From contig CAWFLZ010000010.1 in assembly GCA_963816705.1 (NCBI GenBank), positions 153,157 through 217,156 on the forward strand: 64,000 bases of DNA. Direction: 5' to 3'. The notes beneath the pieces are model-generated. The model made no database searches. It was not told where the DNA came from and saw only the letters and a program-made list of their open reading frames with translations. Position numbers and translations under genes: made by a program. The stretch comes from an uncultured Acidobacteriaceae bacterium (GTDB lineage Bacteria > Acidobacteriota > Terriglobia > Terriglobales > Acidobacteriaceae). Shown here piece by piece: positions 1 to 64,000 of this stretch (positions are counted from its first letter, which is position 1; each line of letters begins with the position of its first letter).

Positions 1-447
1 TCGGCTTCTTCATCACCGAAGGAGGTGACTGGTCCAAACTCTTGATGCCTTCAGGATTCGCTTCGAGGTCGATGAGAACCCGGCCTTTGGCGGTCACATC
101 GCCGGAGGCAGGATCGAATTCGAAGTTCTCTCCCGCGATGCGGTCAAAGCGGCTGGAATCTTTGCCGTAGACGACGATCTTGACGTTATGCAGTTCGGCG
201 CGGCCGCCCTGCTTGAACTGCACCGCTTTGGAGGCGCTAACCGTGAACTCGGTGCGGCCCTGCTCGGACTTCGAAATCGAAAACCCCTCGGCAGTTTGCT
301 GAATGTCGAGCCCGAGCTTGGCAGGAATCTGATGGACAACTTGGCTGACGCGCCAGCGTGCGTAGAAATACATGCCCCCCACGATCAAAATCATCAGAAC
401 CGCCCCCGCGGCAAACCAGCGGCGCAGGCGAGTTACGGGCGGGGGCA
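1..447 (-). CDS. LptC/OstA-like periplasmic beta-jellyroll protein (5' part only; the gene runs off the window start)
   Basis: Reverse translation from the ATG at 445-447 gives MPPPVTRLRRWFAAGAVLMILIVGGMYFYARW..., an N-terminal TM anchor followed by beta-rich repeats (VKIVVYGKD). No stop occurs before position 1. This ORF is not in the supplied track because it is open-ended. Confidence 0.45.
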
Positions 448-473
448 TGAGGCTAGTCTAAAGGAAATTGGGG

Positions 474-569
474 AAGGTCAGAGGTATGAGGTTAGAGGTC
501 GGAGGTTAAAAACCTGAACTCATGAAGCTTAGGTTGTTACCTCCGACCTCTAACCTCATACCTCCGACC
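474..569. terminator. Very long hairpin (32-bp arms, 1 mismatch, 32-nt loop) between the RDD gene stop and the LptC-like gene start
   Basis: aggtcagaggtatgaggttagaggtcggaggt ... acctccgacctctaacctcatacctccgacct. It abuts the RDD stop codon at 569..571. Confidence 0.5.
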
Positions 570-1195
570 TAGATCCTTCTCACCAGCGTTCCCGCAATCA
601 TGTCATGCAATCCCTGCTTGCGTTCAGTGAAGCCGACCATGATGAAGCCGATGCAGAGGGCCAACCCCGAAAGTATCTTGGCGAAATGCCGCCCCGTGGC
701 TCGGGCGAAGTCGATGCGGTTGCCGTAGAGATCGGTGACTTTCATCCCAAAGATCATCTTGCCGAGCGTGGCCTGATAGGACGAGCTCTCCATGAGCGCC
801 TCATAGAGCCAGGACGCGCCGACGATAAGAACGGCGTAGACGCCGCCGCCGAAGATGAGGAGTGGCAATCCCATGCCGTGCCGAAAGCCGCGCTCACCAA
901 ATCCGCTGAGGGCGAGTCCACCAAGCCCGAATATGGCAGCAATCGGATGCAGGACAACGCGCACGATGATTGCATCGATGATAGTGGCGAGGACGCGAAT
1001 CCAAAAGCCGCCGTATCGCACGTACTGAGCGGGGAGATAGGGCGCGGTCGGCGGATAGCCAGGCACCGGTGTAGGCGGTGGAACCTGGCCCGGCAAGGCC
1101 GCGGAAGGATTTAGCGCGGCGCCGCAGCGGCTGCAAAACTGAGCGCTCGCATCGTTCGGTGCTCCGCACTTGTTACAGAAGAGAGTTGCGTTCAT
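569..1195 (-). CDS. RDD-family membrane protein with N-terminal zinc-ribbon
   Basis: 208 aa. CNKCGAPNDASAQFCSRCGA zinc ribbon, Pro-rich linker, then the RDD domain (multiple TM helices, conserved R..D..D). Confidence 0.8.
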   Translation of the reverse strand: MNATLFCNKCGAPNDASAQFCSRCGAALNPSAALPGQVPPPTPVPGYPPTAPYLPAQYVRYGGFWIRVLATIIDAIIVRVVLHPIAAIFGLGGLALSGFGERGFRHGMGLPLLIFGGGVYAVLIVGASWLYEALMESSSYQATLGKMIFGMKVTDLYGNRIDFARATGRHFAKILSGLALCIGFIMVGFTERKQGLHDMIAGTLVRRI

Positions 1196-1348
1196 GGCGG
1201 GAAATATAAGGGTTTCATGCGGAAGTGTAAAGGGCGGCGGCAGTCTTTTGGGGGCAGCGGAGCTTTGAAGCTCTGCCGACGACGTGACGGCGGGGACGCG
1301 CCACGATAACTGGCGAGATGCCGGTGCTACGGGTGGGGGCGCTAATGC

Positions 1349-3163
1349 TTAGTGGCGCGTAACGTCGCGCAGGGTAAGTTCCAGGCCACCGAACTCGGGG
1401 TGGTCATTCATACCCAGCGTGTAGGCGATGTCGAGACGGTCTCCGGCCAGGAGTTGCAGGTGTTCGCACGATTCGCGCAGTCCCCAGGCCATCGCTTTGA
1501 AGGTGATATTGCTGCGCCAGGTTGATTGGGTGGTGGCGGGGTTTCCCCCCGCTTGCACGGATGCAGCAGGTGCGCCGTTGTTTGAAGCGGGCGATATCTT
1601 CAGCCTCGCGTGCTTGTCTTTTACCGCCAGAGGAGGCGTCATCAGGCGCACCGCTTTCGCAGTGAAGACCGGCTCTGGATTTTCCATGCCGAACGGTTCC
1701 AGCAAGCACAGCGCCCTTTGCAGTTCGGGCGTGACTTCGTCGAGCGGCAGTTCGCGGTCGAACTCCAGTTGCGGCTCGAAATCCGCGGGCGTCAAGCGGG
1801 CGCGCGCATATGCATCGAGATGCTCCCGCAGCTTCTCAACATTAGCGCAGGGCAGCGCGAAGCCGACGGCGTGGGCGTGGCCGCCGTAGCGCGAGAAGAG
1901 TTCGGGGGAGGATTCGATCGCGTTGAGGAGATGAAACGCAGGGATGGAGCGGCCCGAGCCGTGGGCTTCGTCGGCCTCGCGAGAAATGACCAGCGTAGGG
2001 CGGCCGTAGCGTTCGACCACCCGCGTCGCCGTGATGCCGATCACGCCGCGATGCCAGCCTTCTCCGTCGATCACCATGCAATAGGCTTCGCGCAGAGCCG
2101 GGTCTCCTTCCAGCCGGCGCTCGATGTTCTCCATGATCCGCCGTTCTTCATCCTGGCGCTCGGAGTTCAGCTTGTCCAGTCGGCCGGCGATTTCTCGGGC
2201 GCGTCCAATATCCTTCACGCTGAATAGCTCGACGACGTCGCGCGCAACGTCCATTCGGCCGGCGGCGTTCACGCGCGGTGCGATGCGGAAGGCGACTTCA
2301 GTCGAGGTGAGTTCGCGGCCATCGCCGAGCTTGGCGACCTCGAGCAGCGCCTTAAGTCCTGGATTAACAGGCCGGCGCAAGCCTTCGAGACCAAGCTTGG
2401 CAAAGACCCGATTTTCGCCGAGGAGAGGCACAGCGTCGGCAATCGTCGCGATGGCAACGACCTTCATGAACGACATCAGCAGCCGCGATTGAACCTTCGC
2501 GTCGAGACGGCGCTGCATCAATCCTTGCGCAAGTTTGAAAGCGACGCCCGCTCCGCATAAATGCTTGCAGGGATAGTCGCATCCCGCCTGATTGGGATTG
2601 ACCACAGCCAGCGCCTGCGGAACGCCGTCGAGTCCCGGCAGATGATGGTCGGTAACGATCAGATCGACGCCGGTGCGCCGGGCGGCATCGGCGGCGGCGA
2701 AGGCTCTGATGCCAGTGTCGACGCTGATGATGAGTCGCACGCCTTCGGAGGCCGCGCGCTCGATGACCTCGTCGCGCATGCCATAGCCCTCGCGAATGCG
2801 GTGCGGGACGTGGAAGTCCGCCGCCCCTCCGCAGAGTTCGATAGCCGTTTTAAGAATGACGATCGCAGTGGTGCCATCGACGTCGTAGTCGCCATAGATC
2901 AGGATCTTTTCTTTGTGCTCGACAGCGGCGTCGAGACGGTCAAGCGCGACCTTCATGCCCGACATCTGCAACGGGTCGTGCAGGTGGTCGAGGGTGGGAG
3001 TGAGAAAGCGGGCGGCGGCTGTCGGCTCCGTGATGCCGCGCCGGACGAGCAGATCGGCGAGGACGGGCAGGACGCCGGGCGGGACGTTCAGTTTCAAATC
3101 GGGCAAAGCGGCGGCCAGCGCTTGCGTTTGGGAATTATCGACCGTCTGATGGAGCCAGCGCAT
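1349..3163 (-). CDS. recJ: Single-stranded-DNA-specific exonuclease RecJ
   Basis: 604 aa intact ORF with DHH motifs (IYGDYDVDGTTA, VDTGI, DHH) and a DHHA1 region. Confidence 0.95.
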   Translation of the reverse strand: MRWLHQTVDNSQTQALAAALPDLKLNVPPGVLPVLADLLVRRGITEPTAAARFLTPTLDHLHDPLQMSGMKVALDRLDAAVEHKEKILIYGDYDVDGTTAIVILKTAIELCGGAADFHVPHRIREGYGMRDEVIERAASEGVRLIISVDTGIRAFAAADAARRTGVDLIVTDHHLPGLDGVPQALAVVNPNQAGCDYPCKHLCGAGVAFKLAQGLMQRRLDAKVQSRLLMSFMKVVAIATIADAVPLLGENRVFAKLGLEGLRRPVNPGLKALLEVAKLGDGRELTSTEVAFRIAPRVNAAGRMDVARDVVELFSVKDIGRAREIAGRLDKLNSERQDEERRIMENIERRLEGDPALREAYCMVIDGEGWHRGVIGITATRVVERYGRPTLVISREADEAHGSGRSIPAFHLLNAIESSPELFSRYGGHAHAVGFALPCANVEKLREHLDAYARARLTPADFEPQLEFDRELPLDEVTPELQRALCLLEPFGMENPEPVFTAKAVRLMTPPLAVKDKHARLKISPASNNGAPAASVQAGGNPATTQSTWRSNITFKAMAWGLRESCEHLQLLAGDRLDIAYTLGMNDHPEFGGLELTLRDVTRH

Positions 3164-3396
3164 GATTGTTCGGGAGAAATCAGATTAGCAGAGAGCTGGG
3201 AACCCGCCAGCCAATATCGGCCCTGGGTTTGTCCGGAAGGACGCACCCGTACTAAACCAAACTGCCATCGCCGCCGATTGGAAGATTTTGGGCACATCTA
3301 TGGCTAGTCCCTCGAAAACCCTGCGCTTAGTGGAACCGGCTTGGAAGCCTGGAACATCTACCCGCCTTTCCGACGATCGCTCTCAAGGCGCTGCAG

Positions 3397-4149
3397 ATGA
3401 TTGCCGGCAGGGATACCTCTTTGCTGGAGCTGTGCAGCTTGATTCGCTCCGACGCAGAGTTTTCGTCGGCGATCCTGAAGATTGCCAATTCTCCGCTGGT
3501 CGCGTTTTCAAAGAACATCACCAGCGTGTTGCAGGCCTCGATGCTGCTGGGTTTTCGCCGGCTGAAGGGGGTAGTGGTTACGGTGGGACTAAGGGAATAC
3601 CTGAATGCGCCGTTTACGCCGCTGATGCAGTCGTGCTGGCGGCACAGCGTGGCGTGCGCTTTGATTGCGGAACGGGCGGCGACATGGAGCAAACTCGACC
3701 GGGACTTTGCATATACTGCCGGGATATTGCATGACATCGGCCGGGTGGCGATGGTGTCGACGATGCCGGATGCCTATGCGCGCGTCGTGGAGAATGATGC
3801 AGATCAGCCGCGGGATCTGCTGGCGAGGGAACGGGAGTTATTCGGGGTCGACCACTCCGAAGCCGGGGCCGCGATCGTGCGGGCTTGGAATCTTCCTGGA
3901 GCTTTTCTGGAGATCACGTCGGGCCACCACGGCGAGGGAAGGCGATGCGCAGGCACGGCCTCGGTGATCGCGCCCAGTTGCCTGCTGGCGGATGTCCTCG
4001 GTTTTCGCGTGGCAGAGTATCGCGGGCTGCGCAGCTATGCTGACATCATAAAGACTTTTCCGGCGGCCACTTGGGAGCAGTTTCCGGCGGAGCCGGAAAA
4101 GTTGGTAACCGAGATCACCGACGAGATTCGCGTGATTGAAGCGGTCTGA
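3397..4149 (+). CDS. HDOD-domain (HD-related output domain) signalling protein
   Basis: 250 aa with an HDOD signature (LKIANSPL..., GILHDIGRVAM). The true start may lie upstream of 3397: the in-frame upstream sequence FPTIALKALQ looks like the HDOD N-terminus, but there is no canonical start codon before the TAG at 3328-3330. Confidence 0.75.
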   Translation: MIAGRDTSLLELCSLIRSDAEFSSAILKIANSPLVAFSKNITSVLQASMLLGFRRLKGVVVTVGLREYLNAPFTPLMQSCWRHSVACALIAERAATWSKLDRDFAYTAGILHDIGRVAMVSTMPDAYARVVENDADQPRDLLARERELFGVDHSEAGAAIVRAWNLPGAFLEITSGHHGEGRRCAGTASVIAPSCLLADVLGFRVAEYRGLRSYADIIKTFPAATWEQFPAEPEKLVTEITDEIRVIEAV

Positions 4150-4273
4150 CCTGCCCATCCTTGAATCCTCCTCCCCGTGCTGATTTGATCTTCGAAGCGG
4201 AGCGTCCTTCACTGACCCGGGGCTGTGAATCCGTCCTCGATGCTGTCTCATCCGTTATTCTATAAAGACAATT

Positions 4274-6787
4274 ATGGCGACTTCGACTCGCAATGCAGCG
4301 GGGACTCGGGGACTTGCGACTTCCGAACCCAGTGAGGATTTTGAACGCGAACGGGTGTTTGGACTGTTTCGGCAGTTTGGCTATCTGGAAGCCGAACTGA
4401 ATCCGCTGGGGCTTTTGCCTCCGCAGCCTCATCCAGACCTGCGGTTTGATAACGGCAAAGACAGCGAACCGGCCCGCGAGGCGCGGCGGATTTATTGCGG
4501 CAGCGTGGGCGTCGAGTTCATGCACATCGCCGACTCCGAACGCCGGCGCTGGATCCAGGAGCGCATGGAGGCCGAACCGGCTGAGGTCGACCGCCAGCGC
4601 GCTCTCGATTTGCTGATGCGCGCCGATCTCTTCGAGCAGACTCTGCAGCAGCGCTATCTCGGGCAACAAGCGATTTTCGCTGGAGGGCAACACCTCTCTG
4701 TTGCCGGCGGTGGATGAGATTCTGGACGTAGCCGGCGAGCGGGGCGCGCTCGAACTGGTGATGGGCATGAGCCATCGCGGCCGCCTGAACGTGATTATTC
4801 ACGTGGCCACGCGGCCGGCGGAAGAGGTGTTTGCCGAGTTTGAGGATGTCGATCCGCGCAGCGTGCTCGGGTCGGGCGACGTGAAGTATCACATCGGCGC
4901 GACCGGCGAGTATGTTACGAAGAGCGGAAAGAAAATTCACATTCATCTGGCGTCGAATCCCAGCCACCTCGAAGCGGTCGATCCGGTGACGGTGGGCCGC
5001 ACGCGCGCCAAGCAGGATCGTTCCGGCGAAGGTGGCCGCGCGAAGTTTTTGCCGCTGCTGGTGCACGGCGACGCGGCGTTTGCGGGACAGGGAATCACGG
5101 CCGAGACGCTGAATTACGCGGACCTGGCGGGTTACACGGTGGGTGGAACGATTCACTTGATCGTGAATAACCTGATTGGCTTCACAACCAACGCGCGCGA
5201 CGAGCATTCATCGCGTTTTTCGGCGCAGTTGGCGCGGCGGCAGGCGATTCCGATTTTTCATGTGAACGGCGAAGATGTGGACGCGGTTATCCGCATTGCG
5301 CGCCTGGCGGCGGAGTATCGCTACACCTTCGGCAGCGATGTGGTCGTGGATTTGATCGGATACCGTCGCCACGGCCACAGCGAAGTCGACGATCCCACGG
5401 TGACGCAGCCGCTGATGTACAAGGCGATCAAAGAGCATCGTCCGCTCTTTGAGATTTACGCCAAGCAAATCGGCGCGGACAAGTTCGCCGAACAGGCCGC
5501 GGCCATCAAGGCGGGTTCGAGGCCGCGCAGAAAGCGGCTGCGCAAGCGACCAAGAAGCCGCTGCTGCGCGACTTGCCCGGTTACTGGAGCCAATACTTCG
5601 GCGGGAGATACAAGGCTGAGTATGAACAGCCCACTGGCCTATCGCGCGAGGAGTTGGCGGCGTTAACCGCGCGCCTGACCACTTACCCGGAGGGATTTCA
5701 TATCCATCCCAAGGTAAAGAAGTTGCTGGAGCAGCGCGCGGAGATGGGGAATGGAAAGAAGCCTCTGGATTACGGCATGGCCGAGGCTCTGGCGTTTGCG
5801 AGCTTGGTGAAGCAGGGAATTCCGGTGCGCATGAGCGGCCAGGATTCACGGCGCGCAACTTTTAACCAGCGGCACTCGGTGCTCATCGATACCGAGAATG
5901 AGAATGAGTATGTTCCGTTGTGCCACATTGCCGACGGCCAGGCTCCTTGCCAGATCTACAACTCCCCGCTCTCGGAGGCAGGCGTGATGGGATTCGAATA
6001 CGGCTACAGCCGCGATTATCCCGAGGCGCTCGTGTTGTGGGAGGCGCAGTTCGGAGATTTTGCGAACGTCGCGCAGGCGATCATCGATCAGTTTGTAAGC
6101 GCGGGCGAGGATAAGTGGGGCCTGCTCTCGGGCCTCGTGCTGCTCCTGCCACACGGCTACGAAGGCCAGGGGCCGGAGCATTCGTCGGCCCGCATCGAGC
6201 GATTTTTGCAGCTCGCTGCGCGCGACAATTTCCAGATCTGCCAGCCCTCGAACGCCGCGCAATATTTCCATCTGCTGCGGCGGCAGGCGCTGCGTCACTG
6301 GAGAAAGCCGCTGGTCGTGTTTACGCCCAAGAGCATGTTGCGCAATCCCGATGCTCTGTCTCCGCTGGAAGATCTGACCCATCAGCGGTTCTTGCCGGTG
6401 ATTCCAGATAACGAGGCGCAGGACGCGAAGCGAATCTTGATCTGCACCGGCAAAATTGGCCATGAACTGCGCGCCGAGCGATTGCGGCGCAAGGATATGA
6501 GCACGGCGATTGTTTTCCTGGAGCAAATGTATCCCTTCCCGGAGGCCGAGATCGCAGCCGAATTCGAGCGCCACCGCACGGCCCGCGATATTGTCTGGGT
6601 GCAGGAAGAGCCGTCAAATATGGGCGCGCTCTTTTACATGCTGCCGCGACTGAAGAGAATTGCGGGTGATCGGCCGGTGCTTTCGGTGAAACGATCGGGC
6701 AGCGCGAGTCCGGCAACGGGATCGGCGAAGGCGCATGAGGTGGAGCAGAAAACGATTCTCGCGCTGGCGTTTACGACGCAGGGGTAG
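4274..6787 (+). pseudogene. sucA: 2-oxoglutarate dehydrogenase E1 component (SucA), split into three frames by two 1-bp indels
   Basis: ORFs 4274..4717, 4701..5666 and 5573..6787 each read as genuine SucA. The GQKRFSLEG motif is broken by an extra C near 4667 (caaCaagcga). A T is missing near 5517 (ggtttcgag reads ggttcgag). The N- and C-terminal segments are in the same frame and the middle 870 bp is in another frame. Confidence 0.85.
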
Positions 6788-6798
6788 AAAATTTCAAC

Positions 6799-7140
6799 CT
6801 AGCTTCGCGTGAACATTTCGACCAGCGTTGCACAGGCCGATTGAGCCGTTGTGTTCGTTACCGTTCCTAACTTTCGCACTAATCTTTGGCGATCCACTGA
6901 ACGAAGCTGATCCAGCGCAATTTGCCCACTCTTACCCTGGAAGCGAACCAGGACTCGTGTGGGATAAGACCGTATCGTGCTCGTCAAGGGAGCGATAATG
7001 ACAGTTTGCACCTCGTCATTTATCTCGTCGGGCGAAACGACCAGACAAGGGCGGACCTTTTGAATTTCCGAGCCCCGCGTAGGGTCTAAATCGACCAGCC
7101 AGACCTCATCCCTGTGCGGCGCACGGGCTACCACGTCCAC
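6799..7140 (-). CDS. mazF: MazF/PemK-family endoribonuclease toxin
   Basis: 113 aa with the PemK/MazF fold signature (VWLVDLDPTRGSEIQKVRPCLVVSPDEIN). It overlaps the upstream antitoxin ORF by 13 nt. Confidence 0.85.
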   Translation of the reverse strand: MDVVARAPHRDEVWLVDLDPTRGSEIQKVRPCLVVSPDEINDEVQTVIIAPLTSTIRSYPTRVLVRFQGKSGQIALDQLRSVDRQRLVRKLGTVTNTTAQSACATLVEMFTRS

Positions 7141-7388
7141 TCCTCATCGTCGAACGCATTCGGAAAGTCAGGAAGCACAACATCGTCGGGAATTGCCGAA
7201 CCGGCTGCGCGGAAAGCCTCGCGCCACCCCGCGCGTGGCTTACGGTCAGGGGAAACGATCAAACGGTCGTTCTCGACGCGTAACTCGACGATTTCCCGGA
7301 AACCGCACTGCTCGATGAGGGGTTTGGGAATTCGGATGCCGCGGGAGTTACCGATTCGGACGAGCTCAGCTTTCATGAACGCCTCCAC
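7128..7388 (-). CDS. mazE: MazE/AbrB-family antitoxin (SpoVT/AbrB swapped-hairpin domain)
   Basis: 86 aa. AKVVRIGNSRGIRIP is the AbrB/MazE DNA-binding motif. It sits immediately upstream of, and overlapping, mazF. Confidence 0.8.
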   Translation of the reverse strand: MEAFMKAELVRIGNSRGIRIPKPLIEQCGFREIVELRVENDRLIVSPDRKPRAGWREAFRAAGSAIPDDVVLPDFPNAFDDEEWTW

Positions 7389-7528
7389 GCCTTGGTAATT
7401 ACATTGTATCTACTGACGGGGCGCGACGGCAAGCGTGGTTGGCGGTCGACTAGTCCCTCGGAAACAAAGAAGGCCCGGCGCTCAGCCGAGCCTGCCTTAT
7501 CCAAGCTATCTATTGTTCCATGAACGCT

Positions 7529-7777
7529 CTAAGGCCAGCGTTTGGCGGCGTCTTCCCATCCCGCCGCTCGTGCCGGAGGATTTACGGCCTGCGCGGCAAC
7601 TGGCGCGGGAATGCGAATCGGTTGCTGCGGAGTCGTAAGCGTCGGCTTCGGCGCCTCAGATATCGATTCCTTCTCTTCCGAGAGCAGCGGGGCGGCGACG
7701 CGCAAGGCTTCTACTTCCTTTTCCAGCCTGGTTAGTTCGAGTTCTTTCTGACGGAGAACTTCGTACACATTTTTCAT
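7529..7777 (-). CDS. Small hypothetical protein, N-terminal coiled coil and Pro-rich tail
   Basis: 82 aa (MKNVYEVLRQKELELTRLEKEVEALR...). An aagg SD-like sequence lies about 9 nt upstream. It is co-oriented with and downstream of the GAF protein gene. Confidence 0.4.
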   Translation of the reverse strand: MKNVYEVLRQKELELTRLEKEVEALRVAAPLLSEEKESISEAPKPTLTTPQQPIRIPAPVAAQAVNPPARAAGWEDAAKRWP

Positions 7778-7949
7778 TCTTCGGCACCTTTTGATCGTGC
7801 AAACAGTTAAGCGCAGACTATGAGTTTTGGCCGCTATTTGTCAAGGAAAACGGTACTGACTAGGGTGGCACTTGCGAGCCACGACCCCCTTCGCTCGCCC
7901 GCCCCACCGCCTCATGGTCGACGAAACTCGTGGTCAATGAAAATGGTGG

Positions 7950-9332
7950 TCAACGAAAGAAGACCAGCGCTGCGACCAACACCATTGCCACCAAAACCAG
8001 GAAGGCTAATAAGTTGACATGCCTCGCCAGCCATGATTCTTCAACTAACTGCGGGTTGGTCAAGAAGGGCGGCAGGATTTCTTCTTGAGTTGCGGCGACG
8101 GACGATTCTGCCGAGTGATCCTCTTCAGTCTCCTTTGGACTTGTCTCATCTTGTTTTGCTTTCTCTTCCGTCTCCGCCGCTTTTAGCCCGGAACTCGCAT
8201 CGGCGGTGGTCGCTTCGATTGGGCGAACTTCCAGCGCCGCTTTTTCGCGAACCTTCCTGTCGGATTCGATCTTCATACGCTCCAGGCTCTCGCAATCAAG
8301 ACAGAGCGTCCTGCCTTCGGAGACGGGGAATCCGCAGGAGGCGCATTTCTGAACGCGACGCATGGCTTCCGGAACGGGAACCGGTTCCGGGAGCGTGGCT
8401 TCAATGACGCGAGCCGGAATGACTGGCACCGGCAGGTTCAACGCACTTTCGGCTGTGGGCACGGCTTCCGGCGTCGACGTTTCGACGTGCGCCATGGGCA
8501 TAACCTCCGGCGCTTGCTCAGATTTGGAGAGCGCAGGAACAGCAACGGGTTCAGCGCGAAAAGGGGACACGCGCTCCTTGCCCTCAGTCCCAGGGCGAGG
8601 TGATTGCGAGGGAGTCTCCCTCGGCGGATAGCTTCCGGTAGAACCCGTCGACGCTCCTGCTGGCCGCGTTGGCTTTGCAGTCGTCGCCGGCGGAGTCACG
8701 GAATCGTGCTGTTGTTCGGCCAGATCCAGCGCCGTCAGCGTGAGCGCAGCCATGCGCTCCAGCGCGACCAGGTCACGCTCTTCGAAAGCGTAGGGATGAT
8801 CGGAGAACAATTCGAACAGGCCGCGTACCTCGCCCGTCCGCCGCAGCAGCGGCAGAACAACGATCGAGGCGATGCCCAGCGCCTGGCAGGTTTCCAGATT
8901 CACCCGTGGGTCGGTCTCTGCGTTGTCGCAGCGCAGCAACTGCCGGCGGTTGATGCTTTCGCCGGTTAGCCCCGAGCGGACCTGCAACCGCGCGCCCACC
9001 GAGGGCGCGCAGGCTCCGGCACTGGCCCGGCAGACCATTTCGTCTCCCTGAGGCAGGGCGAGCGCGGTTCCGGTGGCCCCGGTGATGTATTGGGCGCGCT
9101 CGACCAGCAGCTGGAGCGCAGCTTCCAGTTCCCGCTCCTCGAGGTTTGTGCGACCTTGCAGACCGCTCGGGAGATCGGAGTACGGCGATCTGCTGTCAGG
9201 AACCGCGTGGCCAAGACGCTCGGATAGAACCTGGTCGTCGGACTGGGGGGATCCGGTCATGATTCGGTTCGGCGCGACCTTCTGCTGGCATAGCCTGACG
9301 TGGACGGGCGTGGTCGCCGTCTTTCTATTCAC
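7950..9332 (-). CDS. GAF-domain protein with C-terminal zinc-ribbon and a single C-terminal TM anchor
   Basis: 460 aa. GAF-like region (GATGTALALPQGDEMVCRASAG ... LFELFSDHPYAFEERD), Pro/Thr-rich linker, CASCGFPVSEGRTLCLDCE zinc ribbon, acidic stretch, then a hydrophobic tail LLAFLVLVAMVLVAALVFF. The real start may be an internal Met. Confidence 0.7.
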   Translation of the reverse strand: MNRKTATTPVHVRLCQQKVAPNRIMTGSPQSDDQVLSERLGHAVPDSRSPYSDLPSGLQGRTNLEERELEAALQLLVERAQYITGATGTALALPQGDEMVCRASAGACAPSVGARLQVRSGLTGESINRRQLLRCDNAETDPRVNLETCQALGIASIVVLPLLRRTGEVRGLFELFSDHPYAFEERDLVALERMAALTLTALDLAEQQHDSVTPPATTAKPTRPAGASTGSTGSYPPRETPSQSPRPGTEGKERVSPFRAEPVAVPALSKSEQAPEVMPMAHVETSTPEAVPTAESALNLPVPVIPARVIEATLPEPVPVPEAMRRVQKCASCGFPVSEGRTLCLDCESLERMKIESDRKVREKAALEVRPIEATTADASSGLKAAETEEKAKQDETSPKETEEDHSAESSVAATQEEILPPFLTNPQLVEESWLARHVNLLAFLVLVAMVLVAALVFFR

Positions 9333-9533
9333 GCTTACAGAAGGGCCTGAACCGAGTCTCGCCTTGGGAGCTTAAGGTGTCAAGCGCCGTTGGAGACAGA
9401 CTTTCGGGAGCAAATGGTCTCCGGTGAGGTGGGCTGAGCACATCGAGGGGACTACCGTGGGAAGAACCCGCAGCAGGCTGCGGCAATGCAAGTTCGCAGC
9501 ACAACCGGTAACGGCGGGAACGTGAGGCGGGAA

Positions 9534-9575
9534 ACGCGCGATCTGGATGTGGGCCGAGATCGCGCGTCCCTTTTG
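9534..9575 (+). terminator. Terminator-like GC hairpin plus T-run in the 750-bp non-coding region, oriented on the plus strand
   Basis: acgcgcgatct-gg..cc-agatcgcgcgt followed by cccttttg. No plus-strand CDS lies upstream, which suggests a small non-coding transcript divergent from the GAF gene. Confidence 0.35.
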
Positions 9576-10078
9576 CCGCCCGGCAAGAGGCGGCGCGAAT
9601 TCACCTTATGCAACTCGCACGGCAAAGCCTCTGGAAAGCCTTCCCAATATCATGGGCGATAGAGAGGTCAATCAAGAGAATGCCGCCCAACTTTCTCAGG
9701 CAGCGCTACGCAACCTCATGCCGCATGATCTCCCCGGACGCGGGAACAACCGCAGCCACCGAGGAATCGAGCTGCAATTTCATGCTCCTGCGCATCTTCA
9801 GCAGTTTGCCGGACTCTTTAAGGCCATATCCGCAAATCTTGATAGCGTCGTCACCCAACCACCGATCATTAACATAATCACGGTTGACATAACCCCTCGC
9901 TGTTTGACGCTAGCGGCCTCGGCGATGAGGCTTCTACCGACCCGCCTTTAGGCGCCCTACAAGATGAGATGTTGCATCAGGCCGCTGGAAACGTCCATGG
10001 AGGGCGTCTGAATTCGGTATGAATTGATCTGAATATGCCCAGCTGGCCACTCTTAAGCGGCGATGTGCGAGCGAATCG

Positions 10079-10810
10079 CTACCGCGACTGTTCGTCTTTG
10101 TGCCGCAGCCACTCGATGAACATCTGCTCCTTCGGTTTGTCGTAGGCCATGAGCAGGTGGCGGATGCTGCGTCCGCTGACGAAGTGGCAGACTTCTTCGG
10201 CCAGGTTCTTGGCGTGGTCGCCGGCGCGCTCGAGCGATTGCGTCATGAAGATGATTTGCAGGCTGGCGCGGCGTTCGAGGTTTTCGGGATTTTCGATGTG
10301 GCGCAGAAAGATCAGGTTGCGCAAGCGATCCATCTCGGCGTCGGCGCGCAGCACTTCGATGGCTTTCTTGACGTCTCGCTGGGAAAAAGAATGGCCCACG
10401 TCGGCCAGCATTTTTTCCAGAATGGTCGCCATGTGAGTCAGGTCGCGCGCATCCTGCGGATCGATCTGCGCCCCGGCGGCCTGAGCGCTGGTGGCAAAAC
10501 TCAGCAGCAAGTCACCGATGCGCTCGAGGCCGATCATGAGCTTCATGCAGGCCAGCAAGTGGCCGGTTTCCTCCGGCGGAGCTCGGGTGATGATCCGGGT
10601 CACATCGGAGTCGACTTCGAGGTCGATGGCGTCGAGATCTTTTTCGCACTGCCGGATGGCATTCAGGCGTGACATGGAGCCGGTGGCAATTCCCTCGGCG
10701 GCGATGGCGGCGGCTTGGCGCGCCAGTTCACACGCTTCCACGGTGCGCTTGACAAGGTCAGCGCAGTCCGGTTCGGAAGGCGTTTTCATGCTGGCTGTGC
10801 TCATAGGCAA
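10079..10810 (-). CDS. phoU: Phosphate-specific transport system accessory protein PhoU
   Basis: 243 aa, two PhoU repeats (ERIGD, ERAGDHAKN). Confidence 0.9.
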   Translation of the reverse strand: MPMSTASMKTPSEPDCADLVKRTVEACELARQAAAIAAEGIATGSMSRLNAIRQCEKDLDAIDLEVDSDVTRIITRAPPEETGHLLACMKLMIGLERIGDLLLSFATSAQAAGAQIDPQDARDLTHMATILEKMLADVGHSFSQRDVKKAIEVLRADAEMDRLRNLIFLRHIENPENLERRASLQIIFMTQSLERAGDHAKNLAEEVCHFVSGRSIRHLLMAYDKPKEQMFIEWLRHKDEQSR

Positions 10811-11101
10811 AACCGCCCACCCATTAGATGCCAGACTTTCCCGGAGGACGCCCGGTTTCCATTTCTCGGGTTCTTAATTCAAAGTGTGACACACACACCC
10901 ACGAAAGCATAATCCCCGTTGCCGCGAGGCAAGTTAAGAGACGGTGAATTTCAGGTCGTCGAATCGGCAATTACACCCGCAGGTGACCGGCAGGCGATCG
11001 TCAGCGACTGAACTCGGCGCGTTTTTCCCTGTTGCAAAACCCTCGAAATGATCGGGTCTCAACTATATCGCTCATCGGGCTCCGCGGTTCAGTGCCGGGC
11101 A

Positions 11102-12980
11102 CTACGCCGCATCCCCCTGCGAAGCAGGCAGGACGAACAGGAACGTCGAGCCGTGATTCAGTTCGCTTTCCGCGCGGATGGTCCCGCCGTGCGCGAACAT
11201 GATGTGCTTGGCAATGGCGAGGCCAAGTCCCGTGCCTCCCGATTCGCGGGAGCGCGCCTTGTCGACGCGGTAGAACCGTTCGAAGAGCCGCGGCACGTGC
11301 TCGGACGAGATGCCGGGACCGAAATCGCGGACGTAGAACTCGACGGCGCCAGCGCTCGAACTGGAATCCGAAGACTCCTTTACAGCCGCTGGGCTCGGTG
11401 CGGTTTCAACCGCGGTGACACTGGATGTGCCCCCGCCCGCCGCTGCGCTCGCTGCCCCCGCGGTTGCCGCAACTGAACCAGAAGCCAACGGCACGCCGGG
11501 TGACGGCCGCGCTCCGAGAATGATTTTCTTTCCCGACGCCGCATACTTCAGAGCGTTCTCAATCAGGTTGGAAAATACCTGGTGGATCGCTTCCCGATCG
11601 GCGTTTACGTTCGCGTCCGCTGCCGCGTTTTCGACGACGAGCTCCACTCCGTAGGAGCGGGCGACTTCGCGAAAACTTTCGAGCGCATCCTGAAGCAGTT
11701 CCTCCGTGCTGACTCTCTGAATATCAAATCTCTGTTCGCCCGATTCGACGCGCGCGAGCGTTAGCAGATCCTCAGTCAGCCGCGCCATGCGGGCGGCATT
11801 CTTGCGGATGATCTCCAGAAAATCGCGCACGTGATTGTCGCTGACCCCACTGTCGAGCAGCGTCTCGGTATATCCCTGAATGGAAGTCAGAGGAGTGCGC
11901 AGTTCGTGGGAAACGTTGGCGATGAAATCGCGGCGCGTTTTTTCCATGCGCTCGGTTTCGGTAAGGTCGCGCAGCACGGCGACCACGCCGCCTCCGGGCA
12001 TGGGCGCGGCTGTCACGTCGAAGGTGCGTCCGGCAGTGATGGTAATCGCGCGCGCCGAGGTCACGACCTGATCGCGCGCCGCTTCCTGAACGGCAGCCAG
12101 GAAATCCGGGTCGCGGACGCTATCGATCAGCGGCGCATCGAGACGAGGATAGCGGCGCAGCAGACGCGCCATGCCCCGGTTAGCCCATTGCACGCGTCCA
12201 TCCGCGCCCACCGCGAGCACCGCGTCCTGCATGCTGTTGAGGAGCGTTTCCAGTTCGTGCTGGCTGGTTTGCAGGCGGGCGAAGCTCTCTTCCACGCGGC
12301 GCGCCGTTTTGTCGAGTGCGGCCGCAACTTGCCCGATCTCATCGCTGGAAGTCGCTGCGATTCGGGCGGTCAGGTCGCCGGCCGCGATGCGCTCGGCAAA
12401 ATTTACGATGCGCTTCAGCCGCCGTCCGCAGACGTTGAGAAGTGACTGCCGCAATTACGACCGCGAACGGCGAACGCTATCAGCGATCCCCATAACAACG
12501 CCTTTGCCAGCGGGCGATCGGTGGTTTCAATTTCGGGCAGCGGATAGGCCAGCCGCACCGCGCCTCCGGAAACCGGCGCGGCCACATACAAGAAAGCGAC
12601 ACCCAGTTGTGGCTCTTGCGTTCATCCACTCCCACCGAGCCGCCGAGCGCGGCCGCGAACTCTTTGCGATGTGCTTGATTTTCCATCGTGCTGGCATCGG
12701 CTTCAGAGTCGGCCAGCACCTTGCCCGGTCGGATCGATGACGGTGGCCCGGGCTCCCGCTGCCTGACCCTCCTGCGAAGTGATGTCGGCCAGCGAATGCT
12801 GGCGGTCGGCCTCGACGCGATAGGCAAACATCAGCGTCTTCTGCTTTGAGGTTGCGCTCGATCTGCTCGTGCAGAGTGTGCTGCCAGACGTTGCGCACAG
12901 TCCATTGAAGAGTGATGGCGGTGACGCGCAATCACGACCAGGAACACAACCATCAACTTGAAGAAGATGCGAGGTCTCAA
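11102..12980 (-). pseudogene. phoR: PhoR-like sensor histidine kinase (TM-sensor-TM-HAMP-PAS-HisKA-HATPase); the N-terminal sensor region is broken by five or more 1-bp indels
   Basis: 11102..12454 is an intact HAMP-PAS-HisKA (SHELRTPL)-HATPase ORF. Upstream at 12455..12980 there are TM1 (MVVFLVVIA), a PhoR-type periplasmic fold (VIDPTGKVLADSEADASTMENQAHRKEFAAALGG..VGVDERKS...VAFLYVAAPVSGGAVRLAYPL) and TM2 (LLWGSLIAFAV), spread over three frames (ORFs 12480..12827 and 12527..12931). Confidence 0.85.
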
Positions 12981-13679
12981 CGCGGAACCTCGAAGCGGTA
13001 GCCGGCTCCGCGGACCGTCTTCAGGTAGCGCGGATTCTCGGGATCGGGCTCGATTTTTTCGCGAATACGCCGCACATAGACGTCGACCGACCGTGGAGTG
13101 ACATAGGCCGTATCGCGCCAGACGGAATCAAGCAATTGGTCGCGCGTAAAAACGCGACCGGCGTGGCGCATGAAGTAATCAAGCAGCCGGAATTCGGTGG
13201 CAGTAGTCGGCACCTGCTTGCCCCGAACGGTCAAGGTCATGGCCGAAGGATCGATGTGAACGTCTTCGATCTTTGTAGGCAAAAGTGGCAACGGCCGCTC
13301 GAATCGACGCATGACCGCTTTCACGCGGGCCACAAGTTCGCGCGGACTAAACGGCTTGGGGATGTAGTCATCCGCGCCCAGTTCGAGCCCCAGGATGCGA
13401 TCGGCCTCGCCGCCCTTTGGCCGTCAGGAAAATTACGGGAACAGACGCGAGCGCGATCGACTGGCGGATCTGGCGGCAGAGCTCAAGCCCATCTTTTCCA
13501 GGCACCATGATGTCGAGCAGAAAGAGCGCAGGGCGCTGCCGCTCGGCATCGGACACGACCAGGTTCCCGGTCGAATAGAGCCGCACATTAAAGCCGGCGC
13601 CTTCCAGGTGATGGCGCACCAGGCGCGAAATATCCGGATCGTCTTCCACGACGAAGAGTGTTGGTTTCACGGGCACCAT
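12977..13679 (-). pseudogene. phoB: OmpR/PhoB-family response regulator, receiver and winged-helix domains separated by a 1-bp insertion
   Basis: The receiver domain ORF is 13368..13679 (FVVEDDPDISRL...LDIMVPGKDG...IFLTAKG) and the trans_reg_C ORF is 12977..13333. An extra G near 13414 (aaaggGcggcgag) breaks ...[26 protein letters not shown].... Confidence 0.85.
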
Positions 13680-13748
13680 TGTAGCCGGGAAATGTAACAG
13701 TTTCGTAACAAGCCAGCCGGGGCAGCTCCCGGAACTTGTTCTTGGTAC

Positions 13749-13846
13749 ACCACAGAGTCACAGAGACACAGAGAAAAACCAAATAACTGCGAGACCAGTC
13801 CTCATTGGGGTTCTAAGGATTCAGGTTTTTCTCTGTGACTCTGTGG
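13749..13846. repeat. Inverted pair of CACAGAG-repeat elements between hspR and phoB
   Basis: Left arm ccacagagtcacagagacacagagaaaaacc has CACAGAG x3 at 8-bp spacing. Right arm ggtttttctctgtgactctgtgg. A loop of about 45 nt could form a long hairpin. Confidence 0.5.
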
Positions 13847-13859
13847 TAAAAGAACGAGA

Positions 13860-14273
13860 TTAGGACGACTTTGAAGACTCTCTCCTGCGCGAAGCGTCCA
13901 GCGTCGGAACCGGCCGTCGCAGCGGGACAATGGCGCCCTTCGAGGGATCAGCCGCAGCCGTGGCCCGCGCCAGCACCTCCCGCTGAATGTACTGCACAAA
14001 ATCCTGGATCTGGAACTGCATTTCCTCCATGCGCTCGCGCATCTGGAGAATAATAGCGATGCCACTGATGTTCACTCCCAGATCGCGCGCCAGCGAAAGA
14101 ATAAATTCCAGCCGCTGCAAATCTTCGTCCGTGTAGAGCCGCGTATTGCCTTCAGTGCGGCTCGGTTTGAGCAGCCCCTCGCGCTCATATAGCCGCAGCG
14201 TCTGCGGATGAATCTCATACATCTCGGCCACCGCCGAGATCATGTACGCGCCTTTGGATTTACGTTTGGTCAT
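13860..14273 (-). CDS. hspR: MerR-family heat-shock repressor HspR-like
   Basis: 137 aa. YMISAVAEMYEIHPQTLRLYEREGLLKPSRTEGNTRLYTDEDLQRLEFIL is highly characteristic of HspR. Confidence 0.75.
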   Translation of the reverse strand: MTKRKSKGAYMISAVAEMYEIHPQTLRLYEREGLLKPSRTEGNTRLYTDEDLQRLEFILSLARDLGVNISGIAIILQMRERMEEMQFQIQDFVQYIQREVLARATAAADPSKGAIVPLRRPVPTLDASRRRESSKSS

Positions 14274-14322
14274 CTCCGAGAAACATCATCGCATCGCGCG
14301 AATAAAAAAGGCTAGTTTTCTT

Positions 14323-14730
14323 TTAAACGGAACTCATTCCTGGGAACCTGTATAGTTCCAGCCCCGCGAGGCGCGCGATTCTGGAAAAATCCCGGTCGAG
14401 GGTGAAAACGCTCGCGCCATGTTCGAGCGCGATCGCTGCAATCAGCGTGTCGATGGTAGCCAGCGTTACGCCCTTGCCCCGCGCAAGTCTGTAGAGGTCC
14501 GCCGCTCTGCGGTACGTATCAAATCCCCCGGGCTCCAGCATGTCCCACTGTTCCAGAAACCGTTCGATTGGTGCCGAGTCTCGCGTCAAGCCTTGTAAGA
14601 TTTCGGCGACCACGATCCCCGTGAGGGCGAAGGGCTCGCTGTCTTCGATCATTCTGCGGAGTTCGTCTCCGGCGCGGCTGGGAGAAGAACTGAAGAAGTC
14701 GACCCACACCGAGCTATCCACCAGGATCAC
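14323..14730 (-). CDS. vapC: PIN-domain ribonuclease toxin VapC
   Basis: 135 aa. MILVDSSVWVDFF... has PIN acidic residues (D5, E, D, D) and a 4-nt overlap with the upstream antitoxin. Confidence 0.85.
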   Translation of the reverse strand: MILVDSSVWVDFFSSSPSRAGDELRRMIEDSEPFALTGIVVAEILQGLTRDSAPIERFLEQWDMLEPGGFDTYRRAADLYRLARGKGVTLATIDTLIAAIALEHGASVFTLDRDFSRIARLAGLELYRFPGMSSV

Positions 14731-14945
14731 ACCCGATTTCTCCGCGACCGCTTCAGATCCCCCTGCCAGATCCCGCTCCCGTAGTAACGGAGAATGCCCT
14801 TACGGCTCTCGGAACGAACCAGCAGATCGAGCGCCCTGTCTACAATTTGGCGTTTTGTCTTGAGGCGCGTGAGCTTGCGCGCTTTCCGGATCAAGCCATC
14901 GTCAATTTCGATATTCGTCCTGCTCACGAAGATACTATACACCAT
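14727..14945 (-). CDS. vapB: VapB-family antitoxin
   Basis: 72 aa. RTNIEIDDGLIRKARKLTRLKTKRQIVDRALDLL is the typical VapB N-terminus. The start codon is embedded in a 7-bp inverted repeat. Confidence 0.75.
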   Translation of the reverse strand: MVYSIFVSRTNIEIDDGLIRKARKLTRLKTKRQIVDRALDLLVRSESRKGILRYYGSGIWQGDLKRSRRNRV

Positions 14946-14962
14946 TTCCTAAGAATATGGTG
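14938..14962. promoter_or_regulatory. Inverted repeat acaccat-N11-atggtgt overlapping the vapB start codon (candidate autoregulatory operator)
   Basis: Perfect 7-bp arms read directly from the sequence. Its position over the ATG of a TA operon is typical of antitoxin operators. Confidence 0.3.
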
Positions 14963-15030
14963 TATGCCGCGGGTCGGGGCTTTCCGCCGGGACCGGAGCA
15001 GGTCCGTCGCTGTGATGAGCAGCGCAGAGA

Positions 15031-15078
15031 TGAAAATATAAAGAGGCGCGTGCAATCCGCGCCTCTAGATTTTTCTCC
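15031..15078. terminator. Bidirectional rho-independent terminator downstream of the permease gene
   Basis: GC hairpin gaggcgcg-tgcaatc-cgcgcctc (15043..15065) flanked by T-runs on both strands (tttatatttt on minus, tttttctcc on plus). Confidence 0.55.
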
Positions 15079-15083
15079 AAAAA

Positions 15084-15125
15084 AATCCGCGTGTATCCGC
15101 GAGATCCGCGGAAAAGAAGTTAAGC
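15084..15125. repeat. 42-bp intergenic repeat element copy 1: (ATCCGCG)x3 at about 10-bp spacing followed by GAAGTTAAGC
   Basis: aatccgcgtgtatccgcgagatccgcggaaaagaagttaagc matches 17183..17224 at 38 of 42 positions. It overlaps the permease stop codon. Confidence 0.6.
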
Positions 15126-16535
15126 GGCCAGCTCCGGTTTAGGCTCAGGCCGCGTCCAGCCCGCGGGCTTCACGAGGTGGTTGATTGCATATGCGACCAC
15201 GCCCGCGCCGATCACGATGAGTCCGAACCAGAATGCGCTCATCCCAAGGATCGCTTCGTGCTCGCCCTTCACAATCGCGAATCCAAGCAACAGTGTCGGC
15301 GGAATTCCGACGGCGATCGCCCCAAACCACCCTCCCGGGACACGAAATGGCCTCTTTAGCTCCGGTTCACGAACCCGCAGCACGATCAGCGCCGCGAACT
15401 CCAGCGTCAGGCTGGCGCCATAAATCATGATGTCAAGTGTGACCAACCGCTCGAAGCCGATATTGAGCGCCAGTCCCCAGCCAATCGCCAGCGCGATAAT
15501 CGCCACCCATGGCGCCCGCGACTTGGGATGCAGCTTGGCAAACACCTTCGGCAGCATTCCGTCCTGCGCCATAGCCAGCGGCAGACGCGAATAGCTCATG
15601 ACCAGCGCATTGAACATGCCAAAACCGCTCATCATCCCGCCCGCCACCAGCGCAATCCGCAGCACTGGCCCGCCCATCAGTTGCGCCACATCGGCCCACG
15701 CTCCCGTCTCCCATGCTGAAGCCGGAAGGCCGGTCATCCACATCGCCGCAAACGGCAGCACGTAGGTGAGGGCAACGATGACCACCGCCCACAACATTGC
15801 CCGCGGATAAGTCCGCTGCGGACGCTCCACCTCGGTGGCAATAGTCGAAGCATTGTCCCATCCCATGTAGTTCCACATGCAGATGAGCAGCCCGCCCAGA
15901 ATGTTGACATTCGAGGTCGTAGGTTTCGTAATCGCGTTCGCCAGCGCGTGAAATTTAAACGGCGAGAGCAGAACGATCGCCGCAAACGGCGCCGACAGAG
16001 CGAAAAAAAGCCACAAAGAAGTAGTCGAAACCACCTTCACGCCCGCAATATTAAGCAGCGCGCAGACAATCACCACGCCCAGCGCCACGAATACGCCGCG
16101 ATGATTTTCCTGAAACCAGGGAAACATGCGCGTGAGATACGCGACGAACAGCGTGGGATAAATCGCCATATCGAAAATGGACGCAACCAGCGACAGCCAT
16201 GCCTCCTGAAATCCCCAGAAATTTCCCATCGCGCGGCGCACCCAGGCGTAGTAGCCGCCTTCAAAAGGCAGCGCGCTCGAAAGCTCGCCGATCATGAACG
16301 CAGTCGGCAGGCTCCACAGGAGCGGCGTGAGCAGCAGGATGAGGATGCCTTTCCCATACCCGGCGCCATGCACGATGTCCTCGGTGCCATAGGTGCCGCC
16401 CGATACCATAAAGAAGGTAGCGGCGACCAGCGGCCACAGCGTGAGGCGAATCGATTTTTTGCGGGAACCAACAGCAGGTGCGGCAGGACTAAAGCCGGGC
16501 TGTTGAATGTTGGCTGGAGCGGTTGCAGTTGCCAA
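15120..16535 (-). CDS. APC-family amino acid permease
   Basis: 471 aa with 12 predicted TM helices and APC-family motifs. TTG start with a gaggagg RBS. Confidence 0.9.
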   Translation of the reverse strand: MATATAPANIQQPGFSPAAPAVGSRKKSIRLTLWPLVAATFFMVSGGTYGTEDIVHGAGYGKGILILLLTPLLWSLPTAFMIGELSSALPFEGGYYAWVRRAMGNFWGFQEAWLSLVASIFDMAIYPTLFVAYLTRMFPWFQENHRGVFVALGVVIVCALLNIAGVKVVSTTSLWLFFALSAPFAAIVLLSPFKFHALANAITKPTTSNVNILGGLLICMWNYMGWDNASTIATEVERPQRTYPRAMLWAVVIVALTYVLPFAAMWMTGLPASAWETGAWADVAQLMGGPVLRIALVAGGMMSGFGMFNALVMSYSRLPLAMAQDGMLPKVFAKLHPKSRAPWVAIIALAIGWGLALNIGFERLVTLDIMIYGASLTLEFAALIVLRVREPELKRPFRVPGGWFGAIAVGIPPTLLLGFAIVKGEHEAILGMSAFWFGLIVIGAGVVAYAINHLVKPAGWTRPEPKPELAA

Positions 16536-16649
16536 TTCCTATGGCTTCCTCCTCAGGCGACTCACTCTCACCACCGCGTCTCCCTTGACTTTCTCTCGCG
16601 GCTCCCGGGTGACCGCGTTTCCCCAGGCATTTCGGCAAAGTTAGTTCGC

Positions 16650-16690
16650 AGTTGTGAGATTACGGGAATTTTCCACAGATGCAAGAATTT
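16650..16690 (-). promoter_or_regulatory. Putative sigma70 promoter for the permease gene (TTGCAT-16 nt-TAATCT) with an A/T-rich UP element, giving a 5' UTR of about 150 nt
   Basis: -35 at 16679..16684 and -10 at 16657..16662 (minus-strand sense), preceded by an A/T-rich stretch. Confidence 0.35.
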
Positions 16691-16804
16691 TTTTCGAAAA
16701 ATGAAAAAAATGTCGGTAAGAACGTGTACGCAGGTAACGGTAGAAATCGGTTTCAATGGCGAGGCGCCGAGAGCGGAGTAGTCCTCCGTAATCGAGAGCT
16801 CGGA

Positions 16805-17077
16805 TCATTCGGGCGACTCGCTACCTAGGCGAGATCGCCAGATCCTCCAGCAGACGATTCCGCCGAGGACGATCCCAACTAAGAAGCCCTGTTCCAACCC
16901 GACAAGAGGTAACCACGGTTGGGAATAGATCCAATGTGTATATTCAGCGAATCCCGCTACCGCCAGCCCGAGTAGGCAAGACCCCAAGGCCGTGGCGACT
17001 GCCGTACCCGCGCCGGCTGCCAATCCATAGAAGACGGCCCCGATTTTCTGCGGGAAGCTGAGCGGAGTTATGTACAT
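16805..17077 (-). CDS. Small hypothetical membrane protein (2 TM)
   Basis: 90 aa with two hydrophobic helices rich in Gly/Ala. No clear SD. Confidence 0.4.
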   Translation of the reverse strand: MYITPLSFPQKIGAVFYGLAAGAGTAVATALGSCLLGLAVAGFAEYTHWIYSQPWLPLVGLEQGFLVGIVLGGIVCWRIWRSRLGSESPE

Positions 17078-17182
17078 AGAGGAATAGTCACACCGCTACA
17101 ACGCAGGATCAAGCTTACTTTGGTCTGGAATCCCCGCGTGCCTCTTTGACCGCGGCGGTTGTCCGCTTTTGGCCTTGCCCCC

Positions 17183-17224
17183 AATCCGCGTGCATCCGCG
17201 AAATCCGCGGAGATGAAGTTAAGC
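17183..17224. repeat. 42-bp intergenic repeat element copy 2: (ATCCGCG)x3 ... GAAGTTAAGC
   Basis: aatccgcgtgcatccgcgaaatccgcggagatgaagttaagc. It lies in the divergent promoter region between the small membrane protein gene and mscS. Confidence 0.6.
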
Positions 17225-17303
17225 CCGCTCGTAGCCAGCCCCGCCCGCGCGTAGAATGTGGCCGATTGGGCAGCTCTAGCCAGTCGCAGCGAAGGAGAAA
17301 TCC

Positions 17304-18143
17304 ATGAACTTCAATTTCACCGCCATGATGCAAACCGTAACCACCGTCCTTACAGCCGTAGGTTTGAAAATTCTGGGCGCGATTGTCCTCTTTATGATTG
17401 GCCGCTGGCTGATCAGTCTCGCGCTTCGCCTGATCGATGGCGCCCTCAGAAAGCAGAAGATCGATCCCACTTTGATCCGCTATATCAACTCGGCCACGGG
17501 AGCGCTGCTGAATATCGTGCTGGTCGTCGCGATCCTCGGATTCTTCGGTATCGAGACCACCAGCTTCGCTGCACTCCTTGCTGCCGCAGGCGTTGCCATC
17601 GGAATGGCGTGGTCGGGCTTGTTGTCGAACTTTGCCGGCGGCGTTTTTCTGGTGATCCTCCAGCCCTTCAAAGTGGGGGACTTCGTGACCGCCGCCGGCG
17701 TGACCGGCACGATCGAGGAGATCGGCCTGTTCGCCACCACGCTCCATACCCCCGACAACGTCAAAACAATCGTCGGCAACGGAAAGATCTTCAGCGACAC
17801 GATCCAGAACTTCTCAGCCAACCTCTACCGCCGCGTCGAACTGACCGCGCAACTCGCCCACGGAGTCGATCCAAAGGAAGCGATCGCGCTGCTGAAGTCG
17901 GCAATCGCCAAGGTGCCGAACGTGCTCGCCGATCCCGCGCCCGATGTCGAGATCATCACGTTCAACCTTGCGGGGCCAGTGCTCGCCGTGCGCCCGTACT
18001 GCAATAACGCGCACTACTGGCAAGTCTATTTCGATACCAACCGGCTGATCCGCGACACCTTCGCCCAAGCCGGCTTCCCAGTTCCCGACCAACATTATTC
18101 AGTGCGTGGAGGAGACGAGCTCCGACTGGCAAAGACAGCGTAA
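17304..18143 (+). CDS. mscS: Small-conductance mechanosensitive channel (MscS family)
   Basis: 279 aa with three TM helices and a conserved MscS beta-domain (FKVGDFVTAAGVTGTIEEIGLFATTL). Confidence 0.9.
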   Translation: MNFNFTAMMQTVTTVLTAVGLKILGAIVLFMIGRWLISLALRLIDGALRKQKIDPTLIRYINSATGALLNIVLVVAILGFFGIETTSFAALLAAAGVAIGMAWSGLLSNFAGGVFLVILQPFKVGDFVTAAGVTGTIEEIGLFATTLHTPDNVKTIVGNGKIFSDTIQNFSANLYRRVELTAQLAHGVDPKEAIALLKSAIAKVPNVLADPAPDVEIITFNLAGPVLAVRPYCNNAHYWQVYFDTNRLIRDTFAQAGFPVPDQHYSVRGGDELRLAKTA

Positions 18144-18226
18144 CTTTCTGCGGAGCGTTAGCTTGTTATTCGCGTCAATCCGGCCGATAATCCGACCAAG
18201 AAGTTAGTAAACGAAGGCGAACCGCG

Positions 18227-18859
18227 CTAGCGCAGCCTGAGCGCTTCGATCGCAGATTGCAGTGCACGCGGAGCCGCTGGAGCTGCTCCAACTAGCAGAA
18301 AAACGTAACCGTGAGCCTCCGATACGTAGCCAAGAACTCTCGGCGTTTTCTCTCCGTGTCCAGCCGTTAGTAGGCGGAAAGCTGGCTTTCCGTCGAATTG
18401 AACGGCGGTTTGCTTCTCAAATACTTCCAGATCACTGCCCATGCTGCCCTCGAGCATGATGCCCGCAAACCACTTTAACGGATAACGATTGCGATTGAGG
18501 TATCGCTCCGACAGCTTCCAACCGGATAGATAGAGCCTGTAACTCGGATTCGACCCCGGCTTCGATTCGAGCACAGCATTTATATCGGGGGCGCCGCATA
18601 GAGGTCCCGTACAGCCCGGGTCATTAGGGGTCTCGGTAGTCATTTCCAGCAGCAGCCAGTCTCCCGGCAAGTTAATCGTCATCCCCAAGGCAGGGTTCGT
18701 GTAGTTATTGTCCTCGGAAACGGTTCCTCGCGAATCCGGACCAGGCTGTTTCTTCTGTGACCAGGAGAGGGACAGAAAAGAAAGGCAGAACACCACCACG
18801 AATATGCGTCCGCAACGATCCATAGCGGGGAATTTTACGCTTATTGCGCGACGTCGCAC
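18227..18859 (-). CDS. Secreted hypothetical protein
   Basis: 210 aa. Likely signal peptide after an internal Met (MDRCGRIFVVVFCLSFLSLSWSQ). Confidence 0.55.
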   Translation of the reverse strand: MRRRAISVKFPAMDRCGRIFVVVFCLSFLSLSWSQKKQPGPDSRGTVSEDNNYTNPALGMTINLPGDWLLLEMTTETPNDPGCTGPLCGAPDINAVLESKPGSNPSYRLYLSGWKLSERYLNRNRYPLKWFAGIMLEGSMGSDLEVFEKQTAVQFDGKPAFRLLTAGHGEKTPRVLGYVSEAHGYVFLLVGAAPAAPRALQSAIEALRLR

Positions 18860-18884
18860 AAAATTGAAGAGCGCAGAGCCCTCT

Positions 18885-20144
18885 CTACACCTTAGCCCAC
18901 AACTCCGCCCGCGGATCTTCAGGATTCAGCTTAGCCAGTTCCCGCAGCAACTCTTTAGTCTTTTCGTCGCGCGGCATGGGCACGGTAATCTGCACTTCCA
19001 CGATCTCGTCCCCGCGCACCCCTTCTTTCGTAGCCGAAGGCACGCCTTTTTCGCGCAGCCGCAGCTTCTGTCCGGACTGCGTGCCAGGAGGAATCTTCAA
19101 CGTGCTCCGCCCATCAATCGTCGGCACGTCGATCTTCGATCCGAGCGCTGCTTCGACCGCCGTCACCGGCACGGTGATGTAGATATCGTCGCCCTCGCGC
19201 CGGAACAGCGGATGCTCGCCAATCCGAATAATCACGTAGAGGTCGCCCGCCCCTCCGCCCCGCACCCCGGCATTGCCTTTGCCCGCAATGCGAATCCGCT
19301 GGCCGTCGCGCGTTCCCGGCTTGATGCGCACCTCCAGTGGATCGGTGCGTTCCACGCTGCCTTCGCCGTGGCACACCGGACAAGGCGAAACATTCTTGCC
19401 GCTTCCATGGCAGCGCGGACAGGTAACGTTGAACTTCATGCGCCCGCCCGTCTGCTCGATCGTGCCCTTGCCATGGCACTGCGGACACACGCCCGGAGCC
19501 TCAATCGTTCCATTCCCGTGACAGTTGCCGCACACCTCACGGCGAGCAATGTTGAGCTTCATCACGCCGCCGCGAATCGCGGTCCAAAAAGGAACGTTGA
19601 CCTGATATTCCAGATCGGAGCCGGCCTCGGGTCCGACTTCGTCGGCAGCGCCGCGGCCTCCGCCCGTAAAGATACTGGAGAAAATATCGCGAAATCCGCC
19701 GCTGCCACCCGAAGACGCTGACGTTGTCTTGCGTCCACCCCCGCGCGCGCCCTCGAAAAGATCCGAAAAATCGAAGCCACCGAAATCCACGTTGCCAGTT
19801 CCGCCAGGGTAACCCGCGCCCCCGCCTGCCCCACCCGAAAATCCCCCGCCGAATCCGCCCGACCCAGGCTGGCCCCCGCCACGCGCATAAGCCTCGGCGG
19901 TAGCAGGATCGATGTTGTCGGAATAGAAGCCGACCTGGTCGTAAATCTTGCGCTTCTTCGGATCGCTGAGAACGTCGTTCGCCTCGGACATGACCTTAAA
20001 TTTCTCTTCGGCCGTTTTGTCCCCAGGATTTACATCGGGATGATATTTGCGGGCAAGCTTGCGAAACGCCTTGCGGATCTCGTCGGCGGAAGCGGACTTC
20101 TTGACGCCGAGCGCAGCATAGTAATCTTTGGTTTCAGTGGCCAT
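18885..20144 (-). CDS. dnaJ: Molecular chaperone DnaJ
   Basis: 419 aa: J-domain (HPD), extended G/F-rich region, four CxxCxGxG zinc-finger repeats and a C-terminal domain. Confidence 0.95.
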
Positions 20145-20150
20145 TGTTTG

Positions 20151-20178
20151 CTGTCAGCTATCAGCTATCAGCCATCAG
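20151..20178. repeat. Tandem heptamer repeat (CTGATRG)x4 immediately upstream of the dnaJ start
   Basis: ctgtcagctatcagctatcagccatcag read directly (minus-strand sense ctgatgg ctgatag ctgatag ctgacag). Confidence 0.5.
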
Positions 20179-20241
20179 TTGAACCTGCTATCGTTACGTC
20201 CCGAAACTGACATCTGATCGCTGACGGCTGAGAACTTGATT

Positions 20242-20466
20242 CTAGTTCACCACTTCCTTTGCCTCTTCGTCCATCGACGTCATAAAGGACGCGTCGAACG
20301 GCGCCGAATCCATGGAGACGGGAATCTTCTGCATGCCCGTCGCGGTTGGCGCGTAACAGTACCAGCGACCTTCCTCCGGAACGAAATTCACGCTCGCGGA
20401 GAAAATAAATGCTGCATCGGGAATCGCGCATTTCGCATCGCGGGAGAAACTTGGTACGTCATTCAC
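20242..20466 (-). CDS. Small hypothetical protein (about 75 aa from a GTG start)
   Basis: C-terminal 75 aa of ORF 20242..20619 (VNDVPSFSRDAKCAIPDAAFIFSASVNFVPEEGRWYCY...). ggagg lies about 14 nt upstream of the GTG. The upstream part of the listed ORF overlaps another ORF and is probably not coding. Confidence 0.3.
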   Translation of the reverse strand: MNDVPSFSRDAKCAIPDAAFIFSASVNFVPEEGRWYCYAPTATGMQKIPVSMDSAPFDASFMTSMDEEAKEVVN

Positions 20467-20470
20467 ACCC

Positions 20471-20725
20471 CTACTCTGCCTCCGACGATGGGGGCAGGTC
20501 CGGAGGCCCGTCATCACCCAGGCCGTTCTCCCTCTTGCGCTGCTTCTTGATTTCGACGACGTGCTGTGCTGTGGGCCGGACGAACGTATGAAGCTGAAAC
20601 AGGGCGTTACCGACGCCAACCGAAAAATTCCCGAGCCTGCCTTTTGCCTTCGCCCACACCAGGAAGACCAACAGCAGGAGAACGACGATGAGCGCCGGAA
20701 TCATAGCTTGTGGTGCGAGCAACAT
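20471..20725 (-). CDS. Small hypothetical membrane protein
   Basis: 84 aa with an N-terminal TM (IPALIVVLLLLVFLVW). It lies between dnaK and dnaJ, where grpE would normally be. Confidence 0.35.
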   Translation of the reverse strand: MLLAPQAMIPALIVVLLLLVFLVWAKAKGRLGNFSVGVGNALFQLHTFVRPTAQHVVEIKKQRKRENGLGDDGPPDLPPSSEAE

Positions 20726-20805
20726 CGATGTGCTCCTAACAGGGCTGCCATTCTGTCCGTAACAACGAGCGGGGCAGGGCTTACAACGTCGCCCCGCCCC
20801 GCGGA

Positions 20806-22752
20806 TTATTTTTTGTCCTCGACATCGACATACTCAGCATCGATCACGCCTTCATCTTTCTTCTGCTGAGCCTGCCCATTATCGGATCCGGAAGCCGCGC
20901 CCGCTCCAGGTCCCGCACCCGGCCCACCCGCCTCCGGCCCTCCCGCCGCCTGCGTAGCCTTATACATCTGCTCCGCAAGTTTGTGCGACGCCGCCGTCAG
21001 CTTCTCGCGCGCCGAATCCATCTGTGTCTTGTCATTCGACTCGATGGCCTTCTTCGCGTCGGCCAGCGCGTTCTCCACATCTCCGCGCTCCGAGCCCGAG
21101 ATCTTGTCGCCATGCTCCTTCAGCATCTTCTCGATGTTGTAAGTCATCGAGTCGAGCTGATTCTTGGAGTCGATCGCGTCGCGCTGCGCTTTGTCCTCGG
21201 CCGCATGCGCATCCGCTTCCTTCGCCATGCGCTCGACCTCTTCCTTGCTTAGACCCGAAGACGACGTAATCGTAATCTTCTGATCCTTGCCGGTGGCGTT
21301 ATCTTTCGCAGTCACATTCAAAATGCCGTTCGCGTCAATGTCGAACGTCACTTCAATCTGCGGAATCCCGCGCGGAGCCGGTGGCAGTCCAGTCAAATGG
21401 AACTTGCCCAAAGTCCGGTTCTGCGCCGCCATCGGACGCTCGCCCTGAAGCACGTGCACTTCAACCGAAGTCTGCGAATCCGCTGCCGTAGAAAACGTCT
21501 CCGTCTTCTTCGTCGGAATGGTAGTGTTCCGCGGAATCATCGGCGTAGCCACGCCGCCCAGTGTCTCGATCGACAACGTCAACGGAGTCACGTCGAGCAA
21601 GAGCAGGTCTTTCACCTCGCCCTTGAGCACGCCACCCTGAATCGCCGCGCCCACTGCCACGACTTCATCCGGGTTCACGCCCTTGTGCCCCTCGCGTCCA
21701 AACAGATCCTTCACGATCTGCTGAATGCGCGGCATGCGCGTCTGTCCGCCGACCAGCACCACTTCGTTGATCTTCGAGGCGTCAACACCCGCATCTTTCA
21801 AGCACTGCTTCGACGGCCCAACCGAGCGTTGCAAGATGTCCTCGACCATCGATTCCAGCTTGGCGCGAGTCAGCTTGACGACCAGGTGCTTCGGACCAGA
21901 AGCGTCCGCCGTAATAAACGGCAGATTGATCTCCGTCTCCATGGTGGTCGAAAGCTCGATCTTCGCCCGCTCGGCTGCGTCGCGCAGACGCTGCAAAGCC
22001 ATCTCATTGCCCTTGCCGCGCAGGTCGAGCCCTTCATTCTTCTTGAACTCGTCAATCAGCCAATCGACCAGCCGCTGATCGATGTTGTCGCCGCCCAGGT
22101 GCGTGTCGCCATTGGTCGCCTTGACCTCGATCACGCCCTCGCCCACTTCGAGCACCGAGATGTCAAAAGTTCCGCCGCCAAAGTCGTAAACGGCAATCGT
22201 CTCGTCTTTGCCCTTGTCGAGCCCGTAAGCGAGCGCAGCCGCCGTCGGCTCATTGATAATGCGCTTCACTTCGAGCCCGGCAATCTTGCCGGCATCTTTG
22301 GTCGCCTGGCGCTGCGCGTCATTAAAGTACGCAGGCACAGTGATGACGGCTTCCGTCACCTTCTCGCCGAGGTAGTCTTCAGCAGCCTTCTTCAGCTTCT
22401 GCAGAATCAACGCCGAAATCTCCGGCGGGGTATACTTCTTCCCCTGCGCCACGATGACAACGTTGTCGCCATCGCGCTCGACCTTATAAGGGACCATCTT
22501 CAACTCTTCCGAAACCTCGTCATAGCGCCGTCCCATAAAGCGCTTGATCGAGTAAACCGTGTTCTCCGGATTGGTAATGGCCTGCCGTTTGGCGACCTGC
22601 CCCACCAACCGCTCGCCGGTCTTGGTAAATCCAACCACCGAAGGGGTAGTCCGGCCGCCCTCCTCGTTCGGTATAACTTTCGGCTCGCCGCCCTCCATAA
22701 CCGCTACGCAGGAGTTGGTGGTGCCGAGGTCAATTCCGATAATCTTTCCCAT
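20806..22752 (-). CDS. dnaK: Molecular chaperone DnaK (Hsp70)
   Basis: 648 aa with canonical Hsp70 motifs ([16 protein letters not shown]) and a GC hairpin terminator just downstream (about 20750..20800). Confidence 0.97.
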
Positions 22753-22838
22753 AGCTTCCTCCTAAAACTGCCTCATTCTTTTGGAATAAGTGCATTAAAA
22801 TCAATGTGATGATGATTGCGTCCTATAGCATGATAGGA

Positions 22839-22859
22839 CTTGAGTGAATCACTGTCAAG
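22839..22859. promoter_or_regulatory. HAIR-like inverted repeat (candidate HspR operator) upstream of dnaK
   Basis: In dnaK sense it reads CTTGACA-gtgattc-ACTCAAG, against the HAIR consensus CTTGAGT-N7-ACTCAAG. It lies about 90 bp upstream of the dnaK start. A second IR, tcctat-agcatg-atagga, is adjacent at 22821..22838. Confidence 0.5.
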
Positions 22860-22975
22860 GATTAGATGCGGGTGCGAGGGAAACGGATGCGATGGCAAGA
22901 CACCGTCCGCGACCGCCGCCCTAGGTTTTGAAACCTGCCTCCTTGCCTGCCATCCAAAATGGCCAGGAGGTATTT

Positions 22976-23428
22976 ATGACCCTCGAACTCCTTACCTTGG
23001 TGGTGCTGGGTTTGATGTGCGGAAGCGAGCTCAATGTGGCGGCATTTGGGCACCCGACTCTCAACCGGGTGCCGCTCGACGCGCACATTCTAGTGCGGTC
23101 GTCATTCGCATCTCTCTTCGGCCGCGTCATGCCGTTTTGGATGGCTGCTTCTACGCTGCTGAATCTCCTCTTGCTTCTGCCCTTCGCGCATTTGAATGGC
23201 GATGCCTGGCGGCTGGCCGCAATTGCATTTGCGATCCAGGTGTTGGCCGTTGTGTTCTCGCTCGTCGCACCGGTACCGATCAACAACCGGATTGCGAAGT
23301 GGACTCCAAACTCTCTGCCCGGCGATTGGAAGGCGCAGGAGCACCGGTGGGACCTGTATCACTGGGTGCGGACTTTCGGGCTGGTCGGGGCGTTTGCGAT
23401 TCTGGCCGTCAGTCTCGTTGTGCGCTGA
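22976..23428 (+). CDS. DUF1772-family membrane protein (4 TM)
   Basis: Internal Met start MTLELLTLVVLGLMCG. Four TM helices with the ELNVAAFGHP and WDLYHWVRT features of DUF1772. The listed ORF starts at 22928. Confidence 0.6.
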   Translation: MTLELLTLVVLGLMCGSELNVAAFGHPTLNRVPLDAHILVRSSFASLFGRVMPFWMAASTLLNLLLLLPFAHLNGDAWRLAAIAFAIQVLAVVFSLVAPVPINNRIAKWTPNSLPGDWKAQEHRWDLYHWVRTFGLVGAFAILAVSLVVR

Positions 23429-23526
23429 AAGATGTATCGCTTGCTCGTGAGTTCGGCCGATAGTTCTTTCACGATGCGGCATCTCGGCGTGCCTGGTTAG
23501 CACGATGGCATCTCGCGACGTGACTC

Positions 23527-24423
23527 TTACTGCATCAACGTCCACGCCCGGAAAGCCCACACCACCGGCACCGCAAAGAGCATGGCGTCGATGCGGTCGA
23601 GCATGCCTCCATGGCCGGGGAGAATAGAGCCCGAGTCCTTAACTCCGGCGCCGCGCTTGATCAGGGACTCGACCAGATCGCCGAGCTGGGCGGCTAGGTT
23701 GAGGATGGCGGAAAGCACGACCATGGGCCAGAGAGTCGGCTGCTCCTGGCCGAACATTCCACTACGTGCGTCGATTAAACCGACGCGAAGTAGGACTTCA
23801 CTCAAGTGGGTGGCGTAGTGGAACCAGACTATGCCGACGAGAACGCTGGCGACGACGGAGGCGATCGCACCTTCCCAGGTTTTTTTGGGGCTGATGCGCG
23901 GCGACATGAGATGGCGGCCCATGGCTTTGCCGACGAAGTAGGCGAAGATGTCTCCCGCCCAAACCGCGAGAAGCGTGTAGATGACCCAGATGGCGCCGGC
24001 AGGCTGGCGGCGGATTTCTACCAGCAGAGCCATTGGGATTGCAATGTAGGTGAAGGCGAAAGTGGATGCGGCGGCAGCGGGGTAGCTGGTGCGTAGATCG
24101 GCGCGGCGCATGGCGACGGTCAGGAAAACGAAAGGCGCAAACGCGGCGGCTACTGTTATGCCGTAAAGCGCGGAGGCCGCTTCCATGAGCGCGGTGGGGC
24201 CAGCGGAGGCAACGATGACGAAGAGGAAAAAGGCGGCGGTGAAAATGTGAGTTGATTGTGAGAGCGGCTGGATTGCGTAGTGACTAGCCAGCTTAAGAAA
24301 TTCGGCGATGGCGAGTATTGCCACTACAGCCGAGACGATGACAAGAAGATAGGTCGGCGCTTTCAGTACGAGAATAAGAACTAGCGGAATCAGGACTACG
24401 GCGGTCGCTATGCGCGGGATCAT
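23527..24423 (-). CDS. cdsA: Phosphatidate cytidylyltransferase CdsA
   Basis: Start taken at the internal Met (MIPRIATAVVL...). The upstream part of ORF 23527..24603 overlaps uppS and is non-coding. Conserved C-terminal CTP_transf_1 motifs (KTWEG, SxxKR..GxKD). Confidence 0.85.
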   Translation of the reverse strand: MIPRIATAVVLIPLVLILVLKAPTYLLVIVSAVVAILAIAEFLKLASHYAIQPLSQSTHIFTAAFFLFVIVASAGPTALMEAASALYGITVAAAFAPFVFLTVAMRRADLRTSYPAAAASTFAFTYIAIPMALLVEIRRQPAGAIWVIYTLLAVWAGDIFAYFVGKAMGRHLMSPRISPKKTWEGAIASVVASVLVGIVWFHYATHLSEVLLRVGLIDARSGMFGQEQPTLWPMVVLSAILNLAAQLGDLVESLIKRGAGVKDSGSILPGHGGMLDRIDAMLFAVPVVWAFRAWTLMQ

Positions 24424-24508
24424 TAAATGAGAGTGGGACGGGCGTCGGGAAATCTTAAACCACGGAAGGTAAAGAGGGCCACTCAGGACTTCTTGCGAGG
24501 CGCGAAAT

Positions 24509-25361
24509 TCAGGATTTGACTTCAGCGTGGGCGCGTTGCTTCGGGTGTCCTCCCGGCTTCGATTCGTCGCGGGAGTGCGCAACATCGTGAACCAGTCCGC
24601 CATAGCGCCGTTCGCGCTTTTGATATTCCTCGATGCCTTCGAGGAGTTGAAGCCCGCGGAAGTCGGGCCACAAGGTTTGCGTCACGTAGATTTCGGCGTA
24701 GGCGAGCTGCCAAAGTAGAAAATTGCTCAGCCGCATTTCTCCGCTGGTGCGAACGACCAGATCGGGATCGGGCAGGTCACGGGTGTAGAGATTTTCGCTG
24801 ATCGATTGTTCCGTCGACTTCGAGGTGGTTGACGCCTCCGTTGCGGGAGGCAGCTTCGGCAAGGGCGCGGAAGGCGTCAACGATTTCACTGCGCGCGCTG
24901 TAGTTGAGCGCGAGCGTCAGGATCATTCCAGTGTTCGCGGCAGTTGCTTCACTCGCTTCCGCCATTTCGCGTTGCACGACCTCAGGCAACTCATGCTGGC
25001 GCCCGATGTAGCGCAGGCGAATATTGTTTCCGTTGAGCGTCTTGATTTCAGCCTTAAGGTAGTGGCACAGCAAGCGCATCAGGAAATCGACTTCGGACTT
25101 AGGTCGCTTCTTCCAGTTCTCTTCGGAAAAGGCGTAGAGCGTGAGCGCAGGGATCCCGATGCGAGCCGCGGTTTCTACCGTCGAGCGCACCGCGGCGACA
25201 CCAGCGCGATGTCCGGCGATTCGCGGCAGATGACGGCGGCGAGCCCAGCGCCCGTTTCCGTCCATGATGATCGCGATGTGCCGGGGAAGCCGCGCCGGAT
25301 CGAGCCGCAGGTAAGCATCGCTTTCCTTGCGGTCCATGCCAGCCGGGACCGTGTGTCGCAA
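24509..25361 (-). pseudogene. uppS: Undecaprenyl-diphosphate synthase UppS, 1-bp insertion
   Basis: ORFs 24777..25361 (HIAIIMDGNGRWA, the catalytic N-terminus) and 24509..24889 ([18 protein letters not shown]). An extra G near 24811 breaks ...[13 protein letters not shown].... Confidence 0.85.
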
Positions 25362-25534
25362 GTGGAACTCTCCGAAATCGAAGCTAACACAGGGATTCCG
25401 CGGAGTGCAATGCGAGCTTCGTGCTATGAGCCGGGGAAAACAATATGCGACAAACGATCTGAGAAACGAGTAAAGAGTGCCAAAAAACCAAGTCCCAATA
25501 AGTCTCAGTAGCGACTGGCCAGCTTAGGATCGCA

Positions 25535-26669
25535 CTACTGCGCTTCTTCCGGAAAGATGCCCAGGCTCAGTTTCTCCGTATGCCGGATGATTGTCAGCAT
25601 GCAGCGCGTGCCGACTTGTGCATCCGTCAGGAGCCGGTGCAGATCGTCGACTCCGGCAACCGGCTTTTCGTCCAGCGCCACGATCACGTCGCCCTCGCGG
25701 AGTCCGGCGGTACGCGCCGGACTGTTCGGTTCGAGGCCGACAACCACGACGCCCGTCTCCTTGAGCAAGTTATAAAAGCGCACGACGCGCCGATGGATGG
25801 GGACAGTTTGAGCCGAGACTCCGATGTAGCTGCGGCGAATGCGGCCATCGCGCAGCAAGTCGGCTGGCCACGAACTTGGCGGTATTGATGCCGATCGCAA
25901 AGCAGATACCCTGCGCGGGCAAAATAGTAGCAGTGTTCACGCCGATGACTTCGCCTCGCGAGTCGACCAGCGGGCCGCCGGAGTTGCCGGGGTTGAGCGC
26001 GGCATCGGTTTGGATGACGTCCTCGATCAGCCGTCCAGAGTAGGAACGTAGCGAGCGGCCCAGCGCACTGATCACGCCGGCGGTGACGGTCGATTGAAAG
26101 CCGTAAGGATTGCCGATCGCGATGGCCATCTGCCCAGGGCGCAATTGCTGTGAGTCGCCGAGTAGAACGGGCGTCAGGCTGGAGGCATCGACTCGAATGA
26201 CAGCAATATCGGTGGCCGGATCGTCGCCGATCGTATGGGCGGGAACACGGCGGCCGTCAGAAAGCGTGACTTCGATCTGCGATGCGTTGTGGACGACGTG
26301 GCTGTTGGTGAGAATCAGGCCGTCGGGAGTGAAGACGAATCCGGAGCCTCCGCCGTGGCGCTCGCGGGGCTCGCCCGAGCGAGGGCGTGGCATAGCTAGA
26401 CGAACTTCGAGGTTGACGACAGAAGGGCTGACCTTTTCAACCGCATCGGTGACGGCGCGGGAATAGGCATCGAGGAGCGAACCGTCCGAATGAACGGCGC
26501 CAGAATCGTGAGGCAGGCCGCCAGCGAGATTCTGCGGCGATGAAGACAGAGGATCGGGGGTCAATACACTCGCGGACATGACGGATAGATGCTGCCGCCC
26601 TGATTTGGGATTCGCCGACGCCTCTGCTGAATAGGGCCGGTCGAGTCCGCGATGAGATGGCAAGATCAA
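25535..26669 (-). pseudogene. htrA: HtrA/DegP-family serine protease (trypsin domain plus PDZ), 1-bp insertion at the domain junction
   Basis: ORF 25770..26669 carries the trypsin-like domain (GNSGGPL). ORF 25535..25900 carries the PDZ domain. An extra base near 25862 breaks ...[21 protein letters not shown].... Confidence 0.85.
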
Positions 26670-27613
26670 GCCAGCAGCGAATAGTTTCCGCTGGCGTCTT
26701 CCGTCACGGAGATCGGTTTCAGCTCGGGGTAATGCTTTACCAGCGTTCCCGGGGCGCGAACTTTTTTCCCCTCCAGTAGATGGCGCAACTCGAGGGCATT
26801 GACCGGCGCTTTTGCCTGGTAGTGGTTATTCGCGATCACGAAAGTGGACAGCGCTTTCTTTGCGATGCTTTCGATTTTTTCTTTCCAGTTTCCAAGCTCT
26901 GCCGGTTTGTAGAGATAGTTGTAGCGGTCGTCGCGGTTGGCAGTGTCGGACCCGCTCTCGAACCAATGTTCCTAATTGCGGCCATGCAGCCGGACATAGC
27001 CAAGGTTAGACGTGACGTGCTCAGTAGGTGCGAGAGATCTGCCGAGCAGCGGCTGATCGATGTTGCAGAAGCCCACGTTGTGACGGAGAAATTGGGCCAG
27101 AGTTTCAGGTTGGTTCCAGCTTTCGTTCCGGACTTCAACCACGCGTGGATATTCAATGAACTGCCGGAGAAGCTGATCGAGATATTCGCGGTTGAGGCTG
27201 GTGTTTTTGAACGAGACCGGGAACTGGATGAGCAACGCCCCGAGCATGTTTTCGGCCGCCAGCGATTCGAGGCCTTCGCGAGCGAGTCGCTCGTCTTTGT
27301 CGTTGGGCCGGATGCTGGCGGCGGAAGTCGGCTCCATAACGGCTAGCGGCGAATGCGTGAACGAACGATGCAGCTTGGCCGTGAAAACGAAACTTGGATT
27401 GACGGCTGCCGCCTTGCGGCACCAGAGGCGCCCGAGTTCAGGGCGGATGTGTCCGTAGAACGAAGTGTTGATTTCAATGACGTCGAAGAAGCAGGCCATG
27501 TATTCGACGGCATGGATTTTTTTGCGTGTGACGTCGGGTGGGTAGAGGATCCCCTCCCAATCTTTGTAAGACCAGCCAGCAGTGCCAACGCGGATTTGCG
27601 AGGCTAGTTCCAT
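26666..27613 (-). pseudogene. DUF72 (YecE-like) family protein with an in-frame TAG
   Basis: 26972..27613 reads the DUF72 N-terminus (VGTAGWSY) up to YVRLHGRN, then TAG at 26972..26974. The same frame continues as EHWFESGSDTANRDDRYNYLYKPAELGNWKEK...SLLA to the stop at 26666..26668. Confidence 0.8.
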
Positions 27614-27699
27614 ACGCGCGGGCCAGATCTGGGCAGGTTAGCACAAGGGTTGTGCGGAGCGGGCGCCCACGTGCGCGGGGACTGTCCGAGCAGCCTTGC

Positions 27700-28254
27700 T
27701 TACGGCAAGGAGGTCTTGGTGATCGACGGCAGTTGGCGGGCGAAGTCCTGGACGACGTAGATCCGCCGGTGGCTCCAAAATGCTGCGAAGCCCGCGGAAT
27801 TGTAGGATGGATCGAGCAGGTTCCGGCGGTGAGGCGGGGATTGCATGAGCGCGTCGAAAGCTTTTTCCACACTGGCGTTGTAGGCTACGTTTTCTCCGAC
27901 GCGATCAAGCCGCAGGCCGGTATCAAGCAGCCGCGGCATCAAAGATGGCTCGCCGTCAAACTGGTGCGAGAGTTGTTGGCGCTCGACCATCAGCCGCGCA
28001 TGCACGCGCGCCGCATCGCTCAGGTGCGCATCCATGCGCAAAGGTGGCGCTCCGGCTTCGCGGCGGCGCTGATTCGCGAGTTCGAGCAAGTGCTGTTCGG
28101 CGGCGGAATCTTCGAGGGAGGTGGGGGAGGATTGCGCCGAAACAAATTTGCGGGTGGGCTGCGAACGCTGATTTGTGGTGGAAACATCCTGCGCCAAGCA
28201 TGAACCTGCACTGAACGCTAACATCGCGAGGGTCGCAAACAAGGCTCTGGGCAT
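27700..28254 (-). CDS. Secreted CAP/SCP/PR-1-like domain protein
   Basis: 184 aa with a signal peptide (MPRALFATLAMLAFSAGSCLAQ) and CAP motifs (HxxxR, GENV..., SPPHRRNLL). Confidence 0.75.
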   Translation of the reverse strand: MPRALFATLAMLAFSAGSCLAQDVSTTNQRSQPTRKFVSAQSSPTSLEDSAAEQHLLELANQRRREAGAPPLRMDAHLSDAARVHARLMVERQQLSHQFDGEPSLMPRLLDTGLRLDRVGENVAYNASVEKAFDALMQSPPHRRNLLDPSYNSAGFAAFWSHRRIYVVQDFARQLPSITKTSLP

Positions 28255-28340
28255 GGCTTTTGACCTGGATTCGAGGTCCGGGGAAAGTTCTGCTTTCCAT
28301 CTCTGACGCTAGCCTCTAGAATTCAGCTCAGCCACTTACT

Positions 28341-29692
28341 ATGGAGACCATTCTGCTGGTTACCGTTCTCGCTGGAACCCTTGCCCTGCTTGGGTTTTCG
28401 GCCGTTCTGCTGCGGCGCGTTTCGGCCGCCTCGCAACTGGATGTAAAGGCGGAGGTTGCGGGCGCGCTCGAAAGGCTCGATTCGACCCTTGGCCAGAAGA
28501 TCAGTCTCAGCACTGCCGACATGGCCAGTAGGCTGGAGCAGACTAAAGGGGACCTTCGGCAGCAGGTGACAGACCGTATCCAGCAAGGCTTTTCAGAGAT
28601 TCGGGGCGCAGTGGAGCGGCAACTCGCCGCGGGCAGGGAAGAGCAAAATCGGAGTTTAGCCGACGGGCGCGGCGAGTTAACGCAGTCGTTGGTGCTGACG
28701 ACGCAGCAACTGAAGGCGGAAATTCACGGGCTGAATCAGCAGACCGCGCAGAGCCTGGAGGGGATTCGCGATCGCGTGGATGCGAAGCTGGCCGCGATAA
28801 CTGAGCAGGTGCAAGTCAAGCTCGATCAGAACATCAAGGAAGGATTCGCGCAGTTTGAAAAGGTGCAACAACATTTGCGGGCCGCTGAAGAGCAGTTGAA
28901 GGAAGTCAGCACGCTGGGCCATTCCATCAACGATTTAAATAATCTGCTGAAGCTGCCACACCTGCGCGGGCAATTTGGCGAAGTCCAGCCTGGAACGCCT
29001 GCTGGCGGATTTTCTCCCCTCGCATATGTTTGCGTTGCAGGCGTCGCCGGGCGAAGGTGGTGGGCGGCGCCGATGCGGTGATCTATTTCCCGGATCGCAA
29101 GCTGCCGATTGATGCGAAATTTCCGCGCGAGCAGGTAATCGCGCTCTTTGAAAGCAACGACGAGGCCGAGATTGCCGAAGCGCGCGTGGCGCTGGTGCGC
29201 GTAATGAAGGCGGAGGCCAAGCGGATTCAGCAGTACATTCAGCCGGAAAACGGCACGACCGAAATCGCCCTGATGTATTTGCCGAGCGAGACGCTGTACA
29301 TGGAAGTGATTCGCAATCGCGAACTCGGCGACTGGATGAACCTGCAGCATGTGTTTCCGGTTTCTCCGAACACGCTGCTGATGACTCTGCATACGATTGC
29401 GTTGGTGCACAAATGGTATGAAGTCGCGAGCCGCTTCGAGAAGAGCCGCGCCGAACTGGCCAAAGCGCAGAAGTCGTTCGACTTCTTCCAGAACCAGTTC
29501 GAGAACGTGGGCAAGAATCTGAACAAGGCGCAGGAGGCGTTCGAGACTGCGCAGCGGCACTTGAAGACCTATCGCGGTAAAGTGACCGCGCTCAGCGGAC
29601 AGGAACAGCTGGAACTGGATGCGGCGGCGGAAGCGGCCGCTCCAGACGCGGCGAACAGGCAATTGCCGCTGATCGACAAGGCAAGCGCGTAA
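28341..29692 (+). pseudogene. rmuC: DNA recombination protein RmuC, two indels
   Basis: ORF 28341..29081 (N-terminal TM plus long coiled coil) and ORF 29030..29692 (conserved RmuC nuclease-like C-terminus, DAVIYFPDRKLPIDAKFP). An extra C near 28989 and a second indel near 29060 disrupt ...GEVQLERLLADFLPSHMFALQASPGEGG.... Confidence 0.85.
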
Positions 29693-29696
29693 GGAC

Positions 29697-29792
29697 AATT
29701 GCAGAAGTCAGAAGTCAGATTGCAGAAGTGAAACCAAACTTTTGTTAGCTTTGGGCTCCACTTCTGCAATCTGACCTCTTACTTCTGCAATT
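29697..29792. terminator. Very long near-perfect hairpin (about 34-bp arms) between convergent rmuC and the beta-CA-like gene
   Basis: aattgcagaagtcagaagtcagattgcagaagtg ... cacttctgcaatctgacctcttacttctgcaatt. Its right arm overlaps the stop codon of the 29779 gene. Confidence 0.5.
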
Positions 29793-30234
29793 CTTTGACT
29801 ACTTCCCAGACTCCATCGAACTTCACAAAATATGGCTCGACTGACACGCCGGGGAAGTTTGTGGTGACGAGTTCGGCGGCGCGGAGAAGTTCGGCTCGGT
29901 GGTGCGCGGCTTCGGCGGCGCGGTCCCCTTTGAAATGAGCCAGGCCGCCATAAGTGGCGCAATCGGAATGGCTCATGACGAGAACGCGCTTGCTTTGGTG
30001 CAAGCGGATCGACATGCGAATTTGCTCGAGGATGAAGTCCTGCTCAAAGTCGTTACGCGGCGAGGCCAGTGTTTTAGCGCCGCCGGCGACGACGATCATG
30101 TCGGGGCTTCCAATACCTTGCTTTTTGAGAAATTTGCGGACCACCGTGCTGATGCGATGGTCGAAACAGCAGAGCACGGCGGCGTCGGCCACATAGGGGT
30201 CGGCGGGCGAGTCGAAGTGGAAGACTTTGCGCAT
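29779..30234 (-). CDS. Short beta-class carbonic anhydrase-like protein (Rv1284-like)
   Basis: 151 aa. CFDHR matches the CxDxR zinc/Asp-Arg dyad motif, HSDCATYGG matches HxxC, and the length and architecture fit short clade-D beta-CAs. Confidence 0.55.
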   Translation of the reverse strand: MRKVFHFDSPADPYVADAAVLCCFDHRISTVVRKFLKKQGIGSPDMIVVAGGAKTLASPRNDFEQDFILEQIRMSIRLHQSKRVLVMSHSDCATYGGLAHFKGDRAAEAAHHRAELLRAAELVTTNFPGVSVEPYFVKFDGVWEVVKELQK

Positions 30235-30287
30235 GGCGGTCTCTGAGTATAAATCTCGGGCTTACGGGACGGGCGCGACCCGCCCCA

Positions 30288-30947
30288 CTATGCGCCTCGC
30301 TTGGTTTTTAACTCCGTCAGCAACTGTTCGATGCGGTCTTCTTTTTCGAGCGCGGCGATGCGGTCATCAACGTCGTCGGCAAGCAGTTCGGCCTTCGCCT
30401 GGCCGACGGCTTCTTCGCGCGCTACTTTTCGCTTCATGCGGTCGAAAGTCGCCGACTTGGAATTCTCGCTCATGCCGGAGTGCGCGTCGTTCGCCTCGCT
30501 TGCGGCGCGGGCGCGGCGGTGCTGCGCGATTAGCAGATCGGCTTTGGTGTTTGCCTCGGCCAGTTTCTGCTCCAGCTTGCGCAGGGCAGACTTCAGGTTT
30601 TCGACCTGCGCTTTCTGGTCTTCGACCTGTTGCGTGAAGCCGGCGCTCATTTCGCGATAGCTTTCCACGCGAAGCAGCGAAGCGCGGGCGAGGTCGTCCT
30701 GCTTTTTGTCGACGGAGAGTTCGGCCTTGCGCATCCATTCCTGCACTTTGTCGTCGTTCTCCTGCTTCTTTTTCTCCAGCAGATGCTGATCGGCGATGGC
30801 GATCGCGACCTGCGTCTTGACCTGCAGAAGCTGGTTCTGCATGTCGAGAATGACCTGCTTGATCATCTTCTCCGGATCCTCGGCCTGATCGATCAGGTCG
30901 TTGAGATTCGCTCGTACTAGGGTTGAAACGCGCTCCAGTAATGCCAT
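30288..30947 (-). CDS. pspA: PspA/IM30-family protein (phage shock protein A)
   Basis: 219 aa, all-coiled-coil PspA signature (ALLERVSTLVRANLNDLIDQAEDPEKMIKQVILDMQ). Confidence 0.85.
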   Translation of the reverse strand: MALLERVSTLVRANLNDLIDQAEDPEKMIKQVILDMQNQLLQVKTQVAIAIADQHLLEKKKQENDDKVQEWMRKAELSVDKKQDDLARASLLRVESYREMSAGFTQQVEDQKAQVENLKSALRKLEQKLAEANTKADLLIAQHRRARAASEANDAHSGMSENSKSATFDRMKRKVAREEAVGQAKAELLADDVDDRIAALEKEDRIEQLLTELKTKRGA

Positions 30948-31023
30948 AAGTCACCTCGTCAGTTGGTCGTTAGTCAGTTCGTTTCGCGAGTTCTGCGCAG
31001 CACGTTGCGCTCAGAGTTCCGCC

Positions 31024-31200
31024 TTAGTTGCGATTCGTTTTCCAGGCGCCACCTACAATCGAGATCGCGATATAGACAGCGATTCCGGCGGCAACCCAGA
31101 CGCCCATGTGTCCGGTGGCTGCGCCGATGGCCGCGCCCATTGCGCCTCCCAGCGCGACCGAGAGTCCCAGTGATCTTGCGTGATGTAGTTCGTCCTGCAC
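31024..31200 (-). CDS. Small Gly-zipper membrane protein (GlsB/YeaQ/YmgE-like), not in the ORF track
   Basis: 58 aa from GTG at 31198..31200, with aggagg 7 nt upstream. The sequence is VQDELHHARSLGLSVALGGAMGAAIGAATGHMGVWVAAGIAVYIAISIVGGAWKTNRN. It sits immediately upstream of pspA. Confidence 0.45.
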   Translation of the reverse strand: MQDELHHARSLGLSVALGGAMGAAIGAATGHMGVWVAAGIAVYIAISIVGGAWKTNRN

Positions 31201-31282
31201 AGAATGCCTCCTAGGCGGTCAGAAAGTCATCGCGCCTCCGGCGACTCGCCTGACCAGTGACCTGTGCTTACTTCGCCACTCG

Positions 31283-32788
31283 TTACCTGGCTCTGCCGGC
31301 TTCAGCTGACTTGTCGCCGATCTGCCGGACCTTGCCGAGCAGTTCGCCGAGCGGCATGCCGCTCAGAGCGTCTCGAACAACGCCGGCACCTGCGCGGCCA
31401 TCTTCGTGATGTCGCCCGTGATCTTGTTCATGCCGGCGGCATCGCCGTTGCCCGTGGAGACGATGGTGATCTTGTCGACGTTTGCCAGCGGCGCCGCCAG
31501 TGCCTTCACGATTTCCGGCATGCTCGCGAACAGCTTGTCGATCACGGCCGCCTGGTTGTATTCCTGGATAAGCCTCGGCTTTCACGTTCATCGCCTTGGC
31601 CTCGGCTTCGCCTTTCTTGAAGATGATCTCGGCCTCGGCTTCGCCCTGCTGGCGAATCGACGACGCGTGGCCTTCGGCTTCCGACATCAGGCGCTGCTTT
31701 TCGGCCATGGCGAGCGTTTCGATTCGCTGACGCTCGATCTCGGCCTGCTTCAGGACGGTCGCGATCAGTTCTTTTTCGCGGCGATTGATTTCGGCGTCCT
31801 GCACCTTGACCTGGCCTTCTTTTTCTACTTGCTGCACCCTCACCTGCTCGGCGATCACCTGCTGCTGCATGATGTTGGTCTGGATGTCGTAAGCCTTGTC
31901 GGCCTGCGCCTGCTGCTTCTTCGTGACTTCGAGGTACTGCGCTTTCTTGATTTCGAGATCGCGCTGCGCCTCGGCCTGCTTGGCCTGCGAGAGCGTCTCG
32001 GCGAGCACGCGCTCCTGATCGGCCTGCGCCTTGGCCACCGCCGATTCCCGCGTTGCGATCGCGCGCTTGATGGCCGTATCGCGATCCGCTTCGGCGGTGG
32101 CCACGTCGGCATCGCGCTTGATGCGTGCGACGTCGGGCTTGCCCATGTTGGTGATGTACTCGTTCTTGTCGCGGACTTCTTTAATGGTGAACGAGATGAC
32201 TTCGAGGCCCATCTTGTTCATGTCGTCGGCGCAGGTGCCGCGCATACGATCGCCGACCATCTCGGGCTGCTTGACGATTTCTTCGACCGTGAGCTGTCCG
32301 ATGATGCCGCGCAGGTGGCCTTCCATCACCAGGCGAATCAGGCTTTCACGCTCCTGATCGGTTTTGGTGAGGAACTGTTCGGCGGCGGTCAGGATCGATT
32401 CCTTGTCGGACTTCACCTTGATTTGTGCGACAGCTTCGACGGTGACGGCTACGCCCTGCTTGGTGTAGAGATCCTGCTGCGGAGCGACGTCGAATGACAT
32501 CAGTTCGAGCGAAAGATCGCGGCAGTTTTCGACCATCGGGAAGATGACCGTGCCGTGTCCCTGCACCACGCGCGTGCCGCGAAAGCCGTAAACGATCAGC
32601 GCTTCATGCGGGCCCGCCTTGCGGTACAGACGGGCTAGCGAGCTGATCAGGAAAAGGACCACGAGGACGGCGAGTCCCGCGAAGATCCAGATTTCTACTG
32701 CGATGCCGCCGAATGACATAACGCCTCCTAGAGAGCCGCGAGCTGTGAAAGCCGCGAGCTGCGAGCCACAAACCAAACGCCAAAACAA
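31283..32788 (-). pseudogene. Flotillin / SPFH (band 7) family protein, C-terminus disrupted by +1 and +2 insertions
   Basis: The SPFH domain and long EA-rich coiled coil are intact. The C-terminal 60 aa are read in another frame (ORF 31363..31545: IDKLFASMPEIVKALAAPLANVDKITIVSTGNG...). Insertions lie near 31565 (+1) and near 31366 (+2). Confidence 0.85.
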
Positions 32789-32825
32789 AACTCAAACAAG
32801 GCCACCTCGACCTGCATGCAATACG

Positions 32826-33767
32826 TCAACTTGTTGTTGCCGCGCCCATCATTCGATCCAGGTCGCGAACAATGCGCGCGGGATCGTTGTGGCCTAAATA
32901 GACATCCCCGTTAGTGGTCGTGATGTGCACCACCTTGTTGCACCAGACGTAGGCGCGGGTTGTTCCAATGCCGCGAATTCCATAACCGCGAATGAATGAC
33001 CAGGGTTCAATCGCATAGCTCACGACGGCGGACCGGGGAATCGAGCGTAGCCGCAGGCCGAGCATGCGAATGTCAAGGCCGTGCTGCATGAACCGGTATT
33101 GAAATCCCGCCCAAGCCATTGCGAAGGCGAAGATGCCGACCGCCAACACCAGTAGCATTGGAATGCGAACCGCTCCCGGAGCAAATACCATCGCGATGAT
33201 TGGGCTGAGTATCGCGATAAGAATCACTAAGCTCCACGGGCGGCCGGCGTGCGTCTCAATGGTCAAGGTCTCTCCGTCCGGCAACGGCGCCTGCCGGTGA
33301 AGCAGAAGATACGCGGCGATAAGCCCTGCGACTGCAACCGCCAGAACGAGCACGACGCGCCCGGGATGAATCGGTGCTCCGTTTGCGTTGTAGTTGATTA
33401 CCGCCTGATTGACGGAGAGGAGAAATCCGATGAGCACGGCAAAGAAGCCGAGCAGAACCCAGGCAAGACTCGCGACCGAACGCCAACTGGCGGCGACGAG
33501 CACGATCGTGCTGACCACCAGAGCGATGGCGATCATCGACAAATTGAAGTCGAGAGACTGCTCCCGCGTCATCCAGCCGTTTGCCTGATTAGCGGCGTTG
33601 AAGTGAACCGCCATGCGAGCAGGCAATTGGTCCCAAGCCTGGCGATGCTGGAGGGCGAGGATGGGCAGCGCCAGCCACAGCAACACGGTTGCGAGATGGA
33701 AGAATTTTCGATTCATAATCAGCCCCGAGCTTTCACTGACGAGCTTCGAGTACGCCACCAGGCGCAC
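32826..33767 (-). CDS. Hypothetical polytopic membrane protein
   Basis: 313 aa with about 5 TM helices and a C-terminal soluble domain. Probable internal start at MNRKFFHLATVLLWL. Confidence 0.5.
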   Translation of the reverse strand: MRLVAYSKLVSESSGLIMNRKFFHLATVLLWLALPILALQHRQAWDQLPARMAVHFNAANQANGWMTREQSLDFNLSMIAIALVVSTIVLVAASWRSVASLAWVLLGFFAVLIGFLLSVNQAVINYNANGAPIHPGRVVLVLAVAVAGLIAAYLLLHRQAPLPDGETLTIETHAGRPWSLVILIAILSPIIAMVFAPGAVRIPMLLVLAVGIFAFAMAWAGFQYRFMQHGLDIRMLGLRLRSIPRSAVVSYAIEPWSFIRGYGIRGIGTTRAYVWCNKVVHITTTNGDVYLGHNDPARIVRDLDRMMGAATTS

Positions 33768-33800
33768 AAATGAGGGACGGGCGGCGCAACGGGCGCTCCG

Positions 33801-34490
33801 TTACTCACCTCTCATTTCCTCCCAGCGTCTGACGTATGCGATACCCTTCTCGTAGCGCGTAACTACAACCTCCGCTCCTTTTTCGATGACGGTTCCGGCT
33901 TCGCTGCGGGCGCCGCAAGTGCGCCGGGTTCCCGCCTGCGAGTAGATAATCTCGCCCGTGCCGCTTTCGCGGATCGGCATCGAGGTTCGTCCGAGCACGC
34001 CCACCATTTCGTAGTCGGCGGAGTCCATGTTCTCGTCGGGCGACATCAGCACCCGGCTCAGAAATAGAAACACGATTCCTCCTCCAGCCAGGCCCGCGCC
34101 CGTTGAAAGCAGCAATCCCAGCGCGAACCAGACATGCGCATAGCGAGTGATCAGAAATCCCGTTCCGCCGAACCATGCCAGGAACGCGGTCAGCGTAATG
34201 AAGTTGAAGGCAGAGATATCTGCGCCGCCTTTTGCGCCGCCCGGCCCGGCATGACCGTGGGCGACCGGCGCGTGAGCCGCGTGCCCGGAACCGATTGCGC
34301 CTGCCGCACCGCCTCCCCCCGCAACGTGCCCCAGCGCGCCGCCGTGCGGAAGATGAGGCAGATGCACGTGCAAACGCAGCCCGCCGGCGACGAACGAGAT
34401 CGCGCTCAACAGAAATCCAACGGCGAAACAGATCAGATAGAAATCAGCCCAGGTCATAGGTTTCGCCTCCTTCGCGCCCTCAAGTTCCAT
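33801..34490 (-). CDS. NfeD-family membrane protein (flotillin partner) with a His/Gly-rich insert
   Basis: 229 aa. N-terminal TMs, a His-rich low-complexity stretch (HVHLPHLPHGGALGHVAGGGGAAGAIGSGHAAHAPVAHGHAGPGG), and a C-terminal OB-fold region (GTGEIIY...). Adjacent to the flotillin gene. Confidence 0.7.
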   Translation of the reverse strand: MELEGAKEAKPMTWADFYLICFAVGFLLSAISFVAGGLRLHVHLPHLPHGGALGHVAGGGGAAGAIGSGHAAHAPVAHGHAGPGGAKGGADISAFNFITLTAFLAWFGGTGFLITRYAHVWFALGLLLSTGAGLAGGGIVFLFLSRVLMSPDENMDSADYEMVGVLGRTSMPIRESGTGEIIYSQAGTRRTCGARSEAGTVIEKGAEVVVTRYEKGIAYVRRWEEMRGE

Positions 34491-34561
34491 GCGGCGAGCT
34501 TGGAATCAGTCCCCATGTTCTTTGTCCGAGCGGGCGCGTGGCCCGCTTGCCTCCATGCCCT

Positions 34562-35116
34562 TCACACCCGTCTTTGGCGGGGCGCGCCGTCTGCCGGACT
34601 CAGCGCCTCGAACAGACGGTCGGCCAAGCCTGGCGTATTCAAAATTTCGCCGAGCAGTAGAAGCGCCCGACGCGTGTCCTTCTCCCTCGCCGCCTTGATG
34701 AGCGCCTCGCTCACCGGCGGATCACTGGCAAAACGCTCCGAACCTTGCAGCAGCCAGACATCGAGTTGGCCTTCGGTCGTCCGCAGGTCTGAGGTCAACT
34801 CGGCGTGATAGCCCTCCGGATCGTCGACCAGGAACCCGGGATGCACCTTGAAAAATCGCGCCAGCAACGTGCGCGTCGATTGCGTCATGTGCGGCCGCCG
34901 GCCGCCCTCGATTTGCGACAAGTACGACTGGCTGATGGCTTTGCCGGTCTCTTTGCGAATGGACTTCATCAGCTCCTGCTGAGTCATCGGGCGGCCCAGG
35001 CCGCGCAGCGAGCCTTCAACCTCGCGCAGGTATCGAATTTTTTCGCCTAATGTCATCGGTTGGCAGGGCTTGTTTTTTGCATGGCGCGAAATCTTTAGAT
35101 TCCCCGTCCATGCCAT
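34562..35116 (-). CDS. XRE-family helix-turn-helix transcriptional regulator
   Basis: HTH around QQELMKSIRKETGKAISQSYLSQIEGGRR. The likely start is an internal Met (MTLGEKIRYL). Confidence 0.6.
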   Translation of the reverse strand: MAWTGNLKISRHAKNKPCQPMTLGEKIRYLREVEGSLRGLGRPMTQQELMKSIRKETGKAISQSYLSQIEGGRRPHMTQSTRTLLARFFKVHPGFLVDDPEGYHAELTSDLRTTEGQLDVWLLQGSERFASDPPVSEALIKAAREKDTRRALLLLGEILNTPGLADRLFEALSPADGAPRQRRV

Positions 35117-35352
35117 ATTCCATATCGCGATAAATATATCGCAATATGAAATATTGTCAAGAACTGGATGTGGCGCTTTTTGAGGGACTTGCGGCGCGCC
35201 TTGGAAATCGAGAGCTCACCGCGCTGAGTTTAACGAATCAAGGATGGAAGTTATTGGAGCGAGGGAGGCTGACGGCGGGTCGCGAAAACGCTTGTCTCGT
35301 GGGTACTTCAGGCATCAGCCCGCGCCTCAGCGCCGGGCTATGACAATCAAAT

Positions 35353-38300
35353 CTAGTTCACGGTCAACTCGACGATGGTTTGATGCGTGGCCCCTGTTCC
35401 CGCCGACGCCGTGATCGTGATGAAGTAATTTCCGGCCTGCGTTCCTCCTCCGGACTGTGCGGCGCTGCTGCCGGAACTACAGGCAGGTTGCAACAGGATT
35501 AAACCAGCCAGCAATCCGAGCAGTGTCCCGATGATCCAGCGACGTCGTTTGCGGCCAGCGCCCATGCCCAGGCCGACCAGGCTCAAGCCTCCAATGGGCA
35601 GCCACGCAGCATAGAAAGCTCTGTGGCGGAAGAGGCTGCCGCTGTTGACCGGGCGGGGCACGGTTTGGATATTCAGTACCGTGCCCTGTGCGGACGTTCC
35701 TGCGAGTATGACGGGATTAATCGTGAAGGTCGGGGAAGGGTTGGTCACCATCGAAGGCGAAGAGCTTAGAGTCATGGTGACGTTCGCGTTGTATCCGAGA
35801 TTCATATCCGGCATCAGGGTTACGTCAATAACCGCAAGTTGGCCAGCGATGACCTGTGCGCCTTGGTTGGTCACAACCGCGTTCAGGGAAAAGTCGGTGA
35901 CACTCACGGATTGGCTCAATTTGGCGCTCGCCTGTCCCTCGTTCGCGAATGCCTGGGCATTGGTGACGCCGATCGTCTCGTTTGGATCTACTCTCGGAAT
36001 CGACGGCGTGACAAATACTGCCACCTGGGCTTTAGCCCCTACAGCCAAAGATCCAACCTGGCAGACGATCGTCCCGGTCAAACCACTCGTACAGCTTCCC
36101 GCGCCGTTACTAACGACTTCGGCGCTGGGAATGGTTTGCACCCCCGACTGGGGCACGGTGACCTGAAACGTCACGTTGCTCGCTGGGTCGGGTCCGTTGT
36201 TTGTTATATCGAAGTTGAAAGTGCCCTGAGTTCCCGCCGGGAGAGGGTTGGGAGAGGGACTGCCGGATGAAATCGATAACGCGAGCGAACTGCTGCTCCC
36301 GAGTTCAGTCACGAAAGCGTCTTGCGTGCCGATTAATCCCGATTGATAAGGGTTGGCGACCGGGAAATTAAAGGACTGCGTTACACCAGCGACGTAGGCC
36401 GTGCCGGTGTTATCAATCGCAATGCCCGTGCCTTGGTCGAGAAAGTTGCCGCCGAGATAGGTGACGTAGTTGCCGGTGTCGCCGCTGAGTACCTCAGACG
36501 ACATGAGCGCCACGAAGGCGTCACTGGGGGGACCGCCGTAGGTCAACTGGTAGGGGTCCTGGAGAACGAGGTCAGTCGAGGTGGTAGTGCCCGCAATGTG
36601 AGCCGTCTGGACCGAGTCGACGGCGATGGAGTTCCCGCTATCCGAGCCGGTGCCGCCGAGGTACGCGAAGAAAACCAGCGGGAATATACCGCCCTGATAG
36701 TTGGCGACTTTGGCGATGAACGCGTCGTCGCCTCCCACATATGCGCCATAATTGGGGGCAAAAGCGCAGGCGTTGGTGCTGGTGCAATTCCAATCATTCG
36801 AAGTGGTCGCGCCGGTGACGTAGGCATTGCCGGAGCTGTCCGCGGCGACGGCATTGCCGTTGTCGTTTCCGGCTCCGCCGAGGTAAGTGGAGTAGCTAGG
36901 CACCGCTCCGTTCTGGTTCGGATTGAGTTTGACGAGAATTGCATCGGTGTTGGTGCCCGCCGACCCGCAACCAGTAGCTTGTGTTACGCCGGATTGGTTG
37001 AGACAGCTTTGCCATGCGTTAACGAGCGGGAACGCAGCTTCGCCGTTTGGCCCAGGTACTCCAGGCATGCTCGTTGTGCCGGTGAAATACATATTGACGC
37101 TGCTGCGGGGATTGTTGGACGGGACATCGACGGCAATCCCACCGCCCGTCGCATCAGGTCCCACCTGGTATCCGCCGCCGAAGTAAGTGGAGTAGAGCAT
37201 GCTCTGTGAACCGCTGCCGGCCGTATTGATCTCGCTCGCAAAGAACTGTTTTGGCCCGGAAGTTACCGGGCACGGAATGCCGCCCGACTGTGCCACCTGC
37301 CAAGGGCAGATTTGATAGCCGTTGGGCGTGGATGGGAAGCCCGTGAGAATGTCCGATGAAGTGGTGGTGCCGGTGACGTACGCGTCGAAGAAGCTGTCCA
37401 CGGCGAGGCCGGTGACGACGTCGTTCTCGGTCGTGCTTCCGCTGCTCGTGTTGCCGGCGAGGATGGTCGAGTACTTGAGGGTGAAAACGTTGCTGCCGGA
37501 CGCACTCGAAGCGTTGATCGCGCTGACGAAGCCGTGGGTCTGGCTTCCGGTCCAAGTCACGCCGGATGCCTGTTGGAAGGCGTTGGATGTCGTAGGAAAG
37601 TCTGGCGAGCTGGTGTATCCGGCAACATAAATATTGATGTTCGGGAAGCTCGGATTGACAGGATCTACCGCGACGCCACCGAGATAGTCCTTCCCAGAGC
37701 CGCCCAGGTAGGTGGCGAAGAGTAGCTGAGCGGAGCCGGATCCCGCCGATGGGCTCAGCACGGCGATGAAAATGTTTTGAGCGCCATTAAGAGTAGTCTG
37801 AATTGCTCCTGCCGTCGTCGGGAAGCTCGCCGAAGTCGTCGAGCCAGCAGCGTAGACATTATCGGCTGAATCGACGGCCACACTGACAAGCGATTCGCCT
37901 CCCATGCCGAGATAGGTGGAATAGCTGAGGAGGGGATCGATGACCAGTTCACGAGAATGATCGTAATGGCCGACGGTGAATGCGACCTTGTTATCGGCGA
38001 TTAGGCGGAATCCCCCCGCAACGGCGGAACTGGTCGGCTTCGATGAATCTGCGGCGGCCTTGCTCCCGGACGTTGGCTGATAGATGTGAGGTGCCTGAAA
38101 GCGGATGTCGCCGTCGGCGGTCGTCAGCACGAGGTCTCCGGAGTCCAGGCGCGCTGACGCTCCCTTGAAGCTGAGCGCGATCTGATTGGGATCGGCGCCG
38201 GGAGCGACGCGGAAGTCATATTCAAGCTGCTTCTGATTTCCGTAATAGACGAGGTCGACGCCGGGATAGACCCGCTGATATTCGACGCGGGCAAACTGCG

Positions 38301-38973
38301 AAACGCCGCGACGCCATTTGGACGGATCGTTTCCGATGAAGTAGTTGCTTTTGCCGGGAAGCGGCTCGGTGCCCTGAATGCGTGCCGAGGAACTGGCCCC
38401 ATCGAGATGCATGCGGACGACGGTCGACTTCGCGGGCTGTCTCTTAGCCACATGGTGTTGAAGTGAGAGCACGGCTTCGTCGGCGGTGAGGAACAAGCTG
38501 TAACCTGATCCGCGCGCGAGGAATTTGACGCGGCCGTCAGTCTGGCCGACGTTGGGTTCGAAGAAGAGCGGGAATGACAATGAGCGGGCAGAACCCGGAT
38601 GCGCTGCGGGGTGGCGAGCGGAAGTAGAGACGAGTTCCAGTCCCGGAACTGATGAGGCGAATCCGGGAGCGGCCAATCCGGCCGGACCTGACCCCGCCGC
38701 TGCGGTGGCCGATCCCGACGAGGCAAAATGGAATGCCATGCCCGCCACGGTTAATATGACCACAGCCAGCATGGCCGCTTTCATCGCCCAAAAACCTGTT
38801 GCCGCGCCGCGATACCCTGGTCTCGACTGTCCCACTGACCCTCCTACCAACGCATGGTAATTCCGATTCACCGAGCTCCTCCGATTTCCCAATCGTGGGA
38901 TAAGAATAAAGAGAGGCACACAACACCGCCATGGCTCGACGCCCCTGGGAAGCGGATGCGCACCCGTCACCAA
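35353..38973 (-). CDS. Large secreted SBBP-repeat (beta-propeller) protein with a C-terminal PEP-CTERM-like segment
   Basis: 1206 aa. Many repeats of the form YLGGxGxDxGxxIAVDSxGNAYVTGxTxSxDFP (SBBP, PF06739). Near the C-terminus there is a hydrophobic segment followed by GRKRRRW. Confidence 0.75.
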   Translation of the reverse strand: MVTGAHPLPRGVEPWRCCVPLFILIPRLGNRRSSVNRNYHALVGGSVGQSRPGYRGAATGFWAMKAAMLAVVILTVAGMAFHFASSGSATAAAGSGPAGLAAPGFASSVPGLELVSTSARHPAAHPGSARSLSFPLFFEPNVGQTDGRVKFLARGSGYSLFLTADEAVLSLQHHVAKRQPAKSTVVRMHLDGASSSARIQGTEPLPGKSNYFIGNDPSKWRRGVSQFARVEYQRVYPGVDLVYYGNQKQLEYDFRVAPGADPNQIALSFKGASARLDSGDLVLTTADGDIRFQAPHIYQPTSGSKAAADSSKPTSSAVAGGFRLIADNKVAFTVGHYDHSRELVIDPLLSYSTYLGMGGESLVSVAVDSADNVYAAGSTTSASFPTTAGAIQTTLNGAQNIFIAVLSPSAGSGSAQLLFATYLGGSGKDYLGGVAVDPVNPSFPNINIYVAGYTSSPDFPTTSNAFQQASGVTWTGSQTHGFVSAINASSASGSNVFTLKYSTILAGNTSSGSTTENDVVTGLAVDSFFDAYVTGTTTSSDILTGFPSTPNGYQICPWQVAQSGGIPCPVTSGPKQFFASEINTAGSGSQSMLYSTYFGGGYQVGPDATGGGIAVDVPSNNPRSSVNMYFTGTTSMPGVPGPNGEAAFPLVNAWQSCLNQSGVTQATGCGSAGTNTDAILVKLNPNQNGAVPSYSTYLGGAGNDNGNAVAADSSGNAYVTGATTSNDWNCTSTNACAFAPNYGAYVGGDDAFIAKVANYQGGIFPLVFFAYLGGTGSDSGNSIAVDSVQTAHIAGTTTSTDLVLQDPYQLTYGGPPSDAFVALMSSEVLSGDTGNYVTYLGGNFLDQGTGIAIDNTGTAYVAGVTQSFNFPVANPYQSGLIGTQDAFVTELGSSSSLALSISSGSPSPNPLPAGTQGTFNFDITNNGPDPASNVTFQVTVPQSGVQTIPSAEVVSNGAGSCTSGLTGTIVCQVGSLAVGAKAQVAVFVTPSIPRVDPNETIGVTNAQAFANEGQASAKLSQSVSVTDFSLNAVVTNQGAQVIAGQLAVIDVTLMPDMNLGYNANVTMTLSSSPSMVTNPSPTFTINPVILAGTSAQGTVLNIQTVPRPVNSGSLFRHRAFYAAWLPIGGLSLVGLGMGAGRKRRRWIIGTLLGLLAGLILLQPACSSGSSAAQSGGGTQAGNYFITITASAGTGATHQTIVELTVN

Positions 38974-39100
38974 AAACTGGGATTAAAGCAATTAAATACT
39001 TTTACATCCAAGAGATACGCTGTCAAGCGGACGGACAACGCTGGATCGCATTAATGAGAAGCGTGGGAGAGGAAGAATGGTTGTAAAGGGACCCGCGGGT

Positions 39101-39448
39101 TTAAATTTCCACAGGCTGTTGGAAAGGCTTGACGCGAATTTGCTTCTCTCGCTTGCGCGTTTCAGCGATGTCGTAGGCGGCCTGCATTCGCATCAAGGTA
39201 TCCATCTTTACCCCAAAAGCCTTTTCAATACGGAGCGCCATATCACCCGAGAGATCGGCCTTGCCGTTGAGCAGGCTCGACAGCGCGGGCCGGGAAACCC
39301 GGAGAACAGCTGCGGCTGCGGTCACCGACAGGCCGGCCGGCTCGATGATCTCGGTTCGAATGAAATCTCCCGGATGGGCCGGGTTCTTCATCGCCATGGT
39401 GGTACTCCTCTCCCGTCTTAGTGACAATCTTCCAAGTTCACGTCGCAA
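39101..39448 (-). CDS. higA: HigA-family antitoxin (XRE HTH)
   Basis: HPGDFIRTEIIEPAGLSVTAAAAVLRVSRPALSSLLNGKADLSGDMALRIEKAFG is the typical HigA HTH. The probable start is Met-17 (39397). It overlaps or abuts higB. Confidence 0.7.
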   Translation of the reverse strand: MRRELGRLSLRRERSTTMAMKNPAHPGDFIRTEIIEPAGLSVTAAAAVLRVSRPALSSLLNGKADLSGDMALRIEKAFGVKMDTLMRMQAAYDIAETRKREKQIRVKPFQQPVEI

Positions 39449-39708
39449 ACTTCTTTTTCCACGGCGTCAATCTGGAACGTCAGTCGCCGGTTGCGGGTCA
39501 CGCTGAGACTCCAAGTCCCCTTCCGGTCACCGCTGAGCGTGTGGACCTTCCACGACGGTAGAGCGCGCAGTTCCTCGGCGTCGTCCATGTTGTCGAGAAA
39601 CGCCAGCATCTTCCGAAGCTTCTCAGCCGAATCCGCCGGAACGCCTTTTGCGCTGTCCTCGGTGTAGAGCTCTTTCAACCCTTTGTGGGAGAAGTTCCGA
39701 ATTCGCAC
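39418..39708 (-). CDS. higB: HigB-family toxin (RelE/ParE superfamily)
   Basis: 96 aa. IRNFSHKGLKELY...LRALPSWKVHTLSGDRKGTWSLSVTRNRRLTFQIDAVEKEVCDVNLEDCH matches the HigB plasmid-maintenance killer protein. Confidence 0.8.
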   Translation of the reverse strand: MRIRNFSHKGLKELYTEDSAKGVPADSAEKLRKMLAFLDNMDDAEELRALPSWKVHTLSGDRKGTWSLSVTRNRRLTFQIDAVEKEVCDVNLEDCH

Positions 39709-39789
39709 ACGAATACTGTAGCCTGTCGCTTAACACTTGTCAAACCTGCGGAGAGTCGTTTTGCCGTGCGGCTGCGGCGAATCCCGTCC

Positions 39790-39915
39790 CTACTTCTTCA
39801 ATTCGTCCACTTCCCGCTTCAGCCGCGAGTAGCGGCGCATGATCGTCGCCAGGTAGGTGATGTGGATGATCCAGGTGGCAGCGTAAGCGGCAAAAAGGTA
39901 AGGGTTGGATCTCAT
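39790..39915 (-). CDS. ccmD: Heme exporter protein CcmD (41 aa), not in the ORF track
   Basis: MRSNPYLFAAYAATWIIHITYLATIMRRYSRLKREVDELKK. A single TM followed by a basic tail is typical of CcmD. The ATG overlaps the ccmC TGA (ATGA). Confidence 0.55.
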   Translation of the reverse strand: MRSNPYLFAAYAATWIIHITYLATIMRRYSRLKREVDELKK

Positions 39916-40619
39916 CGGGCGCTCCTAGATTGCGCGGGTTCGTCCATCAGCGAGCGCATAGCGTGGGCTTCGTCAACTTCACGTTGCAGGACCTCGAGGC
40001 GAAAGCGCGACCAGCAGACGAGAAATGCAAAGCAGGAAAATGCCAGCCAGTTGAGAAGAAGCACGTGCATCATGCGGGGATCGATCGATCCACCGTTGCC
40101 CATCACGGGCTGCGGATGCTGTGTGCGAAAGAACCAGATCGAGAAATAAACGAAGGGAACGCAGAGCGCGCCGAGAATTGCAAGAGCGGCTGCGAGCACC
40201 GGAGTCTGGCCGCTCGACGAAAATTTACGCAGAAAAAGATAGCTCACGTAGATAAGCCAGAGCACAAGCGTCGAGGTGAGGCGCATGTCCCACGTCCACC
40301 AGATCCCCCAGACCGGCCGCGCCCAGATGGGTCCCGTAATGAGAACGACAGTGCAGAAGACGACTCCGACTTCGGCGGTTACCAGCGCCAGGATGTCAGC
40401 TGTGGGGCAGCGCTTGATCAGGTAGTAGACCGACGCGCCCAGATTAATAAAGAAGAGCAGAAAAGCCGTCCAGGCCGAGGGTACGTGATAATAAAAAATT
40501 CGCTGCACCATGCCCATGGTTTGCTCGGTTGGAGCCCCGTTCGGACTGAGCGCCATGTACATGGCGTAGCTCAGCAGGATGCCGGTGAGAACTACGAGAA
40601 TGGGAAAGACGTATTTCAT
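39912..40619 (-). CDS. ccmC: Heme exporter protein CcmC
   Basis: 235 aa with 6 TM helices and the WWD-domain motif (WGIWWTWDMRLTS). Confidence 0.9.
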   Translation of the reverse strand: MKYVFPILVVLTGILLSYAMYMALSPNGAPTEQTMGMVQRIFYYHVPSAWTAFLLFFINLGASVYYLIKRCPTADILALVTAEVGVVFCTVVLITGPIWARPVWGIWWTWDMRLTSTLVLWLIYVSYLFLRKFSSSGQTPVLAAALAILGALCVPFVYFSIWFFRTQHPQPVMGNGGSIDPRMMHVLLLNWLAFSCFAFLVCWSRFRLEVLQREVDEAHAMRSLMDEPAQSRSAR

Positions 40620-40689
40620 GGTTTAGCCTCGAGTCTCGAGTGACGAGTTTCGAGTAAAACGCAAGCCTCGCGGCTCGCTACCCGCGGCT

Positions 40690-41412
40690 TTACTCCGCGT
40701 TGAGCACCAATTCAAACAACAGCAAACACCCCGTAGTAAACACCAGATCGTAGGTCGCAAGCAACCCAATCCAGAAGCGCGCGTTGAATTCGCCAGTAAG
40801 AATGGCGGAGGTTGCCTGTACCATGGCCAGCAGCGCGGGGATAGAAATCGGAAAAAGCAGCAAAGGCAGCATGATTTCACGGCTGCGCGTGCGGATCGAC
40901 ATCGCGGCAAAGAACGTGCCGTTCACGACCAGCGCCCACGTCCCAAAGGCCGCCACCAGCAGCAACTGCCACGCCGGGCCGAGCGCGCGCAGCCGATAAA
41001 AGATGATGAAGAGCGGCGTCATAAGCGCTTCCAGCACGACGACGAAAATAAAATTGCCGAGCGTCTTCGCCATGAACAGGGAATTGGCGGGCGCGGGCGA
41101 GACACGGTATGCATCCAGCACCTGGTTGCGCAGTTCGCGCGCCCAGGTCTGGTTGAGTGCGACCACGGCGGCAAAAAGAAATGCCACCCACACGAGGCCG
41201 CCCGCGATCTGGCGAGATTCTTCGGCGGTCGGGTCGAACGAGAAACTGAAGACGACGACCACCAGCAGCGAAAAAAACAGCATGGAGTTAATGGCGTCTT
41301 TTGAGCGCCATTCCAGGCGAAGGTCTTTGAGGAGCGTGGCGCGCGTGATGCCGGAAGGCTCGCGATTCGGAGACGGCTCGTCGGAACGTACTGCGTTGGA
41401 GGCGGCGTTCAT
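40690..41412 (-). CDS. ccmB: Heme exporter permease CcmB
   Basis: 240 aa polytopic membrane protein. Its order and overlap with ccmA (ATGA) fit CcmB. Confidence 0.85.
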   Translation of the reverse strand: MNAASNAVRSDEPSPNREPSGITRATLLKDLRLEWRSKDAINSMLFFSLLVVVVFSFSFDPTAEESRQIAGGLVWVAFLFAAVVALNQTWARELRNQVLDAYRVSPAPANSLFMAKTLGNFIFVVVLEALMTPLFIIFYRLRALGPAWQLLLVAAFGTWALVVNGTFFAAMSIRTRSREIMLPLLLFPISIPALLAMVQATSAILTGEFNARFWIGLLATYDLVFTTGCLLLFELVLNAE

Positions 41413-42152
41413 CTCGTAGTCCCCGGCAACTCCGAAGACCGGGCGTCCGGCGAGCTTGGCCCCGATTCTTGGGGACCAAATTCGCGGGTGCGCGCGACGA
41501 TCTTCCCCGCCGCCATCCAGATGAATTCATCGGCGGAGCCATCGAGCAATGCAGCCTGGTGGGTGACCACGAAGATGGTCTTGCCCTGATCGCGCAGGCC
41601 TGCAAGCAGACGAACCATATCGCGAGCGGAGCGGAGGTCGACATTCGAGAAAGGCTCGTCGAGCAGCAGTATCTTCGGATCGTTGAGCAGCGCGCGTGCG
41701 AGCGACATGCGCTGCCGCATGCCCTGCGAATATTGGCCCACGGGACGCGCGAGATCAGGATCGAGGCCGACCGCGCGGATGACTTCGGCGCTGCGATTTC
41801 CGCTGGTCTTTTTGTCCGGGACCCCATCCTGAATTCCGTAAAGCCGCTCAAAGTAAGCAAGATTTTCCATACCGCTCATTTCGTCATAGAGCAGAGACGG
41901 ATGCGCCATGTAGCCAACCTCGCGGCAAACGTGCCGAAATTTGGCGGCGCCAAGAATCTTGACCTGCCCGCTCGAAGGCTGGTTCAGGCCGGCGAGCGTG
42001 CGCAGCAGCGTGGTCTTGCCCGCGCCGTTGTCGCCGAGGATGGCGTACAGGTTGCCCGCAGCGAATTCGGCGGTCACTCCGCGCAAAGCTGCGAAGCGGC
42101 CGAACTGCTTGATCAGGTTGGTAACGGTGATGACAGGAGCGTTGTCAGTCAA
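41409..42152 (-). CDS. ccmA: Heme exporter ATP-binding protein CcmA
   Basis: 247 aa. Walker A (GDNGAGKTT), ABC signature and Walker B (LLLDEP). Confidence 0.9.
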   Translation of the reverse strand: MTDNAPVITVTNLIKQFGRFAALRGVTAEFAAGNLYAILGDNGAGKTTLLRTLAGLNQPSSGQVKILGAAKFRHVCREVGYMAHPSLLYDEMSGMENLAYFERLYGIQDGVPDKKTSGNRSAEVIRAVGLDPDLARPVGQYSQGMRQRMSLARALLNDPKILLLDEPFSNVDLRSARDMVRLLAGLRDQGKTIFVVTHQAALLDGSADEFIWMAAGKIVARTREFGPQESGPSSPDARSSELPGTTR

Positions 42153-42186
42153 TGGCTAGGATTCTAATTTGCACTCGTTCTGAACT

Positions 42187-42669
42187 CTAGTTCGATATGG
42201 CGCCGGAGTTCGAACTCTGATTTTGCGACATGCTCTTGGCAGGCTCGGCGGCTGGAGTTCCAGGCTGACCCTGCTTCGGCGCGTACTTCGAGGCGCACTT
42301 GGCCTGGAGTTGCTTGGCATGGAAGACGCCATCGCGTCCGAAGCTACCGTCGGCGAGGGCTTGCGCGTCATCTTTAAAAGTGTCGGGGGGAGCCTCGGTT
42401 CCCGTGTACGAAACAGGAAGCGTCAGCTCATTTTCCTTCAACATGAAGTCGACGCGGGTTCCCGAGCGCTTGATCGAGCCCGGCACCACGTTTCCAGCTA
42501 CCCGCAGACGCTTGGAGTAGGCCTCTTTGCCCATGCCGTTCAGTTCTTTGATAGTGACGTAGTAACTCTTGCTGTCCTGCACGCCGGTGTAGGCGAGGTA
42601 GCCGAGCGAGCACAGTATAAGAACCGTGACGCCTCCGAACTTCAGATATTTCCCAGCTTCACTCGACAT
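42187..42669 (-). CDS. ccmE: Cytochrome c-type biogenesis heme chaperone CcmE
   Basis: 160 aa with an N-terminal TM and an OB-fold carrying the heme-binding histidine region (FHAKQLQAKCASKY). Confidence 0.85.
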   Translation of the reverse strand: MSSEAGKYLKFGGVTVLILCSLGYLAYTGVQDSKSYYVTIKELNGMGKEAYSKRLRVAGNVVPGSIKRSGTRVDFMLKENELTLPVSYTGTEAPPDTFKDDAQALADGSFGRDGVFHAKQLQAKCASKYAPKQGQPGTPAAEPAKSMSQNQSSNSGAISN

Positions 42670-42718
42670 GGCCGCACCTCACATATCCAAAGCTATACCA
42701 AGTCCGCGAGGCGGGCAA

Positions 42719-44104
42719 CTATGCCATGAGCGCATAGTACGCGACGAACGACACCGCAAATCCCACGAACCAGGAGTAGTCATACAGAACTCGCACGGAC
42801 GGAATCACTAGCCCCACCAGCGCCATGCCGGCTCCAACCAACAGAGCGGTGACCGCTCGCCAGTTGAAGCCTCCCGAATATTCATACACGCCTCCCCGTA
42901 GATACAAGTCGTCCAAAACGAGCACGCGCCTGCGGATGACGAAGTAATCGCAGATCATGATGCCGGCCACCGGCCCGAGGAACGCTGCATAACCGCCGAG
43001 CCACCCGAAGATGAAAGTGCTGTAACTGGATAGCAGTTTCCACGGCATCAGCGCGATTCCCATGAAGCACGTGATAATCCCGCCCGTTCGGAAGCTGATT
43101 TTGCGCGGCCACAGATTCGAGAAATCATTGGCCGGCGAAACTACGTTGGCGCCGATATTTACGTTGAGCGTCGCCAGCAGGATCGCCAGCAACGAAATCA
43201 CCACCGCCACGGGCGAATGAAAGCGGCTGAGCAGTTGTACGGGATCCCAGATCGCGGTGCCGTAGATCACAACAGTTGCCGAGGTGACCAGAATCCCAAT
43301 CAGCGAATAGAGCGTCATGGTGGTCGGCAGGCCGAGCGCCTGCCCAATGATCTGTTGCCGCTGGCTGCGCGCGAAACGCGTGAAGTCCGGAATGTTCAGC
43401 GACACCGTGGCCCAGAACCCGACCGTGCCATCCAGCGCGGGAATGAGGAATTTCAGAAAATCCGGAAAGCTGGCGAAGCGCGACGGCGCCGACAGCATCG
43501 GGCCAAATCCGCCCGCCGACTTGTACGCCCATGCCAGCAGCAAGAGCCCGACCGCCAGCAGAACCGGTGCGCTGATTCCTTGCAGAATGCGAATGTATTC
43601 GATGCCTCGAAGGATGACAGCCAGGTTGATCAGCCAGAACGCGAGGAAACAAATCGCCGTACCGTGCGCGACTTGCGCCCATGCAGGTGCGAGCGTAGTG
43701 ATCAGCGTATTGATAGCTTCGCCGCCAATCCAGGTTTGAATGCCGAACCATCCGCAGGCGACGAGCGCCCGCAAGACCGCGGCGAAATTCGCTCCGAGCA
43801 CTCCGAAAGAAGCGCGCGCCAACACCGGGAACGGAACGCCGTAACGCGCGCCCGGATGCGAGTTCAAGAGCATCGGGATCAGCACGATCGTATTGCCGAG
43901 GAAGACGGTGGCTACAGCTTGCTTCCAGTTCATTCCGCCCTGAATCAAACTGGCAGCCAGCATGTAGGTGAGAATGTTGACCGACATCGAGACCCAGAGC
44001 GCGGCGTAGCTGTACGTTCCCCAGGTGCGGCGATCGGTAGTGGTGGGAGCCAGGTCTTTGTTGTAGAGCGGACTGGACTCGATGCGGGTTGAGATTTGGG
44101 GCAT
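42719..44104 (-). CDS. NCS1-family nucleobase:cation symporter (cytosine/uracil/allantoin/hydantoin permease family)
   Basis: 461 aa, 12 TM, NCS1 family features. Confidence 0.85.
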   Translation of the reverse strand: MPQISTRIESSPLYNKDLAPTTTDRRTWGTYSYAALWVSMSVNILTYMLAASLIQGGMNWKQAVATVFLGNTIVLIPMLLNSHPGARYGVPFPVLARASFGVLGANFAAVLRALVACGWFGIQTWIGGEAINTLITTLAPAWAQVAHGTAICFLAFWLINLAVILRGIEYIRILQGISAPVLLAVGLLLLAWAYKSAGGFGPMLSAPSRFASFPDFLKFLIPALDGTVGFWATVSLNIPDFTRFARSQRQQIIGQALGLPTTMTLYSLIGILVTSATVVIYGTAIWDPVQLLSRFHSPVAVVISLLAILLATLNVNIGANVVSPANDFSNLWPRKISFRTGGIITCFMGIALMPWKLLSSYSTFIFGWLGGYAAFLGPVAGIMICDYFVIRRRVLVLDDLYLRGGVYEYSGGFNWRAVTALLVGAGMALVGLVIPSVRVLYDYSWFVGFAVSFVAYYALMA

Positions 44105-44120
44105 GTCGAGTTGTCAGGAA

Positions 44121-45062
44121 TCAGTCCGCCGCCGCGGTCACGGATTGTTCGGTTAACGCGTGGTACGTTTCCGGACGGCGGTCGCGGTAGAACTGCCACA
44201 CTCTTCTTACTTCCTCAATCATGCCGAAGTCGACATCAGCGACCAGCACTTCATCTTTGTTGCGGCTGGCCTGTGCGAAAATCTTGCCGCGCGGATCGCA
44301 GAAATAACTCTTGCCGTAGAATTCGCCGATGTTCCATGGTTTTTCGCGGCCCACACGATTGATGGCGCCGACGAAGTATCCATTGGCGGCGGCATGGGCA
44401 GGCTGTTCCAGTTCCCATAGATATTCCGATAACCCCGCGACCGTAGCGGAAGGATTGAAAACAATCTCCGCGCCGTTGAGGCCCAGAATGCGCGCGCCTT
44501 CCGGAAAGTGCCGGTCATAGCAGATGTACACACCAACGCGTGCGTACTTAGTTGTAAATACCGGATAACCGAGGTCTCCAGGAGTGAAGTAGAACTTCTC
44601 CCAGAAACCGGGGTGAACGTGCGGGATGTGGTGCTTGCGATATTTGCCCAGATACTTGCCGTCGGCGTCGATGACCGCTGCGGTATTGAAGTAGACGCCC
44701 GGCATGTGCTCTTCGTAGACGGGCACGACGATGACCATGCCATATTTGGCGGCGATCTTTTGCATGAGTTCGGTGGTCGGGCCTCCGGGGACGCGCTCGG
44801 TCAGGTCGTACCAGCGCGTGTCCTGCTCGGCGCAGAAGTACGGGCCGTAGAAAAGTTCCTGGAGACAGAGAATCTTGACTTTCTTTTTGGCAGCCTGGTC
44901 GATGAGTTTCAGATGCTTGTCGATCATGGCCTTCTTGATTTCCTTGAGCGCGCGTGAGGCGGGGGCGGCGTTGCTGGCTTGGATGAGGCCACAACGGACG
45001 ATGCGGGACATTGGAATCACCTCCGGTGGAGGCCAATATAGCAGAGTGCACTTGGTCCCCAT
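44121..45062 (-). CDS. Carbon-nitrogen hydrolase (nitrilase superfamily), beta-ureidopropionase / N-carbamoyl-amine amidohydrolase-like
   Basis: 313 aa. Catalytic triad context E(LCLQELF)-K-C(VYICYDRHFPE). The likely start is an internal Met (MSRIVRCGLIQ). Confidence 0.85.
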   Translation of the reverse strand: MGTKCTLLYWPPPEVIPMSRIVRCGLIQASNAAPASRALKEIKKAMIDKHLKLIDQAAKKKVKILCLQELFYGPYFCAEQDTRWYDLTERVPGGPTTELMQKIAAKYGMVIVVPVYEEHMPGVYFNTAAVIDADGKYLGKYRKHHIPHVHPGFWEKFYFTPGDLGYPVFTTKYARVGVYICYDRHFPEGARILGLNGAEIVFNPSATVAGLSEYLWELEQPAHAAANGYFVGAINRVGREKPWNIGEFYGKSYFCDPRGKIFAQASRNKDEVLVADVDFGMIEEVRRVWQFYRDRRPETYHALTEQSVTAAAD

Positions 45063-45098
45063 CTTGGTTTCAAAAGGTCCGGCGAGCAGATCAACTCA

Positions 45099-45140
45099 GG
45101 TTTTCTCCGTGACCCTCTGTGTCCTCCGTGGGTGTGGGTT
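45099..45140. repeat. CACAGAG/CACGGAG-type short repeat element copy (inverted orientation)
   Basis: ggttttctccgtgaccctctgtgtcctccgtgggtgtggg shares ggtttt(t)ctcYgtgacYctctgtg with 13824..13846, and its reverse complement matches 62466..62497. Confidence 0.45.
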
Positions 45141-45147
45141 TCCCTGG

Positions 45148-46125
45148 TCAGCGTAGAGCGGCGTCGAGCGCTTGTTTCCAGCGTTGATTCTCGATGGTCC
45201 AGTAGACGCGAGTTTTGCCACCGGCAGCGAGCACCGGCGCCCAGACCGACTTGTTTCTTTCGTCGTCGGCCACGTTCAGGCGGTCGACCACTGTCATGCC
45301 ACGCGTCAGTTCACTCTCGGTTTCCACGTCGACGTAGTGGTCGCTCCAGTCGATACCAATTGTGGGGTCGAGCGCCAGCGCCATGGCCACCGGGTCGGGC
45401 AGGCAGATTCCGTCTTCCCCGGTTTGGACTTTGAGCGCGTGGCGCGCGTGGCTGTTGCACTCGATGGCGAACTTCGCCCGCTCCGTGTTGAAAGCCAGGA
45501 TGCGCTCAATATCTCTGTCGTCGAGAATCGCGCCGCCCCGGCAAAGATGCCAGCCCACGAGTTCGACAGGCAACCCACTGCGCATGACCATGCGGGCGGC
45601 TTCCGGATCAACGTAGATGTTGTATTCGGCGGCCGGCGTGATGTTGCCTTCGCAGCAGGGCGCTCCGCCCATGATGACGCAGCGGCTGACCTGGCCAGCA
45701 ATTTGCGGCTTCATTGCCAGTGCCAGCGCAATGTTCGTAAGCGGGCCGAGCGTCACGAGAACGATGCCGGGATTCGCTTCGATGGTTGCGACAATGGCAT
45801 CGACCGCATGCGTGCTTTCAGGAGCTTGGCGCGCAGCGGGATAGTTGTGATCGCCGAGTCCGTCGCGCCCGTGGAACCAGGTCGCGTTCTGATAGGTGCG
45901 GAGAAGCGGCTTGGAGGCTCCCATATAGACGGGGACTTTCTCGCGCAAATTCTCAGCGCAAAGTTCGACCGTATAGAGAGCATTGCGCGTCGCTTGCTCC
46001 ACCGGAACATTCCCCGCGACGGTCGTGATGGCGGCAACGCGAACATCCGGCACGCGCAGCGCCATGATCAGTGCAACCGCGTCGTCGGAAGCGGTGTCGG
46101 TGTCGATAAGGAAAGTGCGTGGCAC
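45148..46125 (-). CDS. Inosine-uridine preferring nucleoside hydrolase family protein
   Basis: 325 aa with the N-terminal DTDTASDDAVAL (DxDxxxDD) aspartate cluster characteristic of IU-nucleoside hydrolases. Confidence 0.85.
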   Translation of the reverse strand: MPRTFLIDTDTASDDAVALIMALRVPDVRVAAITTVAGNVPVEQATRNALYTVELCAENLREKVPVYMGASKPLLRTYQNATWFHGRDGLGDHNYPAARQAPESTHAVDAIVATIEANPGIVLVTLGPLTNIALALAMKPQIAGQVSRCVIMGGAPCCEGNITPAAEYNIYVDPEAARMVMRSGLPVELVGWHLCRGGAILDDRDIERILAFNTERAKFAIECNSHARHALKVQTGEDGICLPDPVAMALALDPTIGIDWSDHYVDVETESELTRGMTVVDRLNVADDERNKSVWAPVLAAGGKTRVYWTIENQRWKQALDAALR

Positions 46126-46269
46126 GCGGGATAGGATAGCAGCAGTTTGCAGCAGTCAGACTAGACCGCAGCGCCTGTAACCCTCCCGCCCCCCCGGGCG
46201 GACCGCCCTGGGAGGCGCCAAGCAAGAGAAACGGGTCCCATCGCCCGATTCGCCGCCAGCACGCTTTCG

Positions 46270-47398
46270 TCAGTGCTTGAACGCAATATTCAAGCCCGTC
46301 GAAATCTGCAGATCGTTTCTCTCAATGCGCGGTACAGCGATCGGAGGATTACTGACGAATACGTCAGTCACGGAGTTCTGCCATCCCAGCCACTTGTTAA
46401 GTTTGGTGACCGTTCCCAAGTTGAATGTGAAACGATATTGCGACGTGTCGCTCAGGTCGGGATAGAACATGAAAGCCTGTGTGACCACCGTGCTCTTGCC
46501 GAGCTTATGCGTGAATGCGTCACCGAGAGTCAATGCGGCCAGGCTTTGGGAATAGGAATAGGTAGCCGGAGGCGGATTGGGGCTCGCAACTTCGCTGTAG
46601 CTTTCATGCGTGTAGTTGCCGCCGACCAGGATGTCGAGCATGGTATAGGCATTCTTGATCGCGTGAAAGCCGATGCCGCCGCCCAGAATGTATCGCAGAT
46701 CCAGGTCTTGCAGCGAATTGGAGAAGAAGTCAGCGCTTCCAAAACCGAAGGCTCGCGGGATGAAATCGCGGTCGTAGCGAGCGCCGCCGCTGTTGGAGTC
46801 GGCGGTGGTTTGCGGCCCGGTCGCGGGCGCCACAACTTTGTCGTTCACAGCATAGACCGAGTTCTCATAAAGAGTGAGTTTGTCGTGCGCTCCCGTGCGC
46901 ACGGCATTCAATGCAACGTTCAAATTTTTGGTTTCGCTGTTTCCCGTCGTCACTCCGAAGCCCAGATTGACGCCACCCGCCCAGCCTTCTCCCCAGCTGG
47001 GATGCAAAGTCTTCTGATAGGCGGCTTCTTCGGCCGGACTGCGCATCACCGTTACAGACGAGAGCGGGGCCTCAACCGACGCCGGCGGCCTTGGTGGTTA
47101 CGATTACATTGGCACCGCTCGTTGCGACCGGGCCAACCGCCGTTTTGCCGCCCGCTGTCACGTTCAGGTCGCCAGTCGAACTGAGAGATTGGATCTCGTC
47201 GAATTTGATGGTCAAATCGCCTGCATAATCTGTTTTGAGCACGAGCGTTTTGCCATCGGATTTGGTGATTGATCCGGTTAGCTTGTCGCCGTTCTTCATG
47301 ACGACCTGGTCGGCAAGCGCCGGAAGTGCAAATAGAAAAAGAAGGCCTACTGCGAATTGGCTACGCACAGAAATTCTCCTCGATGAATTGAACCGCAA
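46270..47398 (-). pseudogene. DUF481-family outer-membrane beta-barrel protein, 1-bp insertion
   Basis: ORF 47072..47398 (signal peptide plus MKNGDKLTGSI, the DUF481 N-terminus) and ORF 46270..47049 (beta-barrel). An extra T near 47065 breaks ...AAGVGEAPLSSVTV.... Confidence 0.75.
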
Positions 47399-47580
47399 AG
47401 TAAGACATCAACTCTTTATGGATTGGACAACAGAACCGCAGTGACAGCGTTGGAAGTGGACACGAACTCTAGCCGTCACATTACCGCTAATCAATTTTGG
47501 ATGCTGAAATTATACCCCGCGCGGCCTAACTTTTTTCATCTACCGGCGCGAGCAAAGCATGCGGCAATTGCAGGAGGGAC

Positions 47581-47784
47581 TCAGGATTTCTCTTCCGGCT
47601 TTGCTTCGGCCTTTGCTTCAACTGGGGCGGGTTTGGCGGTTGCACCCTCTTTCATCCCATCGCGCAATGCCCGGAACCCCTCGCCGATGCCTTTGCCAAG
47701 CTCAGGCAGCTTCTTGGGGCCGAAGACCAGCAGGGCAATAAAGAAGATCACGAGCAGGTGCATGGGTTGGAACAGACCTTCCAT
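47581..47784 (-). CDS. tatA: Twin-arginine translocase subunit TatA/E
   Basis: 67 aa. An N-terminal TM (LLVIFFIALLVFGPKKLPELGKGIGEGFRALR) is the canonical TatA motif. Confidence 0.85.
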   Translation of the reverse strand: MEGLFQPMHLLVIFFIALLVFGPKKLPELGKGIGEGFRALRDGMKEGATAKPAPVEAKAEAKPEEKS

Positions 47785-47961
47785 AAGACCTCCTGGGGCT
47801 GTCCAGCGATGGGCAGCAACGCTCTTTGTTTAGTGTAGCGCAATCGAGCGGAAGGAGTCTTGCGGTCCGTGCCTGGCTTGGCCATCTGGCCATGTTCTAA
47901 CAATTACTTCCGTGACCTATCGAGTGTTGCGCGGGCGGGCTATTTTTGAGCTGAGGGCAGC

Positions 47962-49689
47962 TTGCGCTCAGAAGCCGCTCTGGACGCCGGAGGTCTCGTG
48001 AAACGTTGTTGGGTAAGCGGGCTGCTGCTTCTTTTCAGTGCTCTACCGATGGCAGGATCATCGTTGGCGGAGCAGGGAACCTCCGGAACAGTTTCTTCTC
48101 ACGGGCGTTTGGTCGCGTCATCATTCTCTGAGTCAGCTTCTTCTGGCCCATCTTCCAATGCATCGTCCGATTTATCCGCTGCAGGCACGTCTAGCGAATC
48201 CGCTCCTTCAGAATCGGCACCGGTCGCGGCACTGTCTTCACAAAAGTCGTCCCCGGCTTGTGCAGGAATTGACGAAATCTCTCTTTGGCTCGCAGCGGGA
48301 ATTTCGAACGCCCGCATTCTGCGGCTGGCAGGCGACAACTTCAAGCTGGCTTGCCATATCGCGCCATCGTGCGTGCGAACTCTTGAAAAGGGCGGCGCTG
48401 ATGCGAGCCTGATTCATTTTCTTGTGGGCACTGGCACTGCACATCAGAAGCTGACCGGCTCGGCCGCTCGGCAACAATCCGGTGCCGCATCTGCGACTGT
48501 ACCTTCCTGCAAATGCGCCGATGCCGCTGCTGAAATTGCGGCTCTTGTTCACGCGAAAAATTTCGCCGCGGCGGAAGAAAAACTGCACGCCCTGCTCGAG
48601 AACGATCCACATAACGCCGTGCTGCTTTTTGTGCTGGGCACAGTCCTGCGGCGCGAGGATCGGCTGGATGAGTCGTTCGACGCCTTTTCGGATTCCGTGA
48701 ACCTGATGCCCGGTTTTGCCGAAACTCATGGCGAACTCTCATATTATTTCTACCGCAGCGACGACTCCGACAATGCGCTGGCCGAGGCACGCACGGCGCT
48801 CAGTATCGATCCCGAAAATGCCGAGGCTTACCGCTTCCTTGGCCTTGCGCATTACGCCGACGGCCACTATGAGGCCGCGCTGAACGCCTACGAGAAATCG
48901 TTGGAGCGTGAACCTGACAACGCCGACGTGTACTTTGACATGGGCATCACGCAACGCGACAAAGGAGACTTGCGGCGCGCGGCGATTGCCTATCATCACG
49001 CGCTTACGCTGCGTCCCGACTTCTGGGAGGCGCACAGCAATCTCGGCGTAGTGTTGCGCGATGAAGGAAAACTGGATGAGGCCGCAGTTGAATTCCAGAC
49101 GGCGCTTCGGTTGAAGCCGGACGAGGCGAGCGTTCGCAGCAACTTGGGCAACACGCTTTGCGACAAAGAAGATTTCGACAAAGCGATCGTGGAATTCAAA
49201 GCACTCTATCGGCAGTTACCGGACTGGGAAGGCGGACACAATTGTCTGGCGCGCGCCTATATGTCAAAGCGCGACTATCCGTCGGCGATCCGCGAGTTGC
49301 ACGCGGCCATCGCTCAAAATCCCGCGGGCGCAGCCGAATATCGCGTGCTCGGCCAGGCTCTGCTGCTGACTGGACAGGATGAAGAGGCGGTGGAAGTGCT
49401 GCGCAAAGCAGTATCGCTCAATCCGGAATCGGCCCTCGGCCATCATTATTTGGGGACGGCGCTGGTGAATACGCAGCAATTGACAGAGGCGGAAAAAGAA
49501 TTTCGAGAAGCTTTGCGGCTGCAGCCGAACGGGCAGAATCACTATTCGCTGGCCGCGTGCCTCATGGCACTGAATCGTTACGAAGAAGCGCTGGGCGAGT
49601 TGGAAATCGCATCGCGACTTGATCCTCAAGAGAACCTTTATCGGGCGCGCATGCAGGAAGCGGCTCGCATGATTACGACCACGAAGTAG
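47962..49689 (+). CDS. Tetratricopeptide-repeat (TPR) protein with signal peptide and Ser-rich N-terminal region
   Basis: 575 aa with 9 or more TPR units (..AEAYRFLGLAHYADGHYEAALNAYEKSLEREPDNADVYFDMG.. and similar). Confidence 0.8.
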   Translation: MRSEAALDAGGLVKRCWVSGLLLLFSALPMAGSSLAEQGTSGTVSSHGRLVASSFSESASSGPSSNASSDLSAAGTSSESAPSESAPVAALSSQKSSPACAGIDEISLWLAAGISNARILRLAGDNFKLACHIAPSCVRTLEKGGADASLIHFLVGTGTAHQKLTGSAARQQSGAASATVPSCKCADAAAEIAALVHAKNFAAAEEKLHALLENDPHNAVLLFVLGTVLRREDRLDESFDAFSDSVNLMPGFAETHGELSYYFYRSDDSDNALAEARTALSIDPENAEAYRFLGLAHYADGHYEAALNAYEKSLEREPDNADVYFDMGITQRDKGDLRRAAIAYHHALTLRPDFWEAHSNLGVVLRDEGKLDEAAVEFQTALRLKPDEASVRSNLGNTLCDKEDFDKAIVEFKALYRQLPDWEGGHNCLARAYMSKRDYPSAIRELHAAIAQNPAGAAEYRVLGQALLLTGQDEEAVEVLRKAVSLNPESALGHHYLGTALVNTQQLTEAEKEFREALRLQPNGQNHYSLAACLMALNRYEEALGELEIASRLDPQENLYRARMQEAARMITTTK

Positions 49690-49814
49690 TTCTTTTTCGG
49701 GCTCTGGCCGGATGCGCGCGAATCGCGGTTACCGGGGCAGGTGCACTGTCGTGCATCGCTTCGGCGACAAAACGATCCTAGAATAGCCTCAAAGCGGTCG
49801 CCACCCGCTCTCGG

Positions 49815-50453
49815 ATGGAATCCATGGAAAGCACCGGAGTCAAACAAGCTCGGCAGAAAGTGGTCAATCCCGACGTTGTCGCGACGTCCTTTTCCGCTCC
49901 CGGATTGATGTCGAGTTCCGTCGCGCCGGCCTTCGAGCCCGGAGCCAGCCGCGGCATTGGCTATGGCATGCCTTGCGCGAAATGTCGCGCTTACTATCCC
50001 TCCGACATGGACGCGTGCCCGATTTGCAAGTCGAAAGAACGTTTGTCGGCGAATGGCAACGGACGTCCGGCTTCTGCTTCAGTTTCATCCTCAGCAGCGT
50101 CCCACTCGGAGGCAGCGAAGCTCCTGGCCGAAGAGCGAGAGCGGTTGCGGGAACTCAAATCCCAGATTTACGCGTCTCAGCCGCAGGTGCCCGCTGCGAC
50201 ATTCCGTTGCGCGCTCGATCAGAACCATGATGGCACCTCGGTCGAGCCGGCCGCGATCTGCCACTCCTGCTATGGAGAGATGCGACAGATGGTTGGTCGC
50301 ATGGAAGCCGCTCTGCATATGGAGCCGAAAGACGCAGCGAAGATTGTGTACGAAGCGGTTTGGGCCGACACGTCAGATCCCGACAAGACCTACTACAATG
50401 CGGCCGTTGCGCTCCTGGGCGAGTTGCGGAAGCGCGCGGGAATAACAAAGTAA
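49815..50453 (+). CDS. Hypothetical protein with two CxxC zinc-ribbon-like motifs
   Basis: 212 aa. CAKCRAYYPSDMDACPIC and C..(N)..CHSCYGE, with a coiled-coil segment between. Co-oriented with and downstream of the TPR protein gene. Confidence 0.5.
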   Translation: MESMESTGVKQARQKVVNPDVVATSFSAPGLMSSSVAPAFEPGASRGIGYGMPCAKCRAYYPSDMDACPICKSKERLSANGNGRPASASVSSSAASHSEAAKLLAEERERLRELKSQIYASQPQVPAATFRCALDQNHDGTSVEPAAICHSCYGEMRQMVGRMEAALHMEPKDAAKIVYEAVWADTSDPDKTYYNAAVALLGELRKRAGITK

Positions 50454-50584
50454 GATTTCATTCGGGTCCCACGTGTCAGGTCCCAGTTCCTCGAAATTCA
50501 GCTCTCAGTTCTTCGAAATTCTTCTGCCGTTGTCTCAGCCAAGGCTGTTCCGGACGCATTTCTGCGGCGCTGCGAAGCGGCTTT

Positions 50585-51740
50585 CTAGCGCAAGGGCAGG
50601 CTCGCTTCGGCGGAGAAATCGATCGGAGCAAATTCCTGGCGCAGAAATTTTGGAAAGGCAGCGGCGGCGATCATCGCCGCATTGTCGGTGGAAAGAGGCC
50701 GCGAAGGGAAGAAAACGGGAAGGCCTTGCATCTCCGCTTCGCGCTGAAAGGTGGCGCGCAGTTCGCGGTTCGCGGCTACGCCGCCGCTGACGAAGAGCGT
50801 GCGAACCTCATATTCGCGCGCGGCAGCCAGCGTCTTGGTTACGAGGTCGTTCACCATGGCGCGCTGGAATGACGCCACCAGATTGAGCGTCTGGCGATCG
50901 CACAGGCGCAGATAGTCGTCCAAGGTGGGATTAACGATCTCCTGTAGAGATTTTCGCCGCCGCCTCGATCGCCGGCTGTAGTCGCTCGGTTTCAACGTAG
51001 CGCAAAACTGCCGTCTTGATTCCGCTGTAGGAAAAATCAAAACGTGGACGAGCGTCCGACGATGAAGTGTGCATACTGCGGTCGTTGCGATCGCGATGCT
51101 TGATTTGCGCAATCTGGAATTTGACGGCGTGTGGATCGCCGCGCGGAGCGAGCCGATCAATGATGGGACCTCCGGGATATCCGAGCGCGAGGAGTTTGGC
51201 GACTTTGTCGAAGGCTTCGCCGGCGGCGTCGTCGCGGGTGTGGCCGATCTCGGCGTAGGTCCAAAGATTCTTGTCGACCTCGGCGAGATAGAGATGCGTG
51301 TGGCCTCCCGAAACGACGAGGGCGAGAACCGGGAATTCCAGCTCAGGATTTTCGGCCTGTCGCTGCTCTAGCAGTACAGCGTGCACGTGGCCTTCAAGAT
51401 GGTTGACCGCTATCAGCGGTTTGCCGAGTGCAAACGAAAGCGCCTTGGCGAAGCTGATGCCGACCAGCAACGCGCCTGCTAAACCCGGACCTTGCGTGAC
51501 GGCGATGGCATCGATGGAGTCGTAAGTGTGTCCAGCCTCAGCGAGCGATTGGCGCACGACTGGAATGATGGCGTGCAAATGCTCGCGGGAGGCGAGTTCG
51601 GGCACAACTCCGCCATAAGGCTGATGGGTGGCGATTTGCGAGGCCACGACGTTCGAGAGAATCTGCTCTCCCGCGCGCACCACGGCTGCGCCTGTTTCGT
51701 CGCAGGAGCTTTCGATGCCGAGGATGATGGCGTCGGGCAT
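50585..51740 (-). pseudogene. tsaD: tRNA N6-adenosine threonylcarbamoyltransferase TsaD (Kae1/Gcp), 1-bp homopolymer insertion
   Basis: ORF 50931..51740 (N-terminal two-thirds: [18 protein letters not shown]) and the 3' part of ORF 50585..51160 ([18 protein letters not shown]...VSGGVAANRELR...STDNAAMIA). An extra A in an A-run near 50962 breaks ...[17 protein letters not shown].... Confidence 0.9.
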
Positions 51741-51820
51741 AATTGGTGTGCAGCTGCTAGCTTCCAGCCGCTAGCTTTTAGCTTGTTTCTCCCAGTCTAG
51801 CCGATTGGTGCGAGTGCTTC

Positions 51821-53191
51821 TTGAGTACTGCCAAACAACACGCTACCAATATCGTGCGCGCACTGCGCGAGCGCGGGTATCAGGCCTATTTCGCAGGCGG
51901 ATGCGTCCGCGACTTGCTGCTGGGCCGCGAGCCTGCTGATTACGACGTCGCTACCGACGCAACTCCGCAGCAGGTCATGCAGATCTTTCCTCGAACCTTT
52001 GCTGTCGGGGTGCAGTTTGGGGTGGTGCTGGTTCCGGAGAAACCGGCAACCACGGAGGACACAGAGGAACAGGGAGGAAAGGCAACGGCTGTTGAAGTCG
52101 CGACCTTTCGTTGCGACATCGGCTACTCCGATGGGCGACATCCCGATGAGGTGCGATTCACCAAGGATCCTCGCGAGGATGTGCAGCGGCGCGATTTCAC
52201 TATCAACGGCATGTTGCTTGATCCGCTGGTGTCCGACGCGACGAAGGATAACGTGCTCGATTTCGTCGGGGGACGCGAGGACCTGAAGGCTGGCATCGTT
52301 CGCGCTATCGGAGAGCCTTCGCGACGGTTTGCGGAAGACAAGCTGCGCATGTTGCGGGCTGTGCGTTTCGCGGCGCGGTTTGATTACAGGATCGATCCGG
52401 CGACTTTCTCGGCGATCCAGCAACTGGCGCCGCAGATTCATCAGGTCTCGCAGGAGCGGGTGCGCGAAGAGCTGACCAAGATGCTCACTGAAGGCAGCGC
52501 GCGACGCGCATTTTTGCTGCTTGATGAGAGCGGGTTGCTGCGCGAAGTTTTGCCCGAGATTTCGGCGATGAAGGGCGTGGAGCAGCCTCCGCAGTTTCAT
52601 CCCGAGGGGGACGTTTTTGTACATACATTGCTCCTGCTTGAAAAATTGCCGGCGGGCTCGTCGAAGACGCTGACATGGGGAGCGCTGCTGCATGATGTGG
52701 GCAAGCCGGCCACGTTTCGGGTTGCGCCGGATCGCATTCGATTCGACGGGCATGTCGACGTCGGCGTGAAGATGGCTGCCGAAATTTGCCGCCGCTTGCG
52801 ATTTTCGAACGACGAGACGGAACAGATTCTGGCGCTGGTCGACCATCACATGCGCTTTGCTCAGGTGCGGCAGATGAACGAATCGACGCTCAAGAAATTT
52901 CTTCGGCTGCCGCAATTTGATGAGCACCTGGAACTGCATCGCATGGATGTGCTCTCGAGCAACGGGATTCTCTCCGGATACGAATATGCGCGAGAGCGAT
53001 TGCAGTCGATGGCGCCGGAGGCGATGCGTCCGCAGCCGCTGGTTACGGGCAACGATTTGATTGCGGCCGGGTATGAGCCGGGGCCGCGGTTCACGGAAAT
53101 TCTGGACGCGGTCGAGGACGCGCAGCTCGAAGGACGCATTGCTTCGCGAGAGGCTGCGATGGAGTACGTGCTCCACGAATTCCCTGCGTAG
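51821..53191 (+). CDS. cca: CCA-adding tRNA nucleotidyltransferase (PolyA_pol head plus HD domain)
   Basis: 456 aa. GGCVRDLLLGREPADYDVAT and RRDFTING (nucleotidyltransferase), with HD-domain HD..H motifs in the C-terminal half. Confidence 0.9.
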   Translation: MSTAKQHATNIVRALRERGYQAYFAGGCVRDLLLGREPADYDVATDATPQQVMQIFPRTFAVGVQFGVVLVPEKPATTEDTEEQGGKATAVEVATFRCDIGYSDGRHPDEVRFTKDPREDVQRRDFTINGMLLDPLVSDATKDNVLDFVGGREDLKAGIVRAIGEPSRRFAEDKLRMLRAVRFAARFDYRIDPATFSAIQQLAPQIHQVSQERVREELTKMLTEGSARRAFLLLDESGLLREVLPEISAMKGVEQPPQFHPEGDVFVHTLLLLEKLPAGSSKTLTWGALLHDVGKPATFRVAPDRIRFDGHVDVGVKMAAEICRRLRFSNDETEQILALVDHHMRFAQVRQMNESTLKKFLRLPQFDEHLELHRMDVLSSNGILSGYEYARERLQSMAPEAMRPQPLVTGNDLIAAGYEPGPRFTEILDAVEDAQLEGRIASREAAMEYVLHEFPA

Positions 53192-53384
53192 ATTTCGACG
53201 CTTTTGCGACATTCTCTTTTTTGCGGGAAGTGTTTGATTCTGTTGAATTTGTTGGCGAAATTCAGCAAAATGTGTACCCCCTCCCCCCTATCATTTTTAG
53301 TTAAAGTGTTGATAAATATGTACTTACACTCAAAGTATTCAAGAATAAAGAGTTAGCCCCTAAACCCGGGCTGAAAATAGTTTT

Positions 53385-53436
53385 GGGGCAGCTTCGAGAA
53401 CCGTCCTGGTTGGCGGACGCACCTCGGAGCTGCCCC
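53385..53436 (+). terminator. Hairpin downstream of cca (14-bp stem with one mismatch)
   Basis: ggggcagcttcgag ... ctcggagctgcccc. It follows the AT-rich spacer 53200..53380 and has no strong T-run. Confidence 0.3.
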
Positions 53437-53523
53437 ATTCAGAGCTCGATTGTTGCATGCGGCAGATTAGAAGTCTGTGACGGCGCGCACTGGCTGATTG
53501 TGATGAAAAAGGTTTTGGTCTGA

Positions 53524-53703
53524 TACGCTCGCGGCATCCGGCAAAAACCGGTGAACGTCCTGTCTGTCCCCGTATTTTCCGTCCCCGTATTTTCCCACGA
53601 GGTACGCGGACGGCAGACGGTCGAGGAGTTCGTGCGCCTGGAAGCGGCCCACGACTTGAACCATCTTCGGCAGATCGACCGCACCTTGGGTGGGTGCATG
53701 TAG
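53524..53703 (+). pseudogene. 3'-terminal fragment of a DinB/YfiT-like (HxxxH..GQI) gene, copy 1 of a direct repeat, containing a 15-bp perfect tandem duplication
   Basis: It reads ...VPVFSVPVFSHEVRGRQTVEEFVRLEAAHDLNHLRQIDRTLGGCM and then stops. The tandem duplication gtccccgtattttcc x2 is at 53566..53595. About 90% identical to 54690..54812. Confidence 0.4.
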
Positions 53704-53726
53704 TGGTAGGGCGGGGATGTTCTTTT

Positions 53727-54146
53727 TCACCTCGCGATTCTCTTCCCGCCTGCGGCAAAACCAGTCTTCCGTTTGCCGCCGCCAAATGTCTGACGCTTTT
53801 TATCGTCCCTGAGGCGGACAGCCGTGGGCGTAGAAGAGCCGACAGCAGCGGCGAACGCGGCGGGATTCAGCGCAGTGAGCACGGCAGCGGGATTCTTGTC
53901 GATGACAGTGAGCAAAGTGCGAGCCGGAGCTTCTGGGCTCCTTCGCCCGCCCTCCCAGTGCTTGATAGCGTCAAGGCTGAATCCGAACGTGTTGGAGAAT
54001 CTGGCTTGTGTCATGCCAAGGCGATTTCGGATCGCTTTCACGTCAACCTCCTCGGGCACATGCGCCTTGAATCCTTCTTGCTCCCCAGCAAGGAAAGCCT
54101 CAACGTCGTTCAGGCCATTCATCATCTGCGCGAATTGCGTTTTCAT
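53727..54146 (-). CDS. XRE-family HTH antitoxin (HigA/DUF4415-like) of a RelE/HigB-like TA pair
   Basis: 139 aa. HTH around IRNRLGMTQARFSNTFGFSLDAIKHWEGGRRSP, with a C-terminal basic tail. Its start abuts the toxin stop. Confidence 0.7.
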   Translation of the reverse strand: MKTQFAQMMNGLNDVEAFLAGEQEGFKAHVPEEVDVKAIRNRLGMTQARFSNTFGFSLDAIKHWEGGRRSPEAPARTLLTVIDKNPAAVLTALNPAAFAAAVGSSTPTAVRLRDDKKRQTFGGGKRKTGFAAGGKRIAR

Positions 54147-54161
54147 GCTATCTCCCTGGGT

Positions 54162-54529
54162 TCAGAAAATGCCCTCAAAAATGCTATCGGCCCGTTTCCT
54201 GAGTGTGTTGCGCTCTGCCATGGACAGATTTTCTTTCTCATTCTTCGGAAAAACCGCAATGAGAAAAACCGGAAATCTCTGGTTGCGCCAGATATACACA
54301 ACCCGGGCCCCGCCGCTTTTCCCCATCCCTTTGCGTGCGACTTGGACCTTTTGCGTGCGACTCGGACCTTTCGAAACCCGCCCGTTCCACGGATCACGTC
54401 TCCACGCTCCGGGTCAGCCGCAACCAGTGCCACGATGTCAGCACGCTCCTCCTCGCTAAAGAGCCTGTTGGCAATCGCGAGGTAAGTAGGCGTTTCGACA
54501 ACCGTCTGCACAATTCTCTTGTACTCCAT
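54162..54529 (-). pseudogene. RelE/HigB-superfamily toxin (GKSGGxRViY type) inactivated by a 20-bp tandem duplication
   Basis: N-terminal frame MEYKRIVQTVVETPTYLAIANRLF...GGFRKVRVARK. Downstream frame GMGKSGGARVVYIWRNQRFPVFLIAVFPKNEKENLSMAERNTLRKRADSIFEGIF. The two are joined if one copy of ttgcgtgcgacttggacctt (54331..54350) / ttgcgtgcgactcggacctt (54351..54370) is removed. Confidence 0.7.
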
Positions 54530-54595
54530 TGGACACCATGAGTCAAGTGAATTGTGTGCCATTGGACACTAATGGTTTAGGAGCGCTTGGGTTAG

Positions 54596-54811
54596 GCGCA
54601 GCAAGATGCGAGCCTTTCGGCAGCGGTCTTTCGGACGCTGCGCGAGAGCAACCTGCGACTATTGGAGTCGGTCCCGCGCGCACGGTGGGTGGAGTGCTAT
54701 GGGGTCCACGAGGTGCGCGGTCGGCAAACGGTCGAGGAGTTCGTCCGCATGGAAGCGGCACACGACTTGAACCATCTTCGGCAAATCGACTGCATCTTGG
54801 GTGGGCGTAGG
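54596..54811 (+). pseudogene. C-terminal fragment (about 72 aa) of a DinB/YfiT-like gene, copy 2 of the direct repeat
   Basis: ...LRESNLRLLESVPRARWVECYGVHEVRGRQTVEEFVRMEAAHDLNHLRQIDCILGGRR and then stops. There is no N-terminal half, because the toxin gene occupies the upstream position on the opposite strand. Confidence 0.45.
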
Positions 54812-55065
54812 TAGTGGTAGCCGTTTGGCTGCCAACGCCTCGGTTCCCACGGCCGCCAATTGTGTAGGGGCAAAACCTCCGCTGCCGACGGTATTGCCGG
54901 GCCACTTCTCAAAAAGCGTGAGAAGTGGCGCACCCCCAGTTATTACGGGTTCGAGGCCTGAGAAGTGGCCCACCCGCCTCTTGCAAAAAACGCAAGGACG
55001 GGTCGCCCTCAATGGCAACGGTGCAAGCAAAAATCGCTAAGGTGGACCACCCCCAGGTTTCTCCG

Positions 55066-55623
55066 TCACTCTTTCAAGTAATGAAGCGCAACACCTCCTG
55101 ATTTAGAAATCTTCGATTCGACAAGTTTCAGTTGTAGGTTCTCCGGCAGATTGACACCATCAAACAACCGTCTTCCTTTCCCAACGATGACTGGCGAAAT
55201 GGCCACACGATATTCGTCAATCAGGCCAAGCTCCATCAGTTGTGAAGGAAGATCTACACCGCCGACCCAAATATTTTTGCCCGGTTCTTGCTTCAATCTA
55301 AGTATTTCGTCGCGAAGGTTCGAGCGAACGATTCTCGTATTTTTATCTTCAACGCGGTCCAATGATCGTGAAAAAACAATCTTTTCGAGGGAATCAAATG
55401 CCAGGGCAAATTCGTTCCCCTCCTTTGTCTCGGACTGGTTTTTTGCGATATCAGGCCAATAAGGAACCATCAATTGGTAGGTTTTACGCCCATAGACGAG
55501 CAGGCCAGCATCCTCTCGCAAGAGGCGCGTGTAGTGTTCCATTGCCGCTTCATCAGGAACGTGTTTGGTGTGGTCGCAGCAGCCGTCAAGGGTAAGGTTG
55601 ATGGCGAAGACTACATTTCTCAT
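55066..55623 (-). CDS. Dihydrofolate reductase-like (RibD C-terminal domain, YwjB/YyaP family) protein
   Basis: 185 aa. MRNVVFAINLTLDGC...VYGRKTY...IWVGGVDL is the RibD_C/DHFR-like signature. Confidence 0.75.
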   Translation of the reverse strand: MRNVVFAINLTLDGCCDHTKHVPDEAAMEHYTRLLREDAGLLVYGRKTYQLMVPYWPDIAKNQSETKEGNEFALAFDSLEKIVFSRSLDRVEDKNTRIVRSNLRDEILRLKQEPGKNIWVGGVDLPSQLMELGLIDEYRVAISPVIVGKGRRLFDGVNLPENLQLKLVESKISKSGGVALHYLKE

Positions 55624-55784
55624 TTGATCCCCTTTTTAGAGTTTTGCTTTTCGAGTAGATCAATGACATTGGCTCATCTCCGGCGCGGCTTCCATCGTCA
55701 TGATCAACGGGAGGCTGAAGGCCGGGAAATGCGGGGACGACGCGACGCTCACGTCATTTTCGGCGAAGCCCTGGGCCCTCCGGC

Positions 55785-58700
55785 CTAAGTCAATACAAAT
55801 CGCAGAAGTTCTGGAAACTTCTTTTCCGCGGATAGGACACGGATCTGCGCGGGTGATTCGAAACCTATTCCTCGTTCTGATCCCGGTCTTGCGAGTTGAC
55901 TGCGGCGGGATCGGCTGGGATTGGTTTTTGCAGATCGATCGGCGGGCTGGCCGGCTTTCTTCAGCTCCTCATTCAGTTGCGGAACATCTTTTGATTTGAG
56001 TTGAGACCACGCTGCCAACTGTTCATCGAGCGCCTTTTCCACTTCTCCGAACATTGAGACCTCCTGCGTGGTGGGGGCGGCGTCGGCGGTATCGAGTTGG
56101 GCTAGCATCGTGCCCAGGCCTCCATTGAGGCGGGCCAGGCTGCGGCCTTCGGGCGTGCTCAGGAAGCGAGAGCCATAGCCGCCTTCGCTGCCTTCGATGG
56201 CCGCGGCTTTGGCGTCGAGACTCTTGATGGATTCAGCCAGCGGGGATGGCGGATTCTTCGCGCTCGCGGCTTTCAGTTGCGAGCGCAGGCTGCGCACCTG
56301 TTGCAGGGCTTCATGGTCGCGGTGGAGGGCGTCGGCGATTTTGCGGTCGAGGTCGAACTGGCGGCGGAGGTCTCTCGGGCAAGGTTTTCACGCGCGGGTC
56401 CATGTGGATTTCGAGGGGCTGCGTGTAGGTTTTGCCATCGGCCGTTAGCTCCAAGCTGTACTTGCCCGGCAAAACCTTGGCGCCCTCCGGGTAGAGCGGA
56501 GTGTCGTGAGGGATCGCGGAGATCGGGAAGTCGCGACTGAGCAGGTCGGGAACTGGATAGGTCAGGTCCCAGACGAAGCGGTGCATGCCGGGTGCGGCAG
56601 ACAGTATTCGCGGCGGGCGCACCCAGTACATCGGGACGTTGAAGTCTTTGGGATTAATCGGCTCGGGCTTGTCCGTGCTGGAGAAGCGGCGTACTAGCTT
56701 GCCGCTTGCATCTAGATTTCAATGACGACTGCGGGAGTCGCGTCCTTGAGCCAGTAGTCGATCATTGCGCCATCGGGCGGATTCTGGCCGGCGGGCTCTT
56801 CGGGTGGAAGCGGCGTGTCGGGATTGTTGTCGCGGCGCAGGCGATAGGTCAACGGCGGCTTGAACAAGTGGGCGGGGCTCTGCGGCAATCTTCGCGTCGA
56901 GCTGGCGCAGCGGCGTGATGTTGTCCAAAATCCAGAACGACCGGCCGTGCGTGCCTACTACCACGTCGTCGTTGTGGACGACCAGGTCACGAATCGAAGT
57001 GGGCGGCAGATTCAGCTTGAGCGATTGCCAGTGGTCGCCGTCGTCGAATGAAACATAGACGCTGCGCTCGGTTCCGGCGAAGAGCAGTCCTTTGCGTTCG
57101 GGGTCTTCGCGGACGGTGTTGACCGGTTCGTTATCGGGCAGGCCGGTCACGATCTTCTGCCAGGTCTTGCCGCCGTCGTGGGTGCGGTAGATATATGGAT
57201 GCAGGTCGTCGAGGCGGAAACGATTGACTGCGGCGTAGGCGGTTGCGGTATCGAAGTGCGACGCGTCCATCTGCGCTACCTTGCTCCAGGGCGTCAGATC
57301 AGGCGGAGTTACGTTTTGCCAGTTCTTGCCGGCGTCATGAGTTACTTGAATCAGGCCGTCGTCGGTGCCGACCCAGATCAGGTTGGCGTCTTTGGGCGAG
57401 GGTGCGATGGAATAAATCACGCCGCGATGCTTGCCTTTGGCGGGGTCGTCGTCAACGAACGCGCCTAGCGATGGAGGGACGCCGGCGTCGTCTTTTGTTA
57501 GATCGCGCGTCAGGTCTGGGCTGATGATTTGCCAGCTGTTGCCGCCATCGCGCGTCACGAACAAGACGTTCGAACCCAGATAGAGCGCGTGCTGATCGAC
57601 GGGCGAGAAAATCAGCGGCGCGGTGCGGTTGAAGCGGTACTGGCCGGTGCGGAGGACTACTGGGCCAACCTCGCGCGTCTGGCCGGTGTTGCGGTCGAAC
57701 ACGGTAACTTTGCCGCCGTAGATCAGATTCGGATGCAGCGGATCGGGCGCGACGTAGCCGTATTCTTCTACGCCGAGAGTGGTCCAGTCGCGAAAAGTGA
57801 TTTCGCCGAAGTCGCTGCGGCTGGCGGTGCCGACCGAGCCGCTTTCCTGCTGCCCACCGTAGACCCAATAGGGAAACTGGTTGTCGGTGATCACGTGATA
57901 GAACTGCGCTGTCGGCTGGTTATACCAACTGCTCCAGTGTCTGCCGCCGTTCACGCTGATGGTTGCGCCCTGGTCGACGGCGATGGCGATGATGTCGGGA
58001 TTTTCGGGATTGATCCAGATGGTGTGATAGTCGTCGCCGCCGGGCGCGCCCTTGATGGCGGTGAAATTTTTGCCGGCGTCGGTGGAACGGTAGGTGGACG
58101 TGTTGGCCACGTAAATGACGTCTTTGTTTCTGGGATCGACGCGGACGCAACCAAAGTCGTCGCCGCGGCCGTAGATGCGCTCTTCGCTGTTGACCTGCTG
58201 CCAGGATTCGCCGGCGTCGTCGGAGCGGTAGATGCCGCTGCCTAGCTTTGCATTCGGCTTCGTTACGTTGGACGTCGTTACGTTAACCCATGCATACATG
58301 CGTTCGGGATCGCTGGGGGAGATGGTTTGGCCGATGCGGCCGATGCCTTCGGCTTCGCCGGGCAATCCTTTGGTGAGTTGACGCCAGTTGTTGCCGCCGT
58401 CGGTCGATTTGTAGAGACCGCTGCCGGGGCCGTTGTAGGCGCCGCCGGTCGTCCAGGGCGGACGGCGCGAGGACCACATGCTGGCGAAGATTACCTGCGA
58501 GTTGCGAGGATCGAACGTCAGATCCATGCCGCCGACGTTCTCGTCTTTGTAGAGAACCTTTGTGAAGGTCTGGCCGCCGTCGAGCGAGCGGAAGATGCCG
58601 CGCTCGGCGTTGGGGCCGTAGGGATGGCCTTGGGCGGCGACGAAGAGGCGGTTGGGATCTTTGGGATCGACGATGATGGAGGCGATTTGCTGGGCGTCGC

Positions 58701-59154
58701 GCAGGCCGAGGTGTTGCCAGGTGCGGCCGGCATCGGTTGATTTGTAGATGCCGTCGCCGACGGAGAGATCGGGACGGCGCAGGCCTTCGCCGCTGCCTAC
58801 ATAAATGATGTCGGGATTGGAGGGCGCGACGGCGACGGCGCCGATGGAGCCGGTGGGCTGGTCGTCAAAGATTGGGTTCCAGGTACGGCCGAAGTCGGTG
58901 GACTTCCAGACTCCGCCGTTGTTTGGGGCCATGTAGAAAACGTTTTGATGGCCGGGGATGCCGGAGATGGAGACGGTGCGGCCCGCACGGAAGGGGCCGA
59001 TCATGCGCCAGTGGAGATCCTGATACAGCGAGGGATCGAACTGTTGAGCGCGAACGGGAGCGATGCAGATTCCGCCGATGAATGTGAGGACGATGAGAAG
59101 AAGCCGAATCTTGATCCAGAGTTGCGATTGTCGTTTCAAGGATGTACCCCCCAC
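55785..59154 (-). pseudogene. Large BNR/Asp-box repeat beta-propeller protein (sortilin/VPS10-like, GH74-like), C-terminal third fragmented by three or more indels
   Basis: ORF 56719..59154 has a signal peptide and more than 10 SxDxGxTW motifs. Its C-terminus continues in other frames through ORF 56311..56631 (MYWVRPPRIL...) and ORF 55785..56297. Shifts lie near 56712, 56380 and 55930. An alternative frame gives a plausible natural end, ...KKAGQPPIDLQKPIPADPAAVNSQDRDQNEE. Confidence 0.75.
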
Positions 59155-59410
59155 ACGCGAAGAGCTGAAGAGCGAAGAGTAAGGATAAACCAGACGGGCT
59201 TCTGGCGAGGCAGAGTCACTCCGAAATTCGGGCTGGAGGCCAAAGGGTAACCAGGTGACTCAGGTGGCTACCCCTTCGCTGGTTTCGTGGATCGAGGTTG
59301 CGATGTAGAGTCGCTCCAGGGTCTGTAACGTTGGCGCGGACTGTGCCGATGAATTCTTTGTAGGGCACGAGAGTCTCGCGCCGGACGAATTACATTTGAA
59401 GGAGAAATTC

Positions 59411-60163
59411 ATGTCGATCGCGGCTGTTTCCACCGGCTCCATTTATCAGGAACTACAATCCTTCTTTCAACAGCGCAACAGTGACGTGGCGCAACTCGGC
59501 CAGGACCTCACGGCCGGCAACGTCGCCAATGCGCAGCAGGACTTCGCCACGCTCCGGAGCCTGGGCCAGAGCGGGCCGTTTGCGAACGGCGATGCATTCG
59601 CCGCCGGCAACGTGCGTGAGCAGGATTTCACAGCGATTGGGCAGGCTTTGCAGTCGGGCGATCTGGCGGGCGCGCAGCAGGCCTTTGCCCAGCTTGAGAG
59701 TACGCTCAAGAACGGTGGCGGAGGGGGATCGGATTCGATCGCATCGGCGGTGTCAGCGGCGGCTTCCACGCTCACTCAGACTTCGGCCCCACCGCTACCC
59801 GCGAATTCGATCTACCAGCAGTTGCAGCAGTATTATCAGCAACGCAAGGCCGATGTTGGCCAGCTTAGTCAGGATCTTGCTTCGGGCAATACCGCGAACG
59901 CACAGCAGGATGTTGCCGCGCTTCAGGCTCTGGGCGAGAGCGGGCCATTCAAGAGCGGCGATCCATTCGGGAACAAGCAGCGCGAGTCGGATTTTGCCGC
60001 CATTGGCCAGGCGCTACAGTCGGGCGATTTGGGGGGCGCGCGGCTGGCATTTGCGCAACTGGAAGGTACCTTCAGCGGGCATCATCAGACGGAGCCCCCG
60101 GTCTACCAGTCTCCTCAGACCAGCAGCGCGGTACCGATTAGCGGCCTGGATACTACGGCCTGA
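59411..60163 (+). CDS. Hypothetical protein built from two tandem repeats of about 95 aa
   Basis: Repeat 1 (IYQELQSFFQQRNSDVAQLGQDLTAGNVANAQQDFATLRSLGQSGPFANGDAFAAGNVREQDFTAIGQALQSGDLAGAQQAFAQLE) is about 65% identical to repeat 2 (IYQQLQQYYQQRKADVGQLSQDLASGNTANAQQDVAALQALGESGPFKSGDPFGNKQRESDFAAIGQALQSGDLGGARLAFAQLE). The listed ORF starts at 59396. Confidence 0.5.
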   Translation: MSIAAVSTGSIYQELQSFFQQRNSDVAQLGQDLTAGNVANAQQDFATLRSLGQSGPFANGDAFAAGNVREQDFTAIGQALQSGDLAGAQQAFAQLESTLKNGGGGGSDSIASAVSAAASTLTQTSAPPLPANSIYQQLQQYYQQRKADVGQLSQDLASGNTANAQQDVAALQALGESGPFKSGDPFGNKQRESDFAAIGQALQSGDLGGARLAFAQLEGTFSGHHQTEPPVYQSPQTSSAVPISGLDTTA

Positions 60164-60236
60164 GCAGCGTCGGCCGAACGTGCGGGCACGGGAAGCCGTG
60201 CCCTTCGTCTTCTTTGGCGGCCGTCAGCTCCACGTG

Positions 60237-61504
60237 CTAGTTCACATGCGTTGTGTAGATATGGCCGTTAAATGATGCGTCGTAGCCTGCGCACCAGATC
60301 TGGTGGCCGGGTTTGACCGTCCTCTCAGCGCAGGCGTCCATCTCGGATCCGGTGTTCACGTCGAGCGACCAGGTGTTCCCGCCGTCATTTGAGAAGTAGA
60401 TCCCGCCCACGCCGGTGTAGATGTTGCCGCCGGCGGCCCAGCCCGTTTTCCGGTTCAGGAATAGAACTTCGCGGATTGGCCACGGGCCGTCGAGAGTGCG
60501 TCCGCTCCAGGTTGCTCCGCCGTCGGTCGTTGTGTGGACCCAGCCTTCTACGTTGGGCGAAATCTCGCCGCCGGCGACCCAGCCGTCTTTATCATTGTTG
60601 AGGAAGAAGACCTCGCCGTCGAAGACCGAGTCGACGCTCGGGACTGCAACTCCACGCTGCGCCAGCGGTCGTGCTGCTGCAGAAGTCCACGCCGCTCGCG
60701 CGGGCATGCGAATTTTTCAGCAAGCTGAACTCCAGGCCAAACCAGCCGCCGTCGGTATCGTCGACCACCGTGCTCCAATCGGTCGCTGCGGCGTCCGCCA
60801 TCGGCGGTGTACTGCGCTGTGTTTTCCGCGCCGTTGATCAGATCCAGGATTAAGCCGTTCTTTTTCAAAAAGCGGACGCGCTGTACCCAACCGGTGTTGG
60901 TTAAGACGATGTCACTGCCCCACGTCTGGCCGCCATCGTGGCTCCAGCGAATGAAGCCATAGAAGGTTGACGAGTCGTAGAAGCCGGAGGCCACTATGTT
61001 TTTCGCGTTGATCGCGTCCACGCCATAAAAATAGTAGGGATAGCCCAGGTTCAGCGCCTCCGTCCACTTCGCACCGCCGTTGGTCGTCTTCCAGATCTGG
61101 CCGCCTTCCGCGACGGCGTAACCGACAAGCGCGCTTGAGAATGAAATGTCGTGGATCACCGCGCCCGGAATCGTGGCCTGCAACGTCCAGGTGTTGCCGT
61201 TGGGCTGCGTATGCACTTGCGGCATTGGAGTAGGCGCGACATAGGGCCGGTCGGCGGAGAGCTCGGTGCTCGCACCCTGGACCGGGACCGTTCCCGAGAC
61301 GTGGTGGACCTTGCCGGGAACGGTGGCCGAATTCTGCGCGATTGCCTGGAGGGAGACGCACACGGCTAAGAGAAGAATGAAAACAGACACGCGAAGAACG
61401 TTCACGGAAGACCTCCTGGGTGAGGGTGCCGGCGAAGGAAATTCGTTGCTAGCCAGCCTGAAGCGGAGTCTAGCATGGCATAGTAGGCGCGGCAATCGCG
61501 GCAC
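60237..61504 (-). pseudogene. Ycf48-like / BNR-repeat photosystem-II-stability-factor-like beta-propeller protein, two frameshifts
   Basis: ORFs 60548..61504, 60592..60801 and 60237..60707 read consecutively as one propeller (...GGQIWKTTNGGAKW..., ...SHDGGQTWG..., ...TDGGATWS..., ...SNDGGNTWS...) across three frames. Confidence 0.7.
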
Positions 61505-61531
61505 CCGGCGAGCGGTTTGGGCAGTTCGAGA

Positions 61532-62394
61532 TTAGGCGCTCATGGATCGCAGCGCTGTCAGGTACCGTTGCAGGGCATCCTGCCAGGGGGGCATCTGAAT
61601 TCCGAGGTCATGCAAGCTTGCGGGCGAAAGGACCGAGTAGGCTGGGCCGTTTTGCCGGTCGCGGGAAGTCGGCGGTAGTTACCGGTTTAACCGTAGCGGG
61701 CAGCCCGGACATGCGCACGATTTCCTCTTGCGAACTCATACCAGGTGCAGTCGCCGGAATTCGTTGCATGGACGATGCCACGCGCCCCTTGTTTGCAGAG
61801 TTGCGCGATCGTAGAGGCCAGGTCGCGCGCGAAGGTCGGCGAGCCGTATTGATCGTTTACTACCGAAAGCTGCGGCATGGCATTCTCTGCTTTTGGCGCG
61901 GCTAGTTTCAATATTGTGGCCGGGAAACATTTTCCACCGGGGCCGAATAGCCAGGAGGTTCGCACGATGCAAACGTCCGGCAGAATTCTGAGGAGTTGCT
62001 CTTCGGCGCGCGCTTTAGTTTCGCCATAAACATTGATGGGATGGCGGGTATCCCCGATTTCGTACGGCGATCCCTTTGCGCCGTCGAAGACGTAGTCCGA
62101 ACTTAGGAATAGCAACCGGGCGCTTGCGGCCCGCGCCGCAGACGCGACATTGACCGCGCCCTGGTGGTTGACGGCGAATGCCAGCTCACGATTCGTTTCG
62201 CAACCATCTACATCGGTGTAAGCCGCGGCGAGAATGACCCAGTCTGGGCGGGAATCGCGGATTACCTGCTCACGCGCGCCTGATCGCGTATGTCGGTGTC
62301 GCGGGAAGAGAGCGCGGTGAGTTGCTCCTCGCTCAAGGCCTGCACGAGTTCCTGACCGAGCAGTCCTGAAGCCCCGAATAGCGTGATGCGCATA
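61532..62394 (-). pseudogene. rfbD: dTDP-4-dehydrorhamnose reductase RmlD/RfbD, three or more 1-bp indels
   Basis: True N-terminus MRITLFGASGLLGQELVQALSEE... (start 62392..62394). There is a shift near 62278 before ...VIRDSRPDWVILAAAYTDVDGCE. The central part is intact in ORF 61687..62457 (YGETKARAE, the catalytic YxxxK). The C-terminus is broken again near 61745 and 61640 (...WYEFAREIVRMSGLPATVKPVTTADFP...). Confidence 0.85.
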
Positions 62395-62465
62395 GCGGCA
62401 TTGTAGCCGGGATCGGCTGATTACTAATGGCGACGCGGACTCTCTTGGCGCGCGCAAAAATCGTT

Positions 62466-62497
62466 ACCACAGAGGACACAGAGGAGAACACGGAGGA
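62466..62497. repeat. CACAGAG/CACGGAG-type short repeat element copy
   Basis: ccacagaggacacagaggagaacacggaggag. Related to 13749..13780 and to the reverse complement of 45099..45140. Confidence 0.45.
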
Positions 62498-62500
62498 GAT

Positions 62501-62916
62501 TCACTCGGAGGGATTCTGGGCATTCCGAGGAGCTTGCCGCCGGAGCGCGTGCAGAATGAGCGTGCCGCTGATTCCGAAACATCCCACGGCGCCGAATGCC
62601 ATGGCATCCAGCAGGGGGCGCGTCAGGTGCAGGTAGTCTCCCATCAATGATGTCGCGGCGAATAGCACGCCGAGAATGTTCAACCATAGAGGAGATCGAA
62701 CTTCCGGCAGGTCCCGGCGAAATCGAAGCTGAAGCAAGAGTGCGGCGAGGCCGATCGCCGAGACACACCACGAGCGCGATTGGGCTGAGAAAAGCGCTTG
62801 GGCGCGTGTAGATCACCACCAGCGCGAGCGCGAGGACCAGCAGGCCGGAAGCGATCACGGTCCATCGGCGCGTCGCGCTCGAACTCGGTTACCGGGTGAT
62901 CACCCTGCGTCGACAT
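62501..62916 (-). pseudogene. Small membrane protein (DUF202/YidH-like?), fragmented over three frames
   Basis: ORFs 62680..62916 (MSTQGDHPVTEFERDAPMDRDRF), 62424..62858 (TM IASGLLVLALALVVIY) and 62501..62737 (two further TMs) look like one ORF of about 140 aa broken by indels. The call is weak. Confidence 0.3.
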
Positions 62917-62965
62917 GCTGCCATTGTATCCTCGGCAGGCTCAGCCTCGGCAGAATGGAAACGTC

Positions 62966-63733
62966 TCACGCGCTGGTCGGCATCCATTCCGCGGGCCGGT
63001 TCTCGCCGTGCGACATGGCATAGAGGACCAACTCCACGCGGCTTGAAATTCCCACCTTGTCGAAAATTCGCAGCAGATATTTCTTGATGGTGTGTTCGCT
63101 CAGTCCGAGTTCGACCGCGACTTCACGATTGCTCAGCCCGTCGGAGACGAGCGCAACCACCTGTTCTTCACGCGGCGTCAAGAGTGCTCTTCCGGTTGAA
63201 TTCACCACGCGCAGAGTCGGCACCACCGAGAGCGCGTCCATCACGTAGTGCATTTGCTGGTTGTTGATCCAGATCTCTCCCTGAAAAACGGAGTGGATGC
63301 ATTTGCAGAGCATATGAAAAGGATCATGCATGAAGAGAAAAATTCCCTTGGCGCCCACGCGCAGGGCATTGACGACCAGTTCGCGGTCGTCATTTTCGGC
63401 GAGCAGCACGGGGGCGACCTTGGGATGCGCGATCCGCAACCAGCGCAGCAGTCCCCAATCCGGCAGCTGGCTACCGGCGATCAGGACCACGTCGGCGGGA
63501 TTGGAGTGCAGAAAATCGTCCAGCGCGGATAGATTCAGCGCGACCGGCGATACATGAAATTCCCGCCGAGCACGCAACGCACGGGTGAGCAACTGCGATT
63601 GCAGCGGACCGGAATCGGCGACCAGTACATGCACCATCGAGCCTTTCGCAGGTTGGAATATGGGCTGTTCTTGGACGGAGTGGTTAGGTGGGATGACGCG
63701 TGCTCTCACAAGGCTGGATTTCATAGTGCCCAT
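62966..63733 (-). CDS. LuxR/FixJ-family response regulator (receiver-like domain plus LuxR HTH)
   Basis: 255 aa. The C-terminal part, LTPREEQVVALVSDGLSNREVAVELGLSEHTIKKYLLRIFDKVGISSRVELV, is the GerE/LuxR HTH. The N-terminus is receiver-like. Confidence 0.8.
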   Translation of the reverse strand: MGTMKSSLVRARVIPPNHSVQEQPIFQPAKGSMVHVLVADSGPLQSQLLTRALRARREFHVSPVALNLSALDDFLHSNPADVVLIAGSQLPDWGLLRWLRIAHPKVAPVLLAENDDRELVVNALRVGAKGIFLFMHDPFHMLCKCIHSVFQGEIWINNQQMHYVMDALSVVPTLRVVNSTGRALLTPREEQVVALVSDGLSNREVAVELGLSEHTIKKYLLRIFDKVGISSRVELVLYAMSHGENRPAEWMPTSA

Positions 63734-64000
63734 GATGCACGAAAGCGTAGGGACCGGATGTAGGCGCGATCACACCAAATTGGTGATGAATCGGATGTGC
63801 TCTTGCTACCTTCGTAGACCTCCTCTTGTGCACCGGGATCGGGGCAGCACGGTCGGAAAGCATCTTCGCAAACGCCCGGGAAGACCCGCCTGACGGCCCA
63901 TCTCGCGATTTCGTCACATAATCGTTGCGTCGTTTTTCACCCTCCACATCGGTAGGCAATACTTTGCAAGTCTTGTTCTCCTTCGGAGCTGACGATACTT

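Follow-up and report, generated by a model that had tools for sequence, protein, structure and literature searches.

Frameshifts in conserved genes of a soil Terriglobales contig as probable consensus errors beside strain polymorphisms

Approximately 16 conserved genes are broken in the deposited sequence of the 64-kb stretch of DNA analyzed here (the window), and about one-quarter of the genes in the stretch are present as fragments. The proteins of the window mapped to a 357,861-bp contig, of which it forms part, from a soil Terriglobales (Acidobacteriota) metagenome-assembled genome (MAG). Our best explanation, to which we assign a probability of about 0.88, is that the lesions private to the window are consensus errors, caused by the collapse of co-occurring strains during long-read assembly, and reflect neither homopolymer error nor pseudogenization. 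Judged from sequence comparison, it is almost certain that the sucA, phoR, phoB, uppS, htrA, rmuC, flotillin, DUF481, and tsaD genes are intact in the organism, and the same holds, again almost certainly, for the genes of its BNR protein, Ycf48-like protein, RmlD, and membrane protein.

Lesions in the window

Base-level positions of the lesions were obtained by alignment with near-identical sibling contigs or with a close relative. The affected features are as follows (+1 and −1 denote an inserted and a deleted base).

~3301-4149, plus strand: HDOD/HD-domain gene; +1 at 3347, a gap in sibling L004
4274-6787, plus strand: sucA (2-oxoglutarate dehydrogenase E1); +1 at 4664 and −1 at 5512, giving three frames
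12425-12927, minus strand: N terminus of a phoR-like histidine kinase; 8 indels within 500 bp, all private, of which 6 are insertions and 2 are deletions
12977-13679, minus strand: phoB-like response regulator; +1 at 13413, gene split in two
24509-25361, minus strand: uppS; +1 at 24815, gene split
25535-26600, minus strand: htrA/DegP-family protease; +1 at 25856, gene split
26669-27613, minus strand: DUF72 gene; in-frame TAG in place of Tyr at 26972-26974, also in the sibling contig
28341-29692, plus strand: rmuC; +1 at 28982 and +1 at 29068, gene split
30964-31266: two short intergenic spacers around a conserved 58-aa ORF; nine inserted bases, none in the ORF
31268-32719, minus strand: flotillin gene; +1 at 31567, +2 at 31369-31370, and +1 at 31305, 31280, and 31277
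45056: intergenic spacer upstream of a CN_hydrolase gene; +1
46270-47398, minus strand: DUF481 gene; +1 at 47081, gene split
50585-51740, minus strand: tsaD; +1 at 50959, gene split
54330-54371, minus strand: 20-bp tandem duplication in a RelE-like toxin gene, causing a frameshift; also in the sibling
55785-59004, minus strand: BNR/Sortilin-Vps10 repeat (GH74-like) protein; +1 at 56375, complex −1 at 56712, +1 at 56882, and −1/+1 at 57936/57941
60237-61405, minus strand: Ycf48-like BNR protein; +1 at 60639 and +1 at 60794
61532-62393, minus strand: rmlD; +1 at 61643, +1 at 61724, and −1 at 62269
62501-62916, minus strand: 137-aa membrane protein; +1 at 62766 and +1 at 62887
63860-63868: intergenic spacer; +1/−1 pair

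The initial annotation had listed 15 disrupted genes. Pfam searches and alignment confirmed that all 15 are broken, no farther than about 20 bp from the positions it gave. Neighboring ORF fragments matched successive parts of one Pfam family in sucA, phoB, uppS, htrA, DUF72, rmuC, and tsaD. The 16th gene is the HDOD gene, which was absent from that list; its lesion at 3347 lies outside the range that the list covered. The products of two of the broken genes, TsaD (TIGR03723) and UppS (NF011405, TIGR00055), were identified as equivalogs, in agreement with the claim that essential genes are among those struck; TsaD and UppS are essential in most bacteria.

As had been proposed, conserved protein remains encoded in the shifted segments. 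Once freed of indels, TsaD, UppS, and RmuC have 100% amino acid identity to the sibling proteins, and both halves of the window's PhoB are 100% identical to the PhoB of a relative (L010, 230 aa). Correction of the indels left 11 of 12 genes without a stop codon. In the flotillin gene, the insertions at 31567 and 31369-31370 place 66 codons out of frame before the frame is regained, and the resulting ORF keeps its Band_7 domain and loses the Flot-domain match that the 481-aa sibling protein has. In the BNR protein, the complex −1 at 56712 creates a TAG, and the 57936/57941 pair changes a GNTWS Asp-box to GRHWS.

Comparison with sibling, outgroup, and control contigs

Two sibling contigs, contig_113169 and contig_135610 of ENA assembly ERZ25039558, were aligned to the window over 57,762 bp at 99.2 to 99.8% identity. 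Eleven of the genes are intact in the siblings: sucA (837 aa; NCBIfam NF006914, 1052 bits), uppS (275 aa; NF011405, 328 bits), htrA (347 aa; also intact, at 363 aa, in L005), rmuC (449 aa), flotillin, DUF481 (365 aa), tsaD (384 aa; TIGR03723, 386 bits), BNR (1072 aa), Ycf48-like (388 aa), rmlD (286 aa; TIGR01214, 295 bits), and the membrane protein (137 aa). The HDOD gene is likewise intact, at 282 aa, both in sibling L004 and in L010. Every lesion other than the DUF72 TAG and the RelE duplication was missing from the siblings, with phoR and phoB compared only with relatives of 86 to 90% identity; at each phoR indel site, L010 (622 aa, intact) and L016 concur against the window.

More distant records gave the same result. 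Outgroups L010, L012, L016, and L005 agree with the sibling at every tested site, L012 doing so at the flotillin sites, and each corresponding gene in L005, L006, L010, and L012/13/15 was called as one full-length ORF with the size expected. Across 30964-31266, L012 is without the inserted base wherever the alignment is unambiguous, part of the flotillin-side spacer being too diverged. Matched Logan contigs (L002, ERR12040025 set) span none of the private lesions.

These comparisons bear on the converse reading, that the window is correct and that deletion errors in the siblings have by chance brought back long ORFs. Long-read consensus is often deletion biased, and the siblings do contain errors: dnaK (at two sites) and an amino acid permease gene, both intact in the window, have private frameshifts there. 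Random deletions, however, do not systematically repair reading frames; the sibling version is full length with complete Pfam or NCBIfam coverage at each lesion, and L005, L010, L012, and L016, which come from other assemblies, side with it. ORF integrity and outgroup agreement thus refute this extremely improbable reading. Programmed frameshifting or another form of recoding, which would read through the shifts, has in its favor solely that the shifted segments remain conserved. No shared motif was found among the more than 40 lesion sites, the shifts are missing from a strain 99.8% identical, and some fall in intergenic spacers; on these grounds recoding is effectively refuted, its probability being close to nil.

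Private frameshifts were also found in other contigs of the same assembly and of a nearby ENA accession. In ERZ25039558 contig_97407 (∼90% identity), dnaK, phoR, and phoB are split. As a control, contig_9287 of the nearby accession, ERZ25039466, was compared with three mutually identical short-read-style Stordalen Mire records, which revealed 89 single nucleotide polymorphisms (SNPs) and 6 gaps. At every gap contig_9287 has a 1-bp insertion, situated 3 to 15 bp from an SNP; five of the insertions are nonhomopolymer and one is a TT→TTT change, and they break rmuC, cdsA, and Pro_CA_2 (carbonic anhydrase-like). Private frameshifts were not seen in any short-read-style or polished relative that was examined. 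The assignment of the ERZ assemblies to long-read data and of the other records to short-read or polished data was made from contig names and record origin.

Two lesions differ from the rest. Both the Tyr-to-TAG change of DUF72 and the 20-bp duplication of the RelE-like toxin gene are probably genuine mutations, since an almost identical contig has them too. The window and the sibling show zero differences over 26131-28145, which spans DUF72, and in L005 the codon specifies Tyr within an intact gene (315 aa). The RelE-like gene stands upstream of an MqsA-like antitoxin gene (53727-54146). Removal of one 20-bp copy restores a RelE-like ORF of 113 to 124 aa, and an ORF of 128 aa, the length predicted by the duplicated version, is present in a Logan contig of ERR12040025, with a 4-nt overlap with the antitoxin gene. 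Lesions common to the closest relatives, a hallmark of pseudogenes, were found only in these two cases. The initial annotation had held all lesions to be very recent or artifactual. That view fits thirteen of its genes, the lesions being private relative to siblings of 99.2 to 99.8% identity and striking tsaD and uppS, and probably does not fit DUF72 and the RelE-like toxin.

Indel spectrum and proximity to SNPs

Relative to the siblings, the private lesions of the window amount to 35 inserted and 5 deleted bases, and the residual indel density in the contig consensus is about 0.7 per kb, nearly all 1-base insertions. When the 35 insertions were scored against the siblings, no case was found in which one made a run of at least 3 identical bases. 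The inserted base differs from both neighbors in 28 of 35 cases (80%), significantly more than the 55% expected at random, and runs of at least 4 bases, which make up 4% of the window, are free of lesions.

This spectrum bears on whether the lesions are classic long-read homopolymer-length errors, in which basecalling gets the length of a homopolymer run wrong by one. Such errors are the usual Nanopore error mode in the literature (PMC9262707), and the suggestion that some lesions are of this type applies to 2 of the 8 indels in phoR (12724, GG→GGG; 12606, AAA→AA). It fails for all 35 insertions. Most lesions are insertions of a single base unlike both neighbors, clustered within about 14 bp of polymorphic sites, and the contig_9287 insertions are nonhomopolymer in 5 of 6 cases; as the main mechanism, homopolymer error is very unlikely.

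The indels track polymorphism instead. All indel events lie within or beside SNP-containing genes, and the roughly 25 kb made up of genes that lack SNPs is free of them. The median distance from an indel to the nearest SNP is 14 bp, versus 330 bp for random positions (0 of 5,000 randomizations), and even inside SNP-rich blocks the indels are nearer to SNPs than expected by chance (P ∼ 0.003). The SNPs themselves are real variation under purifying selection, in the broken genes included. Between window and sibling, 194 are synonymous and 70 nonsynonymous, and 73% fall at codon position 3. Synonymous-to-nonsynonymous counts in broken genes were 34:6 (sucA), 30:4 (flotillin), 8:2 (htrA), 4:0 (uppS), and 28:13 (BNR); the exceptions, rmlD (5:11) and the 137-aa membrane protein (10:9), both lie in a noisy block. 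With these two excepted, the affected genes did not show the dN/dS near 1 that marks relaxed selection.

A genuine and very recent mass pseudogenization of the strain, through relaxed selection or in a mutator lineage making +1 insertions, was weighed against these data. The lesions are present in the deposited record, the DUF72 TAG and the RelE duplication look real, and intact alleles of the exact strain were found in no other assembly (eight indel-corrected proteins of the window's own strain were tried, and none had a match in any other public assembly). Clustering of indels with SNPs also occurs with genuine mutations, where real indels can accompany nearby substitutions, and this counts against an artifact. 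So does the hot stretch at 30964-31305, where two spacers have nine inserted bases and the 177-bp ORF that they flank has zero: the same pattern would arise if real variants were under selection.

Against pseudogenization stand the hits in the essential TsaD and UppS, the strong purifying selection on SNPs of the same genes, and the compensating +1/−1 pairs that wreck conserved motifs. Known bacterial indel spectra are the reverse of the one seen here, with its 35:5 excess of insertions and its avoidance of repeats. The other ERZ25039558 and ERZ25039466 contigs examined all have different private frameshifts (dnaK, cdsA, rmuC, and phoR), whereas short-read-style or polished relatives have none, which upholds the earlier statement that the pattern is not that of an old degrading genome. 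On balance, we consider mass pseudogenization quite unlikely. A related and highly improbable scenario accepts the +1 insertions as real, the product of a recent burst of nonhomopolymer insertions beside SNP tracts imported by recombination. Error-prone repair synthesis during recombination might be their source; some 15 genes, including tsaD and uppS, would have been knocked out, with survival through paralogues, complementation by neighbors, or tolerance of ribosomal frameshifts.

Under the favored explanation, consensus error from strain collapse, reads of at least two closely related strains would have been merged into one consensus. Read alignments would conflict around polymorphic sites, the consensus or polishing step would output an extra base there, and gene callers would then split the genes. 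The indels of the window are confined to blocks where co-occurring Terriglobales strains differ, typically no more than 10 to 30 bp from a real SNP. Collapsed long-read assemblies are known to suffer misalignment and indel errors where close allelic variants are present (PMC8445201), and at coverage below about 40-fold, gene calls are broken up by indels in the long-read consensus (PMC9262707).

Implications and comparison with known systems

For the biology of the organism the private lesions would be of little consequence, and its sucA, tsaD, uppS, and phoBR genes, with the rest of those listed, are best regarded as intact. The probable real biology is limited to two small items, the DUF72 nonsense mutation and the 20-bp duplication by which a toxin gene is inactivated. 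For data users, the fragmentation skews gene counts, protein clusters, pathway calls, and pseudogene estimates. The broken TsaD N-terminal fragment, for example, is listed on the source contig only, and the protein collection uses it to represent a cluster. Because the error signature consists of nonneighbor insertions beside polymorphic sites, homopolymer-aware filters would miss these errors; frameshift correction guided by a reference, or polishing that takes strains into account, should detect them.

Recently host-restricted symbionts and pathogens have pseudogene-rich genomes in which essential genes are kept intact. The window resembles such genomes in its many small frameshifts in otherwise conserved sequence. 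They, however, spare essential genes, have deletion-biased, repeat-associated indels, and have lesions in common with close relatives, none of which holds in the window. Frameshift consensus errors in long-read MAGs are reportedly the subject of the proovframe preprint (10.1101/2021.08.23.457338). The likeness to such frameshifts (IDEEL-type truncation; PMC9262707) is closer, and comprises 1- to 2-base indels, adjacent ORFs with the right protein in shifted frames, and lesions private to one assembly and missing from the short-read-style or polished relatives examined. The textbook errors are homopolymeric and often deletions, whereas those of the window are almost all insertions of nonneighbor bases, avoid homopolymers, and are tied to polymorphic sites. 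In this respect the window recalls the allele-specific assembly of Trypanosoma brucei (PMC8445201), where close variants misalign and the collapsed consensus gains ORF-truncating indels; the variants there are two alleles of a diploid eukaryote, whereas in the window, by an analogous mechanism, they would be co-occurring strains of soil bacteria.

Broken genes in the window and their intact counterparts

The initial annotation held that at least 15 conserved genes in the window are disrupted by small lesions. All 15 of the genes that it named proved to be broken at, or no more than ~20 bp from, the positions given for them, and a sixteenth, HDOD, carries a lesion at 3347. For sucA, phoB, uppS, htrA, DUF72, rmuC, and tsaD, adjacent ORF fragments read in stop-to-stop frames matched consecutive segments of a single Pfam family model. 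Homology was used for these assignments instead of a GC3 frame plot or a codon-usage gene caller, both of which were noisy, with shadow ORFs in the training set (window G+C, ~59%).

Two sibling contigs were retrieved by exact protein look-ups, both from ENA assembly ERZ25039558: contig_113169 (61,955 bp; L001, L003, L008, and L009), which spans window positions 15053 to 64000, and contig_135610 (8.8 kb; L004), which spans 654 to 9467. These are 99.2 to 99.8% identical to the window and carry many of the broken genes as intact single ORFs, listed below.

Genes broken in the window that are intact single ORFs in the sibling contigs, with the length of the sibling product
sucA, 837 aa
HDOD, 282 aa
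uppS, 275 aa
htrA, 347 aa
rmuC, 449 aa
flotillin, 481 aa, with Flot domain
DUF481, 365 aa
tsaD, 384 aa
BNR/Sortilin protein, 1072 aa
Ycf48-like protein, 388 aa
rmlD, 286 aa
small membrane protein, 137 aa

The sibling TsaD, UppS, 2-oxoglutarate dehydrogenase E1, and RmlD proteins scored above the curated NCBIfam cut-offs; two of these, TsaD and UppS, are encoded by genes essential to most bacteria. The corresponding genes are also single full-length ORFs in the further relatives L005, L006, L010, and L012/13/15, and the outgroups (L005, L010, the Stordalen Mire MAG L012, and L016) side with the sibling wherever they were compared.

The region from 9.5 to 15 kb lies beyond sibling coverage and was compared with GCA_049300195.1 (L010; ~86% identity). 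The phoB gene has one +1 insertion at 13413, and each half is 100% identical in amino acid sequence to L010 PhoB. In the N-terminal part of phoR, eight indels fall within positions 12425 to 12927. Two relatives share one reading at each of these sites, against the window. Two structural differences were noted near these genes. An MFS sugar transporter of 533 aa lies between phoR and phoU in L010 (8559 to 10160) and in L011, where the window has only ~300 bp (10810 to 11102). The last 543 bp of contig_113169 (L001 positions 1 to 543) diverge from the window continuation and match window 11724 to 12264, the phoR HisKA region, at 83%, which could reflect a kinase paralog, or else a rearrangement or chimeric join where the contig ends.

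The flotillin lesions were as described initially: a +1 at 31567 and a +2 at 31369-70 place 66 codons out of frame, after which the frame is restored. A 501-aa minus-strand ORF stays open across this gene, and a misreading by the initial annotation was considered; alignment to the sibling ruled this out. Some lesions are closely spaced +1/-1 pairs that abolish conserved motifs, which also speaks for artefact; in the BNR protein, one such pair (57936/57941) turns the Asp-box GNTWS into GRHWS. A cluster in a large public protein collection has the truncated N-terminal TsaD fragment (50931 to 51740; P0062) as its representative, which shows that frameshift artefacts can seed spurious protein families.

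That the lesions are artefacts and not decay, as had been proposed, was upheld as the main conclusion, because they are private to the window relative to a 99.8% identical assembly that has private frameshifts of its own in equally conserved genes. On the sibling contig, dnaK is in three pieces and an amino-acid permease gene is split, with both intact in the window; dnaK, phoR, and phoB are also split on contig_97407 (L016; ~90% identity), from the same assembly. Exact look-ups in the protein collection with indel-corrected alleles of the window strain (htrA, DUF481, HDOD, sucA, flotillin, Ycf48-like, membrane protein, and rmlD) returned none of the eight. The artefact reading applies to most lesions; two of the 15 (the DUF72 TAG and the RelE-like duplication) are common to the sibling and probably genuine.

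Two probably genuine lesions and the toxin-antitoxin pairs

The 99.8% identical sibling contig shares the DUF72 Tyr-to-TAG change (26972-26974), which sits in a block without SNPs; in a relative, the codon encodes Tyr and the 315-aa protein is intact. Because the 101 codons downstream of the TAG are almost fully conserved, the nonsense mutation is recent as well as probably real.

The second lesion is in a RelE-like toxin/MqsA-like antitoxin pair (53727 to 54562), in which the toxin gene carries a 20-bp tandem duplication (54330 to 54371) whose copies differ at one base. Removal of one copy yields a RelE-like ORF of 113 to 124 aa just upstream of the antitoxin. Since the duplication is common to the window and the sibling, and since a k-mer-based Logan contig (run ERR12040025) has a 128-aa ORF with a 4-nt overlap with the antitoxin, the length predicted from the duplicated version, it probably represents a genuine toxin knock-out. 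Inactivation of a toxin is biologically unremarkable. Neither a nonsense codon nor a 20-bp duplication is a usual type of consensus error.

A HigB-like toxin (39418 to 39708) was considered as the "RelE-like toxin" of the initial annotation and rejected, since it is intact and the duplicated toxin lies at 54.3 kb. This HigB-like toxin (96 aa) and an HTH antitoxin form a second pair (39418 to 40000), which is undamaged and has the same sequence in the sibling contig; further pairs in the window are VapBC (14323 to 14945) and MazEF/PemK (~6.8 to 7.4 kb).

Spectrum of the indels and their relation to strain SNPs

Over 57,762 compared bases, the window and its siblings differ by 286 SNPs and 42 indel events. 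Three of the 42 are errors of the sibling contigs, and one is a 3-nt difference in a short tandem repeat (9- and 12-bp units) at 62468 to 62499, between the membrane-protein gene and rmlD, which is probably a genuine repeat-length polymorphism. All others are private to the window and comprise 35 inserted and 5 deleted bases. Homopolymer-length errors, the mechanism initially proposed, were not borne out: none of the 35 inserted bases yields three or more identical bases in a row, and homopolymers of four or more (4% of the window) contain no lesions. Instead, the inserted base is unlike both neighbors in 28 of 35 cases, versus 55% expected under random insertion. No 4-mer around the insertion sites, such as a methylation site would leave, was significant after correction for 136 tests. 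Natural bacterial indels look different from this 35:5 excess of insertions with no link to repeats.

The indels track the SNPs. Almost every indel lies within or beside an SNP-containing block, and none fall in the ~25 kb of genes free of SNPs, one of which encodes 1160 aa. Indels have a median distance of 14 bp to their nearest SNP, versus 330 bp for randomly placed positions (0 of 5000 randomizations). Inside SNP-rich blocks, indels are still nearer to SNPs than chance (P ~0.003), a value that is indicative only, since some of the closest "SNPs" may belong to the same complex error.

The SNPs themselves are synonymous in 194 cases and non-synonymous in 70, 73% of them fall at codon position 3, and synonymous changes dominate within the broken genes as well (synonymous:non-synonymous, 34:6 in sucA, 30:4 in flotillin, and 4:0 in uppS). 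By this codon-level pattern, the window-sibling SNPs are genuine variation under purifying selection, and frameshifts of the same age would have been purged. Divergence from the sibling contigs is mosaic, with blocks of 1.5 to 3% (sucA, flotillin, BNR, and 62 to 64 kb) alternating with difference-free stretches of up to ~8 kb (e.g., 32.7 to 41.0 kb), which suggests frequent recombination among co-occurring strains. Non-synonymous differences are unusually frequent in the block at 62200 to 62700 (rmlD, 5:11; membrane protein, 10:9), where a GGCGGGGGGAT versus CGCCGCGACAT cluster also occurs; one or both contigs may contain substitution-type consensus errors here.

A model of purely random error does not account for one feature. 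The flotillin-pspA interval has nine inserted bases in its two spacers (132 bp in total) and none in the ORF of 58 aa between them (177 bp; ~31024 to 31201, minus strand). This ORF has 9 SNPs (7 synonymous, 2 non-synonymous), and both the sibling and the Stordalen Mire MAG (L012) conserve it; it is probably a true gene for a small membrane protein belonging to the flotillin/PspA membrane-stress cluster. In the spacers, the outgroup L012 is without the inserted base wherever alignment is unambiguous. Some spacer indels may be real strain differences, or real indel polymorphism that confused the consensus.

A control contig and the probable origin of the indels

As a control, three Stordalen Mire records with no differences among themselves (GCA_003139095.1 and two from JGI) were set against contig_9287 of ERZ25039466, an ENA accession near that of the sibling. 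There were 89 SNPs and six gaps, every gap being a 1-bp insertion in contig_9287 with an SNP 3 to 15 bp away; five of these insertions are non-homopolymer, and the sixth extends TT to TTT. Three of them disrupt rmuC, two disrupt Pro_CA_2, and one disrupts cdsA, which is essential.

Several independent lines of evidence point to artefact for most lesions. More than one related lineage is demonstrably present in the ERZ25039558 sample, and reads of co-occurring strains were probably collapsed into one consensus. Near variant sites, a consensus or polishing step would then add a base, perhaps by retaining the two alleles; the many insertions unlike both neighbors are consistent with this. The contig names are Flye-style, from which we presume the sequencing platform; a literature search for the ERZ, ERR, SRR, and GCA accessions gave no hits. 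The lesions are of low biological interest and have some value as a data-quality warning, and frameshift-fragmented genes are well known from long-read MAGs below ~40-fold coverage (PMC9262707).

Follow-up and report, generated by a model that had tools for sequence, protein, structure and literature searches.

The 64,000-nucleotide stretch analysed here (the window) belongs to an uncultured Terriglobales acidobacterium, and it contains a space of 2.6 kb between the cca gene and a BNR/sortilin-type gene (Table 1). The islet in this space is a mosaic of small, horizontally circulating modules: a HigB-2/HigA-2-like type II toxin-antitoxin (TA) module, two DinB remnants, a RibD_C gene, and palindromic repeats lying between the modules. 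Acquired horizontally by a soil acidobacterium and now in decay, it is an ordinary gene-shuffling scar and not the footprint of an insertion.

Table 1. Features between and around cca and the BNR/sortilin-type gene (positions in the window).
Feature	Position	Strand	Description
cca (CCA-adding tRNA nucleotidyltransferase)	51821..53191	+	Pfam PolyA_pol, PolyA_pol_RNAbd, HD, tRNA_NucTran2_2; conserved left anchor of the gap
AT-rich cca 3' intergenic DNA	53192..53383	+	GC 0.395 at 53200-53399, ~0.60 around
Dispersed repeat E	53384..53513	+	70-88% matches in the cca/BNR gap of L006, L015, L016, L022, L026, L027
Half copy of dispersed palindromic element M	53550..53594	+	GTCCYGTCTGTCCCC and T-rich tail; tail is the 15-bp doublet 53566-53595
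DinB remnant 1	53595..53709	+	codons 136-170, stop 53701-53703, and 6 nt
HigB-2/HigA-2-like type II TA module	53710..54580	-	edges from L091 against L089, L090, L082
Antitoxin gene	53727..54146	-	intact, 139 aa; HTH domain (MqsA C-terminal / HigA-2 / NadS-like)
Toxin pseudogene (HigB-2 / PF06296 RelE family)	54162..54529	-	frameshifted after ~codon 60
20-bp tandem duplication	54330..54371		tandem repeat scan: 2.1 copies, 95% match; inactivates the toxin
Two GTGTCCAATGG(C/A) boxes, 33 bp apart	54519..54569	-	direct repeat; one overlaps the toxin start codon
DinB remnant 2	54580..54843	+	codons 94-170 (77 codons), stop 54812-54814, 29-nt native downstream flank
REP-like palindrome cluster	54899..55056		GCCACTTCTCA...TGAGAAGTGGC type
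RibD_C-domain gene module	55054..55628	-	gene 55066-55623, 185 aa, intact; Pfam RibD_C E = 3e-17
BNR/sortilin-type gene	55785..59154	-	conserved right anchor of the gap; synteny in 27 related loci

Most of the 80 related genomes share the order tsaD-cca. The distance from cca to the BNR/sortilin gene varies from 74 to 5177 bp in 27 related genomes. Among these, the gap is almost empty in L003, L005, L017, L020, L024, L029 and L036, and elsewhere it holds mutually unrelated cargo, such as an AAA_21/AbiEii-like ATPase, TIR, GmrSD, a kinase, ALDH and CMAS. The 2.6-kb space is a hypervariable insertion hot-spot.

In the window the BNR/sortilin gene is broken into several ORFs; in L001, a contig from an independent assembly (ENA ERZ25039558), it is one gene of 1072 aa, from which the window differs by 1-nt indels at positions 56375, 56715 and 56882. 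This contig is 99.15% identical to the window overall and matches it exactly over 53000-55700. A third assembly has the same antitoxin with an upstream ORF of 128 aa, which is the length of the frameshifted toxin ORF. Because of these two matches the arrangement of the locus is no artefact. The exact match to L001 could also point to a recent sweep of the islet; this was rejected, since the identity is part of a low-divergence block of ~8 kb (48-56 kb) and is not islet-specific. The scan of the whole window for tRNA and tmRNA genes found none, so this is not a tRNA-linked island, and scans of viral contigs with DinB and with the antitoxin gave no relatives and hence no sign of phage carriage. 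A sigma-70 promoter scan returned no matches.

The TA pair lies on the minus strand between the two DinB copies, at positions that agree with those of the first-pass annotation. Elsewhere the module measures ~975 bp, has an edge 6 nt past a DinB stop codon, and is missing from most DinB loci. L090 and L172 carry it without DinB, and in L100 its orientation is reversed. Comparison of the loci supports its being a discrete, horizontally mobile module. The copy in the window has lost ~53 bp on the toxin-upstream side, and it has no 45-nt REP hairpin beside the DinB stop.

The antitoxin resembles several families and remains below the cut-off of each: MqsA_antitoxin in Pfam with 28.6 bits (cut-off 30), HTH_31, HTH_19 and HTH_3, and in NCBIfam NadS with 50.6 bits (cut-off 60) as well as MqsA. 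Its matches in the PDB are 2ppx (E = 4e-8), MqsA (7e-5) and HigA-2 (3e-3). There are 1440 homologues, the best of them 80-94% identical. Its position and the gene order, with the antitoxin directly downstream of the toxin, fit the HigA-2/MqsA type.

The toxin gene is frameshifted because of the 20-bp tandem duplication, its C-terminal half lies in another frame, and no uninterrupted reading frame spans the whole fold. The first-pass annotation had overlooked this duplication. Deleting one 20-bp unit in silico restores an ORF of 115 aa, which scores 40.4 bits on PF06296 (cut-off 27) and so belongs to the family, bearing out the RelE/HigB-like identity first proposed for the toxin. The restored ORF matches the V. 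cholerae HigB-2 chain 8a0x_C with E = 3.7e-17 and is 94% identical to the intact toxin of L091. The duplication is present in L001 and missing from L091, L100, L099 and L089. The toxin of L100 is likewise intact, and independent lesions were detected in L089 (a 14-bp insertion) and L090 (a deletion of ~320 bp). The columns of the GTGTCCAATGG(C/A) boxes are invariant in six loci; the boxes are probably an operator/promoter, a role that we infer. Within the islet probably only the HTH antitoxin, putatively autoregulated, and the RibD_C gene are still functional.

The direct repeats of ~115 bp and ~90% identity that the first-pass annotation had described around the TA pair, and had assigned to the C-terminal end of a DinB-like protein in the plus frame, are as it said: 53595-53709 and 54706-54820 (115 nt, 90% identical) are 3' ends of DinB_2/YfiT-like genes. 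The search for further copies that it had recommended found none beyond these two in the 64-kb window. Over residues 136-170, copy 1 shows 94% identity to a 170-aa DinB_2 protein. Copy 2 shares 93% identity with the L091 DinB_2 protein (170 aa) over residues 94-169, and it is through this protein (56.4 bits on the profile PF12867) that membership of the family is established, as copy 2 alone (54596-54811) matches positions 68-128 of 128 with E = 1e-4 and 23.1 bits, just below the cut-off of 24.8. The YfiT equivalog scores 45 bits against a cut-off of 160, which gives superfamily membership only. Neither remnant covers a complete four-helix bundle of about 170 aa, since copy 1 has 35 codons and copy 2 has an in-frame TAG at 54593-54595 among its 77. 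The earlier estimate of ~72 codons for copy 2 was too short, as the homology takes in 77 codons and the 29-nt flank, but its lack of an N-terminal half stands; the N-terminal half of DinB is absent from the entire window.

The two remnants have different relatives. The stretch 53595-54581 is collinear with L091, L089 and L178. The gene convergent to the antitoxin is a 170-codon DinB_2 gene in L089 and L091, where no second copy is present, and is cut at codon 117 in L178-L180. By this comparison copy 1 is the leftover of a DinB gene natively convergent to the TA module. Copy 2 has 91-96% nucleotide identity to ~90 DinB copies, and the homology reaches 54843 in most of them. It keeps the canonical downstream flank CCGTTTGGCTGCCAACGCCTCGG that most of these copies have, and for this reason it derives from a DinB gene without a TA module.

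Between the copies there are 7 synonymous and 5 non-synonymous changes (dS 0.37 and dN/dS ~0.18, from 35 codons only), and among the DinB population dS has a mean of 0.11 and a maximum of 0.38. With differences that are mostly synonymous and a dS of 0.37, the copies appear to have diverged as separate, functional genes under purifying selection. The first-pass annotation had itself named two distinct paralogues as the finding that would speak against its reading, and in spirit this is what the locus contains: remnants of two distinct gene copies.

The 170-codon DinB gene has ~95% nucleotide identity over at least 26 upstream and at least 44 downstream contexts. Homology of the DinB module is bounded at ~615 bp, and its upstream breakpoints are nested. 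Fragments begin at codons 56, 87, 94, 112, 117, 136 and 138, in a survey that was seeded with the 3' end and therefore does not allow the frequencies of 3' and 5' fragments to be compared. L115 has a possible terminal inverted repeat of 15 nt around the module, but neither L101 nor L110 shows it, and it is at chance level.

The RibD_C module (~575 bp) occurs in several associations. Its nucleotide homology of 79-81% is confined to 55054-55628 in L172 and L178-L180, where it stands beside the TA module in other arrangements, and it is found downstream of a truncated DinB gene in L099, in the order TA, 1.3 kb, DinB (codons 56-170), RibD_C. The permutations seen are TA-DinB, TA-RibD_C, TA-Y1_Tnp-RibD_C and DinB...RibD_C.

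The AT-rich region 5' of the islet had been taken for a junction. Its composition is real, but at the corresponding site of L002, the nearest species, the sequence is conserved at ~88% as far as that contig reaches, which identifies the segment as native DNA of the cca 3' intergenic region instead of a junction. The L002 contig stops 35 nt before element E, so the ancestral state is not decidable from it. There is a terminator-like hairpin at 53353-53374 inside the AT-rich region. Element E forms a hairpin at 53384-53437 (-39.3 kcal/mol, z = -5.9), and its conserved box was also seen, by eye, in L099.

The half M element adjoins the truncated 5' end of DinB copy 1. Full M elements are hairpins of ~80 nt (-36 to -51 kcal/mol), and DinB/TA loci have ~18 times the density of the M core motif found in cca loci. 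The perfect 15-bp tandem repeat reported inside copy 1 exists, but it lies immediately before the start of the DinB homology at 53595; it is the intrinsic tail of M, present with the same doubling in L099 and L126. The tgagaagtggc repeats and the perfect hairpin noticed downstream are also there: 54901-54969 contains three copies of TGAGAAGTGGC, where chance predicts 1.02 for the whole window (at most one mismatch), and its hairpin has a perfect 11-bp stem (-21 kcal/mol, z = -4.2). Hairpins similar to this cluster occur in L007, L008, L089, L090 and L095, and the REP-like family is enriched in DinB/TA loci. No further copies of E, M or the REP elements were found elsewhere in the 64-kb window, and tblastn for a Y1/RAYT transposase in the window found nothing. 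The Rfam scan of 53000-55900 at E up to 1 gave two sub-threshold chance matches only (nos_TCE and sR12), so that the AT-rich stretch and the hairpins are explained by no known RNA. Palindromic elements adjoin two independent breakpoints, one in the window and one in L082. This hints at a process more specific than random illegitimate recombination.

How, then, did remnants of two DinB genes come to stand on both sides of one TA module? The junction of copy 1 with the TA module is identical to that of L089, L091 and L178-L180. The junction of copy 2 with the TA-upstream region, at 54580/54581, lies ~53 bp inside the module. It has an imperfect microhomology of ~12 nt between GAGCGCT-TGG (DinB codon ~94) and GAACGCTCTTGG (TA-upstream region), and the BLAST segments overlap by 2-8 nt at 54580-54587. 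To judge from its sequence, this join is illegitimate.

We infer the order and mechanism of events from what was observed: the anatomy of the locus, its pseudogene state, the limits of the modules, the junctions that are shared and those that are not, and the variability of the hot-spot. We prefer an origin by homology-anchored illegitimate recombination, with displacement of a 3' end and then decay, in a hot-spot mosaic, and give this reading a probability of about 0.6. A DNA segment carrying DinB and the TA module would have joined a resident DinB gene, on one side by homologous pairing in DinB and on the other by a microhomology-mediated illegitimate join of the TA-upstream region to DinB codon 94, and the resident 3' end would have been displaced downstream as an orphan fragment. 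Decay may then have removed the 5' 135 codons of the upstream DinB copy at the half palindrome, placed a nonsense mutation in the downstream fragment, and frameshifted the toxin through its 20-bp tandem duplication. Two features expected from such a displacement are present, namely native flank on copy 2 up to 54843 together with a donor-type copy 1/TA junction (as in L089, L091 and L178), and microhomology at the illegitimate joint. The left homologous crossover is not visible, since codons 1-135 of the upstream copy have been lost. An equivalent route would be a microhomology deletion within an older array of the same modules; given the arrangement in L099, the junction in the window could be such a later deletion instead of the primary join. 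A matching layout, in which a gene is followed by cargo and then by a diverged 3' fragment that keeps its native flank, was detected in L082, where the gene is DinB and the cargo is a cupin and cytochrome P460, and in L009 at the cca/BNR hot-spot, with cca itself as the gene.

A dedicated process that shuffles cassettes is a doubtful alternative. Here the M/REP palindromes, possibly aided by a RAYT-type Y1 transposase or by a recombinase not yet recognised, would mobilise the DinB, TA and RibD_C modules, and the window would hold one permutation of them. The tight bounds of homology in all three modules and their several permutations fit this, as do the 18-fold enrichment of M palindromes, their position at module borders and at two DinB breakpoints, the Y1_Tnp genes in L178-L180 and a similar gene in the L012 gap. 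However, the DinB module has nested upstream breakpoints instead of a fixed one, the islet has no recombinase and the whole window no Y1 transposase, and to our knowledge RAYTs move REPINs, not genes. Neither an attC-like R''/R' consensus (by eye) nor intI (in the inspected loci) was found. Integron gene cassettes were rejected as well: besides the want of intI in any inspected locus and the nested module borders, inspection of the DinB flank and the M/REP palindromes revealed no RYYYAAC...GTTRRRY cores.

In-situ tandem duplication of a unit made of the DinB 3' part and the TA module, with later deletion of the second TA module and of the first DinB 5' part, is improbable. The order 6609->5572 then 6735->6495 (L091 coordinates) resembles such a junction, and small tandem duplications are frequent in the locus, but what follows copy 2 is the canonical TA-less flank, with no second TA module, the copies have the dS given above, and at least three further events are needed. 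It was rejected on the canonical flank of copy 2.

Still less probable is site-specific integration, in which the DinB 3' end would serve as attB and each islet would bring its own copy of that end, leaving attL/attR-like repeats, as in tRNA-gene islands. Such a process would account for the recurrence of the gene-cargo-3' fragment architecture in L082 and the window and for the many orphan DinB 3' fragments in metagenomes. It would also call for a recombinase and a constant crossover point. Neither the 2.6-kb islet nor the surroundings of the TA and DinB modules in the inspected loci contain an integrase or recombinase, the fragments start at seven different codons, the junction lies inside the cargo, and DinB stands in many contexts with nested upstream breakpoints.

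The first-pass annotation had seen in the locus the scar of a TA cassette inserted into, or recombined with, a dinB-like gene, with duplication of the target end (~115 bp). A recombination scar and a discrete, mobile TA module remain from this, and the direct repeats do bracket the TA pair exactly; a duplication of the target by insertion is nevertheless very hard to credit. The left junction (DinB stop, 6 nt, TA) is common to loci with a single, full-length DinB gene, and copy 2, joined inside the TA module, has the canonical flank of a TA-less gene. The syntenic relatives, in which an intact DinB gene was to be looked for, have no DinB at the site. The repeats are 90% identical with mostly synonymous differences, yet the sister strain L001 matches the locus exactly. 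Nor do they resemble the short, identical, abutting repeats of transposition, as their homology to DinB extends over 115 and 241 nt, copy 2 reaching 126 nt further 5'; we know of no transposase with a target duplication of 115-241 bp.

Least probable of all is a chimeric metagenome join through the DinB sequence, which is a high-copy repeat in soil metagenomes where many contigs break inside DinB, for the junctions are unique sequences and not repeat-internal switches, and the two other assemblies agree with the locus as described above.

Taken alone, a pseudogenised TA module accompanied by gene remnants is common in the flexible regions of bacteria. Nevertheless the locus offers a worked example of how orphan 3' fragments on either side of a cargo can be taken to mark homology-anchored illegitimate recombination instead of duplication of an insertion site. 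The three independent toxin lesions beside intact antitoxins illustrate how TA modules decay, and the reshuffling of ultra-conserved small modules in uncultured soil Acidobacteriota bears on gene exchange in a phylum with few recognised mobile elements. A wider reading, speculative and in our opinion unlikely, is that DinB is a portable homology anchor in soil Acidobacteriota which, with the M/REP palindromes at the borders, drives a recombinase-independent or RAYT-assisted exchange of cassettes. If so, hot-spots would receive TA, RibD_C and other small genes through this exchange, and the orphan 3' fragments would be its footprints.

The locus can be compared with several known systems. In the HigBA-2 module of Vibrio cholerae, HigB-2 is a ribosome-dependent mRNase and HigA-2 its antitoxin. 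The toxin structures 8a0x and 5ja8 match the restored toxin (E ~4e-17), which also belongs to PF06296, the toxin gene comes first and the HTH antitoxin follows, and the antitoxin HTH matches HigA-2 and MqsA C-terminal domains. In contrast to HigBA-2, our locus has a frameshifted toxin and an antitoxin that is longer (139 aa), has an Ala/Gly/Lys-rich C-terminal tail and stays below family cut-offs, and the module, known from sequence, is chromosomal in Acidobacteriota and does not lie in a Vibrio superintegron.

Hot-spots of variable genes between conserved core genes, such as defence islands and integration sites, are described in the pangenomes of E. coli and Pseudomonas. The gap studied here likewise has conserved flanks (cca and the BNR gene), is empty in some relatives, and in others holds unrelated cargo, among it genes of defence type (TIR, GmrSD and an AbiEii-like ATPase). 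Unlike those hot-spots it has very small fillers (0.07-5 kb) without integrases, and the host is an uncultured acidobacterium. As in REP/REPIN systems, short dispersed imperfect palindromes lie between genes, and a Y1_Tnp gene adjoins them in L178-L180; the window, in contrast to REP/REPIN-RAYT systems, has no RAYT. Integron cassettes, including chromosomal TA cassettes, are similar as small single-gene modules with tight boundaries that are reshuffled and mixed with TA modules, but here there is no intI, no attC R''/R' core was recognised, both orientations occur and the borders are nested.

The closest parallel to our preferred reading is 3'-end (C-terminal) displacement through homology-facilitated illegitimate recombination, proposed for the T6SS effector-immunity arrays of V. 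cholerae and for rhs/CDI orphan arrays (PMC5361080). At our locus a small enzyme gene (in L009, cca) would take the place of the polymorphic toxin as anchor, a TA module replaces the immunity gene as cargo, and the orphan is decaying, without selection for retention; the mechanism is one that we propose from the anatomy of the locus. As in those arrays, a conserved gene would act as the homology anchor, the incoming DNA would supply a new 3' end and its cargo, and the resident 3' end would persist as a downstream orphan with its native flank, with microhomology at the illegitimate end and no need for a dedicated recombinase.

The islet between cca and the BNR/sortilin gene (53192-55784, 2.6 kb) occupies a hypervariable hot-spot. 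We sampled cca-anchored loci from 80 relatives at species level, each a Terriglobales or Acidobacteriota MAG, and in 27 of them the BNR/sortilin gene is convergent after cca, as in the window. The gap between the two genes measures from 74 to 5177 bp among these 27. It is nearly empty in seven species, and in other relatives it holds unrelated cargo: an AAA_21/AbiEii-type ATPase, a TIR protein, a GmrSD-like nuclease, a kinase, an aldehyde dehydrogenase, a CMAS methyltransferase. Because both size and cargo vary, and because none of the 27 has DinB, the TA (toxin-antitoxin) pair or RibD_C in this gap, the islet is to be seen as a filler of the hot-spot.

The islet structure is not an assembly artefact, since an ENA metagenome contig from a sister strain (L001, 99.15% identical to the window over 20 kb) matches exactly across 53000-55700, both tandem duplications included, and a third assembly has, 5′ of the same antitoxin, a 128-aa ORF, the length of the frameshifted toxin ORF. 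Over about 8 kb (48000-56000) the window and L001 differ by 0-2 mismatches per kb, against 6-35 per kb on either side; this low-divergence block points to recent recombination or a sweep spanning tsaD, cca and the islet. The BNR/sortilin-type gene (55785-59154) is one 1072-aa ORF in L001 and several ORFs in the window, split there by single-base indels at 56375, 56715 and 56882. As all 19 indels between window and L001 over 20 kb are of 1 or 2 nt, these breaks suggest long-read consensus errors in one assembly, not real pseudogenisation. The AT-rich stretch, which the first-pass annotation took for a junction, is real (GC 0.395), but it is native cca 3′ intergenic DNA and no junction, since the nearest species (L002) has it at about 88% identity as far as its contig reaches.

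Two direct repeats of 115 nt, 90% identical, lie at 53595-53709 and 54706-54820, with the minus-strand TA genes between them, and both encode the C-terminal end of a DinB_2/YfiT-like protein in the plus frame, all as first described. The window has no third copy. The second remnant (copy 2) is indeed a C-terminal DinB piece, but of 77 codons and not 72. The first (copy 1) is a stump whose 5′ 135 codons are gone, and its break adjoins a half copy of a palindromic repeat, element M. The 15-bp doublet at 53566-53595 is also real; it had been read as a duplication, but it falls just beyond the DinB homology and forms the T-rich tail of element M, and the same doubled tail is found in L099 and L126.

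Features of the islet and of its dispersed elements (window positions unless a locus is named)
Feature	Position	Strand	Description
Element E	53384-53513		15+5-bp hairpin; -39.3 kcal/mol, z = -5.9
Element M	window 53550-53594; L121:2440-2560; L100:2700-2815 and 3640-3760; L092:155-270		dispersed palindrome
Antitoxin	53727-54146	minus	intact, 139 aa, HTH, MqsA C-terminal/HigA-2/NadS kind
20-bp tandem duplication	54330-54371		in toxin gene; C-terminal half shifted to another frame
Copy 2 DinB homology	54580-54843	plus	77 codons with in-frame TAG (54593-54595), stop, 29-nt flank
RibD_C gene	55066-55623		intact

Where do the two remnants come from? Two related loci, L089 and L091, carry the same TA module tail-to-tail with a full 170-codon DinB_2 gene. 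The window is collinear with them over 53595-54581, that is, through the DinB end, antitoxin, toxin and toxin-upstream region, and three more loci (L178-L180) have the same DinB-TA junction, with DinB cut at codon 117. Copy 1 is thus the remainder of a DinB gene travelling with the TA module. Copy 2 meets the toxin-upstream region at a point about 53 bp into the TA module, within imperfect microhomology (GAGCGCT-TGG versus GAACGCTCTTGG), and it retains the downstream flank CCGTTTGGCTGCCAACGCCTCGG, the same as in most of about 90 TA-less DinB copies. Between the two copies there are 7 synonymous and 5 non-synonymous differences (dS 0.37, dN/dS about 0.18); intact DinB genes have a mean dS of 0.11 and a maximum of 0.38. 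From these values the remnants are leftovers of two distinct gene copies, which diverged while functional, and not of an on-the-spot duplication. The target-end duplication proposed at first is refuted by the mostly synonymous differences, by the TA-less flank of copy 2 and by the copy 1 junction common to L089 and L091.

The simplest single event giving the order DinB, TA, join, codons 94-170 and native flank would combine homologous pairing with a microhomology join. An incoming DinB-TA segment would pair homologously with a resident DinB gene 5′ of codon 94, and the far end of the cargo would be joined illegitimately to resident codon 94, guided by microhomology; together, the two joins would constitute homology-facilitated illegitimate recombination. 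This process has been proposed for T6SS effector-immunity and rhs orphan arrays, where displaced 3′ ends pile up downstream (PMC5361080). Two other layouts fit it. In L082, cupin and cytochrome P460 cargo separates a full DinB from a downstream DinB fragment (codons 117-170) that has the canonical flank. L009, the same hot-spot in another species, repeats the gene-cargo-3′-fragment layout with an intact cca (10001-11359), two cargo genes over 2.1 kb and a diverged cca 3′ fragment with stop (13444-13589).

Alternatively, the window junction might have arisen later, by a microhomology deletion within an older array such as that of L099, where the order is toxin, 294-aa ORF, DinB codons 56-170, flank, M element, 396-aa ORF, RibD_C. 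Whether by primary join or by later deletion, there are two source genes and an illegitimate join. A site-specific process is argued against by the scattered starts of the DinB fragments (codons 56, 87, 94, 112, 117, 136 and 138) and by the lack of any recombinase near the DinB and TA modules in the loci inspected. Two fragments from unrelated contexts (L082:10026 and L178:3662) both begin at codon 117 (CCTGCGACTG), the first of the pair or the second lying next to an M arm and its partner next to a REP-like sequence; codon 117 could be a breakage hot-spot within DinB.

For recombination between an incoming and a resident copy, DinB would be an effective homology anchor, as it is under purifying selection (mean dN 0.018, mean dS 0.11, dN/dS 0.16) and has spread recently among many contexts. 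Its close relatives are encoded on more than 528 metagenome stretches. At the best 80 loci the protein is 91-99% identical, and nucleotide homology does not extend past about 615 bp, with nested upstream breakpoints. The 300-bp flanks outside it group into at least 26 clusters upstream and at least 44 downstream, mutually unrelated. The gene shows about 95% nucleotide identity across the unrelated contexts of L092-L171 (e.g. L095:5621-6236), and many of these contigs break inside it. DinB behaves as a promiscuous gene module without a visible mobility gene; viral contigs yielded no relative of either DinB or the antitoxin.

The TA module is about 975 bp long and ends 6 nt past the DinB stop codon, as judged from L091, L089, L090 and L082. 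It occurs without DinB in L090 and L172, in the opposite orientation in L100, and tail-to-tail with the RibD_C gene in L172-L177, while in L178-L180 what separates TA from RibD_C is a DinB stump plus a gene for a Y1 (IS200/RAYT-like) transposase; TA, DinB and RibD_C are thus arranged in several permutations. RibD_C itself behaves as a tightly bounded module of about 575 bp, which lies beside TA in other permutations, at times with the Y1 transposase between. In L089, L090 and L091 a 45-nt REP hairpin (CCTAAATTTCGCG...CGCGAAATTTAGG) separates the DinB stop from the end of the antitoxin. It is precisely missing in the window at 53709/53710, between GGG repeats, so that the spacing is 23 nt versus 69 nt in the relatives.

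The antitoxin matches the MqsA C-terminal, HigA-2 and NadS families, all slightly under curated cut-offs, and Acidobacteriota metagenomes are very rich in its own family (1440 matches at E <= 1e-10, the top 120 all at least 80% identical). The toxin gene is not intact, its reading frame being broken after about residue 60. Removing one 20-bp unit restores a 115-aa ORF, which scores 40.4 bits against PF06296, matches V. cholerae HigB-2 structures (E = 4e-17) and is 94% identical to the intact L091 homologue. Among six aligned related loci this insertion is found in the window lineage only, and the lesions elsewhere differ: a 14-bp insertion in the toxin at L089:3613-3968 and about 320 bp deleted internally from the one at L090:5923-5982. 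All five loci that cover the antitoxin have it intact (L099 ends inside the toxin and is uncounted). Loss of toxin with retention of antitoxin is therefore recurrent and independent in the relatives L089 and L090. The same alignment has two invariant GTGTCCAATGG boxes upstream of the toxin, one over its start codon, which we infer are likely the operator. The stop TGA of the frameshifted toxin ORF overlaps the antitoxin ATG as ATGA (54143-54146); antitoxin translation could still be coupled to the dead ORF through it, although this is perhaps coincidence.

A complete M element is a hairpin of about 80 nt (GGGGACAGNCGGGA...TCCCGTCTGTCCCC and then a T run; -36 to -51 kcal/mol), which in sequence looks like a bidirectional terminator. 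Its core shows an 18-fold higher density in DinB/TA loci than in cca-anchored ones, and half elements adjoin truncated DinB ends in the window and in L082. M elements are often present where modules border on each other, as well as at two independent points of DinB truncation. Six other species also have element E in the cca/BNR gap, and its conserved box (opposite strand: TCATCACAA...GTGCGC.CC.TCACAGAC) can be seen in L099 as well; Rfam offers no match for the element. The TGAGAAGTGGC hairpins noted earlier are present in the window, and those at 54899-55056 belong to a REP-like family that also lies beside DinB and TA modules elsewhere.

Two parts of the earlier reading stand, namely a recombination scar and a mobile TA module next to the 3′ end of a DinB gene, but the target duplication, the AT-rich junction and the 15-bp duplication do not. 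Some potential novelty lies only in the wider shuffling of modules across Acidobacteriota. The islet itself is an ordinary decaying mosaic in a hot-spot, composed of a HigBA-2-like TA system and the 3′ orphans of illegitimate recombination, both of known kinds.

What the first reader, a model, noticed from the sequence alone, without database searches (positions are those of the whole stretch)
54331..54370. Toxin gene inactivated by a 20-bp tandem duplication while its antitoxin is intact
The two adjacent 20-mers ttgcgtgcgacttggacctt and ttgcgtgcgactcggacctt differ at 1 position. Deleting one copy restores a continuous RelE/HigB-type toxin (..GGFRKVRVARKGMGKSGGARVVYIWRNQRFPVFLIAVFPKNEKENLSMAERNTLRKRADSIFEGIF). 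Duplication-mediated toxin knock-out, leaving an orphan XRE antitoxin/regulator, is a recurring route of TA decay. It is mechanistically different from the 1-bp indels elsewhere in the window, so it is more likely biological.
Basis: seen in the sequence. Interest (0 to 1): 0.55.

Follow-up and report, generated by a model that had tools for sequence, protein, structure and literature searches.

The report
Toxin gene broken by 20-bp duplication
In a soil Acidobacteria genome, a real 20-base tandem duplication has knocked out the toxin gene of a HigB2/HigA2-type toxin-antitoxin pair while the antitoxin gene stays intact, which is an ordinary example of the known "toxin dies first" decay of these modules.

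Summary
Window 54331-54350 and 54351-54370 are adjacent 20-mers with one mismatch. Nothing comparable occurs in 300 shuffles, and none of about 71 close relatives has the insertion. Deleting one copy restores a 115-aa protein that is 85-96% identical to more than 1000 full-length proteins. It matches Pfam RelE (PF06296) and Vibrio cholerae HigB-2 by sequence (E 4e-17) and by fold. The frameshift after Lys60 removes the equivalents of three of the four catalytic residues. The 139-aa HTH antitoxin and its two operator boxes are intact.

The duplication is not an assembly artefact. The same duplication with the same mismatch is in an ENA contig that lacks the window's 1-bp indels, and the Logan gene product implies it too. 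Those 1-bp indels split tsaD, so they are probably consensus errors.

The repaired gene shows dN/dS of 0.06-0.17, the same as intact pairs, so the duplication is the only evident lesion and is recent. The one mismatch falls in the codon of the catalytic Arg (CGA to CAA), which shows the lesion postdates the duplication event.

In this cassette family, 14 relatives have a broken toxin with a full antitoxin; the reverse occurs once.

The parts
54351..54370 (-). Promoter-proximal copy of the 20-bp unit (coding strand AAGGTCCGAGTCGCACGCAA). It is in frame with the N-terminal part of the toxin and keeps the ancestral CGA codon for Arg56.
   Evidence: Arg56 is invariant in 18 aligned homologues and corresponds to catalytic Arg51 of VcHigB2.
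54331..54350 (-). Distal copy of the 20-bp unit (AAGGTCCAAGTCGCACGCAA). It is in frame with the C-terminal part of the toxin and carries CAA (Gln) where the ancestral codon is CGA, a substitution that arose after the duplication.
   Evidence: The same base is present in L001. It is also implied by the exact 128-aa Logan product, which reads RSKSH.
54162..54529 (-). HigB-2-type toxin pseudogene (348 nt of coding sequence plus the 20-nt insertion). The ATG is at 54529-54527 and the original stop at 54164-54162.
54143..54529 (-). The ORF actually open in the native sequence: 60 authentic residues followed by 68 out-of-frame residues (128 aa). Its TGA overlaps the antitoxin ATG (ATGA).
   Evidence: No Pfam hit. 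It is a singleton cluster in the 15-billion-protein collection.
53727..54146 (-). Intact antitoxin of 139 aa: a conserved N-terminal segment, an XRE/MqsA-type helix-turn-helix at about residues 35-90, and a basic variable tail.
54526..54536 (-). Operator-like box 2 (GTGTCCAATGG), which overlaps the toxin start codon.
   Evidence: Direct repeat D6. It is conserved in 20 of 20 relatives inspected. Its function is inferred.
54559..54569 (-). Operator-like box 1 (GTGTCCAATGG), 33 nt upstream of box 2. A -10-like hexamer follows it (CACAAT here, TACAAT in most relatives). Homology with other genomes ends about 15 nt further upstream.
   Evidence: No consensus sigma-70 promoter was found by the simple scan.
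53595..53703 (+). Context: remnant of the 3' end of a DinB_2-family gene (codons about 135-170), next to the antitoxin's 3' end as in the intact loci L002 and L006.
54581..54814 (+). Context: a second DinB_2 remnant (codons 94-170, with an in-frame stop). It starts exactly where the cassette's upstream homology ends. Its last 115 nt are 90% identical to the left remnant.

Best explanation
This is a chromosomal type II toxin-antitoxin cassette of the HigB-2/HigA-2 kind, with the toxin gene first and an autoregulated promoter. Its toxin gene has been turned into a pseudogene by one 20-bp tandem duplication. The duplication most likely arose by replication slippage at a 2-bp microhomology. It copies codons 54-60 (KVRVARK, strand beta-2, including the catalytic Arg) and shifts the frame by +2. 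The cell therefore makes at most a 128-aa product: the two N-terminal helices and beta-1/beta-2, followed by 68 nonsense residues. This product lacks beta-3, beta-4 and alpha-3 and the equivalents of catalytic Arg64, Tyr82 and Lys84, so it should not be able to cleave ribosome-bound mRNA. The antitoxin keeps its own Shine-Dalgarno sequence (GGGAG), its start codon, its full length and both operator boxes. It is probably still made and still represses the operon. The module is thus a non-addictive remnant at the first stage of the known two-step erosion, in which the toxin is lost before the antitoxin. One substitution has since accumulated in one copy, and the allele is shared by at least two strain-level variants. 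It is therefore fixed in a lineage rather than a transient or an artefact. Shown here: the duplication, the frameshift, family membership, loss of catalytic residues, antitoxin integrity and presence in independent assemblies. Inferred: loss of toxicity, continued antitoxin expression and the slippage origin.
For: The duplication is real and non-random.

Repair restores a 115-aa ORF that is 85-96% identical to more than 1000 proteins of 115/116 aa.

The repaired protein matches PF06296 above its gathering score, PDB HigB-2 at E 4e-17, and HigB2 chains in the AF2 model plus Foldseek search at TM 0.57-0.71.

The catalytic residues of VcHigB2 are Arg51, Arg64, Tyr82 and Lys84 (PMC5416850). They map to R56, R69, F87 and K89 here, and the last three lie downstream of the frameshift.

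The native product has no Pfam hit.

The antitoxin is full length and 75-89% identical to the antitoxins of relatives.

The operator boxes are conserved.

The same duplication and mismatch occur in L001, which is identical to the window across 50960-55945 but differs elsewhere by 43 substitutions and 6 one-bp indels. The exact frameshifted product is also in the Logan contig of ERR12040025.

The exact products occur on an NCBI contig of 357,861 bp, an ENA contig of 61,955 bp and a Logan contig of 993 bp.

dN/dS of the repaired toxin against relatives is 0.06-0.17, the same as for intact-intact pairs at 0.06-0.27. This means there was a single recent lesion.

Fourteen relatives have a disrupted toxin with a full antitoxin; one has the reverse, and only in the antitoxin tail.

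Toxin-first erosion is documented (PMC13617665; PMC7167474).
Against: No raw reads were inspected. The three records could share a sample or a sequencing run, so their independence is not proven.

Toxicity of the repaired allele and non-toxicity of the native allele are untested.

No consensus promoter was found by the simple scan, so expression of the antitoxin is assumed from conservation only.

The equivalent of Tyr82 is Phe in this whole family, so the catalytic mechanism is not identical to VcHigB2.

The lineage-private substitutions C42R and K22R in the toxin and E6A in the antitoxin leave open that the toxin was already attenuated before the duplication.
Confidence: 0.9

Rival explanations
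1. The orphan antitoxin is retained because it is useful. It might neutralise incoming homologous HigB-2 toxins (anti-addiction) or act as a transcription factor. On this reading the toxin loss is an adaptive domestication step rather than neutral decay. This rival is compatible with the main explanation and differs only on why the remnant persists.
For: The cassette family is very mobile and abundant in Terriglobales. About 80 loci share 80-90% nucleotide identity but have unrelated flanks. One MAG carries two copies, L018 and L054. The toxin family is common on plasmids, with 800 PLSDB records. Fourteen relatives keep a full antitoxin next to a dead toxin, and L053 and L057 appear to share a homologous old insertion, which suggests long persistence. 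Anti-addiction by chromosomal antitoxins is an established idea (PMC7354431).
Against: Persistence of the antitoxin after toxin loss is also what neutral decay predicts for a recent lesion. The window's antitoxin carries E6A at a position that is Glu in 65 of 67 relatives, within the presumed toxin-binding N-terminus. This fits relaxed constraint as well as anything else. No cross-neutralisation data exist.
Confidence: 0.2
2. The duplication is a reversible switch. Slipped-strand collapse of the two 20-mers would restore an active toxin at a useful frequency, making the toxin phase-variable.
For: Perfect or near-perfect short tandem duplications are known to revert far more often than point mutations (general knowledge). 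A collapse downstream of the mismatch would regenerate the wild-type Arg56 allele.
Against: Every record of this lineage carries the duplicated state. Neither exact repaired protein (Arg or Gln form) exists in the 15-billion-protein collection, which includes the same Logan run. A substitution has accumulated between the copies, which indicates long residence in the OFF state and lowers slippage efficiency. No other member of the family shows this duplication.
Confidence: 0.05
3. The 20-bp duplication is an assembly or polishing artefact, and the real genome has an intact toxin.
For: The window does contain consensus-type errors. It has six 1-bp indels relative to L001, one of which splits tsaD and others the 1072-aa BNR/Sortilin gene. 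The relatives come largely from Nanopore MAG projects (PMC12313526).
Against: The duplication with its internal mismatch is in the window and in ENA contig L001. The exact frameshifted product in a k-mer-based Logan contig implies it there too. L001 does not share any of the window's 1-bp indels. A 20-bp duplication with one diverged base is not a typical long-read error.
Confidence: 0.03
4. The toxin is still made, either through programmed ribosomal frameshifting inside the repeat or as a two-piece protein using the internal ATG at Met62 (the 54-aa ORF 54162-54326 that gene callers annotate).
For: The 54-aa ORF is called as a gene in L001 with a weak RelE hit. The frameshifted ORF stays open for 68 codons.
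Against: Restoring the frame needs a -1 shift at CGC AAA AGG, which is not an X XXY YYZ slippery site (read directly from the sequence). The result would also carry a 7-residue insertion in beta-2. The AAGGG run sits directly against the internal ATG with no spacer, so it would make a poor ribosome-binding site. A 54-aa fragment lacks alpha-1, alpha-2, beta-1, beta-2 and Arg56, and would not form the RelE fold.
Confidence: 0.01

Closest known systems
Vibrio cholerae HigB-2/HigA-2 (PDB 5JA8, 5JAA, 8A0X; Hadzi et al. 2017, PMC5416850)
   Same: The toxin-first gene order is the same. The toxin has the same fold and about 40% identity over 93 residues (E 4e-17; Foldseek TM 0.57-0.71). The motif GTGG-x-RK-x-RVA-x-KG-x-GK-x-GG-x-R is conserved, with the equivalents of Arg51, Arg64 and Lys84 present. 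The antitoxin has a C-terminal HTH that matches HigA-2 weakly (E 3e-3).
   Different: Tyr82 is Phe throughout this family. The antitoxin is longer, at 139 aa against 104 aa, and carries a basic tail. Its best matches are NadS/MqsA-type HTH and Atu1735 rather than HigA-2. The host is Acidobacteriota and there is no integron context. Here the toxin gene is broken.
Plasmid-borne HigBA2 modules such as those of Acinetobacter baumannii (PMC5906591)
   Same: The toxin family is the same. tblastn finds it on 800 PLSDB plasmids, 302 of them from Acinetobacter.
   Different: All plasmid matches are below 60% identity. This copy is chromosomal, lying between the cca/tsaD genes and a RibD_C gene, and it is inactivated.
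Documented toxin-first erosion of chromosomal TA systems (ccdO157 in E. coli, Mine et al. 2009, cited in PMC7167474; Photorhabdus, Belot et al. 2026, PMC13617665)
   Same: The toxin is pseudogenised while the antitoxin is intact. The module lies in a small variable islet between core genes. In Photorhabdus, 185 copies had only the toxin pseudogenised against 8 with only the antitoxin. Here the ratio among relatives is 14 to 1.
   Different: The lesion type differs. Those studies report mainly truncations, point mutations and small deletions, whereas this one is a clean 20-bp tandem duplication.

Membership tests
HigB-2 / Pfam PF06296 (RelE-superfamily ribosome-dependent mRNase toxin) | The sequence matches the family profile above the curated threshold. 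| tested here: met
   The repaired protein scores 40.4 bits against a gathering score of 27, E 4.1e-10. The native frameshifted product gives no hit. All listed homologues carry PF06296.
HigB-2 / Pfam PF06296 (RelE-superfamily ribosome-dependent mRNase toxin) | RelE-like fold (alpha1-alpha2-beta sheet-alpha3) resembling solved HigB-2. | tested here: met
   phmmer against PDB HigB-2 gives E 3.7e-17. The AF2 model (mean pLDDT only 61.7) has H14-23, H26-38, E53-58, E67-72, E85-88 and H97-114. The Foldseek top 11 are all HigB2 chains, E 6.5e-8 to 1.9e-5.
HigB-2 / Pfam PF06296 (RelE-superfamily ribosome-dependent mRNase toxin) | Active-site residues Arg51, Arg64, Tyr82 and Lys84 (VcHigB2 numbering). 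| tested here: inconclusive
In the native sequence only R56 remains in frame.
HigB-2 / Pfam PF06296 (RelE-superfamily ribosome-dependent mRNase toxin) | Growth inhibition / mRNA cleavage, neutralised by the cognate antitoxin. | not testable with these tools
   This needs a kill-rescue assay with the repaired and native alleles.
HigBA-type type II TA operon | Toxin gene upstream of the antitoxin gene in one operon, with a short intergenic gap. | tested here: met
   The toxin is at 54529-54162 and the antitoxin at 54146-53727, on the same strand. The original gap is 15 nt and contains GGGAG. The same layout is found in all relatives.
HigBA-type type II TA operon | The antitoxin is an XRE/Cro-type helix-turn-helix DNA-binding protein. 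| tested here: inconclusive
   The hits are significant but fall below the curated cut-offs: NadS 50.6 bits against 60, MqsA_antitoxin 28.6 against 30, HTH_3 17.8 against 23. PDB matches are Atu1735 at E 4e-8, MqsA at E 7e-5 and HigA-2 at E 3e-3.
HigBA-type type II TA operon | Autoregulation through palindromic or repeated operators in the promoter. | tested here: inconclusive
   Two GTGTCCAATGG boxes lie 33 nt apart and are conserved across relatives. Binding was not tested, and the simple scan found no consensus promoter.
Eroded TA module (toxin-first pseudogenisation) | The toxin ORF is disrupted relative to intact orthologues while the antitoxin ORF is full length. | tested here: met
Eroded TA module (toxin-first pseudogenisation) | The lesion is genuine, not a sequencing or assembly error. 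| tested here: met
   The lesion is shared with L001, which lacks the window's 1-bp indels. The exact Logan product also implies it. Raw reads were not examined.

The most novel reading that the evidence does not exclude
The dead-toxin cassette is not junk. The retained, still-autoregulated antitoxin could serve as immunity (anti-addiction) against a highly mobile HigB-2 cassette family circulating among soil Terriglobales. The near-perfect 20-bp duplication could also keep the toxin in a revertible OFF state, so that the locus toggles between addiction module and immunity gene.
Probability: 0.07. Interest if true: 0.45.

Novelty: new member of a known kind. Interest (0 to 1): 0.15.

Why it matters
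The finding adds little on its own. It is one more example of toxin-first erosion of a chromosomal toxin-antitoxin module, in a poorly studied phylum and through a less commonly reported lesion type (a microhomology-flanked tandem duplication).

Its practical value is twofold. First, it is a clean and well-supported case for annotation: the 54-aa "RelE" gene and the 128-aa ORF that gene callers report are fragments of one pseudogene. Second, it provides an internal control that separates true lesions from consensus errors in long-read MAGs. The 1-bp indels are not reproduced between assemblies, whereas the duplication is.

The wider pattern seen on the way could be useful material for studying TA turnover and orphan-antitoxin retention. 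That pattern is a compact cassette of about 870 bp, spread through Terriglobales with unrelated flanks, carrying a dead toxin with a full-length antitoxin in 14 of about 71 close copies.

Tried and rejected
1. Assembly artefact. Rejected because the duplication and its mismatch recur in L001 and are implied by the Logan product, while the window's 1-bp indels do not recur.

2. Search for the duplicated junction in JGI metagenomes (GTCGCACGCAAAAGGTCCRAGTCGCACGC) and for the cassette/DinB junction (AATGGTTTAGGAGCGCTTGGGTTAGG). Both gave 0 hits, so no further instances and no pre-duplication allele in the same context were found.

3. Exact look-up of the repaired protein in its Arg and Gln forms. 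Neither is in the collection, so there is no evidence for a co-existing intact allele.

4. Programmed frameshift or split toxin. Rejected from the sequence: there is no slippery heptamer and no spaced ribosome-binding site before Met62.

5. The idea that the 54-aa ORF clusters with real 834-aa fusion proteins. The cluster mates P0123-P0127 are unrelated sequences, so this is a clustering artefact.

6. Test for relaxed selection on the toxin. dN/dS is indistinguishable from that of intact pairs. Private changes are too few to interpret: 1 synonymous and 2 nonsynonymous.

7. Integron, attC or known RNA element at the cassette ends. Rfam gave nothing relevant.

8. Promoter scan. No consensus sigma-70 site was found.

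9. Mobile-element carriage. The IMG/VR scan gave only one distant hit at 39% identity, and all plasmid hits are below 60%.

10. The origin of the DinB remnants on both sides (tandem duplication of a DinB-TA segment versus insertion into a resident DinB gene) could not be resolved.

Full report
**Observation.**
The + strand of the window reads ...CCC TTTGCGTGCGACTTGGACCT TTTGCGTGCGACTCGGACCT TTCG.... Tandem Repeats Finder reports 54330-54371 with period 20, 2.1 copies, 95% identity and score 77, the highest of 39 arrays in the window. A base-by-base comparison shows 54330-54351 matching 54350-54371 at 21 of 22 positions. The single mismatch is T at 54343 against C at 54363. The unit is therefore 20 bp, bounded by 2 bp of microhomology. 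In 300 shuffles of the window, the best 20-nt match at offset 20 never exceeded 17 of 20.

**What the duplication interrupts.**
The minus strand carries an ORF starting MEYKRIVQ at ATG 54529-54527. In the native sequence it reads 60 sensible residues and then 68 out-of-frame residues (128 aa). It ends in a TGA that overlaps the ATG of the next gene. Removing the other copy gives the same protein with Gln56 in place of Arg56.

The repaired protein passes Pfam PF06296 (RelE) at 40.4 bits against a cut-off of 27, whereas the native product hits nothing. It has more than 1000 homologues, the best 120 being 85-96% identical and mostly 115/116 aa long. An alignment of 18 of them runs straight through the repair junction, and G51-F52-R53-K54-V55-R56 and G61-M62-G63-K64-S65-G66-G67-A68-R69 are invariant.

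The closest solved structures are Vibrio cholerae HigB-2 chains, at E 3.7e-17 with an ungapped alignment over 93 residues. An AlphaFold2 model of only moderate confidence (mean pLDDT 61.7) shows the helix-helix-strands-helix order. Its eleven best Foldseek matches in the PDB are all HigB2 chains, with TM 0.57-0.71.

Hadzi et al. 2017 (PMC5416850) showed that Arg51, Arg64, Tyr82 and Lys84 of VcHigB2 are needed for activity, with 170- to 3000-fold losses on mutation. By the ungapped alignment these residues correspond to R56, R69, F87 and K89 here. The duplication copies codons 54-60 (KVRVARK, strand beta-2), and the frameshift begins at residue 61. R69, F87, K89, strands beta-3 and beta-4 and helix alpha-3 are therefore all lost. 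Loss of function is an inference, but a strong one.

**The single mismatch.**
The promoter-proximal copy (54351-54370) has CGA, encoding Arg56, the state found in every homologue. The distal copy (54331-54350) has CAA, encoding Gln. The difference must have arisen after the duplication. It happens to fall in the codon of the catalytic Arg51 equivalent. With one event, nothing can be concluded about selection. It does show that the duplicated state has existed long enough to collect a substitution.

**The antitoxin.**
The downstream gene (54146-53727, 139 aa) has significant but sub-threshold matches to NadS, MqsA-type antitoxin and XRE helix-turn-helix models. In the PDB it matches Atu1735, MqsA and HigA-2. 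In relatives the homologous protein is 133-140 aa long. It is 75-89% identical over the full length and ends in the same GGKRIAR motif in the closest ones. The gene is therefore intact, and the basic C-terminal tail is a family feature rather than a read-through.

The gene keeps a GGGAG Shine-Dalgarno sequence upstream of its ATG. Upstream of the toxin, two GTGTCCAATGG boxes lie 33 nt apart, the second overlapping the toxin ATG. They are conserved in all 20 relatives inspected, and homology with other genomes stops about 15 nt beyond the first box. I take these boxes to be the operators, which is an inference. The simple sigma-70 scan found no consensus promoter.

**Is the duplication real?**
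The exact antitoxin sequence occurs on an NCBI contig of 357,861 bp, on ENA contig ERZ25039558:contig_113169 (61,955 bp, fetched as L001) and on a 993-bp Logan contig of run ERR12040025. L001 contains both 20-mers with the same mismatch. The Logan contig encodes the exact 128-aa frameshifted product, including the RSKSH residues that depend on the mismatch.

L001 is not a copy of the window. Over 12.4 kb the two differ by 43 substitutions and six 1-bp indels, all outside 50960-55945. In the window those indels split tsaD into 269-aa and 191-aa ORFs and break a BNR/Sortilin gene that is 1072 aa in L001. The 1-bp indels are thus not reproduced between assemblies and are probably consensus errors, whereas the duplication is reproduced. 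Raw reads could not be examined, and I cannot exclude that the three records come from one sample.

**Age, and other lesions.**
None of about 71 close relatives in the species-representative genomes (mostly Terriglobales / Candidatus Sulfotelmatobacter MAGs) has the insertion. Neither form of the exact repaired protein is in the 15-billion-protein collection. Two junction-specific patterns found nothing in the JGI metagenomes.

Pairwise dN/dS of the repaired toxin against seven intact relatives is 0.06-0.17, within the 0.06-0.27 seen among intact pairs. Apart from the duplication, the gene has only two lineage-private amino-acid changes, K22R and C42R, and the antitoxin has one, E6A. The duplication is therefore the only obvious lesion. 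It is recent relative to the split from the sampled relatives (dS of at least 0.19), yet old enough to be shared by two strain-level variants.

**Context.**
The conserved unit is compact, at about 53718-54583. It recurs at 80-90% nucleotide identity in dozens of genomes with unrelated flanks, as expected of a horizontally mobile TA cassette. The toxin family is also common on plasmids, with 800 PLSDB records, all below 60% identity.

In the window the cassette lies in a 1.9-kb islet between cca/tsaD and a RibD_C gene. It is flanked by two remnants of a DinB_2-family gene: 53595-53703 (codons about 135-170) and 54581-54814 (codons 94-170, with an in-frame stop). Their shared 115 nt are 90% identical. 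A full-length DinB gene adjoins the homologous cassette in L002 and L006 (convergent), in L032 and L038 (co-directional) and, 1.4 kb away, in L008. The left junction is ancestral and the right one is a rearrangement whose origin I could not resolve. The neighbourhood is a small graveyard, consistent with decay.

**Recurrence.**
Fourteen of the close relatives have a disrupted or 5'-truncated toxin next to a full-length antitoxin: L051, L053, L057, L058, L061-L065, L067, L070 and L079-L081. One relative (L015) has the reverse, and there the frameshift is only in the antitoxin's variable tail. At least nine of the fourteen have lesions larger than 1 bp, so they are not simply Nanopore errors.

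A clean tandem duplication was seen only in the window's lineage. L057 and L053 carry small, messy, partly repeat-like insertions.

Toxin-first, two-step erosion is established. In Photorhabdus, 185 copies had only the toxin pseudogenised against 8 with only the antitoxin (PMC13617665). Decay of chromosomal TA systems and anti-addiction are reviewed in PMC7167474, and orphan antitoxins in PMC7354431.

**Mechanism proposed.**
The sequence of events I propose is as follows:
- Replication slippage at an AA/AA microhomology produced a 20-bp tandem duplication.
- The duplication caused a +2 frameshift after Lys60.
- The resulting product lacks three of the four catalytic positions and half of the fold, so it has no toxin activity.
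- The antitoxin is still expressed and still represses the operon.
- The module is no longer addictive and is free to be deleted, unless the antitoxin is kept for cross-protection.

Confidence that this is a genuine toxin pseudogene with an intact antitoxin is about 0.9.

**Rivals.**
Four alternatives were considered:
- Artefact: about 0.03.
- Reversible switch: about 0.05. Every record shows the OFF state, and the copies have diverged.
- Residual expression by frameshifting or as a split protein: about 0.01. There is no slippery site and no spaced ribosome-binding site.
- Adaptive retention of the antitoxin: about 0.2. This rival is compatible with the main explanation.

**Verdict.**
It is a new member of a known kind, with interest of about 0.15.

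Noticed in passing
window 53595-53703 and 54581-54814 (+): Two 3' remnants of a DinB_2-family gene bracket the TA cassette as a 115-nt direct repeat at 90% identity. The right remnant starts exactly at the cassette's upstream homology boundary. Full-length DinB genes sit next to homologous cassettes in L002, L006, L008, L032 and L038, in three different arrangements. The origin could be a segmental duplication or an insertion into a resident DinB gene; this was not resolved.
   Followed up: partly
window 53550-53595 (+); L002 7358/7422 and 8597/8652; L008 9861/9917; L030 4202/4257; L061 2051/2108; L021 6808-6870: A motif of about 30 nt, GGrGAACGTCCCGTCTGTCCCCGGTTTTCC, recurs in intergenic DNA of many Terriglobales loci. 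It often occurs as inverted pairs that fold into hairpins of about 100 nt (-46 to -60 kcal/mol), resembling a REP or MITE element. The window has a half-element whose last 15 nt are perfectly doubled (53566-53595), lying directly against the truncated DinB remnant. In L002 and L021 copies lie against the cassette ends. There is no Rfam match.
   Followed up: partly
window 50959, 56375, 56714, 56882, 57936, 57941: Six 1-bp indels relative to the 99.6%-identical contig L001. The extra G at 50959 splits tsaD into 269-aa and 191-aa ORFs. Others break a BNR/Sortilin-like gene that is 1072 aa in L001. They are probably consensus errors in the window's assembly. Substitutions cluster at 56.6-58.8 kb, which suggests strain heterogeneity.
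   Followed up: yes
loci L051, L053, L057, L058, L061-L065, L067, L070, L079-L081 (toxin near 6001-6345 in most): Fourteen close relatives of the cassette have a disrupted or 5'-truncated toxin next to a full-length antitoxin. Only L015 shows the reverse, with a frameshift in the antitoxin tail. Some of the 1-bp lesions lie in Nanopore MAGs and may be errors.
   Followed up: partly
L053 about 6290 and L057 about 1660 (toxin codon 96/97): Two toxin pseudogenes from different MAGs carry similar 13- and 14-nt insertions at the same site (TCATGGAGA.. and TCATGAAGA..). This suggests a dead-toxin allele that has persisted and diverged while its antitoxin stayed intact.
   Followed up: no
window 54916-55056 (-): Three copies of a GAGAAGTGGCGCACCC-like repeat each form a terminator-like hairpin followed by a T-run, downstream of the RibD_C gene (55066-55623, -). 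A related GGCCACCCGCC motif follows the antitoxin in L006 and L008.
   Followed up: no
window 54526-54536 and 54559-54569 (-): Two GTGTCCAATGG boxes lie 33 nt apart, with a TACAAT-like hexamer and a TTGAC between them. They are conserved across all relatives inspected, and the second box overlaps the annotated toxin ATG. If TTGACT-17 nt-TACAAG were the promoter, the transcript would start inside the annotated N-terminus. The true start codon could then be the GTG at Val7, which would match the length of VcHigB2.
   Followed up: no
L002 5673-5805 (-): A tRNA-like match (31.2 bits, 133 nt) lies about 150 nt upstream of the intact TA cassette in the closest relative, a possible integration hotspot.
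   Followed up: no
protein cluster of the 54-aa ORF (P0122-P0127): The 54-aa C-terminal toxin fragment is grouped in the protein collection with unrelated 834-837-aa proteins. This is a clustering artefact, not a fusion.
   Followed up: yes
window antitoxin codon 6 (about 54129-54131) and toxin codons 22 and 42: The lineage has private substitutions at otherwise near-invariant positions. The antitoxin has E6A (Glu in 65 of 67 relatives), within the presumed toxin-binding N-terminus. The toxin has K22R (Lys in 58 of 60) and C42R (Cys in 58 of 61). The numbers are too small to test for relaxed selection.
   Followed up: partly
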